Both the position numbers and the translations under genes were made by a program. From positions 10,466 through 74,465 of the IMG/VR virus record IMGVR_UViG_2599185236_000001: a DNA stretch of 64,000 nt; one strand, 5' to 3'. Positions 1-64,000 of this stretch are shown one piece after another. Numbering within the stretch: the first letter of the stretch is position 1; the number at the start of each line of letters is the position of its first letter. Below the pieces are notes generated by a model, which did not search any database, had not been told where the DNA came from, and was given only the letters and a program-made list of their open reading frames with translations. This stretch comes from a virus (Duplodnaviria > Caudoviricetes).

Positions 1-500
1 TTCACTGGTGCTCGATCGCCTTGAGTGTGAAAGAAATTTGCTGACTGCTTCCACAACGCGACCGAATAGCGGTCGATCAAAGTGCCGCTGGAGTCTACGA
101 TGGCCAACTCAACTCGCCCAGAGGTTGTCGGCTTCTGGACGAACGATTTGAACCTACCTCGCGTTAGATCCTTCCACTCTTTCTGATCAGCTAGATAAAT
201 ATAGACTTTCTGCCCTGCGGAATCAGCGAGCTTCAGCAGTGCTTCAAAGATGAATGGAAAAGAGGCGGCGGCGAGGTCGATGTCCCGAGCGTCCCCGGAT
301 GCAGGGGCCGTAATGTTAAGGTTTACGGCCTCCAACACGTCACCTGGCCCAGAGATCTGCCGTCCTTTGAACAATTTCTCGAAGACGCCTTCCCATGCCA
401 TAGCTTGCCGGGACGGAAGGATCATATGAGTAACAGGGTAGCGAGCGTTCAAGACGTCGCGCAATTTGACCGCGTAACGATCCAAAGATTTTTTGAGCAC
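1..500 (-). CDS. Hypothetical protein, 3' end runs off the window (absent from the ORF track)
   Basis: GTG at 500 with AGGA SD, just after the GT2 stop; frame open to position 1 (MLKKSLDRYAVKLRDVLNARYPVTHMILPSRQAMAWEGVFEKLFKG...). Confidence 0.55.
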   Translation of the reverse strand, partial: MLKKSLDRYAVKLRDVLNARYPVTHMILPSRQAMAWEGVFEKLFKGRQISGPGDVLEAVNLNITAPASGDARDIDLAAASFPFIFEALLKLADSAGQKVYIYLADQKEWKDLTRGRFKSFVQKPTTSGRVELAIVDSSGTLIDRYSVALWKQSANFFHTQGDRAPV

Positions 501-508
501 AAATGGTC

Positions 509-1486
509 CTATTTCGTAGTTGCAGTACTCTGACCAACTGAGGGTCGAAACTGCACATAAGTAGACTTGGCGCCGATGATCATCTGCTTGTGTTCGGCAG
601 TCATCGCTTCCCAATGATCGAGTGCGTCGGAGCGTCGCTCGAAAAGCAGCGTTGTACCATCATAACGGGTAATACTCACCGTTTGAAAGAAAGATGAACT
701 CGGCCGGAATAAGGCTCTGTAAAGTGTCCGAAATACGACCACTTCACAATCTCTTCCGAACGCAGCCCTAATGCGCTCGTAGTAGTCGGCATCTTCGCTT
801 ACGCTCTCATGTCGGAAATACCCTACCTTCTCAAGAACCTCCGCCCTCGGAAACATCATAGAAATGATACACTTCATCGTACGGCGGTCGTTGAGACGAA
901 TCGTACGCCCAGCATCGTTCGTTCGAACGTAGTTACAAGTCGCAAGCTTCTTGTTAGGAAACCGTTGCAAAGCACGGAATTGCATCTCTAGGCGGCTATT
1001 CACGCTCACATCGTCTCCGTCCTGGAATGCGATGTACTGCCCTCTAGCCATCGAAAGTCCGATATTACGGGACAGTCCTGTGCCAAGTTGAGCGTGATTC
1101 TCGACTATCTTGATCCGAGGATCTCTTTCAGCCATAGCGCGTATGACTTCTATGGAACGGTCATCGCTCGCGTCGTCGATAACGAGGACTTCAAGCGGCG
1201 GCATCGTTTGGCGCAGCATCGAGTTGATCGAGGCCTTGATCGTCGTCTCGTTATTTCGGGTCGCGATGATGACTGAAACGCATGGCTCGAAGTTACGACC
1301 GAAGCGGCGACGAATCATACGATATGGCCACAACGCCTCGTAGGCGATCTGCGGATCCGCAATAAGGTCAGAGAGCTTTCCTTTGAAATCCAGCCGTTCG
1401 TACCATCGCGAGACCGCAGGCCCTATCAATGGAATGTCCCTTAGGGTCTGCGGTGGATAACGCCTGAATTTGTGTAACACGTTCAA
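509..1486 (-). CDS. Glycosyltransferase family 2 (GT-A fold)
   Basis: VSVIIATRN, VLVIDDASDD, GLSRNIGL, YIAFQDGDD motifs typical of GT2. Confidence 0.9.
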   Translation of the reverse strand: MNVLHKFRRYPPQTLRDIPLIGPAVSRWYERLDFKGKLSDLIADPQIAYEALWPYRMIRRRFGRNFEPCVSVIIATRNNETTIKASINSMLRQTMPPLEVLVIDDASDDRSIEVIRAMAERDPRIKIVENHAQLGTGLSRNIGLSMARGQYIAFQDGDDVSVNSRLEMQFRALQRFPNKKLATCNYVRTNDAGRTIRLNDRRTMKCIISMMFPRAEVLEKVGYFRHESVSEDADYYERIRAAFGRDCEVVVFRTLYRALFRPSSSFFQTVSITRYDGTTLLFERRSDALDHWEAMTAEHKQMIIGAKSTYVQFRPSVGQSTATTK

Positions 1487-1597
1487 TCTCTTCGATGTTC
1501 AGACGAGAGTGGTTGTACCAGCGGCGTCTTTGTGACACTTTTATGACGTTTATGTAACATCGACAAATGCAGCGCAAGTCGGAGAGGTAGAACAATT

Positions 1598-2389
1598 TTG
1601 ATTAGGCAACGACCTGTGCTTGGTTCCGCACTGGTAGCGGTAGTTGCGACCCTTGGTGGGGTTGAAGCCCGAGCATGGAATTACCAAGGCCATCAGGTTG
1701 TCGCTGAGGTTGCGGAAAGCTATCTGAGTCCCGACGTCAGAGATCGGGTCGACGAGTTGTTGCGTTCCGAAGGCAAGACCAGGTTGGCTGATATTGCGAC
1801 ATGGGCGGATGAGATGCGTGACCTTGATCGGCCGAGGCAACCGTCTCATGCCATACGGCTCCCGTTGACCAACGAACACTACGTCCAAGAGCGGGACTGT
1901 CGGAACAAGAACTGCATCCTCGAAGCAATCAACGCTGATCTTGCGGCTCTCAAGGATGGAGAGAAAACGGTCGCCGCTCGGGTAGCAGCGCTCAAATATC
2001 TAACCCATTTCATTGGCGATCTACACCAGCCGTTGCATGCGAGTATCGACACGGGACAACAAAATGTTATTTTCGAAGGGAAAGAGATGACCTTGCACGG
2101 GGTATGGGATCGAGGCCTTATCCAGTGTCAAATCAACAACGTCCGAACATTGCTTGAAACAGCGCCACCCTTCGATCGAAATGACGTCAATGTTGTTTCG
2201 TGGGCGGAGGAGTCCCGATCCATCGCCCGAGACTTCATATTCCCGAACTTCAACAAGAACACAAATCAGCCTGTCGTCTTGGAAGAAACCTACTGCAAAA
2301 AGTTCAGTGGTATTGTCGTAAGCCAACTACAGAAGGCGGGTCGACGTTTGGCAAATCTTTTGAACGCCAACGTGGCAAAGCAAAAGTAA
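1598..2389 (+). CDS. Secreted S1/P1 family nuclease
   Basis: Signal peptide ending ARA, mature N-terminus WNYQGH, then ATWADEMR, HFIGDLHQPLH and LHGVWD Zn-binding motifs. Confidence 0.88.
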   Translation: MIRQRPVLGSALVAVVATLGGVEARAWNYQGHQVVAEVAESYLSPDVRDRVDELLRSEGKTRLADIATWADEMRDLDRPRQPSHAIRLPLTNEHYVQERDCRNKNCILEAINADLAALKDGEKTVAARVAALKYLTHFIGDLHQPLHASIDTGQQNVIFEGKEMTLHGVWDRGLIQCQINNVRTLLETAPPFDRNDVNVVSWAEESRSIARDFIFPNFNKNTNQPVVLEETYCKKFSGIVVSQLQKAGRRLANLLNANVAKQK

Positions 2390-2401
2390 GAGTTTAAGAT
2401 C

Positions 2402-2827
2402 GTGAAGTCGCTAGCAGAAATTATCCAGATCTTGCGCGAATGCAATGGGCCAAGTCGTCATGTCGACTTTCAGATAGCGCAGCACCTTGGCTGGAAAGAG
2501 AACTCTAACAGGGTTTCGCGTAGCGGAGACAGCAAGACAGTTTGGCTTAATCCTGAAACGGCTCAGCCCGGCAAGGTGCCTGCGTTCACTAAAGAGCTGC
2601 AGCATTCCTTTAGGCTTTTACAATATATTTGCCCAGAGTACGCTGGTGCCGCAATCCGCAAGGGGAAAACTGCTATTGTACAGGTCGAGCACTATGAGCC
2701 ATCGGAGGCTACGACCTTACCTCTCGCTATGTGCCAGGCAGCGCTGTTGGTTCTAGCTGACAGGTCCTCTCAAAACCTCCACGCTACAGGTTCCAACTCC
2801 AGCAATTCAGCTGGTGATGTCTGGTGA
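2402..2827 (+). CDS. Hypothetical protein (phage-associated type)
   Basis: 141-aa ORF; VDFQIAQHLGW...VPAFT resembles small alphaproteobacterial phage hypotheticals. Confidence 0.6.
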   Translation: MKSLAEIIQILRECNGPSRHVDFQIAQHLGWKENSNRVSRSGDSKTVWLNPETAQPGKVPAFTKELQHSFRLLQYICPEYAGAAIRKGKTAIVQVEHYEPSEATTLPLAMCQAALLVLADRSSQNLHATGSNSSNSAGDVW

Positions 2828-2920
2828 CGATAGCGAAGTTTCTAGGGAAATACTTGCGAGCCCTAGCGCGGCACAGTGATCCGGCTTGCGCCTTGTCGCA
2901 TGCCGGATCTCCTGATTCTG

Positions 2921-3259
2921 CTAAGGTCGTTTATCGCCGCTACCCTTATACCACCTGTTCCAATTCACGCCCTTCCCACGTTCGCGAGGATCGAACCATT
3001 CCCCGCCGTACCTATCTAGGAAGGCCTGCGCAGCAGGTTTGGTGGCGAAGCAGTGGATATTGTAATGCTCGTCTTCGTAGAAAACGGTATGGCCTCGATC
3101 GCACCTGAGAAGGCGGTTCTTCTTGCAAAACTCAGCCTGCTCGAAACCGAGCTCGCCCCGCGACAAGGTCTCCCTCAGTGCAATCTGGTGGGGCCAACCT
3201 CGATCAATCTCACTAGCGGTGAGTTCGCCTTTTCTTCTACTCATGCTGCATTTGTTCAC
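2921..3259 (-). CDS. Conserved-type hypothetical protein
   Basis: 112-aa ORF with globular composition (GWPHQIAL, HCFA, GGEWFDPRERGKG). Confidence 0.65.
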   Translation of the reverse strand: MNKCSMSRRKGELTASEIDRGWPHQIALRETLSRGELGFEQAEFCKKNRLLRCDRGHTVFYEDEHYNIHCFATKPAAQAFLDRYGGEWFDPRERGKGVNWNRWYKGSGDKRP

Positions 3260-3547
3260 TATTTGTTCTAGGCGGTCAAGCGTGCGCCATACCTGAAATT
3301 TGCTAGGTAGACATGGATCAAATTGCTGGCACCATAGCCTCAGCTCTGCACGTAGTTATCGCGAAACGACAGAGCGGGGCGAAAGTCCTGGCGGCCGTCC
3401 GGCGTGGAAAACGGTATGACCGCCTACTTGGAACTTTTGGATAGTGGCCTAGTTGAGGAGCTGTCGCTGCCGCGCCCCAGTTTCCGTCCCTAAGACGTAT
3501 CCCACGGCGCTGGCGGTGACGCCATTCAGGATGGAAACTCCCCAATT

Positions 3548-3573
3548 AGCCCGCTTCGAGCGGGCTTCTTTTT
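3548..3573 (+). terminator. Rho-independent terminator
   Basis: AGCCCGCT-TCG-AGCGGGCT hairpin followed by TCTTTTT. Confidence 0.7.
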
Positions 3574-3698
3574 GTCGGCCGAAAACCCCGCATTGAAACA
3601 GGGGCGCTTAGTTGGCGGTTCTGCCCGTTCACACGAATTAATGGAAAAACTGGGGTACTGTACAGGAACTTCGACCCGCACTCGCGGTTGCTGGAAAT

Positions 3699-3902
3699 AT
3701 GAATGTCCGTCTGTTGCTTTTGCTACGCCACCTAAGCTCTAGATCCTTCAAAGAACCTCCAGCCGGTGTGGGTATGAAAACGATGATCGAAGCTCGGGAT
3801 TGCGGTCTCATTGATTTCGACATGAACAGCAAACCGCTACGCGGTCGTCTTACACCTCTCGGTCTTGCGACCAGGAAAATAATTCCGCTCTCGCACTCTT
3901 GA
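3699..3902 (+). CDS. Small hypothetical protein
   Basis: 67-aa ATG ORF in an otherwise empty interval. Confidence 0.45.
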   Translation: MNVRLLLLLRHLSSRSFKEPPAGVGMKTMIEARDCGLIDFDMNSKPLRGRLTPLGLATRKIIPLSHS

Positions 3903-4025
3903 TCAGCGAGCAGCTACCATTCCGTCTGTTACCGTACTGACTGAAAAACGGGCTATCTTAATCATACCATTTGCTTACTTTATGCTCATCGTTGGCGATT
4001 AGGTTGCAGGCGCCGGCGGCTGAGG

Positions 4026-4337
4026 GTGCTAGATGCCCCCGCCTGCATAAAGACGGGAGGTGGTTACGTGTACCCCCTCAAATCTACTACGATAACAAGC
4101 GATTCCGCTCTCCGCGAGACACTGCTGAGATGGGCTAAGCACCTCGCCAGTTCCGAGGTGGACCAAATTGCGCTCGTGGAACGCACCATCGCTGTCGCAC
4201 TCGAAGAACCAGATACTCTGCTCTCAAGTACCGTCGAGCGCGGCTTGATGATGCTGATGCTTCGCATCGTTTGCGATGATGCAGGAAATCCGCCTGTCGG
4301 CACGACACCGAAGGGATCGAGCGCCCCGGGCCCTTAG
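4026..4337 (+). CDS. Hypothetical protein (weak resemblance to sigma region 2 fragments)
   Basis: 103-aa ORF; LRETLLRWAKHLASSEVDQIALVERT is only loosely sigma2-like. Confidence 0.45.
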   Translation: MLDAPACIKTGGGYVYPLKSTTITSDSALRETLLRWAKHLASSEVDQIALVERTIAVALEEPDTLLSSTVERGLMMLMLRIVCDDAGNPPVGTTPKGSSAPGP

Positions 4338-4355
4338 TTTAGACCGCCCCGGCAT

Positions 4356-4384
4356 TCGATGTTAGGGCGGTGGGGGCTAAGGCT
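4356..4384. repeat. Cassette-junction direct repeat, copy 1
   Basis: TCGATGTTAGGGCGGTGGGGGCTAAGGCT; matches 5569-5596 with one mismatch and one G indel. Confidence 0.85.
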
Positions 4385-5132
4385 ACGCCACTATGGTCAG
4401 AATGGCGAGCAAGTCGGTAGTGACCAGTGCTGCGAGAACATACGCCACGAACGCGCTCATCAACCTGCGTGAACGAGATGCGATCATATTCAAAAGGCTC
4501 TTGTTTCTCCAAGAACCCCAGCAAAGGTGAACACCTAGGGTGTCCGCTGATCGTTTGCCTGACAGCTTGAAACGAGAAAATTCGGGGTAGATCGAAGACG
4601 CGGGGAGAAGGGTTACAAAGTCCCTCCACTTCTCAGAGCTCGCGATGAAGAGGGATAGCGCGTGCGGCCCCGCTAGCAAAAGGACCTGCTTTTCACCGCC
4701 TTCCATTCGCTCGAAGGCACCCTCGACGAACTCAAGCCAGAACGGCAACTTAGGCTGAGATGCCATGAAGGCATTGCCAACCTTCCGCATCCCAATCCAA
4801 TCATTGTGCTGCTCTTCCACGCCAAGAACAATCGTTGACCGGTGGAACGCCGGGTTCGGTTTTTTGAAAAACTTGTAGTCCGTGTCGACGTAAATCCCGC
4901 CCGCCTTATACAGGTAGAGGCATCTGGCGATGTCGGCCTTAATCACGCCCCGGCCAATTGAACGATAGGCTTCAACCCTGTGAGGCATGATTTCAGCGAC
5001 AAGAGCTTCGTTTTCCTCGTCCCCCCAGAAGAGAAAGTCGTAATCGTTCAGGACGTTTCTGGCCCTCTTGATAACAACCTTTTCCTCTAGCGTAAGCGTG
5101 GCCGCAGTATGATGAATAATCTTAGGTATCAT
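4383..5132 (-). CDS. Glycosyltransferase family 32-like (DXD sugar-binding, OCH1-like)
   Basis: MIPKIIHHT start, KADIARCLYLYKAGGIYVDTD signature, C-terminal hydrophobic tail. Confidence 0.88.
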   Translation of the reverse strand: MIPKIIHHTAATLTLEEKVVIKRARNVLNDYDFLFWGDEENEALVAEIMPHRVEAYRSIGRGVIKADIARCLYLYKAGGIYVDTDYKFFKKPNPAFHRSTIVLGVEEQHNDWIGMRKVGNAFMASQPKLPFWLEFVEGAFERMEGGEKQVLLLAGPHALSLFIASSEKWRDFVTLLPASSIYPEFSRFKLSGKRSADTLGVHLCWGSWRNKSLLNMIASRSRRLMSAFVAYVLAALVTTDLLAILTIVA

Positions 5133-5248
5133 TAATATAGCCTCAGCAATACTAATCTAACGCAACCAATAATCGGTGGCCGTGTCAATTGGAGACTTCA
5201 TCGGTAAGGTTGTTTTCACGGGAAGTCGTGCCGAGGCAGCGCCCGACG

Positions 5249-5497
5249 CTAGGGAGCAGGGTCAGCGCTTGCGCGATATTCCCTCTCGCAACGAACGTAA
5301 CACTGCTTTCTGTATCGCTCGGATCGTGGCTTGCACACAACCTCACGATCATCCCCCTGAGACACGCAGTCGTTGACCATGAGATCGGCACCAAAGTCAC
5401 AGGTATCCGACTTGCAGAACTTAGGCGATTCAGCGCGGGCCAAGCCACCTCCGGCGTAGACAATCAAGATGAGCCACAAGGCGCCATACTGCCGCAT
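5249..5497 (-). CDS. Small secreted cysteine-rich protein (82 aa, 6 Cys in the mature part)
   Basis: GGGGAGGG SD before ATG 5497; signal peptide MRQYGALWLILIVYAGGGLARA; mature ESPKFCKSDTC...C...C...C...C. Confidence 0.65.
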   Translation of the reverse strand: MRQYGALWLILIVYAGGGLARAESPKFCKSDTCDFGADLMVNDCVSQGDDREVVCKPRSERYRKQCYVRCEREYRASADPAP

Positions 5498-5568
5498 GCT
5501 CCCTCCCCAGATTGGAAGGAACATCATGACGCCGAGGAATCGGACGCGCATCACCCGCGCGGGTTAGG

Positions 5569-5596
5569 TCGACGTTAGGGCGGTGGGGCTAAGGCT
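5569..5596. repeat. Cassette-junction direct repeat, copy 2
   Basis: TCGACGTTAGGGCGGTGGGGCTAAGGCT; contains the acyltransferase stop codon. Confidence 0.85.
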
Positions 5597-7544
5597 GCAG
5601 ATCGCCTAGTAGAATGTTGGAATTTTCGCGCGCCAGCCGCTTAGACGTTGTCTCGGTGATATGTCCGTTATCGAAATAGATCGGCTTGCCATCGAAAGTC
5701 ATTGAGCAATCCATCGTGCAAATCTGGCTGAGTAGATCCACGAACTGAAAGCCTTGCTTGTAGGCCGCTTGCTTTACAAGCTCATTCACTTGAACAATTT
5801 CATCAAGGTTCTCTGGCCCGAGATAGCTATCGCGATTTCCGAAATACGACAAACGAGCGAGCCCACTTGGTAAGTTCATACGGGCGGCTGGCACAGGTCC
5901 GACTATCACGACGCGATGAGCAAGTGTCATATAGTCGGCAAATGCCCGGGCAATTTCCGAGGAGAAAGTGTCAACGTTTCGGCTCCAGTGGCCTACCCAT
6001 GCTGCCTCAACAAGCAGCACGTCGACCGGATCTCTCTTCAATAACGCTGGCAGGTCTGCCTGGATCCGGCTGCAGATACCCCGTGCCTGCAGGAAGCCGC
6101 CCGACATACCCGGAACCGGCGGACACGAGTCAGCACCAACAAAGACGCCACTAACGCCCTTGTGTCTTGCTTCCTCTGAAAGACCGTCAGCGAGAGCGGC
6201 GGCGGTCGAATCGCCCCACAAGACAAGCCTAACCGGCCCTTGCGATCCGAGCCTGCACTTGCTGAACTCCAATGTCTCCGGTGCCTCGAAACCTAGGCAG
6301 TGTCGAAAATTGCCATTATCCTTTCCAGCTGCTTCTATAGCTTGCACCGCATCTGGGACGCGCTGGGGGAAGCCCACGGTAAATAATAACACAGCCGCTA
6401 TCGCCGAAATGAAGCTGGCAGCGCCGGCAGTTGCCGCCGTCCTGCGTAAAGGCCCCTTATCGGACTTCTTGCGGAAGGGCTGCTCGATGAAGCGCCACGA
6501 AAGAAACCCTAGTCCAACGCTTGCTGCGACGATCGCAATCGTTACCGCAAACGGCTCGTCATGGACCCATATGTAACGGACGAAAACAATAATGGGCCAA
6601 TGCACAAGGTAGATTGAATAGGATGCTTGCCCAAGCGCTCGCACTGGAGGCAAAGACAGCGCCCGACATGTCCAGCTCTCCGGGTTTCTTAAACCGCCCC
6701 AAATCAGTGCCCCCGCGCCCAGGCACGGAAGCAAAGCCGTGAACCCGGGGAATATCGTCTTTGACGTAAACACAACTGCGGCGAACACAATGGCGATGAG
6801 ACCAGCGACGGAGACCGCAGATGACAATATTGCTCCAGGCAAAAGCCTCGTTGAGGTCATTGCGATGAATGAGCCTATAAGAAATTCCCAAGCGCGGAAC
6901 GGCACCAGATAGAACGTCGGCGTGGGTTTATAAATTGCGCCCCAAACGCTTAGGACAAAACTTGCCACGAATACCACGACCAAAGCCGCCCAAAGAAGAC
7001 CGTGGCGGTGCCTGAGCACCATCGTCAACAGAGGAAGTGCTAAATAAAACTGCCATTCGACGGCAAGTGTCCAAGTATGGAGGAATGGATTTGTCTCCAG
7101 CGTAGGAGAAAAATAGCTTGTTTGCTTCCAGAATACGAAATTCTGTAGCATGAACGGCGCTGCAAAAAGCGATCTCGCAGCTTGCGCCGCCTCATCCGGA
7201 AGAAGGATTACTGATGAGAGGATGCCGGCCACAACCATGGTAGCCAGATACGCTGGGAGAATTCGGCGACACCTTGCATACCAAAAGCTGCCGAACGAAA
7301 AGTTTTTCGAGAGGCAAATCCTAGTAATCAAAAATCCCGAAATCACGAAAAACACGTCAACGCCGACGTAGCCGCCCGTAAGAGTCGTATTACTTATGTG
7401 GAACCATAAGACTAAGACTACTGCCAAAGCACGAATGCCATCAACAAAGTCGAGGTAACGACCATCGCCCGCCGCGTGCAGCCGATTAGAAACAACCCTG
7501 GCGTCCACAAAAATCCCCAAAGTATCTGAAGAAAATATCACCAA
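5589..7544 (-). CDS. OafA/YrhL-like O-acyltransferase (acyltransferase 3 multi-TM domain plus C-terminal SGNH domain)
   Basis: DGIRALAV, GGYVGVDVFFVISGFLIT, HTWTLAVEWQFY, SYSIYLVHWP, then LWGDSTA and DNGH SGNH motifs. Confidence 0.92.
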   Translation of the reverse strand: MVIFSSDTLGIFVDARVVSNRLHAAGDGRYLDFVDGIRALAVVLVLWFHISNTTLTGGYVGVDVFFVISGFLITRICLSKNFSFGSFWYARCRRILPAYLATMVVAGILSSVILLPDEAAQAARSLFAAPFMLQNFVFWKQTSYFSPTLETNPFLHTWTLAVEWQFYLALPLLTMVLRHRHGLLWAALVVVFVASFVLSVWGAIYKPTPTFYLVPFRAWEFLIGSFIAMTSTRLLPGAILSSAVSVAGLIAIVFAAVVFTSKTIFPGFTALLPCLGAGALIWGGLRNPESWTCRALSLPPVRALGQASYSIYLVHWPIIVFVRYIWVHDEPFAVTIAIVAASVGLGFLSWRFIEQPFRKKSDKGPLRRTAATAGAASFISAIAAVLLFTVGFPQRVPDAVQAIEAAGKDNGNFRHCLGFEAPETLEFSKCRLGSQGPVRLVLWGDSTAAALADGLSEEARHKGVSGVFVGADSCPPVPGMSGGFLQARGICSRIQADLPALLKRDPVDVLLVEAAWVGHWSRNVDTFSSEIARAFADYMTLAHRVVIVGPVPAARMNLPSGLARLSYFGNRDSYLGPENLDEIVQVNELVKQAAYKQGFQFVDLLSQICTMDCSMTFDGKPIYFDNGHITETTSKRLARENSNILLGDLQP

Positions 7545-7707
7545 CTTAGTTACTTGTAGGCTTTGTATAGCGCAAGGCGGATTGGATGGATTTCTCAGCT
7601 ATCCTTAATCCTGATAGGGGGGTGCTATGATGGTCGACGTGCAAAGTTCATTTTCTGTTCGTCTGCACGTCGAGCCAGTGAGACATAATGGTCTAACAGC
7701 TGCGGGG

Positions 7708-10324
7708 CTAAGCCGCCTTAGCCCATGAAGCCACAACGGCGACAGCACCAGCGCTGCCCGTCGCCTCAAGCACGGCACTGGCCGAGGTATTCTTGATGCC
7801 CAGGACGCTCAGCACGGTCGAGTTGGTAGCATAGAGGATTTCACCACTATCGACATTCACACGGCTTTCTTCCGCAGCATGGGCATGGAAGGTGGAGCTC
7901 GTCGTCGAGAACATCGCAGCGGTGGCGACGATACCACCCTCTCGCTTATCAACTTCGCTGTTCATAATCACGCTGTTGCCGATTGCGGAGATCGACCCGA
8001 TCTTGAGCGGCGTTGGATTGATGCCGTACATCGGGACCGCTTTCACACCCCAACGAACCGGCGTCGTCCCAACGGCGGCAACAGCCAAGGTGCCAGCTGT
8101 TCCCGTAGGAATAGCTGCGATAAACAGGCCCATGAATGAGGCGCTGGGCGCGTCATAGGTGCTCTGGTGCAGATGGAGTTGCGTAAGCGGGATTGCCGCT
8201 CCACCGTCAGGCGTGAAGGTTGCCGTCAACGAAGTCAGGGCAGCAGTGGAGCGACCAGAGATGAAGAACGCGACGTATCTGTCAGAAGCCGCCGCATCGA
8301 TCGCCAGAGAGGCGAAGGACGGCGTTGCCGTGTTTGTTGCCGTAACTGCACTTCCGACGATACCGAGCGTCGCATCTCCCGCAAGGTGAGCCCTCGACTT
8401 CACCTTCACCGTCATCTTGCCGACACGCTCGACTGCTGCAGCTGTGTCTGCTCCCTTGAACCCAAAGAACGGATACCAACGCTGCGTCATGTCGAAGTTG
8501 GTCATGAGGTTGCCGTTCGAAGATGTCATCTCCTGCAGCTCCGTACCACCTTCGCCTAGGATGTAAGCCCTGCCGCTGGTCGGGAACAGGCGAACGCCGA
8601 CATGCTTCTTGGACGCGCCGGTCCCAAGTATGCTAGGGCCATAGCCGACGCCATAGTAGTAATCGGAGATGCTGGCTGCGATCGGCTGAGTGCCGCCGTC
8701 TACCGCCTGCAGCGCCATGGTGCCGTCAATGCCTTCGCCATTGCCTATGAAGATTGCGTCCGTCATCGCCGATCGAGCGGTCTTGCTGGTCGCAAAGCCG
8801 ATATAGGGGACGCGGTACGCAGCAGCGGACGTGGTGATCCAGTCGTCGATGTAGATATCAACGTACTCAGTCACGGCAGGGTCAAAGCCGACATCTTCGA
8901 AGAGGTAATATTCCCCCTTCGTCGCCATCGTGCCATCAACCGTCACGGAAAGTCCGTTCGCGCTGAATGATGCGGCCGGCAACGTCGAGCCAACCTTCAC
9001 CTCAGTCAGACCGACAGGCAACGACGACGCGCCGGCAAAGTTGAACGACTTCACAGTCACATCAGCATCAACCGGCTTGTGAGGCGCAGGAGAGCGGAAC
9101 CAGGTATTCTGCGGGCTTCTGAGCGACGTCGACGAGAGCGCAGATACCTTCGCGTTAGCACTAGTGGCCGCGTCGTAGGTGATCAGGCGTTTGTCACCGA
9201 AGGTCATGACGCCGACCGTACCGACTTCGCCCTGGTCATAACCGCTCGTGCCGCGCGCGACTACCAACTGCGGCTTGCCGAGCATCGTCTTGCCGTCGCC
9301 ATCGAGAAGAATCTCGTAGATATCGCCAGGGCGCGCATTCGAACCGGAGCCTTGTGCAGCGAACTCGACGAGAGCTGAATAGCCCTGCCGGGTCTGCCGA
9401 ATGCTGCCCACATCAATTTCAATCGCAGCAGCAGCAAACCAGTTGCTGGTCTGCGTGAAAGGGTTGGATGGGCTAAAGCGGCCGTTCCACTTACTCAGCG
9501 CACCGAGGAAGACAGGCGTTCCGGCGACAGGGTCATCCCAGCCCCACATGCCCATCGTCGATCGGAACTGCCCACCGATGAGCGAATAGCCGACGTAGTT
9601 GTATGGGACGCGGTTGCGCGGGAAAGGATTCTCGGCCCACGTCATATAACCCTGATGACCATCCCCGATGGCCTCGGCCGTTGCGACCTGCATCAGCGGA
9701 ACGTTTGGACCTGTCCAATTCACCCCGTCTACGGAGGTAGCGCGCAGGGTCGCTTGATTTCGCGCACCAGGAGCGCTGGTAAGCTGATATGTCATGACGA
9801 ACGTAGAGCCGACCTTTCGAACACATGGCGTTTCGCACTGCCTGCCTACGCCGCCAGCGCCGGTATAGATCGGATTGGAGGCGGGCTTGCTCGCGATGTC
9901 GTCCAGCCAACCAGCCGTGACGGCTTCGTTATAAAGCTTCCAATTCGCCGGAACGGACGGATCAGCGACGCAGATATTGAGGTATATGCCACCGCTGCCC
10001 GTCGAGCCATTCAACGTGTCATCATGGTCTGACGAGAAATAGCTGAAGCAACGGTCTGGATATGCCGACGACGGAACGCGCAGGATATGGCGGGTCCAAT
10101 AGTTGCCGTTGCCTGAGAGCATCTGCGACGGACGCGGCGCGATGGTGCCGAGCTTGGAAGCCGAATATGTCGAGCGCTGTATGGTCACGGCTGGGCTGAT
10201 GACGGCCTCTTCCGGTCCATCTGGAGTGCCGGATGACAGGTTGCCCCCCACCGCCCTGTATTGGGGCGCGGCCCAAAGCAGTGAGGGCGCCAAGCGACGC
10301 CCTCAGGTTGAGACTAGACCTCAT
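7708..10324 (-). CDS. Large putative receptor-binding/structural protein with a glycoside-hydrolase-like beta-propeller; 5' end appears frameshifted
   Basis: 861-aa ORF (7708-10293, TTG) rich in S/T/G/A with propeller-like blades (ETPCVRKVG, SVDGVNWT, GHQGY, YDQGEVG). The coupled ATG at 10324 is in another frame and joins by a 1-nt shift at a G6 run. Confidence 0.6.
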
Positions 10325-10635
10325 TATGCAGCCACCCACTGAACCTTGTCGCCAGCGTCGGCGAAAACATCGACGTCAGTATTGGCCGGGACGAAGATAC
10401 GCGGGCCGGTCGTAGCGTTGGGCGCGGCGCCGATTGCGAAGTATGCGTCAGCCGAGGAGCGCAGTCGGAATACGGGCTGGCCGAGCGTGTCGTGAACAAC
10501 CGGCGCGACGCCTGTGGTCGAGACGCCAGTGGCCGGCGCTTCCGACCAGGTGATCTTGCCGAGGATTGCCTGCGACTTCTCGCGACGGAACGAGCCGGCA
10601 TAGCCAGCGACAATGTGGACGCCAGAAAAGGCCAT
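10324..10635 (-). CDS. Conserved phage hypothetical protein (possibly virion-associated)
   Basis: 103-aa ORF with SD; its TAA overlaps the next ATG (TAATG). Confidence 0.75.
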   Translation of the reverse strand: MAFSGVHIVAGYAGSFRREKSQAILGKITWSEAPATGVSTTGVAPVVHDTLGQPVFRLRSSADAYFAIGAAPNATTGPRIFVPANTDVDVFADAGDKVQWVAA

Positions 10636-10657
10636 GTGAATCTCCTTGAGGAATGGA

Positions 10658-11176
10658 TTAGGCGCGCCAGCCGGCGGCCGTGTAGACGATGCGGCGGCTG
10701 GATCCGCCGAGGATCGCCGCGGTGAGACCGCCGACGAGGCCGGTCAAAGTGAGCGAGAAGACGCCCAGCGAGGTCGGGGCGTAGATCAGGTAGGAACAGC
10801 CGGGCCAGACGTTGACCGTCGAAGGCGTGATGGTCATCAGGCCGACTAGAGTAGACTGCAGTCTTATTTCTGGCGCCGTGAACAGCGGCAGGAGGGACAT
10901 GGATCCGCTAGCCTGGCTACTGTCGATCGCGTAGTCGGTACGCTGCGGCCGCCAGTAATAGCTGTTGCCGTCGTACTCGCAGATCATGACGGTTCGAACA
11001 GCGCCGAAAACGTTGCTGATGCGGGCGTACATGCCAAGGTACGGCGCGCTCGCTGGGAAATTCGCGAGCAGGTTTTCGATGGTCTGGAACGTGCCGCCAT
11101 TGATAAATGCCGGCACTTCCGTTTTCAGAGCGTAGGCGCTCAGGTTTGGCTGACGAGGTGCGATGATTGCCGGCAT
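10658..11176 (-). CDS. Hypothetical phage protein (beta-rich, possibly structural)
   Basis: 172-aa ORF tightly packed in the late operon. Confidence 0.7.
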   Translation of the reverse strand: MPAIIAPRQPNLSAYALKTEVPAFINGGTFQTIENLLANFPASAPYLGMYARISNVFGAVRTVMICEYDGNSYYWRPQRTDYAIDSSQASGSMSLLPLFTAPEIRLQSTLVGLMTITPSTVNVWPGCSYLIYAPTSLGVFSLTLTGLVGGLTAAILGGSSRRIVYTAAGWRA

Positions 11177-11179
11177 CGG

Positions 11180-11524
11180 TCAGCTCAACTTGTAGAGCGA
11201 CATCGTGCCAGTGGTCTGCGCGGCGTTCGTCAGCGCGAATGGCAATAAAGACAGGCCGACCTCGACCGGGATTGTCACCGTGCCGCCACCTGCGAAGGTA
11301 AGCGTGGCGGTGCCTGCGGCAGAGCAGATGATAAGGACCGCCCTGCCCGACGTCGTGGCGCCGCTATAGGGCGCAACGTTGGTGTAGACTTCCCCGGCGG
11401 CATCGAGCGCGGCTCGGTCAGACGGCGTCATGGAAGTGGCGACAACCTCGGCATGCGTGCCGTCGCCCATATCCCGCATCATCCCAAGCAGCCCACTCAG
11501 TCTTGGAAACTTGGAATCTGCCAT
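11180..11524 (-). CDS. Hypothetical phage protein
   Basis: 114-aa ORF translationally coupled to the upstream gene. Confidence 0.7.
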   Translation of the reverse strand: MADSKFPRLSGLLGMMRDMGDGTHAEVVATSMTPSDRAALDAAGEVYTNVAPYSGATTSGRAVLIICSAAGTATLTFAGGGTVTIPVEVGLSLLPFALTNAAQTTGTMSLYKLS

Positions 11525-11868
11525 TAGCCACTCCGCGTGGTGCGCGCCTTGGGCTGACCTTCGACAACGCGGTCAATGCGCAGCGTCATGGCATCGACGG
11601 CGCTCTTCACGCCGCTGATTGCCTCCATGATCTGCTCGGTGCTCTCGCGGTGGCCGGCCTTGGAGACATACGTCTCGGCCACGTGGAGCTTGTGGGCGGC
11701 AAGCTCTTCTCGAGCTAGGCTGGCGAGTGCGGTCGCCGCCCCCGCCGCCTCTGCGCCTTCCCTGCGGACGCTGCCGAGCTTAGAGTCGACGTACTTCCAG
11801 AGGCCGAAGATAAAGCCGAAGACGGCGATGAAGAATCCGACCGCGGCCATGATTTCGGGGCCGGTCAT
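11524..11868 (-). CDS. Single-TM lysis-cassette protein (holin/antiholin-like)
   Basis: N-terminal TM (IMAAVGFFIAVFGFIFGLW) plus coiled C-terminus, directly after the spanins. Confidence 0.6.
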   Translation of the reverse strand: MTGPEIMAAVGFFIAVFGFIFGLWKYVDSKLGSVRREGAEAAGAATALASLAREELAAHKLHVAETYVSKAGHRESTEQIMEAISGVKSAVDAMTLRIDRVVEGQPKARTTRSG

Positions 11869-12164
11869 TTATCACCCCTCAGCGCCTCGTCGCGATCCAC
11901 GATATAGTTGCGGAGCGCCAGGTGCCGCCGGTAGCAGGCGAGCAGTGCAGCGCGGTCTGTGATCCACAGCTCTTCGACCTGGGCCTGCGTCAAAGGGCCA
12001 TGCTCCAGCAGCACCGGCCTGTCGCATGCCTTAAGCAGCGCGCTGTCCGGCGCCACGATCGCCGGCGGTTTCACCGGTGCGACGTTAACGGACTTGGTTG
12101 ATACGCTGCACGCTGCCAGCACCAAGGCTAGGCTTGTCAGCATCAGGACCTTGCCGAGCTTCAC
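11865..12164 (-). CDS. o-spanin (Rz1-like outer-membrane lipoprotein)
   Basis: Lipobox LAAC followed by a Pro-rich segment; overlaps the i-spanin 3' end. Confidence 0.8.
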   Translation of the reverse strand: MKLGKVLMLTSLALVLAACSVSTKSVNVAPVKPPAIVAPDSALLKACDRPVLLEHGPLTQAQVEELWITDRAALLACYRRHLALRNYIVDRDEALRGDK

Positions 12165-12468
12165 TGGCCAGCTTCCTTCTCAATTCGGTGTTGGCGGCCT
12201 GTTCGGCTTCGAGCTGCGCGATGGCTTCCGCCTCGCGCTTCTTCGCGGCGTTGTTCGCAATGGTCTGCCGGCGTTGTTCGTCGGCGTCTGCCTGGGCTGC
12301 GTCGCGGAGGATGGTGGCTATCTCAGCGTTCTTCACGAGGGTGGCGGCCTGATAGCCGTCGTCATAAATCCTGCCGTGGATCCACCACGCGCCGGCCATG
12401 AGCGTGAGCAGCAGGACGAAGATGGCGAGGGCCTTTGCTGCGGTCTTGTTTGCGAGGAGCGCGATCAT
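12085..12468 (-). CDS. i-spanin (Rz-like)
   Basis: N-terminal TM and Ala-rich coiled coil; ATGA overlap with the endolysin stop. Confidence 0.8.
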   Translation of the reverse strand: MIALLANKTAAKALAIFVLLLTLMAGAWWIHGRIYDDGYQAATLVKNAEIATILRDAAQADADEQRRQTIANNAAKKREAEAIAQLEAEQAANTELRRKLASEARQGPDADKPSLGAGSVQRINQVR

Positions 12469-13040
12469 GCCGACAGCCCCGACACGCAAAGCTCCGCCTC
12501 ACCGATCCGCTGGGCGTCGCCCATCTCTCGGCGCTTCACAAGGCCGTTGACCACTCGGCCACCAGCCTTATTCCAAGCCGTTTGCGCTTCACACGCCGCG
12601 CGATATTGGCCGGCCTTGGCAAAGCGGGCAGCGGTCGAACCGCACATGCCGCCCACGCCGAAGTTGTAGGCGCCGGAAATCATTGAGGCCTGCACGCTCA
12701 CCGGCATCTTGGTGAATCCGGCGATACATTTCGTCAGTGGCGTATAGTAGTCGGCCTTGATGCGCTCGATGAGCATGGCCTCGCACTGGGCGACCGTCTT
12801 GGTCATGCCAAGCTTCACGCCCTTGGTCTCGCCGTAGCAGATCGTCGGCACCTTCACGATGTCGAGATAGGCCCGAGTATGCAGGCCTTCCCACGGCTTG
12901 ATGAGGTGGTCGACGGCAAGCGTCACTGACGCAGGCGTGCCGCCAGGCAGCAACGCGGCCGATCCGGCGAAGACAGCCGCCATCACCGCGGCAATCGCGC
13001 TCTTAGCCCGCCTCGACGGTAGGATCTTGTTGATTGGCAT
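12465..13040 (-). CDS. Endolysin, GH24 lysozyme with SAR-like N-terminus
   Basis: E-x8-D-x5-T triad (WEGLHTRAYLDIVKVPTICYG); uncleaved-looking Ala-rich hydrophobic segment (AIAAVMAAVFAGSAALL). Confidence 0.9.
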   Translation of the reverse strand: MPINKILPSRRAKSAIAAVMAAVFAGSAALLPGGTPASVTLAVDHLIKPWEGLHTRAYLDIVKVPTICYGETKGVKLGMTKTVAQCEAMLIERIKADYYTPLTKCIAGFTKMPVSVQASMISGAYNFGVGGMCGSTAARFAKAGQYRAACEAQTAWNKAGGRVVNGLVKRREMGDAQRIGEAELCVSGLSA

Positions 13041-13239
13041 TCGCCTTTTCCTTTTCAGGTTGGGCAATGAGACGTGCACCCCAGGCACAGACCAGCAGCG
13101 CGATGGTGAGCCACCACGGAAGCCAGTCAGAGACAAAGGGAACGACGTTTAGGATGATGTCCGCTGCGGCAGCGATTTCAATCAGCCGCAGCGACCAGGC
13201 GCGGCGCGCGATGGCGCCGGCGTTCGGAAGGAGGTTCAT
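13003..13239 (-). CDS. Putative holin (two TM)
   Basis: 78 aa, AWSLRL motif, two hydrophobic helices, charged C-terminus, immediately upstream of the endolysin. Confidence 0.7.
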   Translation of the reverse strand: MNLLPNAGAIARRAWSLRLIEIAAAADIILNVVPFVSDWLPWWLTIALLVCAWGARLIAQPEKEKANANQQDPTVEAG

Positions 13240-13304
13240 TGCTAACCTCGACAAATGATTTTATGGAAGGCGGTCATGCGCTAACGTAAACGCGAAGACT
13301 GACT

Positions 13305-13424
13305 ATGAAAAACAACTATGACTCGATAGCAGTTGTCATCAGCTGCATCACCATGGCGGGAATCCTCGCGGCCGTCGGTTGGATGGTCTTAGAGTTCAGC
13401 CTCTGGCTAGTAAGTTGGTCATAG
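13305..13424 (+). CDS. Small membrane peptide (39 aa, absent from the ORF track)
   Basis: MKNNYDSIAVVISCITMAGILAAVGWMVLEFSLWLVSWS; one long hydrophobic helix. Confidence 0.4.
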   Translation: MKNNYDSIAVVISCITMAGILAAVGWMVLEFSLWLVSWS

Positions 13425-13545
13425 CCATGCTCACCACATGGGAGGATATTCGCAGCTTTACGACTTCAGTTGTGCGAAAGTTGCTTACGGATACTGGACA
13501 CCATCCATAGTCCAATGCTTCATTAGTCCCTCTGGGGAGGGAAAA

Positions 13546-13740
13546 ATGAAAACATCAATACTTGGACTCGCATTTGTTGTTGCGGGCGTCTGTCATGTGC
13601 TGCCCTCAGATTGGTATCGGGCGGCACTGCTTATAATGTTTGGGGCGGGCCTGGTCTATTTCACAGAAGACTCGGACAAGCAGCCAAAGCGAAGTGCGGA
13701 CGAAGAGCACGATCTCGACAGTGCTCTGACTGACGATTAA
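13546..13740 (+). CDS. Small two-TM membrane protein with acidic tail (moron)
   Basis: GGGGAGGG SD before ATG 13546; opposite strand to the late operon. Confidence 0.6.
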   Translation: MKTSILGLAFVVAGVCHVLPSDWYRAALLIMFGAGLVYFTEDSDKQPKRSADEEHDLDSALTDD

Positions 13741-13964
13741 CGCACAAGGTCACGCCGCGAAGTAGCTGCCACCGAGGATGAGCCGAAGACCCGCCTTACT
13801 CGCTAGGAACTGCGTTGTGCTGGCGCTTCTTTCGTGCCGTAAGCGCTCGTCGCCGGCGTCAACAGGGATGAAGTTACCGGCGCGGTGAAGGCCAGCGTCG
13901 AGGTTGGTTGCTGGCCGTTCTACGCCATCACGGTGGTTGTTGTTTTCTTCAGCTGTAAGCGTAA

Positions 13965-14720
13965 TCAGACGGTGATCCCAAGATACTGCAAAGCCGCCTT
14001 AACTTGAGCCGACATCGCATCGACTTCAGCGTCGCTGATGTAGCGGTTGTAGATCGCCGTGAAGGCAACGTCGGCAAGGCCGGTGTACGCCGAACTAAAC
14101 GAGCTTCCGATGCGAAGCTTGCCAGCGCCGACAACGCGGGCCTGGGTGGTGTAGTTGTTCGCAGCCGATGCGCCGGTTGTGAGGTTGTCAGCCTGCGTTC
14201 GGTCATTGCGCGTGCGCGTGGCAATGAGGTTCCATGCCGAAAGTGTAGCGGCAATATCACGACTTGCGGAAGTCACGGCCGAGGCTGATGCATCTGTGTA
14301 GCGCGATGCCGCGGACTTAATTACGGTCGGATCATTCGCCGAGTAGACGCTAACGCCTGCCGTTCCTGCGTTTCCACCACCCACAGCGCCAGCTCCGAAG
14401 TTGCTAACGAACATTGGGGAATGAGCGGGATCGGCCATCGTGTCGGTGCTTCGCCCGGCCATGATGATAGTCAATGCCTCGCTATCCGATACGTCAGTCT
14501 GGAAATAGCTGGCGTTACCGGTGAAGCGAAGATAGCCGCCCTGCACGGCTGGCGCCCCGGAAACGACGGCGTCTACGCCGCCAACCGCGAGGTTACGGCG
14601 GGATTCCATGCCTCTGTTGAAAAACCAGAGACCCCTCAGACCATTGCTAACTGCCGCGTCGAACCCGATGGAGAGAGCCGAGGCATCTCCCTCGTAGACC
14701 ATGATGTCAGTGCTTGCCAT
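13965..14720 (-). CDS. Tail-associated protein, concanavalin A/LamG-like beta-sandwich
   Basis: 251 aa; LRGLWFF...WNLIATR...LRIGS...FTAIYNRYISDAEV pattern; coupled to the SGNH tail protein. Confidence 0.6.
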   Translation of the reverse strand: MASTDIMVYEGDASALSIGFDAAVSNGLRGLWFFNRGMESRRNLAVGGVDAVVSGAPAVQGGYLRFTGNASYFQTDVSDSEALTIIMAGRSTDTMADPAHSPMFVSNFGAGAVGGGNAGTAGVSVYSANDPTVIKSAASRYTDASASAVTSASRDIAATLSAWNLIATRTRNDRTQADNLTTGASAANNYTTQARVVGAGKLRIGSSFSSAYTGLADVAFTAIYNRYISDAEVDAMSAQVKAALQYLGITV

Positions 14721-14737
14721 TTGTGGCTCCTGTCGAG

Positions 14738-16456
14738 TTAAAGCGTTTCTTGAGCCGCAGCTCCAGCGGCCGCCGCAAGGACTTCCGCAACAGCCGCGAT
14801 ATTGTAGGGGCCGAGATGGACCGCATCAGAAAGCTCCGCAGTTTTGATGCCGATGTCCGAGGTCGAGCCGGCCGCAAGCTCGAAGCCAACCTCTTGCGAA
14901 GCCATCGCCCAGGTTGGGACTATCCGGATGCTGGCATTTGCCTGTGTTCTGACGAACCGGAGAAAACGCGTGAGAACCTCCACATACCGGCTGGACCAAA
15001 GCGCATCGCGTTCGCTTGAACGGGAAACCGGAGGGAACCACAGAACTATTTTGGTGGTTGGCTGCGCCGCCAGGATCTGACCGCACATGATGGTCAGGCC
15101 ATCTAGGATGCCCGGACCAAGTTCCGACGACGAAAGATCACGAATATCGTTCGTTCCGAGGCCGATGAAGACGACGTTCGGCGCCGTGAGGGAGAAGCGG
15201 CTCAGGTAGAAGGCGTAGTCGAACACATACCCATTCCTGACGACCGAAGAACTATCCCCACCGGTGGCCGCGCGCAGGAACGGGTTCTGTGTCTGCTTCG
15301 ACGTCTTGGCCGCAGCAAGATAGGAGGCCTCGGAACCGGGAGCGATAACCGTGGCGCGGTTGGTCACCGCGTAGGTGAAGTCTCCAAACTCCCAGCCTTC
15401 GCGGCCCTCGCCTAGTGGACCAGTAGCGTCATTGGCTCCCTGATCGACCCCGGCTCCGTTTAGCGTGCCAACGAAGTTAATCGTGTAGCCGCGCTGAGAA
15501 GCCCGAATGTTCATTCTGGCTGCCATCTGTCGATTTGTGATGCTATCGCCGATCATGAGCGCGCGGACGGTGTTGCCGCTCGAAGGGCTCACTGGAACGG
15601 AAATCGCATTGAGGGTTGTCGCGTTACGAGTGTCGGCCGTTACCTCGTCTAGACGCGTTTGCAGCGTAACCGTCTGCGAGCATTTGGCCAGATCGACGAC
15701 AAGATCATCATCGCCTGTTCGGCTATAGCTGGCACGAATGCCACTAAGCGATGCCTCGCTATAGAGCGTAGCACGGATGCGAGACAGATCGCTGCGTTGC
15801 GTGAGAATGTTCCTTACGAACAGGTGCGTTTCATCGCCAACGAAACTCACAAGCGTGCCGCCGATCAATGGCTTGGCGTCAAACCCTTCATTAAGGTTCG
15901 AACCATGTGAAAGACCAGGCGCCCGAAGCTCCGTCTTGGTCAAAGAGAGGTATTTGAAGCCACGCCGATCGCGGATGTGAAATACTTCATCAGCACCCGA
16001 AGAACCCATCTCGAACCCCGCTGCGCTAAACCCACGGGACTTCACGTATCCGCGGTTGTCGATGTATGCCCAAATGAAGCCCAAAGCATCTTTGATCGCG
16101 ACGGGAATGTTTTGCATACCCCGTGCGATAAGCGAGGAGCGCTCGTCGACCTCTTCGTCGATGTTTGCCTGAAGCGCTATAGGGTCGATGACATCGCCCG
16201 TCCGGATCCAGGCCGAGCCATTCCAGTAGTATTCGCCCTTGTCCGCGCCAGCAGTGACCTGACCAGGCTGGCCAGTTCTCGTACCAGATCCCAAACCGGC
16301 CTTTGTGGTAGCGCGGATAAGCCCAGCTGCAGCTCCGACGAGGGAGGTTTCTATAGTTGTGCCAACCTGACGGATTGTAGACTTGTTCGGTCTTGTCGGA
16401 TTGGTTGATGGACCGTCTGGCCAAGCAGAATTAAAGGCGTCGCGAATTGCACCCAT
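14738..16456 (-). CDS. Tail fibre/spike with SGNH (GDSL) esterase domain
   Basis: SGNH blocks MIGDSITN, EGREGW, IGLGTND, SDAVHL; N-terminal phage anchor segment; follows the tail tip gene. Confidence 0.8.
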   Translation of the reverse strand: MGAIRDAFNSAWPDGPSTNPTRPNKSTIRQVGTTIETSLVGAAAGLIRATTKAGLGSGTRTGQPGQVTAGADKGEYYWNGSAWIRTGDVIDPIALQANIDEEVDERSSLIARGMQNIPVAIKDALGFIWAYIDNRGYVKSRGFSAAGFEMGSSGADEVFHIRDRRGFKYLSLTKTELRAPGLSHGSNLNEGFDAKPLIGGTLVSFVGDETHLFVRNILTQRSDLSRIRATLYSEASLSGIRASYSRTGDDDLVVDLAKCSQTVTLQTRLDEVTADTRNATTLNAISVPVSPSSGNTVRALMIGDSITNRQMAARMNIRASQRGYTINFVGTLNGAGVDQGANDATGPLGEGREGWEFGDFTYAVTNRATVIAPGSEASYLAAAKTSKQTQNPFLRAATGGDSSSVVRNGYVFDYAFYLSRFSLTAPNVVFIGLGTNDIRDLSSSELGPGILDGLTIMCGQILAAQPTTKIVLWFPPVSRSSERDALWSSRYVEVLTRFLRFVRTQANASIRIVPTWAMASQEVGFELAAGSTSDIGIKTAELSDAVHLGPYNIAAVAEVLAAAAGAAAQETL

Positions 16457-16526
16457 GCGATTCTCCATAAGCAACCGGCCCGACCAAAGGCCGGAACCGT
16501 TGCTCCAAAAGTGATTGATTGATCCG

Positions 16527-18812
16527 TCACCCGATACGGCGGCAGGACACGTTGTCGATCGAAGCTCCAGCGGACGCCGTTGCGTAGACGGCTACGTCGG
16601 TTGACGTTCCATTGGCAGTCATCGTTTCGCTGTAGGTGCCCGTGGCCATCCTCGTGATCCCATCCACGACTGTGGATCCGACAAAGCGAGGACGCACTCC
16701 ACCAGTGCCGCTAATTGCCGTAATCGTGTAGGTGAACTCATATGACGCACCAGCAACAAGATCGGCTGGTTGTGATATCGCGCTTCCCGTTCCAGAAGCG
16801 TGCGCAGCTACGCCGCCGCCTATCGACCAGCCCGCGCCTTTCGACCAAACGCTATCCGACGAAAAGGCGCCATTGATGACGAGGTTTTGTCCAGGAACTG
16901 TCGAAATCACGTTGGCTGTGACCGACCAATCGCCGTAGCTACCGCCGCTCTCTTTGAAAGCGACCTGAACGTCTAGATTCTGGTTGCTAGGGACAACGTT
17001 GGTATTCAGATTAACAAACCCTCCGGAGGCCGAAGAGTCGGGAAATTCTTGAGATACCCAAGCTCCAGGCTGACCGTCGCCACGATCGGCAAGGCGATAC
17101 CGGACGACAGGCGTGTAACTGTCTTCCTCCGGGTCGATGATGACGACGCGAACATAGACGCTCTGTCCACTCGCTCTAGCTTGAACCAGATTGATAACGG
17201 GGGTGAGAATGCCGACGACATTCGGCTTTGGCGGGACAGGAGGCTGCTGCCCCTCGTCTACCGCTGGGTTCCAAGCGTCGATGTTGTCGGGGTGCTTCAC
17301 GAAGTCCATAGAGAAGCCGCCCTTGGAGGGCGCGAATACTGAACTTCGGTTCTCGATCAGCTTTCCGTTTAGGCGCGGCAGCCGCATAGGCGTTGCCAGC
17401 CTTACCCACCGGGCATAGACCGCATTGATGCCTGACGTGCGGACGTTGATCGTCCCTCTTGCCTTTTCCAGGACACGCAACCAGTCACGCTTGCCGAGCT
17501 GTCGGGCCTGCCGCCAGTCCTGGCACCACTGGTAGTTTGCCTCCTTGGGGAGAACCCTGCCCGATGTCAGCTGCCGATCGACGTCCTCGAAGAAGTCAGT
17601 GTCTGTCGTCGTGTAGTCTGTCGCGGGATAGGTGAACTTCGGAACGAGGCGATTGATTTCCTCGTCAAACGGCACGTCCTCTTGGATCTGATGGCCGACG
17701 ATATCCGTATCCGACAGCGTCACGACGCGGCTCTCACGGAACTTACCGACCGTGAGGATACGGGCGCCGTCGCCACGGGCCACCAAGTGACCGTCGCAGG
17801 TTGCGAGGATAGCGTTCAGTCCGGATTTGGGACCGTTCTCTGTCGTATCGTAGCCGTTGCACTGGTAGCGCTTGTGAGTACCACCGCCGGCGTTCGGCAC
17901 GTCCTCGTCGCAAATGTCGGCCTCCTCCTTCCACAAATCGAGGACGGGCAAGAGCGCCTTGCGGTAGTCGAGCCGGAAACCGAACTCATTGAAGCATAGA
18001 TGCCAGGCGCAGATCACCGCGCTGTTTTGCGTCCACTTCCATGTAGCTGGATTAGTCGGGCTCTGCGTCGGGTCTCGGAAATCCCAGCATAGCGCATCGT
18101 CACTCTCGACTGACAGCATCGGGATGCCGTAAGGAAAGCGCTTTTGCTGGTTCTTGGCCTTGGTCGCAGACGCCCTGATGAAAAGAGATGCCTGACCGTC
18201 GCCGCGGTGGTTGTTGGTCCACAAGCCAGTCGACGAGAACCTAGACACCGCATCGGCGTAGGCCGTCTCTACCGGCAGCCCGAGGCGAGTTTCGATCCTG
18301 ACGCTATCGCTCGCGTATCGTTTGCTGAGCCCATTGACGTAGCCGTCCGGCTTGACCGTCACTTCGTCGTCATGCAGCCAGAATCGATTGACGGACCTGA
18401 TGCGATGGCCGCGAAGAGCCTGCACCATATAGGCAGTGACTTCGTTCTCGCTGGACTCGAAGAACATGAAGGCGCCGGCGCTGCGGTTTCTTCCGACGCC
18501 CCAGATACGGTACGGAATCGCCTGCTGTAGCGGAAACTTACCGTTCTCCGGCTTCGGTGGCTCCGGCATCATCATCGCCTGGATGCCGATGGTCAGGGCT
18601 GTCGTTGCGATTGCGGTCGAGAGACCTACAGCAACGTTGAGTGCCGTTCCGGTAAGACCGATGCCACTAAAAACAGCCGTAAATAGTGGCGTGAAAATCG
18701 GATCTCGGCGCGCGATCGGGTACATCACAGTCGTGCGACGGATCGCGTAGTCCCAGATCTCTCGCTGGAATGCCAGGTCGTAGCGGTGCGTATAAAAGCG
18801 CTCGTCTCTCAC
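16527..18812 (-). CDS. Tail tip / host-specificity (gpJ-like central tail) protein
   Basis: Large late gene after the NlpC-like gene; GTGA-coupled start at 18812; C-terminal carbohydrate-binding-like module. Confidence 0.8.
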   Translation of the reverse strand: MRDERFYTHRYDLAFQREIWDYAIRRTTVMYPIARRDPIFTPLFTAVFSGIGLTGTALNVAVGLSTAIATTALTIGIQAMMMPEPPKPENGKFPLQQAIPYRIWGVGRNRSAGAFMFFESSENEVTAYMVQALRGHRIRSVNRFWLHDDEVTVKPDGYVNGLSKRYASDSVRIETRLGLPVETAYADAVSRFSSTGLWTNNHRGDGQASLFIRASATKAKNQQKRFPYGIPMLSVESDDALCWDFRDPTQSPTNPATWKWTQNSAVICAWHLCFNEFGFRLDYRKALLPVLDLWKEEADICDEDVPNAGGGTHKRYQCNGYDTTENGPKSGLNAILATCDGHLVARGDGARILTVGKFRESRVVTLSDTDIVGHQIQEDVPFDEEINRLVPKFTYPATDYTTTDTDFFEDVDRQLTSGRVLPKEANYQWCQDWRQARQLGKRDWLRVLEKARGTINVRTSGINAVYARWVRLATPMRLPRLNGKLIENRSSVFAPSKGGFSMDFVKHPDNIDAWNPAVDEGQQPPVPPKPNVVGILTPVINLVQARASGQSVYVRVVIIDPEEDSYTPVVRYRLADRGDGQPGAWVSQEFPDSSASGGFVNLNTNVVPSNQNLDVQVAFKESGGSYGDWSVTANVISTVPGQNLVINGAFSSDSVWSKGAGWSIGGGVAAHASGTGSAISQPADLVAGASYEFTYTITAISGTGGVRPRFVGSTVVDGITRMATGTYSETMTANGTSTDVAVYATASAGASIDNVSCRRIG

Positions 18813-19210
18813 GGGGAATACCTCCACGCAGCGACGTGCTGCAGTGCCTTGGCCGACGCACCGCGCGGGCCGAGGACCGCCCAAAGCGGCCCGAAACGAA
18901 TTGCTGAAACCTCGGCAAACTCGCCGCCGATTGGCGCGAGAACGACGCCGACGTCGCCGTCATGAGGCGCGTCAGTGCGAAGGAATTTGCGAGGGGAAAG
19001 GATCTGTTCGGCAAATCCGACGATGCCGCCTGCCTCGGCGAGAATGGCGTCGGCGCCCTCCTTCGAGGTGTAGCTGCCCCGGTAATTCAGGGCTGGGTCG
19101 AAGCCCCATCGACGGTTGATCCACGTCGCACAGAATGTCGTGCAGTCGTCGCCACCCACCCCGCCCCACCGAAACCGGTGAGGCAGGCTGAGGAACTCAA
19201 GAAGTTCCAT
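18809..19210 (-). CDS. Tail assembly protein, NlpC/P60-like (gpK/DUF6950-like)
   Basis: FRWGGVGGDDCTTFCATW motif, GDVGVV, position in the tail tip cluster. Confidence 0.75.
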   Translation of the reverse strand: MELLEFLSLPHRFRWGGVGGDDCTTFCATWINRRWGFDPALNYRGSYTSKEGADAILAEAGGIVGFAEQILSPRKFLRTDAPHDGDVGVVLAPIGGEFAEVSAIRFGPLWAVLGPRGASAKALQHVAAWRYSP

Positions 19211-19224
19211 CGATCACCTGAAGA

Positions 19225-19827
19225 TTAGTAGCCGAGGCCCCACGAGGGCTGCACGCCGCGCCCGTAGCGGGAAGTGTTCTTGCAAAAGTCGTCGGTCGAC
19301 GAGAGCGCCCGCTGCTGCGGCTGCGACCAGAGAGTGCGAGCGGGAATTGAACGCGTGGCCTCGCCGGTGACGACAGTCAAAGACAGCGTGATGCTAGGCG
19401 ACTGGTCGCCCGTGGCGGTCGGAGAAGCCTCGCCAGTATGAGAAGCCGTTCCTTCCCAGATCGGGATGATGGCGCTCATCGGCTGGAAATATTGATCGAG
19501 CGTCGTGATGCCGAGCGTGACATTGGCACCGCGCACCGCAGGGATGCTGTCCATCGTCTTTGCCGCAGTCGCCGGATCGATTCCGGAGAGCGTGAACTCG
19601 ACGCTGTCCGCCGTGCCGTTCACCAGCACCTCGAGCGTCGGCAGCCCAATGAGGCGCCCTCCTCCGAGGTAAACCGTGCCTTCTGGATCGATGCTGTCGA
19701 AGCCGGCGGGGATGTCGTTGACGCCAAACCAGATGTGCAGCGCCGGATCGGTATCGATCCGCAGGAATATCCCTAGCTGGTGACTTCCTTGCAGCTCGTC
19801 GATGATGTGGTCTGGAACCCAACCCAT
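19225..19827 (-). CDS. Minor tail protein (gpL/hub-like position)
   Basis: ATG 19827 overlaps the upstream TGA; 200 aa; position between Dit-like and NlpC-like genes. Confidence 0.65.
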   Translation of the reverse strand: MGWVPDHIIDELQGSHQLGIFLRIDTDPALHIWFGVNDIPAGFDSIDPEGTVYLGGGRLIGLPTLEVLVNGTADSVEFTLSGIDPATAAKTMDSIPAVRGANVTLGITTLDQYFQPMSAIIPIWEGTASHTGEASPTATGDQSPSITLSLTVVTGEATRSIPARTLWSQPQQRALSSTDDFCKNTSRYGRGVQPSWGLGY

Positions 19828-20546
19828 CAGAAGGCCTCGGAAAACTGGATGTTTTGCTGAATGGAGTAAAATGCCTCCGAAACAGATGGCAGCGTAAAGC
19901 CGGCCCTGAACTTTGCGGCGAAACGCGGCCGAGCAAACTCGACACGAGTGCCTGACGGCGTTGCCTCGCGCAGAGGGATCGAAAGAGCCAGTGTGTAAAC
20001 CGGGTTCGTCTCGCTGGTGACATCCAGGACGTCCCAATACCGATATGCGCGCCAGCCTTTAGCGGTCTCGTGATAAATCGAGAACCAGTCCGACCAACGA
20101 AGCGGCCGTGAGAGGCCGTAGACCCGCATCTTGATGATGCCGGCGTTGAGCCCCGCCGACTGAACAAGCTCTCCGTAAACCGTGGCCTGGCTGTATCCTG
20201 ATCCGTCGCTAAAGTAGGCGCCGTCGGAGTGCGGAATGCCGCCGATCGTCGGCCGCTTGCCAGCGAACGGACCCCACCAATCGGTGATGATCGGCACGTT
20301 GATGAAGCGGAAGCCGCCAGTCAGCCTTGCGCCGAGCCAGTTGATATATTCGAACTGCTCCGGCTCGGTGATCTTGCATTCCTCGTAAGTGGAGGAGAGA
20401 GCCCCTCCTCCACTCATCTGGATTTCGATCGTCTCGCCCGTCCCGCTGCGCCCGCCGTCAACCGATGAGCCCATCACGTCGACAGAGGTGCGTAGCGGAG
20501 CAAGAAAGTCCGCCTCAAGAGTCGGCAGATTCAGGAATTTGGCCAT
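19827..20546 (-). CDS. Distal tail (Dit-like) protein
   Basis: 239 aa directly after the tape measure gene. Confidence 0.6.
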   Translation of the reverse strand: MAKFLNLPTLEADFLAPLRTSVDVMGSSVDGGRSGTGETIEIQMSGGGALSSTYEECKITEPEQFEYINWLGARLTGGFRFINVPIITDWWGPFAGKRPTIGGIPHSDGAYFSDGSGYSQATVYGELVQSAGLNAGIIKMRVYGLSRPLRWSDWFSIYHETAKGWRAYRYWDVLDVTSETNPVYTLALSIPLREATPSGTRVEFARPRFAAKFRAGFTLPSVSEAFYSIQQNIQFSEAF

Positions 20547-20548
20547 CC

Positions 20549-23500
20549 TCAGCCTTTCATCGAAGTGAACTTTTGCTGGTTTGAGCCGAAGCCCGATCGC
20601 TGCTGCGACTGGTTGTATTGGCCGAGACCGTCGCTCACGCCCTGTTGAACAAGCATCCGGACATGATCATCGCCATTGGCGCCGTCTATGCGGACCACTA
20701 AGACGCCGGGCTGTCCGTTGTCGTTGGCTGCCGCTCGCGGGGAGCGCAGTGCGGGTGCCGATGGAACCGACGCGGGCGTCACAAGACCGCCCTCAGCGAA
20801 GCGCCCAACCTGGCCGCTGTTGATGGCGCGCAGGAGTGCGAGGTGCTTCTTGGTAGCGCTGGCACGTACGACGAACTCGCCATTCGAAAGCATCGCAGGG
20901 ATGCTGTCGCTGGTGCCCGTCCCGGGACCGCGGACATCGCCGCCATCGGCAAATAGGCCGACCATTGGCGTGTACTTGGCGATCTGCGCGGCACTCAACC
21001 CGCCTCCAAAGAGGCCGGAGAAAATACCGCCAAGCCCGCCGACGCCGCCGCCGCCGCTTGGGGCGGATGGGGCTGCCGGAAAGAAGCTTGTCGAAAGCTG
21101 GCCCAGTTGGCCAAGGCCCTGCGTTGCTGCGCCTGAACTATCGGCAAGCTTGCCGAGCGCATCGGCCGCGCTAGTAGCGCGCTTCACCTGAAGTTCGGAT
21201 GCGTTGACCCAAGCATTGGTGACAGCGTTGCCCGAATTGCCCGATAGCATCTCAAGCTGCAGTTGCCCGCCGGCCATACGGGTCGATCCGGTTGCGAGGC
21301 CGACATGTCCGCCTGCCTGATCGGCACCAAGGCCGCGCGACTGCAAAAGCACGTCGCCGCGGAGAACCTGGCCGGGATCGACGGCCGAGCCCCAGTTCTG
21401 GAACGAGTTCGCGGTCAGCGAGCCAGAGCCCTTGACGCCGATTTGCTCGAGCGAAGAGTTGACGAAGGCCGCACACCAAGCGGTCTGTGCCGCATTGATG
21501 TCGACGCCGCCCTGTTTCAGGTAGGCGTTGATTGATCCCGCATTGCTACGCTCGTTGGCGCCGAGGAGCGCCGAGGCCTTGTCGACCGCGCCTCCGGCGC
21601 CTGCGCCCGCGGTCTTGCCGCCAAAAACGCTCGAAAGAAGTCCGCCACCCAAGGATGTGGCGCTGCTACCGATCGGCGAACCATTTCCGCCGCCAGTCAT
21701 GATAGCTTTGAACAACTGACCAAGTACGTTCGACAGCTGCTTCTGCGCGGTATCCTTAAGCTCATTGAGGAAGACCTCGCCGAACGCCTTGCCGATATCG
21801 CCGCCGCTGTTCACGATGCCATTTGCTAGGCTGTCAGCGAATTGATCGATCGCCTCGTTCTGTCGCTCAAGCTGTTGCGACTGCCTGATCTGGCCAGCCT
21901 CCTGGCTGTTCATATCGGTCGGTAGGCCGTACTGCTTGAGCGTCGTATAGATCTGTTGATCCTGCGACGTCATCGAGTTGTAACGACGCTGCTCCAGCAG
22001 ATCCTGCGACAGCTTGGCCTTGGCCAACTCGGCCGAATACTGCTTGTAGAGCGCGACTTTCTTCTCTAGCTCGGCGCGCTGCGCCTCACTGAGGGACCGG
22101 CCTTTGTCCTCGGCCTGCTGGAATAGATCCAGCGCGAACCGCGCGGTGTCTGCTTCGATACCGAACTTGCCGAGAAGGTCGATCTCCTGCTGCATCTGCG
22201 CGAGGCGATCGTCTGCCGACTTTTTCAGGTCGCGGTATGCATTGGCGGATCGCTGGGCGGCTGTCTCGGCTTTCTTGTCGGTAGGCAGTGCCTCAAGCTC
22301 GCGCAGGGGTCTACCCTGCGGTACAGGACCAACCTCCGGCGTCATGAAGCCGGGGTTTTGGATATTCTCGTCCCAAGGCTGAGCGTTGGTTTCCGGCTTG
22401 CCTGTCGCAGGATTATAACTGCGCCAGGTCGTTACCGGCAAATTGCGGCTAGCCGCATCGTTTACCTTGCCCACGTTCTCGGATGCCGACAGAGCGGATG
22501 TCGACAGCTCGTCAAACATCTTCTTCCAGTCGGCGAGAGCAGGAATACCCGAGCTGTTGATTGCTGCGGCAAGGGCATCCTGTACGCTCTTGACGTCTTG
22601 CGCCTCCAGCTTTCCATCTGCCGCAGACTTAGCGAACTGCTCAAAAGCGGACTGCAGCCGCTTGATGACCTCGTCTGCCTCCCCGGCAGATCGAAGGTCT
22701 TGAACGAGTGCGGAGACAGAAATGCGAGCATCTTCTAGCTGCTTCTTTGTGTCTTCGAGAGTCTTCTCGTTGATCAGGGCCACGCCAGCCTTAAGGTCGG
22801 CCGCATCCTGCGCCCGCGCCAATTGCTCGGCGTATTCCCTAAGCGCGGGGACCGCGTCGCCCCATTTGTCGGCGACCGACTGGATAAGCTGCGCTTGCTC
22901 CTTGAGCTTCTCCGACGCGCTATTGCTATCGGAAAGGACGCCGGAGAAGTAAGCTACGGCCGCCGCAGTCGCACCAATCGCCCCAATTGTGATAAGCGAT
23001 ATGGGATTGACCAACTGCATGAAGGCGCCAGCGACAGCTGGACCAATACGCTCGCCGCTCGCTCGAATGTCGTTGAAGACTTGCGCGACCTGCGGACCCT
23101 GCTGGAGGGCAACGGTATACCATGGCATGAATGCCGCAGTAGCGGCTACGTCGAAGCCCTGCGCAGCAAGGTTGGACGTGTTGAACGAATTTCCACGGCT
23201 CATTGTGACCGTGGCTTGCAGTGCCTGATTTCGACCCTTGATTGCCGCAGTCGATGCCAGGGCAGCCTGTCGTTCGCGCGAAATAGCCGTAGCCATCTCG
23301 TCAGCCGAGATCGCGCCTAGAGCATGCGCCCGCTTGATGTCTGCGACGGCCGACTTGTAGTTGTTGATCGTGTTGAACAGAGGCGAGTAGCGAGCACGAA
23401 GGCGCTCAAGCTCTTTGCCTTGGTCGGCGAGTGCGCCGGTCCATTCTTTAGCGGCGCTGGTTCCGATCCCAACCATGCCGTTGATGCGATTCTGTAGGCT

Positions 23501-23665
23501 GGTGGTCAGGGAGCTGTCGACCGAACGACCAACGTTGTCGAACTGCTTCTTGACCGATCCAGCAAGCGTGCCGAGATCTTGCTCGATGCGCTTGATGCTG
23601 CGGCGAAGTGTAGCTTGGTCGGTCGAAATGCTGATAATCAGGTCATCGGAGTTATCGACCGCCAT
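20549..23665 (-). CDS. Tail tape measure protein with internal CHAP/NlpC-like domain
   Basis: 1038 aa Ala-rich helical; QQGPQVAQVF/LVNPISL motif; AWCAAFVN...GGHVG...SGNSGN domain; FADGG/LSNGEFVV C-terminus. Confidence 0.93.
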   Translation of the reverse strand: MAVDNSDDLIISISTDQATLRRSIKRIEQDLGTLAGSVKKQFDNVGRSVDSSLTTSLQNRINGMVGIGTSAAKEWTGALADQGKELERLRARYSPLFNTINNYKSAVADIKRAHALGAISADEMATAISRERQAALASTAAIKGRNQALQATVTMSRGNSFNTSNLAAQGFDVAATAAFMPWYTVALQQGPQVAQVFNDIRASGERIGPAVAGAFMQLVNPISLITIGAIGATAAAVAYFSGVLSDSNSASEKLKEQAQLIQSVADKWGDAVPALREYAEQLARAQDAADLKAGVALINEKTLEDTKKQLEDARISVSALVQDLRSAGEADEVIKRLQSAFEQFAKSAADGKLEAQDVKSVQDALAAAINSSGIPALADWKKMFDELSTSALSASENVGKVNDAASRNLPVTTWRSYNPATGKPETNAQPWDENIQNPGFMTPEVGPVPQGRPLRELEALPTDKKAETAAQRSANAYRDLKKSADDRLAQMQQEIDLLGKFGIEADTARFALDLFQQAEDKGRSLSEAQRAELEKKVALYKQYSAELAKAKLSQDLLEQRRYNSMTSQDQQIYTTLKQYGLPTDMNSQEAGQIRQSQQLERQNEAIDQFADSLANGIVNSGGDIGKAFGEVFLNELKDTAQKQLSNVLGQLFKAIMTGGGNGSPIGSSATSLGGGLLSSVFGGKTAGAGAGGAVDKASALLGANERSNAGSINAYLKQGGVDINAAQTAWCAAFVNSSLEQIGVKGSGSLTANSFQNWGSAVDPGQVLRGDVLLQSRGLGADQAGGHVGLATGSTRMAGGQLQLEMLSGNSGNAVTNAWVNASELQVKRATSAADALGKLADSSGAATQGLGQLGQLSTSFFPAAPSAPSGGGGVGGLGGIFSGLFGGGLSAAQIAKYTPMVGLFADGGDVRGPGTGTSDSIPAMLSNGEFVVRASATKKHLALLRAINSGQVGRFAEGGLVTPASVPSAPALRSPRAAANDNGQPGVLVVRIDGANGDDHVRMLVQQGVSDGLGQYNQSQQRSGFGSNQQKFTSMKG

Positions 23666-23676
23666 GCGAGCATCCT

Positions 23677-23706
23677 AAAAAGAAGGCCCGCGTGGTGGCG
23701 GGCCTT
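23677..23706 (-). terminator. Terminator-like hairpin just upstream of the tape measure gene
   Basis: Minus strand AAGGCCCGC-CACCAC-GCGGGCCTT followed by CTTTTT. Confidence 0.6.
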
Positions 23707-23714
23707 GGAGGTGT

Positions 23715-23957
23715 GTGGTGAAACTATCGATAGGATTGGCGCTGCTAGTCAGCGCGACATCAACGTATGCGCAGGCGCTACCGCCTGTACCGAAGGACGA
23801 CGATACGCATGCCGCCAAGGCACACGCATGCGCTGTGGCCATCAGTGAGGTCTACGGATGGCAGCTTGGTCCGGCAAAACGTCTCCGAGATTGGTGCCGC
23901 CAAAATGACTTCATCACATACAAACAGCAGCTCGAAGCTGAGAGGATGGTGCGCTAA
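23715..23957 (+). CDS. Small secreted protein (moron, antisense to the tail operon)
   Basis: Signal peptide (MVKLSIGLALLVSATSTYA), two Cys, 80 aa. Confidence 0.6.
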   Translation: MVKLSIGLALLVSATSTYAQALPPVPKDDDTHAAKAHACAVAISEVYGWQLGPAKRLRDWCRQNDFITYKQQLEAERMVR

Positions 23958-24196
23958 CCAAACCTAGCCAGCAGCGCGGCCATTTCGTTCTCGGTCGGCG
24001 CCGCAGTCGACTTCTCAGTCTCGCCGCCCTGTGCGTCGTTGTGGCCGTTAATGGCCTCAAAGAACTCAGTCATGGTCGACGACCAGAAGTCGGCAGGCCT
24101 CCACTTGAGGCCGCCGATCCCGATGCGCATCCATTGCCGCCAAGGGAATGGATCTTCTTTCGCTACGCCGCCTGACTGGCGGCTTCCGCGTTTCCC
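23954..24196 (-). CDS. Tail assembly chaperone T segment (gpGT C-terminus via -1 frameshift; internal ATG at 24130)
   Basis: -1 frame after G GGA AAC reads GKRGSRQSGGVAKEDPFPWRQWMRIGIGGLKWRPADFWSST. Confidence 0.75.
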   Translation of the reverse strand, partial: GKRGSRQSGGVAKEDPFPWRQWMRIGIGGLKWRPADFWSSTMTEFFEAINGHNDAQGGETEKSTAAPTENEMAALLARFG

Positions 24197-24522
24197 TCGT
24201 CTTCTCCATCGAAATGGTGAGCGAGGACGGCCATGAAGGCGATGCGACATGCACCGAAGTGCTTAAGCTTAAGCTTGTGAATTGCCTCGAGCGGCTTGCC
24301 CTTTACGGTCAGGAGCTCGATGCCGGCCACCGTAGCGGCCGCCTCCACGTCCGACAGACGGAGGAATAGGTCATTCAGCGACTTGCACTGCAGGCGCGTG
24401 GATACGGCCGACAGGCGGCCCATCTCTGCGGCAAGCACAAGCGGCACGTCGTCGACCCACAGCGATACCTCGCCGCGGGCCTCGTTGACGTCCAAGGGGA
24501 AAGGCTTCTCCTCTACAGCCAT
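24163..24522 (-). CDS. Tail assembly chaperone (gpG / GTA-gp10-like)
   Basis: Position after the tail tube gene; slippery heptamer near its 3' end. Confidence 0.8.
   Translation of the reverse strand: MAVEEKPFPLDVNEARGEVSLWVDDVPLVLAAEMGRLSAVSTRLQCKSLNDLFLRLSDVEAAATVAGIELLTVKGKPLEAIHKLKLKHFGACRIAFMAVLAHHFDGEDEGNAEAASQAA
24190..24196 (-). other. Programmed -1 ribosomal frameshift site G GGA AAC
   Basis: X XXY YYZ heptamer in frame (GAG GGA AAC); the -1 frame stays open to 23954. Confidence 0.8.
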
Positions 24523-24525
24523 CGA

Positions 24526-24957
24526 TTATGCCTCCGCCGTGAATTCAAGCGGCGCAGCGGCTTCGAACGTCGCGCTGAACTGAAGGTCGTTTTCCATATC
24601 GCCGGTTGCCTGGAAGTTCGTCACGAAGAACGAGCCTTCGAAGGTGCCGAGGCCTGGGACGATGACTTGAGCGTTGAAGACCGTCGCCTCGATGACGTGA
24701 ACCATGAAGGCCTTCATGGCGACGCTCGATACGAACGTGCCGGAGCCCTGGAATGTGCGGCTGACAATGCCCGGCCGACCGGTCTTCTGGACCGCCTCAC
24801 CGGGATTGGTGCAGCTTGGTTTGGTCGTGTCGACCGAATTCGCCGAGAGATCGAAGCTGCGATCCTTCAGGCCGCAAAGGTTAGAGAATACCTCTGGATC
24901 GAGGCCATTTCCGAGTTTGATGAGCAGCAGTCTGCCGAGCTGTTCGCCGAGCGCCAT
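24526..24957 (-). CDS. Major tail (tube) protein, TP901-1/GTA-gp9-like
   Basis: GRLLLIKLGNG...CGLKDRSFDLSANSVDTT...FEGSFFVTNF pattern. Confidence 0.88.
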   Translation of the reverse strand: MALGEQLGRLLLIKLGNGLDPEVFSNLCGLKDRSFDLSANSVDTTKPSCTNPGEAVQKTGRPGIVSRTFQGSGTFVSSVAMKAFMVHVIEATVFNAQVIVPGLGTFEGSFFVTNFQATGDMENDLQFSATFEAAAPLEFTAEA

Positions 24958-24987
24958 GAGATACTCCAGATGTAAGAGATGCGCCGG

Positions 24988-25395
24988 CTAGGCCAGCGGT
25001 TTGTGAACCGAGGCCACGAGTTCGATGACTGCGTGGCTCGTAAGGCCGTCAGCGTCGCGGAACGTCCGCGAGGTACGGCAAAGGATGGACACCAGCCGAT
25101 AGGACGGCAGGGTCAGAGGCGCGAGATGAAGGCTTTCCTTCACCGCCGACGCGATGCGTTTGACTTCCGGATATCCGACTGCCTGCGACCATGCGTGCAG
25201 GGTCAGGTAGACCTTTTCACCGGTGACGCATTCGACGTCATCCTGGATGGACTGCGCCTCACCGATCGTCACGTAGGGGAACGTCACCGGTGACGGCGGC
25301 TGGTCGTAGACGCGCTTGCTGACGAGCGCCGTGAGCAGCACGTCAGCGCGAAGGCGCGTATTCACCGCGCCCTGTAGTTCAAGTTCGGCTGACAT
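24988..25395 (-). CDS. Tail terminator / DUF3168-like
   Basis: LQGAVNTRL...VYDQPP..FPYVTIGE motif. Confidence 0.85.
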   Translation of the reverse strand: MSAELELQGAVNTRLRADVLLTALVSKRVYDQPPSPVTFPYVTIGEAQSIQDDVECVTGEKVYLTLHAWSQAVGYPEVKRIASAVKESLHLAPLTLPSYRLVSILCRTSRTFRDADGLTSHAVIELVASVHKPLA

Positions 25396-25397
25396 CG

Positions 25398-25886
25398 CTA
25401 CCCTCTGCGGGCCTCGCGCACCGCCTTATTGACCGCAGCGAGAATCATCCGCCGAATTCTCGGCTTGGCTGCTCGGTAGGTCGGAAAGATGTGAGGCTGC
25501 GCCGGCATACCGGGGTGCATCTTGACCTGCGAAATGGTCGCCTGCTTTTTGCCCGCGACAGTTCCGCCGCCTTTTGTCGTGTAGTGCGGAGCCGTACCGA
25601 ACTCGAGAAAGCGCCATATGAACTTGGCGAAGATGCCAGTGGCGCCGGGATCCTTGGTCGCTCGCGTGCCGACCTGCTCTTGGGCCGGACGGCTCGACAG
25701 TAAATCGCCGTCGATGCTCTCCATGTAGTCGAGCGTCGCTCCGGTTGGAGCGCGACTGCGAATCTCGTCGGCCAGCATGTCGGCGGCTTTGAGTTTCGCC
25801 TCGGCGGTGTACTTCTCGACGTTCGGCGCCAGCTGGTTAAGCCGGCGCATAAGAGCGTCGCGGCCGCGCAGCTCGGCGGTCATCAT
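25398..25886 (-). CDS. HK97 gp10-like neck/tail-completion protein
   Basis: WRFLEFGT and MPAQPHIFP motifs. Confidence 0.85.
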   Translation of the reverse strand: MMTAELRGRDALMRRLNQLAPNVEKYTAEAKLKAADMLADEIRSRAPTGATLDYMESIDGDLLSSRPAQEQVGTRATKDPGATGIFAKFIWRFLEFGTAPHYTTKGGGTVAGKKQATISQVKMHPGMPAQPHIFPTYRAAKPRIRRMILAAVNKAVREARRG

Positions 25887-26227
25887 GCCGCTTCACCCTG
25901 CGTCGCCAGAATATCGATGGTGCGATTCTTCTGATCCATGTCGGCGACTGACGTGATGTTGAAAATTCGGAACGGATCGCGCTTGTCGACGATGCGCCAA
26001 GCCGTCGTGACGTCTCGCGCCGCGGCGCAGCTCGGAATGCGAACGACGTATGGCTGAGTGCCTGTGAGGCGCGCCGCGATAACGGGCTCGCTGCCCTTCA
26101 TCGGAATGAGCTCGGCGGTAGTCTCGAAGACCGTGGCGAACGCGTCCGACTGTGGATTGCCGTACTCATCTTCTCCCTCGCCCCGCTTCTGCATCAGCAG
26201 ACGCTGGCGTCGAGCGCCGGCACTCAT
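25883..26227 (-). CDS. Head closure / head-tail adaptor (SPP1 gp16-like)
   Basis: MSAGARRQRL...GEDEYGN...WRIVD..RIFNITSV. Confidence 0.85.
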   Translation of the reverse strand: MSAGARRQRLLMQKRGEGEDEYGNPQSDAFATVFETTAELIPMKGSEPVIAARLTGTQPYVVRIPSCAAARDVTTAWRIVDKRDPFRIFNITSVADMDQKNRTIDILATQGEAA

Positions 26228-26346
26228 GCGCGCCAGCCCCAGATCTTCCACGCGAAGTTCACTGCGGATGCCCAGCTTTCGCCGAGATCAGCGCCGATCT
26301 TCACGTCGAGCACGAATTGGTGCGCTGACTGAGCAAACTTGATCAT
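26224..26346 (-). CDS. Small hypothetical protein (40 aa)
   Basis: ATGA-coupled at both ends (MIKFAQSAHQFVLDVKIG...WGWRA). Confidence 0.5.
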   Translation of the reverse strand: MIKFAQSAHQFVLDVKIGADLGESWASAVNFAWKIWGWRA

Positions 26347-26522
26347 TTCGGCCTCTTTGGTGCTGGGACTTTCGACGCAGCGCCTTTGGCGACGGCATCG
26401 TTGGCGCAATCGCGCGTCACGGAATAGCGACCGTCCTTGTGTGGGCCGCCGTCAGCCTTGTAGGCAATGCTCGTGCCCGGCGTGGCTTTCCAGACGTGGC
26501 GGCGTGTAAAGCGGACCCACAT
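26343..26522 (-). CDS. Small phage hypothetical protein (59 aa, absent from the ORF track)
   Basis: TGATG-coupled; MWVRFTRRHVWKATPGTSIAYKADGG...VTRDCA. Confidence 0.65.
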   Translation of the reverse strand: MWVRFTRRHVWKATPGTSIAYKADGGPHKDGRYSVTRDCANDAVAKGAASKVPAPKRPK

Positions 26523-27115
26523 CAGGCACCTCGCCAGTTGCGATGAGGCATCAGAAGGGCCTTGGAAGCCATTGGCATCTCGACGAGTTTGCCGTCGCCA
26601 ACTTCCTCACGATTTTCGAACCAGTGCCCGATCATCAGCAGAATTGCGTGCTTTATGCCCTTCGGCACATCGTCGTACCCAGCAGTGAAGGTGATGCGGA
26701 TCACTTCCGGCTCGCAATCAGTAGATGGCCACGAAGAGCTGCGAGCTGGCTTGATGTAGCCCGGCTGTGTCGAGCCAACGCCGAAGACGCGGTAATCACT
26801 GATTTCGCCGTCGATGCCGTCTGATCCGATGAACTCCACCGTATCGACAGCCAGCAACGGGGCGAGAGGCAAGTGGAGCCTGCCCGACCGGCCGTTGTCG
26901 TCACTGCAAGGGAACCGATCCAGACTGAGCTGCCACGTCTGTGGAGCGATTGCCCTTCCGAGCCAGCCATCTGCTCCATCGATCATTCCGACGGCAGTAT
27001 CGACGAGGGCTTCGATATAATCGTCCTCGTCGTCATGAAGAACACGGAGATGTGTCTTTGCTTCGGCCAGCGACACCACAGGCGCCGCCGGTGGCGTCAC
27101 TAGCTTGAGCATCAT
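26522..27115 (-). CDS. Head-tail connector (HK97 gp6-like)
   Basis: VSLAEAKTHLRV..DDED.YI...VPKGIKHAILLMIGHWFENRE. Confidence 0.92.
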   Translation of the reverse strand: MMLKLVTPPAAPVVSLAEAKTHLRVLHDDEDDYIEALVDTAVGMIDGADGWLGRAIAPQTWQLSLDRFPCSDDNGRSGRLHLPLAPLLAVDTVEFIGSDGIDGEISDYRVFGVGSTQPGYIKPARSSSWPSTDCEPEVIRITFTAGYDDVPKGIKHAILLMIGHWFENREEVGDGKLVEMPMASKALLMPHRNWRGA

Positions 27116-27309
27116 TATTTCCCGCGCTTCTTGGGGGCCTGAGGCGCGCCCTCGCCGTCTTCCGCGTCGGCCTCTACGTCAACACTGATGAAGCCCTCTC
27201 CGACAAGGCCATCGGTAGCGGCGCCAAAGTCACGTTCGTCACCCGTAACCAGGCTCTCGATCGTGAAACCGTCCGATGCGAAATCGAACGGCTTGATGAC
27301 GACAGCCAT
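27115..27309 (-). CDS. Small hypothetical protein
   Basis: 64 aa, coupled, head cluster. Confidence 0.65.
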   Translation of the reverse strand: MAVVIKPFDFASDGFTIESLVTGDERDFGAATDGLVGEGFISVDVEADAEDGEGAPQAPKKRGK

Positions 27310-27695
27310 TAGGCCACCGGTGCGAGGCTGGCGTGTCCACCGATTACGACGGCGTCAGCGGCGATCGACGTGCCGGAGCTGAGCGTCAGGACCGGGCGGA
27401 CATATCGCTTGGTTCCCTTGTATCCCACCTTGATCGAAGCCGAGGCGGACAGAGAGGCGGGAAAAGCGCCGAGCAGGTCGCCGGCTGCCACGTCCGTAAA
27501 GGTCGAGTTATCATCCGATTCCTGCAGCTTCGGAACCATCACCGCGGCACCGACGATGGCGCCTGCATTGATGATGACAGTGGCGGAATTGTAGGGGCGA
27601 AGGTCGACGCCAGAGCCGTTGACCGATGCGGACTGAACCGCCGGTGCGATCGACTGGATTACGCCGATGCTGTTGTAAAGATCACGTTTTGCCAT
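27309..27695 (-). CDS. Putative head decoration/cement protein
   Basis: 128 aa beta-rich protein immediately after the major capsid gene. Confidence 0.6.
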   Translation of the reverse strand: MAKRDLYNSIGVIQSIAPAVQSASVNGSGVDLRPYNSATVIINAGAIVGAAVMVPKLQESDDNSTFTDVAAGDLLGAFPASLSASASIKVGYKGTKRYVRPVLTLSSGTSIAADAVVIGGHASLAPVA

Positions 27696-27743
27696 GTGGC
27701 CTAACTCCTTGAAAGATGCGGGGCGCCGTAGCGCCCCTTGTGA

Positions 27744-29141
27744 TTAGGCCGAGGTGACCATGAGCTTGACGGCTTCGAAGTTCACGACGTCGCCACCGAC
27801 GCGGCGGCGGTTGTAGAACTTGACGTACGGCTTGGCGGTCAGGTTGTCGCGCAGCAGCGTCAGGCCGAGACGGTCGACGATGGTGTATGCTGCCTTGAAG
27901 TCACCGAAAGCCACCGGAAGCGAACCAGCTGCGATTGCCGGCATGTCTTCACAGCGATTGACTGCGAAACCCAGGATCGTCGCCGGCTGGCCGCCCTTGA
28001 TGTCACCCATCTGCCAGAGGTAGTTGCCCTGGCCATCCTTGAGCTTCATGGCGTCGCGGACGGTGGTCCGCTTCATCAGGAAGTTGGCGTTCTGGGTGTA
28101 GTAGTCCTTCAGCGCGAAGACGAGGTTGTAGAAGGCGTCAGCGGTGATGGCAGTCGCACCACCGGAGACAATCTGCTCGATCTTGCCGTTTTCGAGGTGA
28201 CCGTCGGCGCCGGACGTTGCCCAGTTGCCGTAGCTCAAGAGACCGCGCGGTTTGTTGACACCGTCACCGGTGAAGAATGCGCTGGCCTCGATGCGGCCCA
28301 TGCGTTCGCCTACCTTGTTGCCGACCCACGCCTCAATATCGAGGCCAGCGTCTTCCAACATGTTCTGCGTCACGCGCGGCTCAGCGAACATCTCATGAGC
28401 GAAGATCTTGGATACGCCGAGCTGCGACGTCGACGTTTCCGACGGTGCCTGGGTCTCGCCTACCCAGCCGCCGAAGCCAAATTCGCCTTCGTCGCGCGGG
28501 ATTTCAAGTTCCTTGCCGCCGATCGTCTCGACCGTTGCGAGAGCGCGTAGATTCGAAGTCTCGAAGATGCGCTGGATGATGCGGCTGGAGACCGTCTTCG
28601 GGACAAGGTAGCCGCCGTCCGGATCGGAGCCGGTCTGCATTGCTGCCTGTACCGGGCCAGGCATAGCCGCGTCGGAGCGAGCGCGCATGTACGGCGCAAA
28701 TGCCGCCGAGTAAGCCGCATAGGCCTCTTCGTCGGCGACGATCTCGGTGTTGATGCCGAGCTTGCCGGCGTTGGCCAGCTGCGCCTTTGCGAATTCGAAT
28801 GCGGCCTTTGCGTCAGCCGCGCCTTCATCGCCTGCCCAGCCGCCGTTACCCGGGCGCTTTAGGACCGCGTCGATCTTGTCGACGTCGGCGGAAACAGCAA
28901 CGATGCTGTCCGTGGCAGCCTTCAGCGATGCCTCCAGAGCGGCATGCTTGGTCTCAACGGCAGCAACGAGGGTGTCGATCTTGTTAACGGCGATCGGGTC
29001 GCCATCCTTGCCGTACTTGTCGAGCGTCGCGCGGAGCTCGTTAAGTTCGCGGCGGGTGTTGTCGTTGGCAGCACGGAAGTCATTGCCGAAGCGGGTAACT
29101 TCCGCCGAAATGGCGTCGATATTTTCCTGAGAAACGGGCAC
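27744..29141 (-). CDS. Major capsid protein, HK97 fold
   Basis: N-terminal coiled delta domain, DGGYLVP, GDGVNKPRG, FGDFKAAY, RVGGDV. Confidence 0.97.
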   Translation of the reverse strand: MPVSQENIDAISAEVTRFGNDFRAANDNTRRELNELRATLDKYGKDGDPIAVNKIDTLVAAVETKHAALEASLKAATDSIVAVSADVDKIDAVLKRPGNGGWAGDEGAADAKAAFEFAKAQLANAGKLGINTEIVADEEAYAAYSAAFAPYMRARSDAAMPGPVQAAMQTGSDPDGGYLVPKTVSSRIIQRIFETSNLRALATVETIGGKELEIPRDEGEFGFGGWVGETQAPSETSTSQLGVSKIFAHEMFAEPRVTQNMLEDAGLDIEAWVGNKVGERMGRIEASAFFTGDGVNKPRGLLSYGNWATSGADGHLENGKIEQIVSGGATAITADAFYNLVFALKDYYTQNANFLMKRTTVRDAMKLKDGQGNYLWQMGDIKGGQPATILGFAVNRCEDMPAIAAGSLPVAFGDFKAAYTIVDRLGLTLLRDNLTAKPYVKFYNRRRVGGDVVNFEAVKLMVTSA

Positions 29142-29150
29142 GAGTGCCTC

Positions 29151-30014
29151 CTATGATTGGGTGTGGAATGCGGCGCGGGCCTTTGCGAGGGCCTCTGCCA
29201 AACCTGAAAGCTTCACGTCGCCAGCATCCCGCGTGGCCTGAATGTCGCTTGTGTCGACTTCGCGCATTGCTGCGCGAGCCTTTGAGCGAGACCACCCAGC
29301 GTCCTGCGTGAGTGCTCGTTCCATGTCTCGTTTTGTGGGCTGGGTGTCGGACGTGTCGTCGTCTTCCCATAGCAGGGCTTTCGGCACATGGCCGAAAACG
29401 GAAAGGTCAAACTTCGCCTGCGGCTCCGCCGTCAATCCGATGGACGTGGCAAAACCGGCGTCTTTGGCTTCTCGTGCAGTCAGCCAAGTCTCGTCATCCA
29501 TCATCTGCTTGATGGCGCGGATCCCTGTCGTGGTGCGAGCCGCGTAGGTTCGGGCCAATGCGTCATCGATCTTACCGAGAACAGTGGCAACATCAGACAG
29601 GTCGTGCCTGTTGCCGACGCCAATGGTCCAAGCGTTGTGGATCATGAACATTGCGTTGTCTGCGATGACGATCTCGTCACCGGCCATGGCGATGATGGAA
29701 GCGATGGATGCCGCCAAGCCGACCACCTCGACCTTTACCTTGCCGTCGTAAGCAAGGAGGTCGTTGTAGATCGAGATGCCGTCAAACACGTCGCCGCCTG
29801 GCGAGTTGATCCGCAGCGTAATGTCGCCGCTGACTTGGGAAAGCTGAGACCGGAATGACCGGGCGTTGACGCCCCAATAGCCGATTTCATCGTAGAGGTG
29901 GATAACCGTTCCGGAGCTCTCCGCCTTGGCTTCAAATTTGGTGCCTACAGCGCGCGCAAAGAATCGGTCACGGCGCTCTCCCGCTCGGGGCGCGCCGACG
30001 TCAATTTTATCCAT
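29151..30014 (-). CDS. Prohead protease, ClpP/S14-like
   Basis: RINSPGGDVFDG, GLAASIASII, FMIHNAW, DDETWLTAREA. Confidence 0.95.
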   Translation of the reverse strand: MDKIDVGAPRAGERRDRFFARAVGTKFEAKAESSGTVIHLYDEIGYWGVNARSFRSQLSQVSGDITLRINSPGGDVFDGISIYNDLLAYDGKVKVEVVGLAASIASIIAMAGDEIVIADNAMFMIHNAWTIGVGNRHDLSDVATVLGKIDDALARTYAARTTTGIRAIKQMMDDETWLTAREAKDAGFATSIGLTAEPQAKFDLSVFGHVPKALLWEDDDTSDTQPTKRDMERALTQDAGWSRSKARAAMREVDTSDIQATRDAGDVKLSGLAEALAKARAAFHTQS

Positions 30015-30022
30015 GAGGGATC

Positions 30023-31252
30023 CTATTTCGCCGCATTGTCGTTGGCGGGCGACGGAGCTGGCTTGTCGACCTGAATAGCGGGGTTCTCGAACACATCACC
30101 GCCCTCACGGGGGTTCATGTTCTCCTTGATGCGGGCCTCGTTCGCACTCATCCATTTGTTCTGGATGGCGGATGAGTAGGCCTCGTACCGCGCTTTTGTG
30201 TCGCCTCGCAGCATCGCGTCAATGAGGAACTCGCAGAAGTAACCCTCTGCTCTGTCCCTCTCGGTCAGCAGGTCTCGGTTGATTGCCTGCTCCCATCGCA
30301 CCAGCCAAGGCCGAAGGCTATGAATGATGAAGTCCAGGGTCTGGAATTCGATGTTTGAGAAGGTCGCCTTCTCGAGATCGTTGACCAGGTGAGCAGGGAC
30401 GCGGAAAATGCCGGCGATCTCAGATCGTTGGAACTTGCGACCATCGATGAACTCGGCATCCTTGGGTGCGATGTTCATCGAAATCCATTCCATCCCCTCC
30501 TCGAGGATGATCGGCTTGCCGCTGTTCTCCAAACCAGCGTAACGCTCGGAGAACTGCTGGCGCAGATTTTCCGTGGCTATCGGCCCGATGACCTTTGGGT
30601 GCTTCAACACGCCGGTTGGCTTGACGCCGTTCCGGTACATGTTGGAACCAAATGATTCGGCGGCCATACCAAGGCCGATTGCCTCCCGCGCGAGCGAGAT
30701 CATTGATCGCCCAACATAGCCCTTCGGCAATGGACCACGTATGTGGTGCATGTCTTTCGAAGTGAGCTTGGCCTTCGTGTTGTCAGGCATGGTCGCCTCG
30801 TACTTCGGTGACCAGTCCATAGCCTGCGTGATCGTCACGCCGTCTGGGTTAAGTGGAATAAGCCCGATCGCTTGCCCGAGCCGATTACGCTCGACGTAGC
30901 TGTAGCCGTTGCCACGCAGCGATAGGTTGACCATCGTGCCTTCGGCATATTCGAACGCGGAATTCCACCCGTTAGCCTGATCGTGCAGCACCTTGTAGAG
31001 TGGATGCTCGGTGGCTCGGTCTTTTCCGCCATCCTTGCGCCTCTTGTAGAGGATGCAAGGAAGGCTGGCGACACTCTCGGCAAGTACGCGCACGCAGATC
31101 AACACCGTCGTGTAGCGTAGGGCAGTCTCGGGCGAGACGTAAACTCCTGTCGCAGCGAGGTTCCCACCGCTCTGCAGCTTTGCCCATTCATCCATGGGCA
31201 AGCTGGTGATCTCAGCTCGGGGGCGCATAAGCGCGCCGAAAATTCCAGCCAT
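30023..31252 (-). CDS. Portal protein, HK97 family
   Basis: CVRVLAESVASLP, LRGNGY, EIAGIFRVP, NEARIKENM. Confidence 0.96.
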   Translation of the reverse strand: MAGIFGALMRPRAEITSLPMDEWAKLQSGGNLAATGVYVSPETALRYTTVLICVRVLAESVASLPCILYKRRKDGGKDRATEHPLYKVLHDQANGWNSAFEYAEGTMVNLSLRGNGYSYVERNRLGQAIGLIPLNPDGVTITQAMDWSPKYEATMPDNTKAKLTSKDMHHIRGPLPKGYVGRSMISLAREAIGLGMAAESFGSNMYRNGVKPTGVLKHPKVIGPIATENLRQQFSERYAGLENSGKPIILEEGMEWISMNIAPKDAEFIDGRKFQRSEIAGIFRVPAHLVNDLEKATFSNIEFQTLDFIIHSLRPWLVRWEQAINRDLLTERDRAEGYFCEFLIDAMLRGDTKARYEAYSSAIQNKWMSANEARIKENMNPREGGDVFENPAIQVDKPAPSPANDNAAK

Positions 31253-31431
31253 CAATCACCGCCATTGTTGCGGGCGTCGAGCAGAACTCCCGCCAGGATT
31301 AAAAGCCCACCGACGATGAAGCCGGCAGGCGGATAGATCATCCATGAGCCAATAGCGATGGATGCTACTGCGGAAACGCCGACGGCATCTCGCGCAAGGA
31401 CGGCAAGAGTTGCCGCGCTTGGGAATGTCAT
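31252..31431 (-). CDS. Small two-TM protein between terminase and portal (59 aa)
   Basis: MTFPSAATLAVLARDAVGVSAVASIAIGSWMIYPPAGFIVGGLLILAG; coupled at both ends. Confidence 0.65.
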   Translation of the reverse strand: MTFPSAATLAVLARDAVGVSAVASIAIGSWMIYPPAGFIVGGLLILAGVLLDARNNGGD

Positions 31432-33008
31432 AGTTCGACGAATCCTCGTGTTTCATAGACCGACGGTCCAGATCCACCTTCGTAGGTGCCGGCCATCGCC
31501 GTCGCCATCGTCAGCGCCACAGCACCGTCGATACGTCCTCTGGACTTCTGCTTGTCGAGCTTGCGGTTGCCGCTCGGATCCTGCTTCACCGTTGCATTCA
31601 TCACGCACATGGTGAGTACGGGATGACCGCCATGCGCGAGCTTTTTGTTGAGCACCATGCTCTCGAGCTCCCGTATGGCAGGAGACATGGAAGCGAAGCC
31701 CTGGCCAAACTGCTCGAAGATGGCTTCATCACCCTCAAGCTGCTCCTCGGTGAAACCGACCTTGAGCAACCAAGGTTTGAGGTGGCGCCAGTTCCAGCGG
31801 TCGAACGCTATCTTGCGGATGTCGAGCTGCTGTTGAAGCTCAAAAAGATGAGACGCGACAAACTCGTAGTCGACGGTCGGCCCTGGCGTCGTCTCAAGGA
31901 ACCGCTGACCGTCTTCGTCTGGCTTATTCCAGATGTCGTACGGAACGCGGTCGGCTTTGGCCTTTTCGCGCAGCGCCTCGCCAGGCAACCAAAATGTCGG
32001 CTTGACGTGCCAGACCGTGCCCGCGTCCGTTTCCTTCGGCGCCATAAGCACTAGGGACGTCAAGTCAGATACTTCGGACAGATCGAGGCCGCCGAAAACG
32101 GGCAGTCCTTTGAAGTCGTCGACTGCGCTCTCGCAAGCGCGCCAGACGGTTGGCGGGAACAGTGGGGCTGAGGCATCGATACGCTGATTGAGGAATAGCC
32201 AGCGAAAGCTGGCCTCCTTCGTCGGCATGCGCATGGCCAGCTGCGAGAAGTCTTCGACGTCCTTGACCGAACGGAAAACGCCAAGCGCTGGATTGGCTGC
32301 GGCCCACCCTGCCCGGTCGTTGAGCTCACACTCAACCGGCGCGGTGTAGATATGCGAAACGATGCGTGGATCCTTTGACGTCTCGGCGTCGTCGATCCAG
32401 CGCGAGAAAAGGTCGTTGTCAGTGGCGGCCTGCGTCGAGATGGCGAACAGCATCGCCCGGCCCTCGTAGGCTCCCTGCGACGTCTCGATCGCCTCAACGA
32501 AATCATCTGTCGGGCCTTTGATCTGGCCGACCTCGTCAAGAATGGCGAGAATGGGCGAACCGCCATGCGCGCTCTTCGCCTCAGCCGAACTGGCCTGGTA
32601 CTCGACGTTCTTGGCGAGGCCGACAATCATCTTCGCAGATGGAACGATGCGCGCGAGCTTTGAGAGCTCAGGCGACATCATGATCATTTTTGCACTGTAA
32701 TTGAATACTTCGGCAGCCTGTTTGCGGGAGCGAGCGCCAGAGACAATTCGGCCGTTCTGGTACGCCTCAGGCCCAACGATGTGGGCCAATAGAAGACAGG
32801 CAATTAGACCTGTCTTGCCGTTCTTACGGGCAATCGACAGATAAGCGCGAGATGTGCCGACCGGATTGTCGTAGACGGCGAGGATGAACTTCTTCTGGAA
32901 GTCCAGCAGCTTTACCGGCTTGCCGAGTAATGTCCCTTCGGGGACGAGGCAGTAGCGCTCCACGAACGCAATGACGCGCTCGCCGCGTGTCATCGGCTTC
33001 TTTGCCAT
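31428..33008 (-). CDS. terL: Terminase large subunit
   Basis: IARKNGKT Walker A, ILDEV Walker B, GGLDLS and GRIDGAVA nuclease motifs. Confidence 0.97.
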   Translation of the reverse strand: MAKKPMTRGERVIAFVERYCLVPEGTLLGKPVKLLDFQKKFILAVYDNPVGTSRAYLSIARKNGKTGLIACLLLAHIVGPEAYQNGRIVSGARSRKQAAEVFNYSAKMIMMSPELSKLARIVPSAKMIVGLAKNVEYQASSAEAKSAHGGSPILAILDEVGQIKGPTDDFVEAIETSQGAYEGRAMLFAISTQAATDNDLFSRWIDDAETSKDPRIVSHIYTAPVECELNDRAGWAAANPALGVFRSVKDVEDFSQLAMRMPTKEASFRWLFLNQRIDASAPLFPPTVWRACESAVDDFKGLPVFGGLDLSEVSDLTSLVLMAPKETDAGTVWHVKPTFWLPGEALREKAKADRVPYDIWNKPDEDGQRFLETTPGPTVDYEFVASHLFELQQQLDIRKIAFDRWNWRHLKPWLLKVGFTEEQLEGDEAIFEQFGQGFASMSPAIRELESMVLNKKLAHGGHPVLTMCVMNATVKQDPSGNRKLDKQKSRGRIDGAVALTMATAMAGTYEGGSGPSVYETRGFVEL

Positions 33009-33059
33009 ATGTGTACTTCACCCTCGCGTGCGCGCAATGCGCGATCGCGCGCGAGGCCG

Positions 33060-33524
33060 TCATCCAGGCCTAGCCAGCAGGTCATCCTCTAAGGGGTTGT
33101 TGCCCTCGATTCCCTTGGCCGCTTCGCGCCTCTTTGCTGCGTCTCTTGCCTCGCCCTGTTGAGCCCTAGCGTGCAGGGCCAGAGATCGACGAAAGGAAAG
33201 GATGCTGGCCGCGTGCATCTGCACGATTGTTTTGCGCGGATTGGCGACGGGCGTGCCTTTCTCGCTGTAGGAGACGCCGCCCTCATCGCGAAGGAGAGCT
33301 TGCTCCCGCACGAGGTCGGCCATCGTCCTAGCGAGCATGGCGGCAAGCTCAAGCTGATGGTCGGACCATTCCGACCGAGCGAACTCGGCAACCACGTTTC
33401 GGAAGAACGGCTCATCGCCCTCATCGAGCGGGACGTTGCTCGGCGGCAGGATCTCGATTGTGGCCTTGGCCATGACGCGCACGGCTTCAGCCGCGCTGTC
33501 GATGCGCGCCTTCCTCTTCGCCAT
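33060..33524 (-). CDS. terS: Terminase small subunit (P27-like)
   Basis: Upstream of terL; GTPVANP...RSLAL motif; AGGA SD. Confidence 0.85.
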   Translation of the reverse strand: MAKRKARIDSAAEAVRVMAKATIEILPPSNVPLDEGDEPFFRNVVAEFARSEWSDHQLELAAMLARTMADLVREQALLRDEGGVSYSEKGTPVANPRKTIVQMHAASILSFRRSLALHARAQQGEARDAAKRREAAKGIEGNNPLEDDLLARPG

Positions 33525-33598
33525 GTCGTGTATCCTCCTACGTGATGGACCGCCCCAGAACGAACACATTGCTCACGGATTGTTTCATGCTGTAACGA

Positions 33599-33820
33599 TT
33601 GATGGAGAAACCAATGTCCAAAGAGTGGTCACACCCGGTTCGCCTGAATGACGGTGGTCTTATCATCACGATTGCTACGGCAGCTCAGGCCAGCAACTTT
33701 ATGCGGCACGCAAAGCTCAGCTCTCGTTGGGCTGATGCGCTGGCAAAATGCTCAGCCGCGGCTGATGGTCGGCTGTCACATGATGAAGCGCGTCTGGCCT
33801 TTCTAAAGGCAGCGCACTAA
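33599..33820 (+). CDS. DUF982-like small protein
   Basis: WSHPVRL...TAAQA..F....W..AL.KC.AA.DG.LS.DEAR.AF.KAA pattern. Confidence 0.7.
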   Translation: MMEKPMSKEWSHPVRLNDGGLIITIATAAQASNFMRHAKLSSRWADALAKCSAAADGRLSHDEARLAFLKAAH

Positions 33821-33839
33821 GGCGCCTTCTAGTACCAAA

Positions 33840-33960
33840 AACCTACCACTCGCGCGCTTGCGCACGCGGGAGGCAAAAAACTGTGTTTGGGTTTGCGTTG
33901 TTGGACACCGCCGGTACGCGTCGCCGTCGGGCCAGACTTTCGACCGCCCCCTCCCCGCCT
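33840..33960 (-). other. Putative cos packaging region
   Basis: Non-coding stretch between HNH and terS with the GGGGAGGGGGCGGTCGAAAGTC...ACCGGCGG arrangement typical of cos phages; exact cohesive end not determinable. Confidence 0.55.
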
Positions 33961-34122
33961 CATCGGCCTGGAACGCCTTGGCGTTCTGCTGGTTTGGCTT
34001 ATAGGAGGAGTTACTAATGCACAGACGACATCGAAACACCCGAGAACTTGCGCACTACGTTGGCCTTAACGTTGCGCTAGCCCTGCTCATCGGATCACTC
34101 GCGTGGATGGCGCACTAGTTAG

Positions 34123-34470
34123 CTATCCAAGTTCGATCGGATACCCGTCGACCCCTATGACCGCGACCTTCTTGCCGCGCTCCATCACCTGCTTGGCGCT
34201 GTTGTGGTGGTGAGCGCAAAGCGACTGCAGGTTCAGTGGGTCATGGAATAGTTCAAGGTCGCCTTTGTGCGCCTTGCGATGGTCGACGACCTCGGCAGCC
34301 GTGATGTCCTCGGTGATCAGACAGAACTCGCAAAGCGGCTGAACCGCAAGCTGATGCTGGCGTAGCCGCTTCCATGCTGCTGTCTGGTAGAGGTGGTGCC
34401 AGGTGGACTTGGTTGCGGGGGCTGGACTTGAACCAGCGACCTCTTGGTTATGAGCCAAGCGAGCTACCAT
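34123..34470 (-). CDS. Packaging-associated HNH endonuclease (HK97 gp74-like); 5' end overlaps the tRNA
   Basis: LYQTAAWKRLR..QL..QPLCEFC...VVDH...NLQSLCAHHHN motif next to cos/terS. Confidence 0.88.
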   Translation of the reverse strand: MVARLAHNQEVAGSSPAPATKSTWHHLYQTAAWKRLRQHQLAVQPLCEFCLITEDITAAEVVDHRKAHKGDLELFHDPLNLQSLCAHHHNSAKQVMERGKKVAVIGVDGYPIELG

Positions 34471-34486
34471 GCTGCTCTACCCCGCA
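34410..34486 (-). tRNA. tRNA-Met(CAU), initiator-like body with variant identity elements, encoded CCA
   Basis: 77 nt cloverleaf: TGCGGGG/CCCCGCA acceptor, GAGC/GCTC D stem, CTTGG/CCAAG anticodon stem, CAT at 34452-34450, GCTGG-TTCAAGT-CCAGC T arm. Confidence 0.97.
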
Positions 34487-34585
34487 TTACTTGGAATGAC
34501 CGCTCCAAATACCCATATGTTGATCACGAGCGGCCGCCACGGTGCGTGGCCATTGTCTGGCCGCTTCATCTCAAGGAGACAATCC

Positions 34586-34747
34586 ATGACAGAACGAGAA
34601 GGCGCCTCGGCGCCAGCGCCTGCCTATGAACCGAAGGTACTAGCCAAGAAGTTCAGGATACCTGTCGAAGATGCAGTCAAAATCATCGACGAGTATGGCT
34701 CAGACCGTAAGGCCATCGACAAAGCCGCTCGCCGTATCGCGGCTTAA
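34586..34747 (+). CDS. Small protein, DUF3606-like
   Basis: AAGGAGA SD; YEPKVLAKKFRIPVEDAVKIIDEYGSDR motif. Confidence 0.65.
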   Translation: MTEREGASAPAPAYEPKVLAKKFRIPVEDAVKIIDEYGSDRKAIDKAARRIAA

Positions 34748-35143
34748 AAACAAAAGCGGCGATCTCGACCCGATGGGGAGACCGCCGCAGGACTACCTGT
34801 CGCGAGAGGAGGCGCGCCAGGTAATGGGGATGCAGCGTACGGCGAAGGCCATGTTGCGGGCCAGGCCCTAGACGCTGCGAATAGATGCACCCAGCCACTG
34901 CTCGTCAGCAGCGCCCTCACGTTAATTCGTGACGTTAGGCATATGCTCGCCATGGTGACGGTACGAAACCCGGCACGATTGAAAGCACAGAGGACTAGGG
35001 TGCTCATGAATGCCGCCGTGGTCCGCTATGCGGCTCGACACGGCAGGCTGCCCAAAATAATATGACTAATTATCGCGCTTCACGGGAACCGAATATCAAC
35101 TAGCGTGTTGATATGCCGTTTTTCCATCACAAGCGGTCCCGTC

Positions 35144-35275
35144 ATGCATCTCGTCTATATCGCTGTCGCAATCGCAACGTTCGCCATGCTGATCTACTCA
35201 ACGGCGCTGATGCCGATCTATACAGCTTACCCATTCTCATACTCATCTGAGTTCGTCACCACAGTGCGCATGTGA
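35144..35275 (+). CDS. Possible small membrane peptide (43 aa)
   Basis: MHLVYIAVAIATFAMLIYSTALMP...; no clear SD. Confidence 0.3.
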   Translation: MHLVYIAVAIATFAMLIYSTALMPIYTAYPFSYSSEFVTTVRM

Positions 35276-35403
35276 TTGGGTTGTATAGTTACGCCCGGCT
35301 CACGTCGTGGCCGAGCGTCCGTCGCAACATCGGTGCGTCCGGAGAGGTGTGGGGCACCTATCGGCAACCCCTTCACCTATACAGGTGGCAACTTCGCAGA
35401 AAG

Positions 35404-36321
35404 TCAGGCCGATTTGGCGTACCGCGCCAATTCGAGTGCTTCTGCGAAATTATCGTTGGCAGCTATGAGAAGACGCCTTCCCGCCTCGATCGCATACTGA
35501 CCTTTGAAGCCTCGGGCTTGCCCGATCTCTTTCAGGTTCCGCGCCTTGCTCGCCTGCGTCAGAACGTCGAAGTGATCGTCGGCCATGTATCCGACGGCCT
35601 CGTGCCATGACCTGCGCTGCTCAGTCTCCGACACCACATCCTGCCAGGCCATCGATCCACCGCCGGCGCATGTCGTCTTTCGCATGCCGAGGAAGCTATC
35701 GGCCACCTTCTGCGATCCGCAGGGCAGCCCATCCGGATAGCGCGTGATCAGCTTGCTGACATTACCGGCCTTGGCGTAGGCGTCTGCCAGGATCCGCTTC
35801 GCTTCCTCGCGGCTGATCTGCTGGCGTGGCTGGCGCTTCCGGGACGCCGTAACGTACCGACCCTTCCGGGTCTTGAGCATCTCGGCGAAATAGTCATTGC
35901 TGTCCGTCAGCTCCTGCGAGTTCTCGTCGCCGCCGCGTTGCGCCCGTTCCTTGTCGACCGTGCCGAGCATGGCGCCGGTCGGCATCCGATCCTGGAACGT
36001 GACGACCTTGCCGTCGATCGTGACCTTCATGGCCTGCTCGGTCTGTGTGCCGTCGGAGAAGCGCAAGCGACCGATGCAAACGGTCTGACCTGCATCGTTG
36101 CGATTTACCGGGCCAGCTTTGACCTGCTTCATCATCTCCTCGACCGAGGGCGAAATATCCCAGAGCCGTTCGGTCTTGAGGTCGGCAACGTCTTCCGGGT
36201 TGTTGTCGTTGGCCGGTGTGATGGTCCAGTTGGTCTGGATCGGCTCCGGCTCATGGTCCGGCGCGGTAGCGAAGGTCAGGAGCGCGTCGAGCTGCTCGGC
36301 AAGTGATCCGTGTCTGGCCAT
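35404..36321 (-). CDS. Conserved phage protein at the early/late boundary (candidate late-gene regulator)
   Basis: GAGGAG SD; last early-strand gene before the tRNA/packaging region; C-terminal HTH-like segment (LKEIGQARGFKGQYAIEAGRRLL). Confidence 0.65.
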   Translation of the reverse strand: MARHGSLAEQLDALLTFATAPDHEPEPIQTNWTITPANDNNPEDVADLKTERLWDISPSVEEMMKQVKAGPVNRNDAGQTVCIGRLRFSDGTQTEQAMKVTIDGKVVTFQDRMPTGAMLGTVDKERAQRGGDENSQELTDSNDYFAEMLKTRKGRYVTASRKRQPRQQISREEAKRILADAYAKAGNVSKLITRYPDGLPCGSQKVADSFLGMRKTTCAGGGSMAWQDVVSETEQRRSWHEAVGYMADDHFDVLTQASKARNLKEIGQARGFKGQYAIEAGRRLLIAANDNFAEALELARYAKSA

Positions 36322-36359
36322 GTGGTCTCCTCTGTGTGGTGGTGATGCCTCTTGCGACG

Positions 36360-36845
36360 CTAGGCGGCTTTGGTCCAGTTCGCGGCGATCCAAGCGAGGA
36401 CCAGATCAACAGCCTGCCTCGCTGCATCGTTGGGGGTAATGGCTGAAACAACCTCGACGTGGTGCCCGATCTTGGCGAGCGCAGCGTGACGTTCCTTTTG
36501 CTGCGGGCTGAGCCGGCCTTTGCCAACCTTGTTCTCGATCATCCGGATCTGACCGTTGGCAAGATAGATGCGGACGTCCGGTTCGCCTGGCGTCATTCCA
36601 GCGGAAATTGCCTCTTGCTGGGCACGCGGACCACGCTTGGCCGCGTTCTGATCTCCAGCTAGCAGGAACTGCTTGCCGTACTCAGGCATGGATCGAAGCG
36701 ACCGAACCTGAGCCGCCTGCAACTCCCATTCCTTCGGTAAGGCTGCTTTGGTCGTGACCTTGCCGCTGGCCGACGTGCGGATGATGGTACGGACGCCTTT
36801 GATGCGGACAGTCTGCTGGGTGGGTTTGGGCAACGGTTCCTCCAT
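36360..36845 (-). CDS. VRR-NUC domain nuclease
   Basis: EWELQ...GMTPGEPDV...IENKVGKGRLSPQQ PD-(D/E)xK pattern. Confidence 0.88.
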   Translation of the reverse strand: MEEPLPKPTQQTVRIKGVRTIIRTSASGKVTTKAALPKEWELQAAQVRSLRSMPEYGKQFLLAGDQNAAKRGPRAQQEAISAGMTPGEPDVRIYLANGQIRMIENKVGKGRLSPQQKERHAALAKIGHHVEVVSAITPNDAARQAVDLVLAWIAANWTKAA

Positions 36846-36909
36846 TTCGCCGATGAAGGATTATGCGACAGCGGGCGGGTTTGGTCAGGTTGTATTCCAG
36901 CCGCCCGTT

Positions 36910-37101
36910 TGCACGGTGCACGGTGCCCGAATAATTTTCTTGAGAACCGTGCGCGCAGCACACCGCCCTGCACGGTTGCACGGTAATGGGTATATATAAA
37001 TATATACCCTTATGACCGTGCACTAACCGGGCAGCGTTGTGCAGGTGTCTCCGCCCGGATATGCACGGATAATGCACGGTTTTTGAAAGTGCATCCGTGC
37101 A
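36910..37101. repeat. Putative replication origin: TGCACGG iterons around an AT-rich palindrome
   Basis: TGCACGG at 36910, 36917, 36969, 36977, 37062, 37073; inverted copies near 37016 and 37095; GGGTATATA-TAAA-TATATACCC at 36988-37009. Confidence 0.75.
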
Positions 37102-37142
37102 GTATCAGGGGTTGTATTGGGCGATTGTGGAGGTTGTGCCCA

Positions 37143-38420
37143 TCAGTCTTTCTGCAAACCTCTGATGTCCTTTCCCGTAAGCGAGACCTCTCCGCCTGGC
37201 AGCTTGAGATTGAGAGCGGACGCGCGTCCGAGGATGGCAGAGGCCAAGTAGTCGGCGGGATGCATATCGGCACCATCGTCTTTTTCGCTTTTTGAAAAAA
37301 GATTTCGGGATATTGTTTCAAGCAGGTGTTCCGGCATCGGCCTATCCTGAGAAAGCTTCCATTCCAGCGCCGCCTCCACGACCCAACTAGCCCGGTCGAT
37401 GTCGAGGTCAAACTGCTTTAACTGAAACTCTGCGTCCGCGTACCGCTCAAACCAACGATTCATCCACCTCAAGTACCACGCGACAATGCCCAGCATCGCT
37501 AGTGTAGCAGTCGCAGGCTTGATCCCTGCAACCGCTACCTGCAAGGTGGAAGCACCAGTAGGCACCTGCGAAAATTCGATGGTTAAGAATACGATCAGTG
37601 CGAAAAGAGCCATCAGCACGCATACGACAATTACATGAATCGGCCGCCGGTTTGCTTTAGTTTCCGGCGTGACCTTAAGACTATCTCCTCGTTGTGCAAT
37701 TTTGGCTTTAAGGTCCCGGTGCAGTTCACGACGAGCATGGGTGTTACTTCTGTCGTCTAGTTCTTTCTGTAATGCGGATATACGATCTCGCTCAGCTAAA
37801 AGTTCGAATTCTCGCTCGCGAATTTTAGCGTCGGCCCGTTCTCTTGCTTTGGTCGCTTCGGCCTCTAAAGCTTCTCGTCTACGAGCGAAATCGACCTCTA
37901 ACTCTATTCTCGCCCTGCTCGCTTCCTTACCGATATCAAGCGCCATTTGCTGCAATTGAGCATTTTGACGGTGGTGGGACGCCAGCACATCTCGGAACAA
38001 CTTCGGATTCTTGAAAAGCGAAGCAACACCCTCGTCGTCGCGCCCGAATGTTTCGCCGATCCTTATGCGCAAGGATGTGAAGATATCATCTGGAAGCGCC
38101 AAATCTGGACGACCATTTTCAGGTGCATGGTTTGATATTGTGAGGCTGTCATACAAGAGACCGTCAGCATTAGCGCCCGACCCTCGGTCGACAGTAATGG
38201 AAAAGTGGTCTCTCATCGCCCGCGCGTTGATCACCGTCGTAATACCGTCGCTGGGAAAATTATCAGGCTCCACATCATCGACTGCTACGGTTACAGATCC
38301 CGCGCCGTTTATTGTCGTCAACTGGATATTAGGTGCTTTGATTATCGCGCAAGCATCGCGAAAAAACTGGACCAGAGCTCTATCATTAACCTTTGGCACC
38401 ATTGTCTGCGTCGATGGCAT
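37143..38420 (-). CDS. Uncharacterised coiled-coil plus two-TM protein (moron)
   Basis: Long charged coiled coil, two hydrophobic helices, C-terminal soluble domain; DNA visibly AT-richer than the flanks. Confidence 0.75.
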   Translation of the reverse strand: MPSTQTMVPKVNDRALVQFFRDACAIIKAPNIQLTTINGAGSVTVAVDDVEPDNFPSDGITTVINARAMRDHFSITVDRGSGANADGLLYDSLTISNHAPENGRPDLALPDDIFTSLRIRIGETFGRDDEGVASLFKNPKLFRDVLASHHRQNAQLQQMALDIGKEASRARIELEVDFARRREALEAEATKARERADAKIREREFELLAERDRISALQKELDDRSNTHARRELHRDLKAKIAQRGDSLKVTPETKANRRPIHVIVVCVLMALFALIVFLTIEFSQVPTGASTLQVAVAGIKPATATLAMLGIVAWYLRWMNRWFERYADAEFQLKQFDLDIDRASWVVEAALEWKLSQDRPMPEHLLETISRNLFSKSEKDDGADMHPADYLASAILGRASALNLKLPGGEVSLTGKDIRGLQKD

Positions 38421-38515
38421 CGTTCTCTCCAGCAATAACCTAGCAAGACAAATCACACGAAAAAGCCGCCGCGCATAGTTGCACGACGGCCTCATCTACA
38501 ATCATTTCACATGGC

Positions 38516-40742
38516 TCAAGCTGCCCTGACGAACACCGCCATCTCTCGCCGGATCGGGTCGCGCTCCTCCACCTCGACGAGAGCACCCTCCTTGAACAGT
38601 GCCGTGACGACAGTGCCGGCTTTCTTCCTCGCCGCAGTGTCCTCTAGGTCGAGCCCCATGGCATAGGCCACGGCCGCGCCGACCCAGTTCTTGGCCTTGG
38701 CCGACTTCTTGTAGTCAGAGCCGCCTACTGCTGCCAGGATTGCCTGCCGCTGCTCTGCGGTTAGCTCGCCTGCCACTTCTTCCGCACTAGGCCACTGCCA
38801 CTCCGTCACGACCGGCGCGAAATCCTGCGGCTTCGTCAAGCCGCGCCCGTTGCCCAGAGGCACGCCCTCAAGCTTGCGCCAGTCCAGGCGCGACGACAGC
38901 GGCGTAAGGTTCGACTTGCCGTATGTCACCGAGAAGTGACTCATGCGATCCTCAGGCTTTACGCCCGCCTCTGCCGCCTGCTCCGGCGACATCCGGTTAA
39001 GCACGCGCACCGAGCGAGCCGCGCCGATCAGCGACACCGCTCCTCGGGCGTCTTCCACTGTCGCCTCGCGATCCGCCACTTTCCGCAAGTGGTGCACGAT
39101 GTCGATGCTGCAGTTGGTATAGTCCGCAATCTGCGCCCATAGCTTCGCGACCTTGTCGATCGCGCCGTTGTCGTTCTCGTTGACGCCGTGGGTGGACACA
39201 AACGGATCAACGATCATGACGTCGATGCCGTACCGCTCAATCTGCTCCACAACTGCCTCAACGATCGGCTGCTGGATCCGCACGCCGGCCTTCTTGTCCT
39301 CGATGGCGACGCAAAGCTCCTGCTCGCGGCCGCTGTCCAGGAACAGATGGCCTTCGATGTCCTCCGGCTTGAGGTTGTAGTGGATGCACGCCGCCATGAT
39401 GCGTCGCTCCATTTCGTCGCGCGGATCCTCCGCATTGAACACCCAAACCTTGAGACGCTGCGGCGGCTTGGTGCCGAGCAGTGCCCTGCCCGACGTCATG
39501 GCCAGTGCCTCGGCGATGCTGCTGGACGTCTTGCCGAGGCCCCCGGGGCTGACCGTGACCGACACGTATTTTCGGATGAAGTGCGAGCCATAGGCGAACT
39601 CGCGCCGCGGAATCGTGGCAGGATCGATCCACTTGAAGGCCGTGGCGGTGATGGGGGAGGAAGGCACGTTGTCGTTGGCCGCGTTCCCGCTTGGGATCAC
39701 ATCATCCGTTTCCGGCACGTCCGGCTCCGAATTTTCCCGTACGGGATCGTCGGCGACCAGCTCGCTCACCACATCCTCATCGACCCTCGCCTCCAGAGCC
39801 CTCGCCTTCTCTAGCCCACGCTGAATCATCCGCGTGATGTCGACCAGGCGCGTGTTGTCTTGCGGTTGGAAATCCGGCTCCGGAATGTGCCGCGGCTGCG
39901 CAATGCCAGCCTTCAGCCCGTTCTCGATCGTCTTGCAGCACCGCGACCAGTCCCTGCCCCAGCCGCGCGCCACGTCCTGCAGCAAGGCGCGCGCCTCAGC
40001 CTCCGGCAGTGCACCGGCGCCGACGAAAGTGCCGAGCGCGAACGCTGCGTCATTCAAGCTGTTGTTGCGGTTGCCCATCGGAGCGCCGGCAAGGTCGGCA
40101 AGCTCCCGGTCGACGGCAGCGTCGACGTAGGCGTTATTGGTCGCCGATGACGCCGTGTACTTGCTGTGCGTCGGCGCCGACTTCGGTAGCAGCAAATCCA
40201 GCAACCACGCAGGCGCGTCTGCGATCTCGCGCACGTCGTCCACCCACTTGTACTGCCGACCATTCGCCATCGTGCTGCCGGCCGCCACCACGTAGCCGCC
40301 CTCAGACCGGATATCGACGCCGGCGCCAAGAGCGCCGCGGTTGCGAGTGCCCACGACGTACTTGAAGTAGATGTGCATCCCACCGTTCGGGCTGATGACA
40401 CGCGCCGTTTCTGGCAGCGGGCCGTGCTCGGCCTGCATCTCGTCCAGCCACAGGAAGCCGTTCGAACCGCCGGGCTTGTTATCGATGTCCAGGGCGAAGA
40501 AGCCCGTCGGCGATCCCGTCGGCAGACCGACGGCCGCGTCGGGCCAATCCGTCCACCAGCGGTCAAGGATCCGGGCAAAACGCGTGGCTGCCTTGAAACC
40601 ATTCGTGGTTAGCGGGGTTTTCTCGCCGAGCATGATGATTTCGCCGTGTTGGTCGACGTGCTCCTCGGCGTGCGAACGGCACGGAAAGACCGGCCAGCCT
40701 TGTTCGGTGTAGTGCTGGGCTAATTCAAGCGGCGTTTGCAAA
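38516..40742 (-). CDS. Bifunctional Prim-Pol primase fused to a RepA-like AAA helicase
   Basis: GWPVFPC, FALDID, GGMHIYF, DIRSEGGYVVA, then SPGGLGKT and MIVDP. TTG start at 40742 with GGAGGAG SD. Confidence 0.93.
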
Positions 40743-40829
40743 GACAGTCTCCTCCGCTGCATTTCTATCTGGTCCTGGCGTTCGAAATCGAGAAACTTGC
40801 CTCGGATGAGAATCATGAGAGGAATCTGG

Positions 40830-41636
40830 ATGCCGTGGGGATTTGAGCGGGGTCACATCTACAACAGGCGCAGAGACATTCACGGTCGATTCAAAGGACA
40901 GGAGCGAGGAGGCATCGCGACGCCGGCCGGTTATCCCATCGTCTTTATCTTCACTGGCCTCGGAGGGCTCGACCACGGTTACAGCGATCGCTGGCGTCCC
41001 GACGGTGTCTTCGAGTACTTTGGCGAGGGCCAGAAGGGAGACATGAAGCTCAGCAAGGGCAACCTTGCGATCGCGGAGCACGCGGTTCGCGGCAAGAGCC
41101 TTCTCCTCTTCAATCTCCTCGCAAACACGATCCAGTTCGAAGACGAGATGGTTTTTGAGAACTACCATATTGAGCGAGCACCCGACTCGCACGGAGATAT
41201 GAGAGATGCAATCGTCTTCGAGCTCCGACGTCTGGAGGAAGTCGTCGACGCTACCGAGAGCGCGCTGCCGGCCTTTCCACCTGCGGCTTCCCTCGATGAT
41301 CTTCGACTGGCCGCCATGGCTGCAGCAAAGGCTGCGCCGAGTAGCAAAATGACCAGCGCAACCGTTTACGAGCGGAGCAGAAAGGTTCGTGACTATGTCC
41401 TCGCCCGTTGCGGTGGGAAGTGCGAGCATTGCCGAAAAGATGCTCCTTTCCTGCGCTCCAACGGCTCGCCGTATCTCGAGCCTCACCATATCCGCCGGCT
41501 GTCTGACGGCGGGCCGGACGATCCGAGATTCGTTATTGCACTTTGTCCGAACTGCCATCGTGAAGCCCATTTCGGTGACGTGGTAGGGCTTCGACAGACC
41601 CACCTCGCCAAGATGAAGGCAATCGAGGTCCTGTGA
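40830..41636 (+). CDS. SRA-like plus HNH modification-dependent (McrA-type) restriction endonuclease
   Basis: N-terminal GGIA...FIFTG..G.DHGYSD.W...GVFEYFGEGQ.GDM....GN.AI SRA-like motif; C-terminal CEHC...LEPHH...NVIAL-type CPNCHREAH HNH. Confidence 0.85.
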   Translation: MPWGFERGHIYNRRRDIHGRFKGQERGGIATPAGYPIVFIFTGLGGLDHGYSDRWRPDGVFEYFGEGQKGDMKLSKGNLAIAEHAVRGKSLLLFNLLANTIQFEDEMVFENYHIERAPDSHGDMRDAIVFELRRLEEVVDATESALPAFPPAASLDDLRLAAMAAAKAAPSSKMTSATVYERSRKVRDYVLARCGGKCEHCRKDAPFLRSNGSPYLEPHHIRRLSDGGPDDPRFVIALCPNCHREAHFGDVVGLRQTHLAKMKAIEVL

Positions 41637-41644
41637 TGGTACGC

Positions 41645-42046
41645 TCATGCCGCCACCCCACGGATTTCCGCCAGCTTAGCCCGCGTCTGCTCAACGGTCA
41701 GTATTGGTGTAGGCATATATTGCACATGATACAGCCAGCCATCGAACAGCTCATAGACTGCAAAGCATGAGAGTAAGCCCCACCTGATTTCACGGCCCAC
41801 GCCAGCTCCGATCGAACCATCGGTGAACCGCATGAAGGCAAGCCTGTCGCAGGACTCCACCACCTTCTTGAAGTAGTCCATGCCCTCACGGTCATAGCCA
41901 TCCTGGTGGCGGGGCTGGTCAGGGTTCTCGATTTCAAGCGGCTGAGTTGAGCGCTCTTCCGCCCAATACTTTCGTAACGCCGCAATCGCAGCCGCCTGCC
42001 GCTCCGTCCCGTAGTCCGTGACCGGGTGCGCCAGATAGATCCTCAT
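41645..42046 (-). CDS. Nucleoside 2-deoxyribosyltransferase-like (NDT) protein
   Basis: IYLAHPV...ENP...D...CD.L......S.GAGVGREI.W pattern. Confidence 0.7.
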   Translation of the reverse strand: MRIYLAHPVTDYGTERQAAAIAALRKYWAEERSTQPLEIENPDQPRHQDGYDREGMDYFKKVVESCDRLAFMRFTDGSIGAGVGREIRWGLLSCFAVYELFDGWLYHVQYMPTPILTVEQTRAKLAEIRGVAA

Positions 42047-42987
42047 GCTGCCTCCTCGTAATCGACCATGCAGCCGCAACCGCTGGATCCTGGTTCGTAT
42101 TCAAAGATGAACTGCGGCTTTGCCAGCATCCGCTCGGCAAACTCGTCGAGCGAGAGCGGCTTCTTGACGTTGTCGTTCGCACGGTCGGTGAGCATCGTCA
42201 CCGGCTTGCCGATGTACTCAGCCAGCTTGCGCTCCATCATAGCGTCGTAGGCATAGCGCTCCGGATCCGCATAGAAGCGGTTCTGATAGTGAGCGTGGCC
42301 GGCCTTAATGCAAAAGCCACCACAGTTGTTGTGGATGTAGTTCTTGCGGTAGAGCCGTGGTCGCTCAATTCCGGCCTTTGCAAGGTAGACGAACGCACCG
42401 ATATCGCCCTCGAAAGTGCCTAGTAGCGGCGCCTCATATTGCCATCCGGCCGCCATCTGCCGCTGCGCCAATACGTGATATCGATGCGCCTCATCTGGCC
42501 CGATGCCGACGCAGATGATATCGGCCGCCTTGTCGGCATTCACATCAAGCCAAGCGGCAAGAAAGTCTCGCTTTAGCACCTTCGAGCAAGGATCGATCCG
42601 GCTGTTGCCCAAAAACTTTCGATCCCGGAAAACTTCCCACGGATCGCGCCCCTCAACGAGCCAAGTCAGTTCCGGCATCACTTCCGCCACGTCGGCGCGA
42701 AGCTGGGCGAGGAAGGCTCGCCATTCCGGGTTGCCGGCGTAAGTGGCGATGTCAAACTCACCCAACACGCGGTAGTCTGGAAAGTCTGATGCCCTCGGTA
42801 GCACGTTGGAGACGTCGCGATCGATGAGGTGGGCAATGCCCTCGATGAGAAACCGGTAGCAGTCGGCATCCTCGTATAGCGTGTCAGCGAAGAGGAAGCG
42901 GTGCTCCTCATTAGGGTGTGCGGCCATATCGACTTTGGCGGCCAGCCAGGAGCCGGCTCCGCCACTAACGCTATGGTATCTGGTCAA
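42043..42987 (-). CDS. PAPS-reductase-like / PP-loop adenine nucleotide alpha-hydrolase with Cys clusters
   Basis: TTG start with GGGAGG SD; SVSGGAGSWLA PP-loop, FADT, CSKVLKR, GIGPDEAHR, HNNCGGFCIKAG, C-terminal GCGC. Confidence 0.8.
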   Translation of the reverse strand: MTRYHSVSGGAGSWLAAKVDMAAHPNEEHRFLFADTLYEDADCYRFLIEGIAHLIDRDVSNVLPRASDFPDYRVLGEFDIATYAGNPEWRAFLAQLRADVAEVMPELTWLVEGRDPWEVFRDRKFLGNSRIDPCSKVLKRDFLAAWLDVNADKAADIICVGIGPDEAHRYHVLAQRQMAAGWQYEAPLLGTFEGDIGAFVYLAKAGIERPRLYRKNYIHNNCGGFCIKAGHAHYQNRFYADPERYAYDAMMERKLAEYIGKPVTMLTDRANDNVKKPLSLDEFAERMLAKPQFIFEYEPGSSGCGCMVDYEEAA

Positions 42988-43325
42988 AAAGGCGCCTCCC
43001 CTTTTCTGATCACTTCCCTCAACTTGTCGGCGCAACCCTTCCAGATCGCGGCGCAGAAGATGAGCACTTGCTCTTCGCTCCATTCGGCTAGGTCGCTGCC
43101 GAACTCGTCGACCAGAGGCCCGGCCGCTTCCATGCCGCCCATGCGAGCCTCTAGCTCGTAAGGATCGAAACGGCGGACGCGCTTCAGCTGCTCGATGAGG
43201 ATGACGCATTCCTGGCAGAGGTATCTGGGCTCTTTGCCGTCACCGATACCAATGCCGATCGCGTGACGGCCGCAGCAGTTGCAAACGGCCGGTGTGTCTC
43301 CGACTTTGGTGGGTTGGAAGGTCAT
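42984..43325 (-). CDS. Zn-ribbon hypothetical protein (DUF6511-like)
   Basis: CxxC...CxxC, then GSDLAEWSEEQ. Confidence 0.65.
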   Translation of the reverse strand: MTFQPTKVGDTPAVCNCCGRHAIGIGIGDGKEPRYLCQECVILIEQLKRVRRFDPYELEARMGGMEAAGPLVDEFGSDLAEWSEEQVLIFCAAIWKGCADKLREVIRKGEAPF

Positions 43326-43396
43326 GAGAAACTCCTTCGAATCCGGTTGCATAATGGTTTTTGCGCTGGCAGGTTGCCCCCGGCTGGGGAAGCAAT

Positions 43397-44107
43397 ATGA
43401 CGAATTGGAAACGATGGCTTATCGCGCTTTGGGCAGCGTGGATGTTGCTTGCATACATTTTTGCTTGGCAGAGAGCGACTTGCGGCCTGCCTTGGGAAGT
43501 CGCGTGCTGGGTGAGCGGCTGGCAAGGTCTCGGTGACGTAATTCTGCTCGGCTGGGTAAAGGACTATCAGGAACTTCTTGCGGGACTCGCTGCGCTCGGC
43601 GGTGGTGCAGCGGTCGTCATCGCGTATCGTATGCAAGCTCGAGACACCGCAAACGCTATGGCAAAGGCAGCAAAATTGGACGCAATCAACTCTTGTAACC
43701 TTTCCTCTCAACGATTTATCGACCTGGCATTTGACATCGCGCATGGGCCTAACTTCGGCGCTAATTTCAACAGCGACCTCATCGTCGCCAGCTACCCACG
43801 ATTTTCGACGATCGACACAATGCTGGCGACGGTCACTATGGCAACGCTGAGAGACGTTTTGGGCTTCGTCTCTGTTCAGCCAACCAGTGACATCAGAGGT
43901 CGCCACATTACTGCCGCGGAGTGCTACGCCATCGCTAGGATATTGGATTTCGTGGGCAACAATCTCGACGAAGCTGGTACCTTCGATTTCAAGGGTACGG
44001 TGGATATCCCGCCGGCCACTTTGCGGAGCCACCTCGCATTCCTTGCCGTGAAGCCAGAGGCGTTGGGAACGTTGCGTCTTTTTTTCGATTGGAACAATCG
44101 GGAGTAG
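43397..44107 (+). CDS. Membrane-anchored hypothetical protein (moron, antisense)
   Basis: Two N-terminal hydrophobic helices and a helical C-terminal domain; opposite strand to the early operon. Confidence 0.7.
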   Translation: MTNWKRWLIALWAAWMLLAYIFAWQRATCGLPWEVACWVSGWQGLGDVILLGWVKDYQELLAGLAALGGGAAVVIAYRMQARDTANAMAKAAKLDAINSCNLSSQRFIDLAFDIAHGPNFGANFNSDLIVASYPRFSTIDTMLATVTMATLRDVLGFVSVQPTSDIRGRHITAAECYAIARILDFVGNNLDEAGTFDFKGTVDIPPATLRSHLAFLAVKPEALGTLRLFFDWNNRE

Positions 44108-44112
44108 CACGT

Positions 44113-44943
44113 TCATGCGGCCTCCCCGAAAAGATCCGCCTGGATAGGCGCGTTGTCATTTGCGACCACCGGCGTCGGCACAGGCTCGACAACCACCGTG
44201 TGGTCCGGCTCGAAATCAACGCTAACGATCTCGCACATCGGCGAAACGCCCTTCCAGTCGTTGATGTAGAATCCCGTATCGATGCCGCAGCCAGCGTCGA
44301 AGTGAAGCCCGGTCAGCTCCTGAAACTTGACCGCCTTGCCATCTTGCTGGCGCCGGTAGTGGCCGCCGCCGCTGAAGTTGAAGCCCGCCGACATCTGCGG
44401 CACAATGAAGGCGCCCTCACAGGCGAGGTGAGACGCGATGTCGATAACGTGGAATTCAAAGTCCCTGCCACTGTATCGCGGTGCATTCTTTTCGCGCTTG
44501 ATATTGCCGAATGGCGGATTGCTGATGGCCACATCGAACTGGCCGAGATCCATGCCCAGCACGTCCAGCACGTCGGCGAGGATCCATTCCGCTTCCGGCA
44601 GAATCTTCTGCCCGACAGCCAGGTAATCCGGATTCCGCTCGACGCAGGTAATGCGCGCCCTCTGATGGCTGCGATGCCAGCAGGCATACGAGAGCATGCC
44701 GATGCCGGCGCATAGATCGATGATCCGGCCGCCGTACCCGCCCTGCCCGATCGCATCGATCGTGAAGTCGAAGGCCATGTCGTATGGCGTGAAGAAAGCG
44801 CCCGCCGCACCGTTGACGTGGTTGGCGCCCTCGTTCCAATTCTTCAGCACGAAGTCCTTGTCGTCTTCGGTAAGGACCGGCTTAGTCAGCAGATCGCATG
44901 CCTGCGCATGCGCCTTCGCTTGAGCCTTTGTGAGCTTGGCCAT
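44113..44943 (-). CDS. Class I SAM-dependent amino-methyltransferase (probable N6-adenine DNA MTase)
   Basis: GAFFTP, IIDLCAGIGML motif I, ISNPPF motif IV. Confidence 0.88.
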   Translation of the reverse strand: MAKLTKAQAKAHAQACDLLTKPVLTEDDKDFVLKNWNEGANHVNGAAGAFFTPYDMAFDFTIDAIGQGGYGGRIIDLCAGIGMLSYACWHRSHQRARITCVERNPDYLAVGQKILPEAEWILADVLDVLGMDLGQFDVAISNPPFGNIKREKNAPRYSGRDFEFHVIDIASHLACEGAFIVPQMSAGFNFSGGGHYRRQQDGKAVKFQELTGLHFDAGCGIDTGFYINDWKGVSPMCEIVSVDFEPDHTVVVEPVPTPVVANDNAPIQADLFGEAA

Positions 44944-45518
44944 CAGGCGGCCCTCAGTAGGTCACCGGCCGGTGAATTATCGTTGGCGGCCTCGAACTTC
45001 CCAACCTGATTGCCCCACGCCGACCAGCCGGCCCAAGCCTGCCGAGCGAATAGCTCGAGGTAAGGGCCGCCGACGAGCTTCTCGATCCGGCCATACTGCT
45101 CGTCGGGCTTTCGGCTATGCTCGCGGCGCGGCGCGCGGATCACAGAGCGGACGCCACGGGACAGACGGCGCGGCTTGCCTCGCTTGAACAGGTGGCAGAC
45201 TTCCACCTCCTGGCGCGTCCAGTAGCCCATGCCCATCCTTCCTTTGTCCCAGACGAAGGCGATCGACACCGGCTTGAAGCCCCAAGCCGCGGCCACTTCG
45301 ATGGCGGCTCCCTGCAGGTGGCTGACGGTCCACATGAACAGGAGGCAGTCCTTCGCCGCTACGTCAGCAACGGGCAACGCTGTGATGTCGGCGAGCGACA
45401 TGACGTCGTAGGGTTGCCCCCCCCGGGCCGGAGCCACGCTCTTCTTGCCGTAGGTTCTGAACGCCCACGGCGGATCAGCAAGGATGGCGCCGAAGCGCCC
45501 CTCTGGTAAGGGATTCAT
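44943..45518 (-). CDS. MT-A70 family adenine methyltransferase
   Basis: ILADPPW, LFMW, EHSRKP, LELFAR..W.AWGNQ. Confidence 0.92.
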   Translation of the reverse strand: MNPLPEGRFGAILADPPWAFRTYGKKSVAPARGGQPYDVMSLADITALPVADVAAKDCLLFMWTVSHLQGAAIEVAAAWGFKPVSIAFVWDKGRMGMGYWTRQEVEVCHLFKRGKPRRLSRGVRSVIRAPRREHSRKPDEQYGRIEKLVGGPYLELFARQAWAGWSAWGNQVGKFEAANDNSPAGDLLRAA

Positions 45519-45557
45519 ATAGTCTCCTCTTGTGGTGCTTTGCGCGGTGGTGGCGCG

Positions 45558-45833
45558 CTACAGTGTGCGGAGCAACTGCGTAGCCGCGAGACGAAGGCCG
45601 GCCGCGCTTGCGCCGTGGTGAGTGGCGGCAACTGCGGCCTTTGCGCGGATGTCCGCACCGGTGCGTGGCTCATCTTTGGCGATCTCGCCGCAAGCAGCAG
45701 CTTGCTTGTCGTGCCATTCGGCGGCTATGTAGTAGGCCTCTGCCTTCTTCTTTTTCTCGGCCGCCACCATTGCGATGATGCGGGCGGCTTGGACGGCTGC
45801 GCTGCCGCGGGCGATCATGACGGTTTTGGTCAT
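45558..45833 (-). CDS. Hypothetical protein
   Basis: ATGA-coupled, Ala-rich, 91 aa. Confidence 0.65.
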   Translation of the reverse strand: MTKTVMIARGSAAVQAARIIAMVAAEKKKKAEAYYIAAEWHDKQAAACGEIAKDEPRTGADIRAKAAVAATHHGASAAGLRLAATQLLRTL

Positions 45834-46132
45834 GTGGATGACAGCGCAGGATTCGGCTTCGTGGCGCTCCACCTACCGTGCCGCTCCATCTCGTGGAGTG
45901 TTAGCTTCATGCCCGAGCACTTCGACGTGCCGATATACTCCATGCGACCGGATGAGTTGAAAAGGGATGCCGTTACGAATCCTCCCTCAACAAGTTCGTC
46001 CATTGCGGATGACGCGCGGTCACTCAAAACGCTTTGTGCGCCCTCTCCGCCGATCTTCAATGAACTCTTTTCTCCGTGCGCGAAGAATGTCGTCATAAGC
46101 GCTCGTGCATCGATCGATAGCTTGATCATCAC
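45830..46132 (-). CDS. Hypothetical protein
   Basis: 100 aa, ATGA-coupled at both ends. Confidence 0.65.
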   Translation of the reverse strand: MMIKLSIDARALMTTFFAHGEKSSLKIGGEGAQSVLSDRASSAMDELVEGGFVTASLFNSSGRMEYIGTSKCSGMKLTLHEMERHGRWSATKPNPALSST

Positions 46133-46857
46133 CGAGCAACCTTCTCTTCCACCACCCGGAACCCAGGCAGCTCACGCGCACCGGCCCGCACCCGCTCATT
46201 TGCGAGCGATAAGGCCAGCGCCATGAACTCGACTGGCGCAAGCGTGTACGCCCACTCAAGAGCGGCTTCTTCGTCGGCTATCTCCGCCGACCACACCGAC
46301 CTTAACCCCGTCCCAGTCGTCGCCGCCTTGTCGGCACGCTTCGCACCGCGCTCCATCTTCTTCGCGTCGGCAAGAAGTTCCTCGGCCTCTTCGCGAGCGG
46401 CAAGGTTGCCGGAGGAAGATCTGATCGCCGCCTCTGCAGCCTCTTTTGCAGCTGCTGCTTCGGCGGCCTGCTTGGCAGCTTCCGCTGCCTTCTCGTCCGC
46501 AACCTTCTTGCGCCAAGGCGCGAGAAGAGCACCGAGCGTCGACTTGGCGAGATCGACCTTGCCCTTCTTCGGCTGGATGTAGGGGTTATAACGCGATTGC
46601 ACCGCGGCAACCTGGTCGTCGAGCGGCTTCTTATCCTCGACGCGCAGCGCGTCGGCTTTCTTGCCGGCCTCGTGCAGCCCGTCGTACAGCTTCTCGATCG
46701 CGTCGTGCATCTCCTGGCTGGAGATGGCCTCGCCGTCGGCCCAGTTCTTGGCCTCTTCGTAGAGGTCGTCGATCTCGGTGAAGATGGCGATGTAGGGTGG
46801 TTGGTTGTGCGTCTTCGGCACGGAGCCGGCGATGTCGGTGGGGTTGAACTCGGTCAT
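46129..46857 (-). CDS. Coiled-coil phage protein (Gam/Gp157-like architecture)
   Basis: Long helical coiled coil with C-terminal LPGFRVVEE; recombination/replication operon context. Confidence 0.6.
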   Translation of the reverse strand: MTEFNPTDIAGSVPKTHNQPPYIAIFTEIDDLYEEAKNWADGEAISSQEMHDAIEKLYDGLHEAGKKADALRVEDKKPLDDQVAAVQSRYNPYIQPKKGKVDLAKSTLGALLAPWRKKVADEKAAEAAKQAAEAAAAKEAAEAAIRSSSGNLAAREEAEELLADAKKMERGAKRADKAATTGTGLRSVWSAEIADEEAALEWAYTLAPVEFMALALSLANERVRAGARELPGFRVVEEKVAR

Positions 46858-47342
46858 GCGGCCACCTGCGGCGGTATCCGGCGAGCAAGCTCTGCATTGA
46901 CCTTATTCTGCGCGGCTTCGTGAGTCGCTTCATCGACCTCGAAGTCGTCGTCGCTGTCGGCATCTTCCGCCGCTGGAAGAATAGCGTAGTAGCGCGTCTC
47001 GATGATGCCGCCGCGAGAAACCGCAGCAACTGTGCCGTCCTTATCCCATTCCAAGACCTCGAACGGGTTTTCGACGCACGCGTCGGAAGAAGTGTCATCT
47101 TCCGGCCAGTACCACTGGCACCCATTCACTTTTCTTTGAAGGTCAGCCACCTGCTCACGAAGGGCAGCAATCTCATATGCGAGCGCCACATGGAGGTTGT
47201 CGGGACCGCTACCGCGGAACGCCGGCCACTCCTCACCGTAGCGAAGTGCCTCCCATGTGCCCGGTGATGTCTGTTGGATGGTGTACTTGCCGTCATTGAC
47301 GGTCACCGAAATCAGGCCGTCGTCGGCCGCTCTCTCGCTCAT
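46854..47342 (-). CDS. Hypothetical protein
   Basis: Repeated CACCACAAGAGGAGAC element directly before ATG 47342. Confidence 0.7.
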   Translation of the reverse strand: MSERAADDGLISVTVNDGKYTIQQTSPGTWEALRYGEEWPAFRGSGPDNLHVALAYEIAALREQVADLQRKVNGCQWYWPEDDTSSDACVENPFEVLEWDKDGTVAAVSRGGIIETRYYAILPAAEDADSDDDFEVDEATHEAAQNKVNAELARRIPPQVAA

Positions 47343-47432
47343 CTTCGTCTCCTCTTGTGGTGTGGTCTTCTTCGGCGCTGGTGGGCGCTTCATGCTCATG
47401 ACAACGGCGGTTACATTGGCCATCGTCAACCG

Positions 47433-49226
47433 TCAGAACGGGATGTCATCCCAATCTTCTTGCATCCACGCAGGCTTGTTGTCGTTCGCCGGCGGCTCGT
47501 CGTCGTCGTTGGCTGCGCCATAGTCGCCGACCACATGAGAAACCACGTCCCAATACCGATCCCTCGGTTTGACCATGATCTCCGCTGTCTCTTTCAACTC
47601 GGTCTGGCGCTCCAACCACTCCAAAACGCTTCGAGGGAACGGCCGCTGGCCTGCATGGGCAAGCCAAAACCTATCCGCCTTAGTTTTGGCGAAGCCGGAA
47701 TGCTCGGGGCACAGCCACTCGTTGATGGCCGTCATGCCAGACATGTAAGTGACTTTGACTGACGGCGGCTTGTCGCCCTTCCCTTCATGGAAGCGGAATG
47801 TGCGGCTCGTAACGTCGCGCGAATCCGGCTCGGCCATCGTCATGATTGGCACGTCGGCGGCGTTCGCAGCGATCTTCGGGCTGTCATCGATGTCAAACTC
47901 GAACCCGCAGCAGGTGCAGATGCGAGCCGAGGCGTGCAGCTTCTCGCCGCAGCCTGGTTCGCCATGCTTGTCGAAGCCATCCTGCGGGCAGATCTTCATC
48001 GGCGCTTCGCCGTCGCCGCTACCCGGCTCCTTCGGCTCAACCATATCGACCGGCCCATGCTTGTCGACGAGGCCGGCGAAGTCCAGCACGAGGCAGGACG
48101 GCTTAGGCCCGGCAGCAATAGCGGCGCGGCGCTCCTCCGGCGTCTCCAACGACATGCCTGGCGCGTAAAGCACGCGAGTGCCCCTTCCCATCATCTGCAG
48201 GTAAAGGCTCGCGCTAAGCGTCGGCCGGAGCGCCGCAATGAGATCCACGCCCTTGTGATTGAATCCCGTCGTCAAGACTGAGTTGTTGGTCAGAGCGCGG
48301 ATGCGATAGGCCTTGAAATCCTCGATGATCCGGCGGCGCTCCTCTTTCGGAGTGTCACCGGTGATGGTCTCGCAGCTGATGCCGCGCGACCGTATCTCGT
48401 CGCGGACGTGCTCGGCATGCTCGACACCGGAGCAGAAGCAAAGCCAAGACCGTTTGTCGGCGCCCTTGGCCACTATCTCATCGACTGCGGCGCGCGTGAC
48501 GTCCATCTTGTCAACGGCAGCCTGTAGCGCCGACTGCTTGAAGTCGCCTCCGAGCTTGCCGACTCCCTTGGTGCTGAGCTCGAGAGCGGTATGCTTCGAT
48601 GACAGCGGGGCGAGGTAGCCATCCCGCACGCCATCGGCGATGCCGTAGGTATAGACGACGCGGTCGAACATGCGATCGTCTCCCTGGTCGAGGCGACCGC
48701 TGTCCAGTCGAAATGGCGTTGCGGTCAGGCCGACAATCTTAAAATCCGGATTAACTTCACGCATGACGCGAAAGAACTGGCCGTACTGAGTGTCGCTGTT
48801 CTTCGGGATCAAGTGGCATTCGTCGACCAGCACTACGTCGATGGGTCGGTCGAAGATCTTCTCGCCGTCGACGACGCGGGCGCCGCAGATCAGGTCCGCC
48901 TTGTTCCAGACAGTCTGAATGCCAGCAAAAATGATCTGACTGCGCGCGTCTCGGCGGTTAAGGCCGGCTGAGAAGATGCCCGCCGGCGCAAAGGGCCAGA
49001 CGCCGAGTAGCTCGAGGTAATTCTGCTCAATGAGCTCGGCCACGTGGGTGACTACCATAATACGCATGTCGGGCCAGCCCTCGACGAGCTGTTGGATGAC
49101 GGTGGCCATTACCATCGACTTGCCCGTACCGGTAGCGAGGTCGATCAGCGGATTGCCAGCCTCCTCTCCCCAATAGTCGAACAGCGCCGCAACGGCGTCT
49201 TCCTGATAGTACCGCAGCCCCATCAA
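47433..49226 (-). CDS. SF2 DEAD/DEAH-box helicase with C-terminal Zn ribbon
   Basis: ATGTGKS, VDECH, GLTATP, QMMGRGTR, CxxC; acidic DDIPF C-terminus. Confidence 0.93.
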   Translation of the reverse strand: MMGLRYYQEDAVAALFDYWGEEAGNPLIDLATGTGKSMVMATVIQQLVEGWPDMRIMVVTHVAELIEQNYLELLGVWPFAPAGIFSAGLNRRDARSQIIFAGIQTVWNKADLICGARVVDGEKIFDRPIDVVLVDECHLIPKNSDTQYGQFFRVMREVNPDFKIVGLTATPFRLDSGRLDQGDDRMFDRVVYTYGIADGVRDGYLAPLSSKHTALELSTKGVGKLGGDFKQSALQAAVDKMDVTRAAVDEIVAKGADKRSWLCFCSGVEHAEHVRDEIRSRGISCETITGDTPKEERRRIIEDFKAYRIRALTNNSVLTTGFNHKGVDLIAALRPTLSASLYLQMMGRGTRVLYAPGMSLETPEERRAAIAAGPKPSCLVLDFAGLVDKHGPVDMVEPKEPGSGDGEAPMKICPQDGFDKHGEPGCGEKLHASARICTCCGFEFDIDDSPKIAANAADVPIMTMAEPDSRDVTSRTFRFHEGKGDKPPSVKVTYMSGMTAINEWLCPEHSGFAKTKADRFWLAHAGQRPFPRSVLEWLERQTELKETAEIMVKPRDRYWDVVSHVVGDYGAANDDDEPPANDNKPAWMQEDWDDIPF

Positions 49227-49765
49227 GCAGCCCGCCTTTGCAGACGAGCGACGAGAACGGCCCGGGCACGCTCTTCCTTCTGGCGAACGTTCTCTTTGCT
49301 CGTGCCGTTCTCGTCTCCGATGTCGGAAAGCAGTTCGCCGGCCGCGCGACGCAGCACGATGTTTCCGTTCGGGATGCGCTGCAGACGATCAACGACCTCC
49401 GCGAGATCGGCGCGAACGAACTGCTCCGGCTGCACACGCAGTTGCGCGCATCTGTTCTCAAGAGGCGCAACGTCATCGCCGACCATGGCATCAATCGAGA
49501 CTTCAGGCGCGTTGCGCATCTGGCGCCGCTCGCGCTTGCGCATCCCACTCGCCACGCTCTCCATGACGAGTTGCGCCCATGTCCGGAACGTCTCCATTCT
49601 GCATGTGCCGGCACGCCGCAGCATGGCAATCATCGATTCCTGCAAAAGATCGTCAGCCTTCTGACGGTCGCGTGTGATTATGCGCGCCTTGCGACGGAGC
49701 ATAGGAAGGTAGGCGACAAGCGCGGCGTCAAAGCCGGTCGGCCTGTTGTCATTCGCCGGGATCAT
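49223..49765 (-). CDS. ECF-like sigma-70 region 2/4 protein
   Basis: YLPMLRRKARIITRDRQKADDLLQE (region 2) and LSDIGDENGTSKENVRQ (region 4 HTH). Confidence 0.8.
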   Translation of the reverse strand: MIPANDNRPTGFDAALVAYLPMLRRKARIITRDRQKADDLLQESMIAMLRRAGTCRMETFRTWAQLVMESVASGMRKRERRQMRNAPEVSIDAMVGDDVAPLENRCAQLRVQPEQFVRADLAEVVDRLQRIPNGNIVLRRAAGELLSDIGDENGTSKENVRQKEERARAVLVARLQRRAA

Positions 49766-49784
49766 GGCGGTCTCCTCTGTGGTG

Positions 49785-50714
49785 TTAGGCGGTGGTGGCG
49801 CCGTCGATCCAAATCTCGCCGTTGGCGAGACGGTAGGTGATGGTTTCGGCGTCCTCGTCGACGTCGACCTGCTCGCCCGGCACCATGGCCGGGATCGTCA
49901 GGTGCGTCGGGCACGCCTCTTTCTGCTCGTCGAATGAGATCGGCTTGGCCCAACGGGCGCAGGACCAGTGCCCGTCGCCGCCCATCTCTGGCGTCGAATG
50001 GATGCAAGACCTGCAGGTGACGCGCGGCCAGGCTTGCTGTTTGCAAACCGGCTTGTGCTTGCAGAACAAGCACTCGAACCATTCCGGATCTTCGCTGATG
50101 CGTGAGGGCGGCTCCGGCGAATCGATGATGCGCTCAAGGCGCGCCAGCAGTCGCAGGCAGAACTCGGCGTCGTATTCGATGCGCTCGGCGTAGAGCGTGT
50201 CGTCGTCCTTGCAGCTGACAAGGTAAAGGCACCGGGTAAGGCCGAAGGCGTGCATTCCCAGCTGGCACTGACCGTAGTGAAGCGGCTTGGCCTTCTGACA
50301 GCCGTCCTTAACGATCAGCTTCATGCCCTTGGCATTGCTCGATTTAAACTCGAGGAGATGTTCGGTCTTCGGCGCCTCGACGACGCCCATGGCCTTGCCG
50401 TCGCACTTTCCTCGTACATGGCTGCCGACGAGGCGAATGCGATCCTGCTGGCCGTACACGTCGACGCCGATCCGTTCGAGATCAGCAACGAGGCGGTCTT
50501 CCTCGATGTTGCCAGTCTCAAACAGGCGCAGCTGGCGGCCGTGATGCTTTTCCAGTGGGCTAGCCCATCGGAAGGCGTACCACAGCTGGCGGTCACAAGG
50601 TGCGTTCGCTTCGCCGACCGAGATGCCGAGGCTGTCCCACGAATTGGCCGCGGCTTCATAGGCAGCGAAGATGGCGCGGACGGTGCTGGATTCAGGGCGT
50701 GGAAGTGGGGCCAT
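49785..50714 (-). CDS. Cas4-like PD-(D/E)xK exonuclease (solo, recombination module)
   Basis: N-terminal CxR.LWY, GKCDG, EFKS, QCQ, C-terminal CxxC...CxxC Fe-S-type cysteines. Confidence 0.85.
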   Translation of the reverse strand: MAPLPRPESSTVRAIFAAYEAAANSWDSLGISVGEANAPCDRQLWYAFRWASPLEKHHGRQLRLFETGNIEEDRLVADLERIGVDVYGQQDRIRLVGSHVRGKCDGKAMGVVEAPKTEHLLEFKSSNAKGMKLIVKDGCQKAKPLHYGQCQLGMHAFGLTRCLYLVSCKDDDTLYAERIEYDAEFCLRLLARLERIIDSPEPPSRISEDPEWFECLFCKHKPVCKQQAWPRVTCRSCIHSTPEMGGDGHWSCARWAKPISFDEQKEACPTHLTIPAMVPGEQVDVDEDAETITYRLANGEIWIDGATTA

Positions 50715-51001
50715 TATGCCCCACCCCCGAACGCAAACAGCGGCGACGTAGCAAGCGCAGATTGATGGCCGCGCTGATCGCCAGACCTGACGTAAGTCGT
50801 CCAGATCTCCTTGCCGTCCCGTGTCACCGGGTGCATCTCGGCGACGCTGTAATCAACGTCGTCGATCTCTTCGGCATCGATGTGGAAGTCATCCTTATCG
50901 ACTTTCGCCTCGATCATCGCCTCCGCATCTTCCTTAGAAGGAGCCTCGACGACCTCGGTGCTGCGCCCTTGGAACCGGTAGTCAATCAGGAACTTGGCCA
51001 T
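50714..51001 (-). CDS. Hypothetical protein
   Basis: 95 aa acidic, coupled. Confidence 0.7.
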   Translation of the reverse strand: MAKFLIDYRFQGRSTEVVEAPSKEDAEAMIEAKVDKDDFHIDAEEIDDVDYSVAEMHPVTRDGKEIWTTYVRSGDQRGHQSALATSPLFAFGGGA

Positions 51002-51004
51002 GAG

Positions 51005-52063
51005 CTACACCCGAACCGGCATCAAGACGCCGTCCCAGCCAGCCAAGCCACCGGTGATGACCGCAGCACCGCCACCATCCGAAAGCGCCATCGTGACCTC
51101 TCCTGCAGGCAGGACATTGAACAGGTCGCGCACGTACTGGCTGTTGAAGCCGACATAGAAAGGCTCGCCGCTGTATTCCGCGGCAACCTCGTCCTCCGCC
51201 TCGCCGGCATCAGATCGAGCCGCCAGGGCGATTGAACCTGGCGCGATGCTCAGCTTAACCGACCGGCCTTTCTCCGACGAGACAGTCACAACGCGTTCGG
51301 CCGCCTTCATCATCTCGTCGCGGTTGACGGTGATGATCTTGTCGTTGTCACGCGGGATGACGCGCTGATAGTCTGGGAATGTGCCATCGATCAGATTGGC
51401 GGTCAGGCTGATGTCGGCATGCTGGATGCGGATCTTCTCCTGCGAGACCGAAACCGTCACCTCGCCTTTCGGCAGCAGGCCGACGGTCTTGCGCCCCACG
51501 ATGACGCCGGCGAACTCCGGAACGACCGGGCCACGGTTGCGCGCGAGCCGGTGGCCGTCAGTAGCCACAGCTACCGCCTTGCCGTCGACGACGTGGAAGT
51601 AGACGCCCCCGAGATAATAGCGGGTCTCCTCTGTCGAGATGGCGAACGCAACTGGCGCGAACAGGCCGGCAAGGTCGATGTCAAACTCGGCGTCGAATGT
51701 GCCCTTGCCGAGGATGTCAGGAAAGTCCGACGCCGGCAGGGTTTCCAGCTTGAACTTGCTTCGGCCCGACTTCACCTCAAGGCGGTTGTCTACCAGTGAG
51801 ATGGAAATGTCGGCTGCGCTTGCCTTGCGGACGATTTCGCCGAGCAGCTTGGCGCTGACGGTCGTTGTGCCGGCTTTCTGGACATCGGCTTCGGCGCTGG
51901 CCGTTGCCTGGATGTCGAGGTCTGTCGCTGTCACCTTGAGAGTGCCACCCTCGGCCTCCAGCAGGATATTGGACAGGATTGGAATGGTGTTTCTGGCTTC
52001 GACGACCTTGCCCACGGCGCCGACGACGCGCGCGAGTTCGGTGCGGCTGATATTCAGCTGCAT
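51005..52063 (-). CDS. dnaN: DNA polymerase III beta sliding clamp (phage-encoded)
   Basis: RNTIPILSNILL, ATDLD, TEETRYYLGGV, ATDGHRLA, GTFPDYQRVIP, LMPVRV. Confidence 0.95.
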   Translation of the reverse strand: MQLNISRTELARVVGAVGKVVEARNTIPILSNILLEAEGGTLKVTATDLDIQATASAEADVQKAGTTTVSAKLLGEIVRKASAADISISLVDNRLEVKSGRSKFKLETLPASDFPDILGKGTFDAEFDIDLAGLFAPVAFAISTEETRYYLGGVYFHVVDGKAVAVATDGHRLARNRGPVVPEFAGVIVGRKTVGLLPKGEVTVSVSQEKIRIQHADISLTANLIDGTFPDYQRVIPRDNDKIITVNRDEMMKAAERVVTVSSEKGRSVKLSIAPGSIALAARSDAGEAEDEVAAEYSGEPFYVGFNSQYVRDLFNVLPAGEVTMALSDGGGAAVITGGLAGWDGVLMPVRV

Positions 52064-52120
52064 GATGGTCTCCTCTTGTGGTGTAAAGGCGAGCCGATGG
52101 TGAGGCGGCCCGCATTAGAG

Positions 52121-52198
52121 TTAGCGGAGCGCGACCCAGACGAACGCCACGAAGGCGAACGCACCGGCCGCGCTGGCGAAGGCGTCAGGCCAACCCAT
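52121..52198 (-). CDS. Tiny membrane peptide (25 aa)
   Basis: TGATG-coupled to the SSB stop; MGWPDAFASAAGAFAFVAFVWVALR. Confidence 0.45.
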   Translation of the reverse strand: MGWPDAFASAAGAFAFVAFVWVALR

Positions 52199-52767
52199 CA
52201 CTTGTTGCCCCAGGGCCGGCGCGTGGTGCCCGCAGCTGCGCCACCGGCGGGCTTGCTGGCCGCATTGTCGTTTGCAGCCGTACGCTGCTGTCGGTTGTCG
52301 TTTGCCGGAGCCGACCGCTGCGCAGGCTGGTTCGGGTCGATCTCGGCGGCCGGTACATTGCCTTCGTCCGGATAAAAGAAGCGCTTGATCTCGTTGCGCG
52401 GCTCGTAGCCCTCGCGCGGTTTCTCGACGCCGACCTTTGCCGTGAACGAGATGAAATGAAGCTCGTCGGAGTCGTTGACCTCGTTGAGGCCGATGGCGCG
52501 GCACAGTTTCGCGAGATCGCGCTGGCCGATCTCCTGCGCCGTGGAGTTGGCGTTTTCGAGGTTGATGTTCGCGAAGATCTTCCGACCCTTGAACTCCGAC
52601 GGCTCGACGACGTCGTAGGTGAGCTTGAGGATGGTTCCGTTGCCCTTAGCCGTCGGCTTCACCTCGGAGGCCGAAACCTCCAGCACATAAGTGCCGTTCG
52701 GCAGGTTGCTGCCGCGCTGTTCGGTGTCGTGATCCTGAGCATTAAATCTTTGACCAAGTCCGGCCAT
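52198..52767 (-). CDS. DUF669-like single-stranded DNA-binding protein
   Basis: LPNGTY.LEV..SEVK.T..G.G..LKLTYDV; Sak4-adjacent context; flexible C-terminal tail. Confidence 0.85.
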   Translation of the reverse strand: MAGLGQRFNAQDHDTEQRGSNLPNGTYVLEVSASEVKPTAKGNGTILKLTYDVVEPSEFKGRKIFANINLENANSTAQEIGQRDLAKLCRAIGLNEVNDSDELHFISFTAKVGVEKPREGYEPRNEIKRFFYPDEGNVPAAEIDPNQPAQRSAPANDNRQQRTAANDNAASKPAGGAAAGTTRRPWGNK

Positions 52768-52796
52768 GCGTAGTCTCCTTCTGTGGTGAGTTGGTG

Positions 52797-52943
52797 TTAG
52801 GCGTAGTAGCGGAAAGGTCCGCTGCTATAGGGGCTGACGATGCGCTCGCGCTGCACGGTCTCAAGCCAAGCCAGTCGCTTGCCGCGCAAAGTGCGGACGA
52901 CGACCGGGAACCAGGCGAACCAGCTTTCCTTCTCGACGAACAT
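52797..52943 (-). CDS. Small phage hypothetical protein (48 aa)
   Basis: TAATG-coupled; WFAWFPV...WLETV motif. Confidence 0.6.
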   Translation of the reverse strand: MFVEKESWFAWFPVVVRTLRGKRLAWLETVQRERIVSPYSSGPFRYYA

Positions 52944-53716
52944 TAGGCTGCCACTCCCGTAGGCGCCGGAAAGTGCTTCGAGAGTTCGGCGAACCCCTGC
53001 CCCTTCTTGTACGGAATGGCATCGGGCATGCTGTACCGGTTCTTGGCATTGAAGCCGGCGCCCTCGTTCAGGTGGACCTGCCGCTCCTTGCCGCCCTCAG
53101 CGTGCGCCACCTTCGTCTGTCGCGCGACTTCCTTCTCCTTGATGGACACGCGGTAGTTCATGAAGGCGACGATGTCGGACTTCTCGCGGACCAGCGCATT
53201 GGCGCGCTTGTGAAGCTTCGGCTGGTATCGGCTGTAGGGGTCCGTCACCGGGCTGTCGAAGCGAACGATTTCCGGGTGGGCGAGCATGACGACGCAGATC
53301 CCGCGCTGCGCCAGAGCCGATACGGCTGCCATGAGCTCGTTCCACTCGGTATCGGCCTCGACGTAGCCCTTACCGAATCCGGCCTCTTCGATGGTCGCGA
53401 CGCCGATGCGCTGGCACGTGGCGCGCCAGACGAGTGGCTCGAGGCCGTCGAGGCTGTCCAGGATGACGGTCTTGCGGTCGTGCTCCTCTGTGAGCAGTTC
53501 GCCGAAGATGTCGAGCAGTTCGTCGAAGCTCTCGATCGTGCCGGGCGTAACGAGCTCGACGTCTGACGGCGGCCGCTCGCCTTCGGTGGCGAGATAGACC
53601 GCGTCAGGGAACTCAGCGGCAAGGCTTGTCTTGCCGATGCCGTCGACGCCGTAGAGCAGGATGACCGGAGGGTCGGCTCTCTTCGTCGATTTCAGGGATG
53701 ATAGGCTGATAGCCAT
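52943..53716 (-). CDS. Sak4-like AAA ATPase (AAA_24) recombinase
   Basis: YGVDGIGKT Walker A, ILDSLDGLE, GFGKGY, AKNRY. Confidence 0.88.
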   Translation of the reverse strand: MAISLSSLKSTKRADPPVILLYGVDGIGKTSLAAEFPDAVYLATEGERPPSDVELVTPGTIESFDELLDIFGELLTEEHDRKTVILDSLDGLEPLVWRATCQRIGVATIEEAGFGKGYVEADTEWNELMAAVSALAQRGICVVMLAHPEIVRFDSPVTDPYSRYQPKLHKRANALVREKSDIVAFMNYRVSIKEKEVARQTKVAHAEGGKERQVHLNEGAGFNAKNRYSMPDAIPYKKGQGFAELSKHFPAPTGVAA

Positions 53717-53774
53717 GCAGTCTCCTCTTGTGGTGGGTGGTGGTTGCGGCTGGTGGTGAGCCAGCCGCAGTGGG

Positions 53775-53954
53775 CTAGATGAACTGCCCGATGATGACGC
53801 CGACGATCAGCGCGCCGGTGGCGTAGACCCATCCCCAGAGCCGCGACGGCCGCTCAGGGATGTCAGGTGCGACGTGGATGATGGGCGCGTCAATCGGGGT
53901 GTAGTCGAGCGGCGTGCCAGTCGTGGCGTAGGTTCCCCATGGGGATTTGGTCAT
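53775..53954 (-). CDS. Small C-terminal TM protein (59 aa)
   Basis: TGATG-coupled; hydrophobic C-terminus. Confidence 0.55.
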   Translation of the reverse strand: MTKSPWGTYATTGTPLDYTPIDAPIIHVAPDIPERPSRLWGWVYATGALIVGVIIGQFI

Positions 53955-54157
53955 CAGAACACCCCCAGCCACAGGCCAACGCCGTGAACAACGCCGACCG
54001 GTGCGACGATGCAGCCGAAGGCAAGGAGAATCCACGCGCCGGCCTTGATGCAGGCGACAACATGGGTGACCCACGCTGCAGCGGCCGCGATAAATCCGGC
54101 CACCACTAGTGCCAGAGCCACAAGCCCGGCGCACACTCCCGCAGCGTCACTTGTCAT
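53954..54157 (-). CDS. Small membrane protein (67 aa)
   Basis: Two or three TM helices; ATGA-coupled. Confidence 0.65.
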   Translation of the reverse strand: MTSDAAGVCAGLVALALVVAGFIAAAAAWVTHVVACIKAGAWILLAFGCIVAPVGVVHGVGLWLGVF

Positions 54158-54462
54158 GCCGCCGCCCTCACCTGCTCTGCGCGCCAGCGAGCGCGAGCCG
54201 CGCTGTGCATGAAGAGGTAAGGCCGGCTCTCGCTGACCTTGGCGTTGGTGGTCTCACGGAGCGCCCGCTTGCGCTGGCCGCGCGTCAGTCCCTGCGCATC
54301 GCGGCGCGGTTCCTTCTTTGGGTCGCGCCAGCCTTTGCCGCCAGCGAGCCGCTCCATCAGCGTCAGGCGGCGGACGTGGTGCTCAAGGCTGGTCGACGGC
54401 ATGCCGAGCTTGCTGTCGTTCTCGTGCTCCTTATCGAGCACCTTCTGGAATGCTGTGGACAT
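54154..54462 (-). CDS. Hypothetical basic protein
   Basis: GAGAGGAG SD; GLTRGQRKR motif. Confidence 0.65.
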   Translation of the reverse strand: MSTAFQKVLDKEHENDSKLGMPSTSLEHHVRRLTLMERLAGGKGWRDPKKEPRRDAQGLTRGQRKRALRETTNAKVSESRPYLFMHSAARARWRAEQVRAAA

Positions 54463-54525
54463 AGGTCTCCTCTCGCCGTGCCGGTGAGGCGCACGGCTGT
54501 TGCTGTGGTGATGGTGGTGGTGTGG

Positions 54526-55857
54526 TTAGGCGGCCTTATCGATGAAGGTCTCGACGGCCTTCTTTGCCGACAGTAGATCAAGGCTGGCGAAGTCGCGCAG
54601 GGCCTTGACGGCGCCGATCTTGTTGCCGTTGGCGGCAAGGTTCTGCCACTCGTGGGCGTAGATCTGCCCTTCGCTGACGGTCTGCGTCAGGACGAAGACG
54701 CCGAACTTCTGGCCCTTATAGACCTGCGCCAGGCGGGTGGCCTCCTCGCTCGCCTCGCCTTCGCACGCATGGACGCGCGGGTAGCGTGAGGGCTTCGGCT
54801 GACCGTCTTCGATCAGGCAGACGATGGCGGGCGATGCCGGAGCATGGTCGAAGTAATCCGGGAAATATCCGCCGTTCATCTGGCCATTCGAGAGGTCGTC
54901 ATGGTTCCAGATGACATCGACGAAACTATCGAACATTCCCTTCGGCCCGACTGTTCCGGTAGCGCCGACCAGTGCAGATCCGTGGAACGACCTAGCCAGG
55001 AAGAGCCTATCACCGACCTTGAATCTCGGCTTGGCTGCCGACTCCGCGTTGTCGTTGCTGGCCCTGGCAGGCTGCTCGTCGACCCATTCGGCGACGAGGT
55101 CGTTTTTTCGGTCAGTACCGCCAGACGTGCCATCATCCTTGAACAGCCAGAGTTCGCGAAGCGACTTCCAGTCGCCGTTCGGCCATTCCGAGACCTTCGA
55201 AGGCCCGACCCTCCGACCGTCACGCGTCTTGTAGAACTTGCCGGCTTCGATGGTGAGGGTGGTGGACGCAGCAGTGACAAGGCGCCACTTGCCATGGTTG
55301 ACCGCGTAGAGCGGATATTCACAACCATGGTTGCTGCGGATCATTGACGCCGCGCTGACTTCATACGGCTTGCCGTCCGTGAAAAAGTCGCCACTCCAAT
55401 TCGTTGGCGTGACCACGTCACCCGGCACAGCCGAATTGATCGTCCATGCCGCCGCTTGAACTTCCGCCGCGACGGGTGCGGCCTCGGTGACGAGGAGAGG
55501 TTCGAGGTCTTTGACGTAAGCGGAAGGGTTGAACGTGATACCGCCTGAGTTCACATCGAGTTTGACATCAACCTCCTCCGGATTCCAATAGACCTTCGCG
55601 ACCGTAGCGGCCTCTCCCGCAGCACCATACCGAGCCCCACCCGCGGTGCTATCGCGAAGAAACCGCACTCGTTCGCCGACCTTCGGCCGCCAGGCTTCGA
55701 AGCGATGCTCGTACATTACCGCCGACTTTCCGGCGAGCCTTACCATGTTGCCGGCGTAGGTCTCCTCCACAAGGCCGGTCTCGCCATTTGCGTAGCGCGA
55801 TGGCGCTCCGGTGTTGTCGATAACCCGAACTCTATCGCCTACCTTAAACTTACCCAT
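54526..55857 (-). CDS. Mosaic hypothetical protein with repeated KOW/SH3-like modules
   Basis: KFKVGDRV, PKVGERV, RFKVGDRL repeats; C-terminal KIGAVKALR..LDLLSAKKAVE (L7/L12-CTD-like). The track's earlier start is not supported. Confidence 0.7.
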   Translation of the reverse strand: MGKFKVGDRVRVIDNTGAPSRYANGETGLVEETYAGNMVRLAGKSAVMYEHRFEAWRPKVGERVRFLRDSTAGGARYGAAGEAATVAKVYWNPEEVDVKLDVNSGGITFNPSAYVKDLEPLLVTEAAPVAAEVQAAAWTINSAVPGDVVTPTNWSGDFFTDGKPYEVSAASMIRSNHGCEYPLYAVNHGKWRLVTAASTTLTIEAGKFYKTRDGRRVGPSKVSEWPNGDWKSLRELWLFKDDGTSGGTDRKNDLVAEWVDEQPARASNDNAESAAKPRFKVGDRLFLARSFHGSALVGATGTVGPKGMFDSFVDVIWNHDDLSNGQMNGGYFPDYFDHAPASPAIVCLIEDGQPKPSRYPRVHACEGEASEEATRLAQVYKGQKFGVFVLTQTVSEGQIYAHEWQNLAANGNKIGAVKALRDFASLDLLSAKKAVETFIDKAA

Positions 55858-55859
55858 AA

Positions 55860-56150
55860 TCACGCCCTCCCCTGCGGCTTGGCGCCGCGCAAATAGTTTT
55901 CGAAATTGATGATGACGGCCGTAGGCGGCTCTTCCGCTTTTGCCGGCGGATCGGCGCGCTCGGCATGGCGGAGCGTGACAGCGAAGAAAGGCCGGACCTC
56001 GAGGCTGCCGGCGAGCTGGACGTTCACGTAGCGCCCGAAGTCGCTGTTGCTGACGACGATGCCGATGATATCGGTATTCAGCTTGGATTCGACCCAGTCG
56101 CCCTCGTCGAAGTAGGTGCAGTCGCACTGGTTGTCGTCGATGGTGCTCAT
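55860..56150 (-). CDS. Hypothetical protein (KOW-like)
   Basis: ATGA-coupled, 96 aa. Confidence 0.65.
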   Translation of the reverse strand: MSTIDDNQCDCTYFDEGDWVESKLNTDIIGIVVSNSDFGRYVNVQLAGSLEVRPFFAVTLRHAERADPPAKAEEPPTAVIINFENYLRGAKPQGRA

Positions 56151-56461
56151 GCCGCCACCGCCATTTCCGGCAGGCGATTGTCGTTCGCCGCAACGCGGGT
56201 CTCCAGGCAACGAAGGCGCGGGAGAGTGACTGGCATCATGCCCGAGGTCGTCGAGCAGCCGCCATTGTGGGCGGTCATGACCGTGATGCGGTCGGGATGC
56301 TCGGCCCGGGCCGGGCGGGCCGGTTTGCGGCCGTTGAATGCGTCGATGACGGTTTTCTTACCGCATCCGTAGAAGTCTGCGAGTGTCTGATAGCTTGCGC
56401 CGCTGCGCTTCATTTCACGAAGCACGTCAAGTGCCTCGGCCGTGATGGCTCTGGGTCTCAT
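56147..56461 (-). CDS. HTH DNA-binding protein ending in an ssrA-like tag
   Basis: GASYQTLADFYGCGKKTVIDA HTH; C-terminus AANDNRLPEMAVAA; GAGGAG SD. Confidence 0.75.
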   Translation of the reverse strand: MRPRAITAEALDVLREMKRSGASYQTLADFYGCGKKTVIDAFNGRKPARPARAEHPDRITVMTAHNGGCSTTSGMMPVTLPRLRCLETRVAANDNRLPEMAVAA

Positions 56462-56512
56462 TTAGTCTCCTCTTTATTCCCCGGTGGTGTCAGGGTGGCA
56501 TAGGGGTGATGG

Positions 56513-56602
56513 TTACATTGGGTGGGCGCAAGTGCGCTTTTCACCAAAGTTGACAATCAACAGACACGCATCTATCTCTAAGACGTGGCCATGTTCTCGC
56601 AT
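56513..56602 (-). CDS. Possible 29-aa peptide
   Basis: Strong GAGGAGAC SD before ATG; MREHGHVLEIDACLLIVNFGEKRTCAHPM. Confidence 0.4.
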   Translation of the reverse strand: MREHGHVLEIDACLLIVNFGEKRTCAHPM

Positions 56603-56734
56603 GGTCTCCTCTTAGACTGAGGGAGGGTGTGGTGCCTGTTGATCTCAGTCGAAACCGGGGCGTGCCAACGAGTGGTGTCGGGCTGAGCGCCCCGTTTTCA
56701 ATTTCAGCGGAGGCTCATAGAAAGAGGCTCCTAC

Positions 56735-56764
56735 AAAAAGAAAAAGCCCGCATGATGCGGGCTC
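56735..56764 (-). terminator. Rho-independent terminator in the leftward early transcript
   Basis: AGCCCGCA-TCA-TGCGGGCT followed by TTTTCTTTTT on the minus strand. Confidence 0.75.
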
Positions 56765-56862
56765 TGTGTTCACGGTGGCTGGCCTTCCGGAGGCACTCTT
56801 CTGCGACCTCCATGCTGCTCGACTGCTCTTCTGCCTGAAAATTCCTTAGTCAAATCTGCCTC

Positions 56863-57018
56863 CTATGCGCTTGGCCGCTCTTGTGGTTCTACCCGCTTGG
56901 GATCGGGCGCCATGTTGGCTCTTCTTGGTGGTCCGCGTTCCCGTGGACCTGCGTTTCTGAAATAGTTCTGGAGCTTCGCTCTTCTTCTTGCGGTAAAGTC
57001 GTTGGTGTTGTTCGCCAT
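56863..57018 (-). CDS. First gene of the leftward early operon, small basic protein (51 aa), no clear HTH
   Basis: AGGAG SD; MANNTNDFTARRRAKLQNYFRNAG... Confidence 0.5.
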   Translation of the reverse strand: MANNTNDFTARRRAKLQNYFRNAGPRERGPPRRANMAPDPKRVEPQERPSA

Positions 57019-57060
57019 GTTTTGTCTCCTAGAAGGCCCCCGCCATCTGGTGACAAACAA

Positions 57061-57110
57061 AACGTATGCGATACGCACACTGACGTCAATAAGAAAAGTT
57101 GCGGCACGCA
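57061..57110 (-). promoter_or_regulatory. Leftward sigma70-type promoter with two operators
   Basis: -35 TTGACG (57089-57084), 17-nt spacer, -10 TACGTT; operators TGCGATACGCA 57067-57077 and TGCGGCACGCA 57100-57110. Confidence 0.7.
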
Positions 57111-57155
57111 CCTTATTTTTATGATACGCATCGCACACCGTAAGGAGAAGAACCC

Positions 57156-57854
57156 GTGGACAAAGAAAAATTAAAAGAAATCAAGGCGGGCCGACTGCGC
57201 GATGCGCGGATCAACGCAGGCTTTAAGACGCTGCCGGACGCTGTGCGGCACTTCAAATGGAATGAAAACACGTACAAGCCGCACGAAACTGGATCGCGCG
57301 CCTTCGATGAAATCACCGCTGTATCGTACGCCCTGGCATTCAAGGTGCCGCTCGAGCGCTTGCTGGCGCTTGATGTACTTGAGCCGAAGATGCGCGACAG
57401 GTCTCCCGACTCGGATGACGCCATAGATCTGGCGCCTCAACCTCTCGCCATCCATGGCGAAGCGGCTGGAGGCCTTTGGCGCGAAGGCGTCGACACCCCG
57501 CTAGACGACAGCACGAACGTTCCTGCCAATCCCGACTACCCGGCGAGCATCCAGTATGCGCGCAAGGTTGTTGGCACGAGCGTGAGCCGGCGCATTCCAG
57601 ACGGCGAGTATGCCGTGATCCTTCATTACGATCGCTCGCCTGTCCAGCTAAGGCCCGGCCTCCTCGTCGATGTAGAGCGAGTTCGGGCTGGCCTGCGCGA
57701 ACATACAATCAAGGTTTATGCCGACGGCGAGCGACTCATGACGGATAGTGCTGAACTCGACGAACAGGTGGAGCTCGACATGGCACATACTGACGAGGAC
57801 ACAACGGTGCGAATCGTAGGCATCGTGGTCGGAAAGTACAGCCCGCTGATTTAG
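57156..57854 (+). CDS. CI-like repressor (XRE HTH plus S24-like C-terminal domain)
   Basis: RLRDARINAGF.TL.DAV.HF.WNENTY..HETG HTH; GTSV and TIK as candidate Ser/Lys autocleavage residues; AAGGAG SD. Confidence 0.88.
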   Translation: MDKEKLKEIKAGRLRDARINAGFKTLPDAVRHFKWNENTYKPHETGSRAFDEITAVSYALAFKVPLERLLALDVLEPKMRDRSPDSDDAIDLAPQPLAIHGEAAGGLWREGVDTPLDDSTNVPANPDYPASIQYARKVVGTSVSRRIPDGEYAVILHYDRSPVQLRPGLLVDVERVRAGLREHTIKVYADGERLMTDSAELDEQVELDMAHTDEDTTVRIVGIVVGKYSPLI

Positions 57855-57859
57855 AAAGT

Positions 57860-57910
57860 TGCGATACGCACCTTACTTTCGTTGACAGGGTGCGTATCGC
57901 ATCGTATGGT
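57860..57910 (+). promoter_or_regulatory. Rightward sigma70 promoter downstream of the repressor, with two operators
   Basis: TTGACA 57882-57887, 17-nt spacer, TATGGT 57905-57910; operators TGCGATACGCA 57860-57870 and TGCGTATCGCA 57891-57901. Confidence 0.8.
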
Positions 57911-57954
57911 TTCCTCACTCGCCGCACCACAGCGAGCTAAAAGAGGAGACCATC

Positions 57955-58284
57955 ATGAGACCCGCACTCAATATCGACTTCGACCACGACTACATTCCGA
58001 CCAACGCCGCCGGCTCCGCTGAGCCGATGCAGCGGCCCGATCACAAATCCAAGCGTCACCCTCGCCCGCGCCGGAATGAAAAGGTCGGCGGCGGGCATTT
58101 CGTTTTCCGGCGTGGCGGCCGCACCGGTCGCATCAAGACCGGTCACATTGTGCACGGCGCCCTTCCCTTCGAGCATCGCGACATCGACTCGGCCCGCACT
58201 GAGGCGGAACGCCTGCAGAAGCTGCACGGCGGCCGCTATGACGTGTTCTCGACTTCGGCCATCGTCAACGGAGAAGCGGCGTGA
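57955..58284 (+). CDS. Hypothetical protein
   Basis: AAGAGGAG SD; first gene after the rightward promoter. Confidence 0.75.
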   Translation: MRPALNIDFDHDYIPTNAAGSAEPMQRPDHKSKRHPRPRRNEKVGGGHFVFRRGGRTGRIKTGHIVHGALPFEHRDIDSARTEAERLQKLHGGRYDVFSTSAIVNGEAA

Positions 58285-58451
58285 GCGGCCCGCGCCGCAT
58301 TCACCTGACGCCAATCCATGAGCACATTGCAGAGACACAAAGCGCGCTCCAGCACGCAGTGTTCTTCGTCGTCCTCGTGATGCTGACCGCAGGCGTCGCC
58401 TATCAGGCATTCCACATCGATCGCCAGATGGCGGTCGAGGCTCGGGTTTAA
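58281..58451 (+). CDS. Small single-TM protein (56 aa)
   Basis: GTGA-coupled; AVFFVVLVMLTAGVAY helix. Confidence 0.55.
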   Translation: MSGPRRIHLTPIHEHIAETQSALQHAVFFVVLVMLTAGVAYQAFHIDRQMAVEARV

Positions 58452-58468
58452 CGAAAAAGGAGGCTGTT

Positions 58469-59128
58469 ATGGCCGATACTAATACAAATTACTTCGTGTA
58501 TGCCATAGGCATCGACGGTCAATACGGCGGTCTCGAACTTGCGATAAAGATCGGCGTAGCGAAAAACCCGCAACTGCGCCTTGATCAACTGCAGACCGGC
58601 GCGCCGGTTAACCTGATCCTTTTGAAGGCATGGCATTTCGATACCGAGGCACAGGCCAGAGGCTTTGAGAAATCGTGCCACAAACACTTCCGAGATCGAA
58701 ATATCAAGCTTGAGTGGTTCCTCGTGTCCTTGGAGGATATCGACGAGCACGTTGGCTTCTTTGACGCGGCTAACAGGTCACGAGACGAATTCGACGAAGT
58801 TGTTACGGCTCTCGGGAATCTAAAGGCGTCGGATGCAATGAGGGCAGCTGAGAGGCGAGCCGTCGATCGCAAAATTGAGAGGCAAGTCGAACGCATGAAA
58901 GCTCGCGCTTCAGTGGATGTGCCGCAACATGACTTCCTCAACACTAAAGAAGCTGCGGCCTATATTCGCAAATCCGTCAGTTGGCTCAATAAAAGCCGCA
59001 TGACCGGCACGGGACCAGCCTTCGTTCGAAACGGCGGAACTGTTCTGTACGTGAAAGTCGACCTCGACAGCTGGCTCTTCGGAAGCAAGCGTACAGCAAT
59101 CTACGACTTCAATAATCAGCCAGCCTGA
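58469..59128 (+). CDS. T5orf172/GIY-YIG-like domain fused to an HTH_17 (excisionase-like) domain
   Basis: YFVYAI...KIGVA.NP..RL..LQTG...E...HK.F...EWF, then FLNTKEAAAYI.KS.SWL.K.R..G.GP.F. Confidence 0.75.
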   Translation: MADTNTNYFVYAIGIDGQYGGLELAIKIGVAKNPQLRLDQLQTGAPVNLILLKAWHFDTEAQARGFEKSCHKHFRDRNIKLEWFLVSLEDIDEHVGFFDAANRSRDEFDEVVTALGNLKASDAMRAAERRAVDRKIERQVERMKARASVDVPQHDFLNTKEAAAYIRKSVSWLNKSRMTGTGPAFVRNGGTVLYVKVDLDSWLFGSKRTAIYDFNNQPA

Positions 59129-59203
59129 CCAACACGGCCTATGCCCGCCACCAACGGGCAGACCACCACCAACCACCACCACACCACAGAAGGAGACCAC
59201 ACC

Positions 59204-59467
59204 ATGCGCCAACAGGACGCCAGAAGACTTGCTGCCGATTTCCATGCGGACTTCGTGCCGACGCGCAGCCAAGACAACCTTGAGGTCATTGCGAACCTCA
59301 CCGCCGAGACGAATACACCGAAGGTGATGGCCGCAGTCGCAGGCTGGCACGAGCGCCGGCGCAATCGTCGCAGCATGGCCATCGCGACCGCGCTGCGCCA
59401 GGTCAGCGGAACCAAACCTCGGCCGGCAAATGACAACCGCCGGCCTCAGCGCCAGAGGGCGGCATGA
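59204..59467 (+). CDS. Hypothetical protein ending in an ssrA-like tag
   Basis: CACCACAGAAGGAGAC element before ATG; ends PANDNRRPQRQRAA. Confidence 0.7.
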   Translation: MRQQDARRLAADFHADFVPTRSQDNLEVIANLTAETNTPKVMAAVAGWHERRRNRRSMAIATALRQVSGTKPRPANDNRRPQRQRAA

Positions 59468-59847
59468 ACGATACCACGAACAAAGGGGCGGCTTCTGCCG
59501 CCCTCATCCCAGCGCAGCGAGGCACGCGCAGCATGAGCAAGATCCCTGCGAACGACAACACGCCCCTGGCGGATCCGTTGGGGCACCTGCCGATGTTCGC
59601 CACCGACCAACAGCTGGCCGTTGCGATCGTCGGCAGAACCAGGTCAGCGATGTGGGTGAAGACAGTCATTCCGCAGCTCGAGCGAAAAGGCTTCCCGCGG
59701 ATCGACCCTCTGCACGACGGCAGACCGGTCCCGCTGGTGAAGAAGTTCTATGATGGGTATTTTGGGATCACGGCAGGCTTCTCGGCCGCCGCTCCAGATG
59801 GAGAGGAAAGGTTAGGCGAATGGAAGAAATCACGGCGCCGGGCCTGA
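59464..59847 (+). CDS. Winged-helix protein, candidate recombination directionality factor
   Basis: Overlaps the integrase start; ATDQQLAVAIVG...LERKGFPRIDP motif. Confidence 0.6.
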   Translation: MNDTTNKGAASAALIPAQRGTRSMSKIPANDNTPLADPLGHLPMFATDQQLAVAIVGRTRSAMWVKTVIPQLERKGFPRIDPLHDGRPVPLVKKFYDGYFGITAGFSAAAPDGEERLGEWKKSRRRA

Positions 59848-61016
59848 AGTGGATCAAGCGGCGAGCCAGCAAGACGCCGGTATGGGTCGCTTCGGCCAAG
59901 GACTATGAGCCTCGGACAGTCAACCTTTCGCACTTGCGCGACGAGCCTGAGCAGCTTCTCGCCAAGTGCGCACTGTTGCAGGCTGAACTCAATGCATGGA
60001 AGGCTGGCTTGCGGGAGCGTGACCTGTCATTTGATGGAACGCTCAAGTCTCTGCTGCTGAAGTACCATACCGAGGAGGACAGCCCTTACTTCGCTCTTCG
60101 GCCCGGTTCTCAGTACCCATATGACTACTACCTGAATCGCCTCGTCTATGAGATCGGCGACCGGCACATCGACAAGATAACCGGCGTCGACCTGAAGCGC
60201 TGGCATGACGCATGGTCGGAGGGTGGCGAGAAGCTTGCCGCATCGAAGATGATGCGTGCCGTCCTCGACGCTGCTGTCTCCTACGGCATCATGTGCCGCA
60301 TCACGCCTTGCCTTGAACTGCGCGAGACACTGAAAGCCGCGAGCCGCAAGCTTCCACGGCCGCGCCGCCGTGAGAGCATCATCACTGCCGACCAGGTTAT
60401 TGCCCTTCGTGCCAATGCCCATGCCGACGGGCGCCCGTCGTGCGCCCTTGCCTACGCGCTCGTCTTCGAGACCACGCTCCGGCTTTGGGACGTGATTGGT
60501 CAGTGGGTTCCGCTTAACGCAAAGGGCATTAGCACGGTCGTCAGCGAACGGATGCAGAAGAAGTGGTTCGGCCTCAAGTGGGAAGACATCGACGAGGATC
60601 TCGTTCTCCGATACGTCCCATCCAAGACGTCGATGAAGACCGGCCTTGCCGTCACCTTCCCGCTCAGCCGAGCGCCAATGGTGATGGAGGAATTGGAGCA
60701 CTGGCCAGCCGAGAGCCGCGTCGGCCCGGTCATCCTGTTCGCAGGAACAGGTGAGCCCTACAGTGGCAATTGGTTTGAAGCGAAGTGGCGAATCGATCGC
60801 AAGGCCGCTGGCCTTTCGAGCAAGATCTGGGCTCGCGACCTCCGAGCCAGCGGGATCACCGAGGGCCGCGCCGCCGGCATCAGCACGGACGACGCCGCCA
60901 AGGTAGCCGGGCACGCCTCAACAAAAACAACTTCCGATGTGTATGACCGTGCAGCACTGGAAGCAGCGGAACGCTTTGCCGACGCGCGTTCGAACAAACG
61001 AAAAACAAGTTCGTAA
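59820..61016 (+). CDS. int: Tyrosine recombinase / phage integrase
   Basis: TTLRLWDV (Arg I), RDLRASG (variant HxxR box), AGH...TTSDVY (His/Tyr). Confidence 0.92.
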   Translation: MEEITAPGLKWIKRRASKTPVWVASAKDYEPRTVNLSHLRDEPEQLLAKCALLQAELNAWKAGLRERDLSFDGTLKSLLLKYHTEEDSPYFALRPGSQYPYDYYLNRLVYEIGDRHIDKITGVDLKRWHDAWSEGGEKLAASKMMRAVLDAAVSYGIMCRITPCLELRETLKAASRKLPRPRRRESIITADQVIALRANAHADGRPSCALAYALVFETTLRLWDVIGQWVPLNAKGISTVVSERMQKKWFGLKWEDIDEDLVLRYVPSKTSMKTGLAVTFPLSRAPMVMEELEHWPAESRVGPVILFAGTGEPYSGNWFEAKWRIDRKAAGLSSKIWARDLRASGITEGRAAGISTDDAAKVAGHASTKTTSDVYDRAALEAAERFADARSNKRKTSS

Positions 61017-61092
61017 CGCGCGCAGTAACGCGCCATAACGCTTGTCAACGAAAACAATCGGTTAGACCCGAGAATGCTTAACCGATTGTTAA
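61013..61092. other. Putative att site: arm-type direct repeats and core-type inverted repeat
   Basis: TAACGC at 61014, 61026, 61036; AACAATCGGTTA (61053-61064) and TAACCGATTGTT (61079-61090) around a 14-nt spacer. Confidence 0.6.
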
Positions 61093-61094
61093 TA

Positions 61095-64000
61095 CCAAGC
61101 GTCCAAAAACACGCAGCCGCGAGAATGAACCGAAGCAGAGCGACAAGAAAAAAACGGACCTGAAGATCACCCACCAGAAAGACACCACCACAAACAAACG
61201 CATAAAAGCCATAATCCCCAACTCAGAGACGACCTCCCGCCCCATCACACCCACAACGCACCAGAGCAACGAAAACCAGGACACCCCGAAGCAAACAAAA
61301 GACGCCGGCCAAACATCCGCGCAGCAGACCAGCGGCCGAATCGCCAAGGCCATCGAGAACCCAGGACAAAAGCGTCGCCCGCCAAACCGCGACAAACGCG
61401 GAAACGAAGGCCAAGGCCCAGGCATCCCCCCCAAAACCGAAGGCGAAGGCCAACACGACACCAAGAAACCCCCCCAGCACCCGCCGAACGCCCAGACCCC
61501 AACGCCAGGCATCAACAAAGGCGAACAGCACACCCATACAAGGAACCGCCAACACGAACAGCCCGCGGACAAAGAGCTCCACGCAAACTCCGAAGCCGTG
61601 CCCCGGTCAGCTGTCGACACCGCAGCCCTAGCCACCACCCGACGGCCCAAACACAAGGACGGCCCGAACCCGATCAGCACAGGCGGACGCCCCACGCGCG
61701 GCACAAAGAGAGGCCACCCGAAGCGCACCCCCGAACCAAAAAAGAACCCCAGCGGAGAGCAGAACGCGCCAAACAGGACGAAAGCAACAGAAGGCAGAAG
61801 AACGAACCACCCGAGCCAGAAAGACAACCCAACACCGCGGCCACAAAACCCACAGAAGAGAAACGCGACAACGACGCCCAACATGAAGAAACCCCCATCA
61901 AAAACGAAACCGACCTGACATTGGCCCACGCGAAACGAAAGACGCCACAAACCACCAAGCACATCGACCCCCCAAGCCATCACCCCAACCCAGACCGCAC
62001 CAACAACCCAACCACCGCCACGAACAAGACCACCCCGCAAGAAGCGCGCGCCAAGACAAAAACCGCACCCCCCCACCAACCAGCCGAGAAGGCACGCACC
62101 AAAAAGCAACCCCGGCAGAAAAGCGACAAGATCGCGCCGCCGAACCGCAAGAGCGACACCCCCCCCGACGAGAAGAAGCACCCGACAACAAAAAACAGCC
62201 AACCCAAGGCCAAAATCGACAAAACCCACGCCCCCCACACAGAAATCCACAACCAGCCACCCAAGCAGGACAACCACAACTCCGAAACCAACGCCGCCAT
62301 CGAAGCCCCGGAAGACACCCCCGGCAACAAAGAGCACGACATCGACAACAGAAACAAGCCAATCGACGCCTCAACCACCCAAAGCAACAACACCAGAACA
62401 GAAAGCGCCACCCCCAACACCAAGAGCGAGAACCCGAACTGCCCCACCAGCGACCGCCGCGACGAACACGAGCAACTGACACCCGACCCAAAGAAGCCGA
62501 CGACCCGCGCCAAAGAGGCCGAAACACGGCCGGACCAGCAAAAGCACAAGCCGAGCCCCCGCAACGAGAACCGAACGAACGAGATCCAGCCCCGAACCGA
62601 CAAAGAAACAGCAATCAACAGCCACCACCAACACAACAACCGCCTCCGCGAAAAAGTAAAAGACCGCCAAACAACGAAAGCGGCACCACCGGGACCAAAC
62701 CACGACAAAGCAGCCAAGCCCAACACGCATCCACTCAAGACAACGACAAAGCCCAACGAGAGCCAGCCAAACCCAAAGACCGCCGCACAAAGCAGCACCA
62801 GCCGCCCAAATACAAAGCAACATCCAACCCAGACACACAACCAGACGACCCCCCCGGCCGAGCCGCGCCTCAACACCAACCGCAACAGCAAGAACGAAAA
62901 GCGCCGACACGAAACGCCAAACACAGCCCACACAACGCGGGCAATGACGGCCAGCACCAAACCCAAGGACTCCCCCATGAAGCACATGCTGACCGGAAAA
63001 ACCCAACCCGCCGCGCACAACAGCCCCGCTGCAAGGCCCAAGAACCGCCCCGCGTAAACGCCAGAAGCCACCAACACGAAGCCGGCCCCCAGCCAAACGT
63101 CAGACACGACACCCACCACCCCAAATCCGCTACACACCGAGCCAACCAGCCCTCCCGGAACTCAGACGCGCGACACAGCGCAACCGCGCAAACACCCCCA
63201 TAGAAACCAAAGACAAAAACAACCCAGGCACACCGAGCCAAACGCCGCACGACACAAGCCCCAGCCTCGGCGACGCGACCACAAGGCCGAGAGCCGCAAC
63301 GCAGAACAGCGACAGGCCACAAATCACAAAGCCCCCGAACGCCAACGCGACAACCACCGAAGCCAACCAACCGCCCAGCGCAAAAACCACCAGCAACAAC
63401 GAACCCACGAACACACGAAGCGCCTGACCATACAACAAGTCCCACCAGCGCGCCACCACCAGAAAGCCAGCGACACCAAAGCCGGCGGCAATCCGGAAGA
63501 ACAACCCCACACCGCCCGCAATGAAAATGCCGACCCACGCGGCGACCACACCAGCACCAGCAACCACTCCGACAACCTACGCCGCAGAGGGAGACCCCAC
63601 ACACAGGAAGACGGCAAGAATCCCCAGATCCACAAGAAAGCCCACCAGACCGGCCACCACCGCACGGGCCGCAACATACACCGCCACATAAACGGAAAAC
63701 GCCCCAAGGACGGCAACCACACCGACAAGCCCCGGCACGAGGACAAGAACGGCAACGGAAAGGAAAACCGACCCCAACCCGGGGGCCACCACAACCACGC
63801 AAACGACAAAACCCCCCACCACGAGGAAGCCGCCACGGCGACCAACGAAACCCCGAGCACCAACAGACCGCAACCCAGCGAGACGAGAACCAGCCGCACG
63901 CCCAACAACGAGAGGCGCCACCACGGCGGCCGACCGAACAACAAGGCGGCCAACAGCCCACCCACCGAAACAACCAACACAAAAAACGCGCGCACCACAT
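61095..64000. other. Anomalous T-depleted, A/C-rich sequence (probable artefact)
   Basis: Typically 0-3 T per 60-nt line on the + strand (occasionally up to 6), starting right after the att-like site; no recognisable gene. Confidence 0.85.

What the first reader, a model, noticed from the sequence alone, without database searches (positions are those of the whole stretch)
20712..59560. Prophage proteins carry genetically encoded ssrA-tag mimics (AANDN...AA-COOH): possible hard-wired SspB/ClpXP degrons
Seen: the tetrapeptide ANDN occurs in at least 12 unrelated proteins (tape measure, portal, 35404, primase, both MTases, helicase, sigma-like, SSB, 56147, 59204, 59464). Synonymous codons vary, so the signal looks like protein-level selection and not a DNA repeat. 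Four proteins end in ANDN-x(6-11)-AA-stop: AANDNRLPEMAVAA (56147), AANDNSPAGDLLRAA (MT-A70), VANDNAPIQADLFGEAA (MTase 44113), PANDNRRPQRQRAA (59204). 35404 ends AANDNFAEALELARYAKSA. About 18 proteins end in Ala-Ala. Established: the Caulobacter tmRNA tag is AANDNFAEEFAVAA; its N-terminal part binds SspB and its C-terminal AA is read by ClpX. Inference: the phage tunes half-lives of early proteins, or decoys host SspB/ClpXP, through tag mimicry. Caveat: some AA ends may simply come from GAGGCNGC-ATGA SD/coupling sequences, but that does not explain ANDN.
Basis: partly seen in the sequence, partly recalled or inferred. Interest (0 to 1): 0.8.

Follow-up and report, generated by a model that had tools for sequence, protein, structure and literature searches.

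The report
Phage proteins mimic host ssrA tag
A temperate Rhizobium phage related to phage 16-3 has written the two conserved ends of its host's tmRNA "destroy-me" tag (Ala-Asn-Asp-Asn at the head, Ala-Ala at the very end) into the loose ends of about a quarter of its proteins, which probably ties their lifetime to the host SspB-ClpXP protease, although no binding or degradation has been measured.

Summary
The window has 16 in-frame ANDN motifs in 14 proteins. The prophage is about 72 kb and runs past the window's left edge; in all it has 21 motifs in 18 proteins, against 0.15 expected. The other host ORFs have 8 in 1.96 million residues, which is what composition predicts. ANDN is by far the most enriched 4-mer. 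It is never out of frame, its wobble bases follow normal codon usage, and it sits outside Pfam domains near protein ends.

The host tmRNA tag starts with ANDN and ends in AA. The host has SspB next to ssrA, and ClpX.

The pattern "ANDN, 5-12 residues, AA, stop" hits six places in the 6.9-Mb genome: the tmRNA gene and five prophage genes.

Phage 16-3 and 23 IMG/VR relatives show the same motif. In this family, 78% of proteins with ANDN 9-17 residues from the C-terminus end in AA, against 14% of proteins without ANDN. SD/ATGA gene coupling does not explain the AA ends.

Tag mimicry at sequence level is therefore solid. This scan has reported the same phenomenon on other DNA in at least 10 genomes. 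I found no paper describing it.

The parts
20549..23665 (-). Tape measure protein (1038 aa). ANDN at 20717-20728, 59 residues from the C-terminus.
   Evidence: Weak homology to the 16-3 tape measure protein.
27744..29141 (-). HK97-type major capsid protein (465 aa). ANDN at 29058-29069, residue 25, in the N-terminal region ahead of the capsid domain.
   Evidence: Pfam Phage_capsid covers residues 176-462. Motif position. Unrelated contigs L099 and L083 carry 2-3 ANDN at the same place in their capsid genes.
30023..31255 (-). Portal protein (410 aa). ANDN at 30035-30046, 7 residues from the C-terminus.
   Evidence: Pfam Phage_portal covers residues 50-379. The 16-3 portal is only 28% identical yet also has a C-terminal ANDN tail, and that tail ends in AA.
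35404..36393 (-). Protein of unknown function (329 aa) with two ANDN: residue 61 (36202-36213) and residue 312 (35449-35460, 18 residues from the C-terminus).
   Evidence: No Pfam family.
38516..40816 (-). Primase-polymerase/AAA_25 replication protein (766 aa, ends in AA). ANDN at 39668-39679, in the linker between its two domains.
   Evidence: Pfam Prim-Pol covers 33-204 and AAA_25 covers 389-581; the motif is at residue 380. In 15 orthologues the linker diverges while ANDN persists, and in L005 it has moved to another spot in the same linker.
42043..43209 (-). Protein of unknown family (388 aa, ends in AA). ANDN at 42169-42180, 45 residues from the C-terminus.
   Evidence: No Pfam family.
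44113..44943 (-). DNA methyltransferase (276 aa) with a complete tag-like tail: ANDN at 44152-44163, then 10 residues, then AA and stop. The tail also holds a Q-x-D-L-F clamp-binding-like motif.
   Evidence: Pfam MTS covers 68-149. The tail matches the whole-genome pattern search. The tail type recurs in relatives.
44943..45518 (-). MT-A70 methyltransferase (191 aa) with a complete tag-like tail: ANDN at 44976-44987, then 8 residues, then AA and stop.
   Evidence: Pfam MT-A70 covers 9-171; the motif is at residue 178. Pattern match. In orthologues 86-89% identical in the domain the tail is labile: some lack ANDN, and most of the tails shown still end in AA.
47433..49226 (-). Superfamily-2 helicase (597 aa). 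ANDN at 47478-47489, 18 residues from a C-terminus that ends in an acidic ...D-D-I-P-F tip like that of SSB proteins.
   Evidence: Pfam domains end by residue 445. In a 24-sequence tail alignment, NDN and the tip are conserved in divergent tails, often with two ANDN copies.
49223..49765 (-). ECF-like sigma factor (180 aa). ANDN at 49745-49756, residues 4-7.
   Evidence: Pfam Sigma70_r2 starts at residue 18. Motif position.
52198..52767 (-). Two ANDN in the C-terminal tail, at 52294-52305 and 52264-52275.
   Evidence: Pfam DUF669 covers 18-120; the motifs are at residues 155 and 165. Conserved in 20 orthologue tails.
56147..56461 (-). Small early protein (104 aa) ending in a complete tag mimic of native length: ANDN at 56177-56188, then 7 residues, then AA and stop.
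   Evidence: The tail is 13 residues, the same length as the host tag.
59141..59467 (+). Small protein (108 aa) upstream of the xis/int genes, ending in a complete tag mimic of native length: ANDN at 59426-59437, then 7 residues, then AA and stop.
59464..59847 (+). Excisionase-position protein (127 aa) directly before the integrase. ANDN at 59548-59559, residue 29.
   Evidence: In phage 16-3 the gene annotated xis and the ORF before it both carry ANDN.
59820..61016 (+). Tyrosine integrase at the right end of the prophage. It has no ANDN.
   Evidence: Pfam Phage_integrase. A diverged direct repeat of about 860 bp at C30:60861-61723 and 133311-134173 flanks the roughly 72-kb prophage.
51005..52063 (-). 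Phage-encoded DNA polymerase III beta sliding clamp. It has no ANDN and is a candidate alternative hub.
   Evidence: Three DNA_pol3_beta Pfam domains.
29151..30014 (-). ClpP-family prohead protease. It has no ANDN.
   Evidence: Pfam CLP_protease covers 61-192.

Best explanation
ANDN is a short linear peptide motif under selection in this 16-3-like temperate phage. It copies the conserved head of the host's tmRNA (ssrA) tag. The frequent C-terminal Ala-Ala copies the tag's end.

The most likely mechanism has two parts:
- The head docks the phage protein on the substrate-binding domain of the host adaptor SspB, which tethers it to ClpX.
- The terminal Ala-Ala is the ClpX entry signal.

Five tails in the window's prophage are complete, genome-encoded tags of native length. 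The other motifs are head-only docking sites at N-termini, linkers and tails, often paired with an AA end elsewhere on the same protein.

The inferred effect is adaptor-dependent turnover of mainly early DNA-handling proteins: methylases, nucleases, helicase, primase, sigma factor and a protein at the excisionase position. It would also affect the parts of capsid, portal and tape measure that I infer are removed or hidden on assembly.

Shown here: the motif, its enrichment, its protein-level nature, its position, its conservation, its coupling to AA, and the presence of the host tag, SspB and ClpX. Inferred, not shown: binding to SspB and degradation by ClpXP.
For: 1. Enrichment. 21 ANDN in 18 prophage proteins; my crude gene set holds 19 of them, against 0.15 expected. 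The host rate equals its composition expectation. ANDN is the top 4-mer at p about 1e-36.
2. Protein level. All DNA-level matches are in coding frame 0 and none in other frames. Wobble bases follow phage codon usage. Single-substitution variants are not enriched.
3. Host system. The tmRNA tag is ANDN, 7 residues, AA. SspB (167 aa) lies about 115 bp from ssrA and is homologous to the solved Agrobacterium and Caulobacter SspB structures 2NYS, 2QAS and 2QAZ. ClpX with its zinc N-domain is present. SspB was found in 38 of 41 sampled alphaproteobacterial genomes.
4. Complete mimics. The DNA pattern for 'ANDN, 5-12 residues, AA, stop' hits only the tmRNA gene and five prophage genes in 6.9 Mb, with 0 control hits. 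In 200 alphaproteobacterial genomes it hits almost only the tmRNA gene.
5. Spacing. Over 307 non-redundant motifs, the distance from ANDN to the C-terminus peaks at 11-14 residues; the native tag is 13.
6. Coupling. 78% of proteins with ANDN 9-17 residues from the end finish in AA. The figure is 31% with ANDN elsewhere and 14% without ANDN.
7. Accessibility. Motifs lie outside Pfam domain envelopes, and 17 of 21 are within 40 residues of a terminus, permutation p < 5e-5.
8. Selection. ANDN islands persist in fast-diverging tails of orthologues, with turnover. Non-orthologous or 25-28% identical proteins of 16-3 and of other contigs carry the motif at analogous places.
9. Specificity. Beta- and gammaproteobacterial phages with 52-55% identical terminases (HK022, Burkholderia vB_SBP9) have no ANDN, no ANDE/ANDD enrichment, and 8% AA ends.
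10. Established knowledge. In E. coli, SspB binds the first seven tag residues, its tail binds the ClpX N-domain, and ClpX takes the last residues (PMC9963277). The Caulobacter tag starts AANDN, and deleting sspB slows degradation of a tagged protein in vivo (PMC9393093).
Against:
- I could not read the papers that map which residues of the alphaproteobacterial tag SspB contacts. 'ANDN is the SspB site' rests on homology with E. coli, on my own recollection, and on the head being the conserved part of alphaproteobacterial tags.
- The residue before ANDN is Pro in 8 of 21 motifs, whereas in a real tag it is always Ala.
- The residue before the final AA is often charged (E, R, K), whereas native tags have L/V/I/M. 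This suggests weak ClpX signals.
- 11 of 18 ANDN proteins do not end in AA.
- Virion proteins also carry the motif.
- The host proteome shows no avoidance of ANDN: 8 observed against about 9 expected.
- Some orthologues have lost the motif, for example some MT-A70 tails.
Confidence: 0.55

Rival explanations
1. Same docking on SspB/ClpX, but the purpose is competition rather than self-destruction. Abundant ANDN-bearing phage proteins and cleaved capsid or tape-measure fragments would saturate SspB and ClpXP. That would stabilise other phage or host proteins, or disable a host quality-control or defence route.
For: - The motif sits in very abundant late proteins, in parts I infer to be cleaved or hidden: the capsid N-terminal region, the portal tail and the tape measure C-terminal part.
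- Many motifs lack a C-terminal AA on the same protein.
- Proteolytic queueing at ClpXP is a known effect of overloading with tagged proteins (PMC9382460).
Against: - One abundant decoy would be enough, yet 18 different proteins carry the motif.
- Most of them are low-copy early enzymes.
- The tight coupling of C-proximal ANDN with AA at native spacing looks like real substrates rather than pure binders.
Confidence: 0.15
2. ANDN is read by some other hub, and the likeness to the tag head is convergent or incidental. The hub could be a phage protein (for example the phage sliding clamp, the ClpP-like protease or an unknown protein) or another host protein (for example ClpA).
For: - The phage encodes its own beta clamp and a ClpP-family protease.
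- Most carriers are DNA-handling proteins, which are typical clamp clients.
- Pro instead of Ala before the motif, and a frequent Pro two residues after it, are not features of native tags.
- An earlier unchecked note of this scan (e1-1993188) reports ANDN in a Pseudomonas phage. By my recollection, that host's tag head differs after the fourth residue.
Against: - Known clamp-binding motifs are different. One methylase tail carries a separate Q-x-D-L-F motif after its ANDN.
- Portal, capsid and tape measure are not clamp clients.
- ANDN-rich contigs exist with no detectable homologue of any window gene within the fetched stretch, L078 and L079.
- The strong coupling to C-terminal AA at native tag length is unexplained by a reader unrelated to ClpXP.
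- Exactly the four residues that begin the host tag are the ones enriched, and one-residue variants are not.
Confidence: 0.2
3. The pattern is a by-product of nucleotide-level features: a DNA repeat or binding site, or Shine-Dalgarno/ATGA translational coupling that creates Ala-Ala ends.
For: 10 of the AA ends sit in G-A-G-G-C-N-G-C-A-T-G-A type stop-start junctions.
Against: - All 21 matches of the degenerate 12-mer are in coding frame 0 and none in the other five frames or between genes. Wobble bases vary as ordinary codon usage predicts.
- Host ATGA junctions encode AA only 40 times in 762, against 10 of 16-19 in the phage.
- In relatives most AA ends are not at ATGA junctions.
- The motif recurs in non-homologous genes of other phages.
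Confidence: 0.02
4. The motif is functionless: spread by recombination of short cassettes, or by mutational bias in disordered tails.
For: The tails are evolutionarily labile, and the motif is gained and lost between close relatives.
Against: - The flanks share no similarity, so no cassette is being copied.
- Enrichment is more than 100-fold with strict residue identity.
- The motif is conserved across 16-3, 23 relatives and further contigs.
- It shows position bias and coupling with AA.
Confidence: 0.03

Closest known systems
Native tmRNA (ssrA) tag read by the SspB adaptor and ClpXP. In E. coli the tag has 11 residues; the Caulobacter tag has 14 with SspB of the alpha type (PDB 2QAS/2QAZ).
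   Same: - Same head (A-N-D-N, usually preceded by Ala) and same Ala-Ala carboxy-terminus.
- Same overall length in the complete mimics: 11-16 residues, against 13 for the host tag.
- The host carries tmRNA, SspB and ClpX.
   Different: - The phage copies are encoded in the genes themselves, not added by trans-translation.
- The middle of the tag is not copied.
- Pro often replaces the Ala before the head.
- The residue before AA is often charged.
- Most copies are head-only and sit at N-termini or linkers.
Intrinsic ClpXP degrons of normal proteins. Examples are MuA and the other C-motif-1 substrates, Caulobacter CtrA with its terminal Ala-Ala, and the RseA N-terminal fragment, which combines an SspB site with a terminal V-A-A. 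These examples are from my own knowledge and were not checked here, except for the general statement in PMC8138137.
   Same: Genome-encoded C-terminal Ala-Ala signals. In RseA, an SspB-binding stretch lies upstream of a ClpX signal on the same chain.
   Different: Those are single proteins with individual signals, and the RseA site does not resemble the tag head. Here one strict four-residue copy of the tag head recurs in 18 unrelated proteins of one phage and across a phage family.
Engineered SspB-dependent tags (DAS, DAS+4) used for controlled proteolysis.
   Same: A strong SspB head combined with a weakened ClpX end makes degradation depend on the adaptor (PMC9382460, figure 2 legend). Phage tails ending in E/R/K-A-A have the same layout.
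   Different: Those tags are man-made, whereas the phage tails are natural. Whether the phage tails are adaptor-dependent is untested.
Short-linear-motif mimicry by viruses of eukaryotes (own knowledge).
   Same: Short host-like motifs arise convergently in disordered parts of viral proteins and turn over quickly.
   Different: The host is bacterial, and the pathway copied is the ribosome-rescue degradation tag. The motif is spread over a quarter of the proteome.

Membership tests
ssrA-type two-part degron (SspB site plus ClpX site) | N-terminal part identical to the head of the host's own tag | tested here: met
   The host tag begins with ANDN. The phage has 21 exact ANDN, and one-residue variants are not enriched.
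ssrA-type two-part degron (SspB site plus ClpX site) | Free C-terminal Ala-Ala | tested here: met
   Five complete tails in the prophage end in AA followed by a stop. In the family set, 29 of 37 tails with ANDN 9-17 residues from the end finish in AA. Head-only motifs do not meet this feature.
ssrA-type two-part degron (SspB site plus ClpX site) | Head-to-end spacing like the native tag | tested here: met
   The distance distribution peaks at 11-14 residues; the host tag is 13.
ssrA-type two-part degron (SspB site plus ClpX site) | Host encodes SspB with a substrate-binding domain, and ClpX with the N-domain that SspB docks on | tested here: met
   PF04386 match at 161 bits next to ssrA, homologous to 2NYS/2QAS/2QAZ. 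PF06689 ClpX zinc domain present.
ssrA-type two-part degron (SspB site plus ClpX site) | Physical binding of the head to SspB | not testable with these tools
ssrA-type two-part degron (SspB site plus ClpX site) | SspB- and ClpXP-dependent degradation | not testable with these tools
   This needs reporter stability assays in wild type, sspB and clpX backgrounds.
True ssrA tag | Added co-translationally by tmRNA to stalled chains | tested here: not met
   The tails are encoded in the ORFs and followed by ordinary stop codons. They are therefore mimics, not tags.
Short linear motif (SLiM) | Short, strict core outside folded domains, near termini or in linkers | tested here: met
   Pfam envelopes exclude the motifs. 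17 of 21 lie within 40 residues of an end, p < 5e-5.
Short linear motif (SLiM) | Convergent presence in unrelated proteins, conserved islands in divergent flanks, and gain/loss turnover | tested here: met
   18 unrelated proteins carry it. Orthologue tail alignments show the islands and turnover. Portals 28% identical both carry it.
DNA repeat or regulatory DNA site | Occurrence independent of reading frame and strand, with conserved nucleotides | tested here: not met
   All matches are in coding frame 0, and wobble positions vary.
Beta-clamp-binding motif | Q-L-[SD]-L-F-like consensus | tested here: not met
   ANDN does not resemble it. One methylase tail has a separate Q-x-D-L-F after its ANDN.

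The most novel reading that the evidence does not exclude
A whole group of temperate phages of Rhizobium-type bacteria, and at least one insertion-sequence family, has convergently hard-wired both halves of the host's ribosome-rescue tag into a quarter to a third of their proteins. The host SspB-ClpXP quality-control route would then act as a global, adaptor-gated clock and safety valve for mobile-element proteins. This would be the first proteome-scale degron mimicry described for a bacterial virus.
Probability: 0.4. Interest if true: 0.85.

Novelty: new variant of a known kind. Interest (0 to 1): 0.74.

Why it matters
If the tails work as they look, a temperate phage hands control of the lifetimes of its early enzymes and regulators, and of unassembled virion parts, to one host adaptor-protease pair.

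- This would be a new layer of lysis-lysogeny timing and self-toxicity control.
- It would be a natural counterpart of the engineered SspB-dependent tags used in synthetic biology.
- It would give a set of ready-made, graded degrons for alphaproteobacteria.
- It would predict that sspB or clpX status, or overload of trans-translation under stress, changes phage development.

The idea can be tested directly in the classic phage 16-3/Sinorhizobium system, because 16-3 itself carries 18 copies of the motif.

Tried and rejected
- **Docking.** I built a 28-sequence SspB alignment to dock host SspB with the tail of ORF 59141-59467.
- **Literature on the alpha-type SspB.** Two DOIs and four PMC ids were not held. 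Text searches for the adaptor's name and for the motif found nothing useful. No paper on ANDN motifs in phages was found. Given the library's limits, this is weak evidence of absence.
- **DNA-level motif.** Rejected.
- **SD/ATGA coupling as the cause of AA ends.** Rejected as a sufficient cause.
- **Capture of the host tag-coding sequence.** Rejected. The five tails share nothing with the tmRNA reading frame beyond the head and end codons, and they differ from each other.
- **A trait of the HK97-like terminase lineage.** Rejected. HK022 and a Burkholderia phage lack it.
- **Other prophages in this genome as internal controls.** None of the HK97 type exist; there is one capsid hit and one portal hit only.
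- **Host avoidance of ANDN.** Not seen: 8 observed against about 9 expected.
- **Matching of the tag middle to the host tag.** Not seen.
- **Structure prediction for tail disorder.** Not run. Pfam envelopes and conservation patterns were used instead.

Full report
**What is there**

The window lies in contig C30 (72232-136231) of a 6.88-Mb, 60.7% G+C genome. A six-frame scan finds 16 ANDN tetrapeptides between 20717 and 59559 and none elsewhere in the window. All 16 are in the frame of long ORFs.

A genome-wide scan adds five more just left of the window, at C30:61821-64935. These have the same flavour, and one is another tag-like C-terminus. A diverged direct repeat of about 860 bp (C30:60861-61723 and 133311-134173) brackets both clusters. 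The element is therefore one prophage of about 72 kb, with its integrase at window 59820-61016.

The large terminase is 88% identical to that of Rhizobium phage 16-3. Other modules are only distantly related: portal 28%, capsid 25%.

**Is it more than chance?**

- The other host ORFs hold 8 ANDN in 1.96 million residues, which is the composition expectation. My crude phage gene set holds 19 against 0.15 expected.
- In an unbiased comparison of all 3-, 4- and 5-mers, ANDN is first (p about 1e-36). It is followed only by its own sub-strings and extensions, such as AANDN and PANDN.
- One-residue variants are not enriched.

**Protein or DNA?**

- All 21 matches to the degenerate 12-mer are in coding frame 0. 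Four apparent exceptions were artefacts of my crude gene caller, which had picked overlapping ORFs.
- None lies in another frame or between genes.
- The third codon positions follow ordinary phage codon usage.

The signal is therefore at peptide level.

**Anatomy**

The 18 carriers are unrelated proteins:
- tape measure, capsid and portal;
- a primase-polymerase, a helicase, two methyltransferases and a DUF669 protein;
- an ECF-like sigma factor and a protein at the excisionase position;
- a relative of the 16-3 protein annotated 'DNA repair exonuclease', and a dNMP-kinase-like protein;
- a DUF1937 protein and several proteins of unknown family.

Where a Pfam domain is known, the motif lies outside it. 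17 of 21 motifs are within 40 residues of a terminus, permutation p < 5e-5. The exception is the primase linker. In the three virion proteins the motif sits in the capsid N-terminal region, the portal tail and the C-terminal part of the tape measure. I infer, without checking, that these parts are removed or hidden on assembly.

**The host side**

- ARAGORN finds one tmRNA, whose tag is ANDN, seven residues, then AA.
- SspB lies about 115 bp away and is homologous to solved Agrobacterium and Caulobacter SspB structures.
- ClpX with its zinc N-domain is present.
- SspB was found in 38 of 41 sampled alphaproteobacterial genomes, often beside ssrA.

**Complete mimics**

The DNA pattern for 'ANDN, 5-12 residues, AA, stop' hits six places in the genome: the tmRNA gene and five prophage genes. 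The reversed control pattern hits none.

- In 200 alphaproteobacterial genomes, about one per family, the pattern finds essentially one hit per genome, the tmRNA gene.
- In 100 genera of the host's own family, every genome has the tmRNA hit. About seven have clusters of extra hits on one contig, like this prophage. Control hits number 5 in 101 genomes.
- These tallies include one row each from the unpublished genomes G040 and G278.

**Head and end belong together**

I pooled the window, the upstream stretch, 16-3, 23 IMG/VR relatives and 80 further viral contigs seeded with one exact 15-mer. This gave 307 non-redundant motifs. The distance from ANDN to the C-terminus peaks sharply at 11-14 residues.

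In the 16-3-like set, counting unique tails:

| Class of protein | End in AA | Fraction |
|---|---|---|
| ANDN 9-17 residues from the C-terminus | 29 of 37 | 78% |
| ANDN elsewhere | 33 of 107 | 31% |
| No ANDN | 78 of 570 | 14% |

. The relatives are not independent, so the p-values overstate the effect.

Host genes with ATGA stop-start overlaps end in AA in 5% of cases, against 53-63% in the phage. In the relatives, most AA ends are not at such junctions.

**Selection**

- Phage 16-3 has 18 ANDN.
- All 23 relatives have 3-6 per 10 kb, with one exception all on the coding strand.
- About ten of the 80 seeded contigs are ANDN-rich, including some with no homologue of any window gene in the fetched stretch.
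- In alignments of helicase tails and primase linkers, the flanks diverge while the ANDN islands persist. In one relative the motif has moved within the linker.
- MT-A70 tails gain and lose the head; most of the orthologue tails shown still end in AA.

This is the behaviour expected of a short linear motif.

**Controls**

HK022 and a Burkholderia phage have terminases 52-55% identical to this one. Neither has ANDN or any enrichment of ANDE or ANDD, and 8% of their ORFs end in AA.

**Interpretation**

In E. coli, SspB binds the first seven tag residues, its tail binds the ClpX N-domain, and ClpX takes the tag's last residues (PMC9963277). The Caulobacter tag starts AANDN, and loss of sspB slows degradation of a tagged protein in vivo (PMC9393093).

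The simplest reading is that the phage motifs dock on SspB and the AA ends feed ClpX. That would make the complete tails adaptor-assisted degrons and the head-only sites tethers.

This part is inference. I could not read the papers that map the alpha-type SspB contacts.

Points against or unexplained:
- Pro often stands before the motif, where a real tag always has Ala.
- The residue before AA is often charged.
- Many carriers lack an AA end.
- The host proteome does not avoid ANDN.

The main rivals are a decoy role on the same machinery, and a different reader for the motif. Nucleotide-level explanations are rejected.

**Novelty**

I found no paper describing this; the searches are listed under Tried and rejected. 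Earlier notes of this same scan report the same motif on other DNA in at least 10 genomes, including 16-3-like phages, a satellite and a Pseudomonas phage. Those notes are unchecked apart from what I repeated here, and I did not count them as evidence.

Noticed in passing
Other genome G006, 21 places (for example L180:160-1551:+), and G191 (L183): A multi-copy ISLre2-family transposase (Pfam UPF0236) in another alphaproteobacterial family ends in a complete tag mimic: Pro-ANDN, then 10 residues, then AA and stop. So the mimicry is not confined to phages.
   Followed up: partly
window 47433-47490 (helicase C-terminus), and the same tail in 22 relatives: The helicase tail ends in an acidic D-D-[IV]-P-F tip like the C-terminal tip of bacterial SSB. 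This tip is conserved in relatives, just after one or two ANDN copies.
   Followed up: partly
window 44113-44165 and 51005-52063: The methyltransferase tail stacks ANDN, a Q-x-D-L-F beta-clamp-binding-like motif and a final AA. The phage encodes its own beta sliding clamp.
   Followed up: partly
window 52198-52260: The DUF669 protein tail ends in a conserved R-R-P-W-G-[SN]-K tip in all 20 orthologues seen. Its function is unknown.
   Followed up: no
window 61078-62337 and contig C30:60861-61723: The prophage sits at the 3' end of a host gene (419-aa ORF). It is flanked by a diverged duplicate of about 860 bp of that gene end, as if the phage carries a replacement 3' end for its target gene.
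   Followed up: partly
window 34410-34486: A tRNA-Met (CAT) gene lies between the early region and the terminase genes. A second tRNA-Met of the same anticodon lies at C30:181013-181089, outside the prophage.
   Followed up: no
Other genome G235, contig C3:5318-5766: Two tmRNA tag-coding stretches lie 400 bp apart and differ by one residue. This may be a duplication left by an island integrated in ssrA.
   Followed up: no
Contig C21:349224 of the same genome: A 72-residue ORF outside the prophage ends in Pro-ANDN followed by an acidic, aromatic tail resembling the phage helicase tail. It may belong to another mobile element.
   Followed up: no
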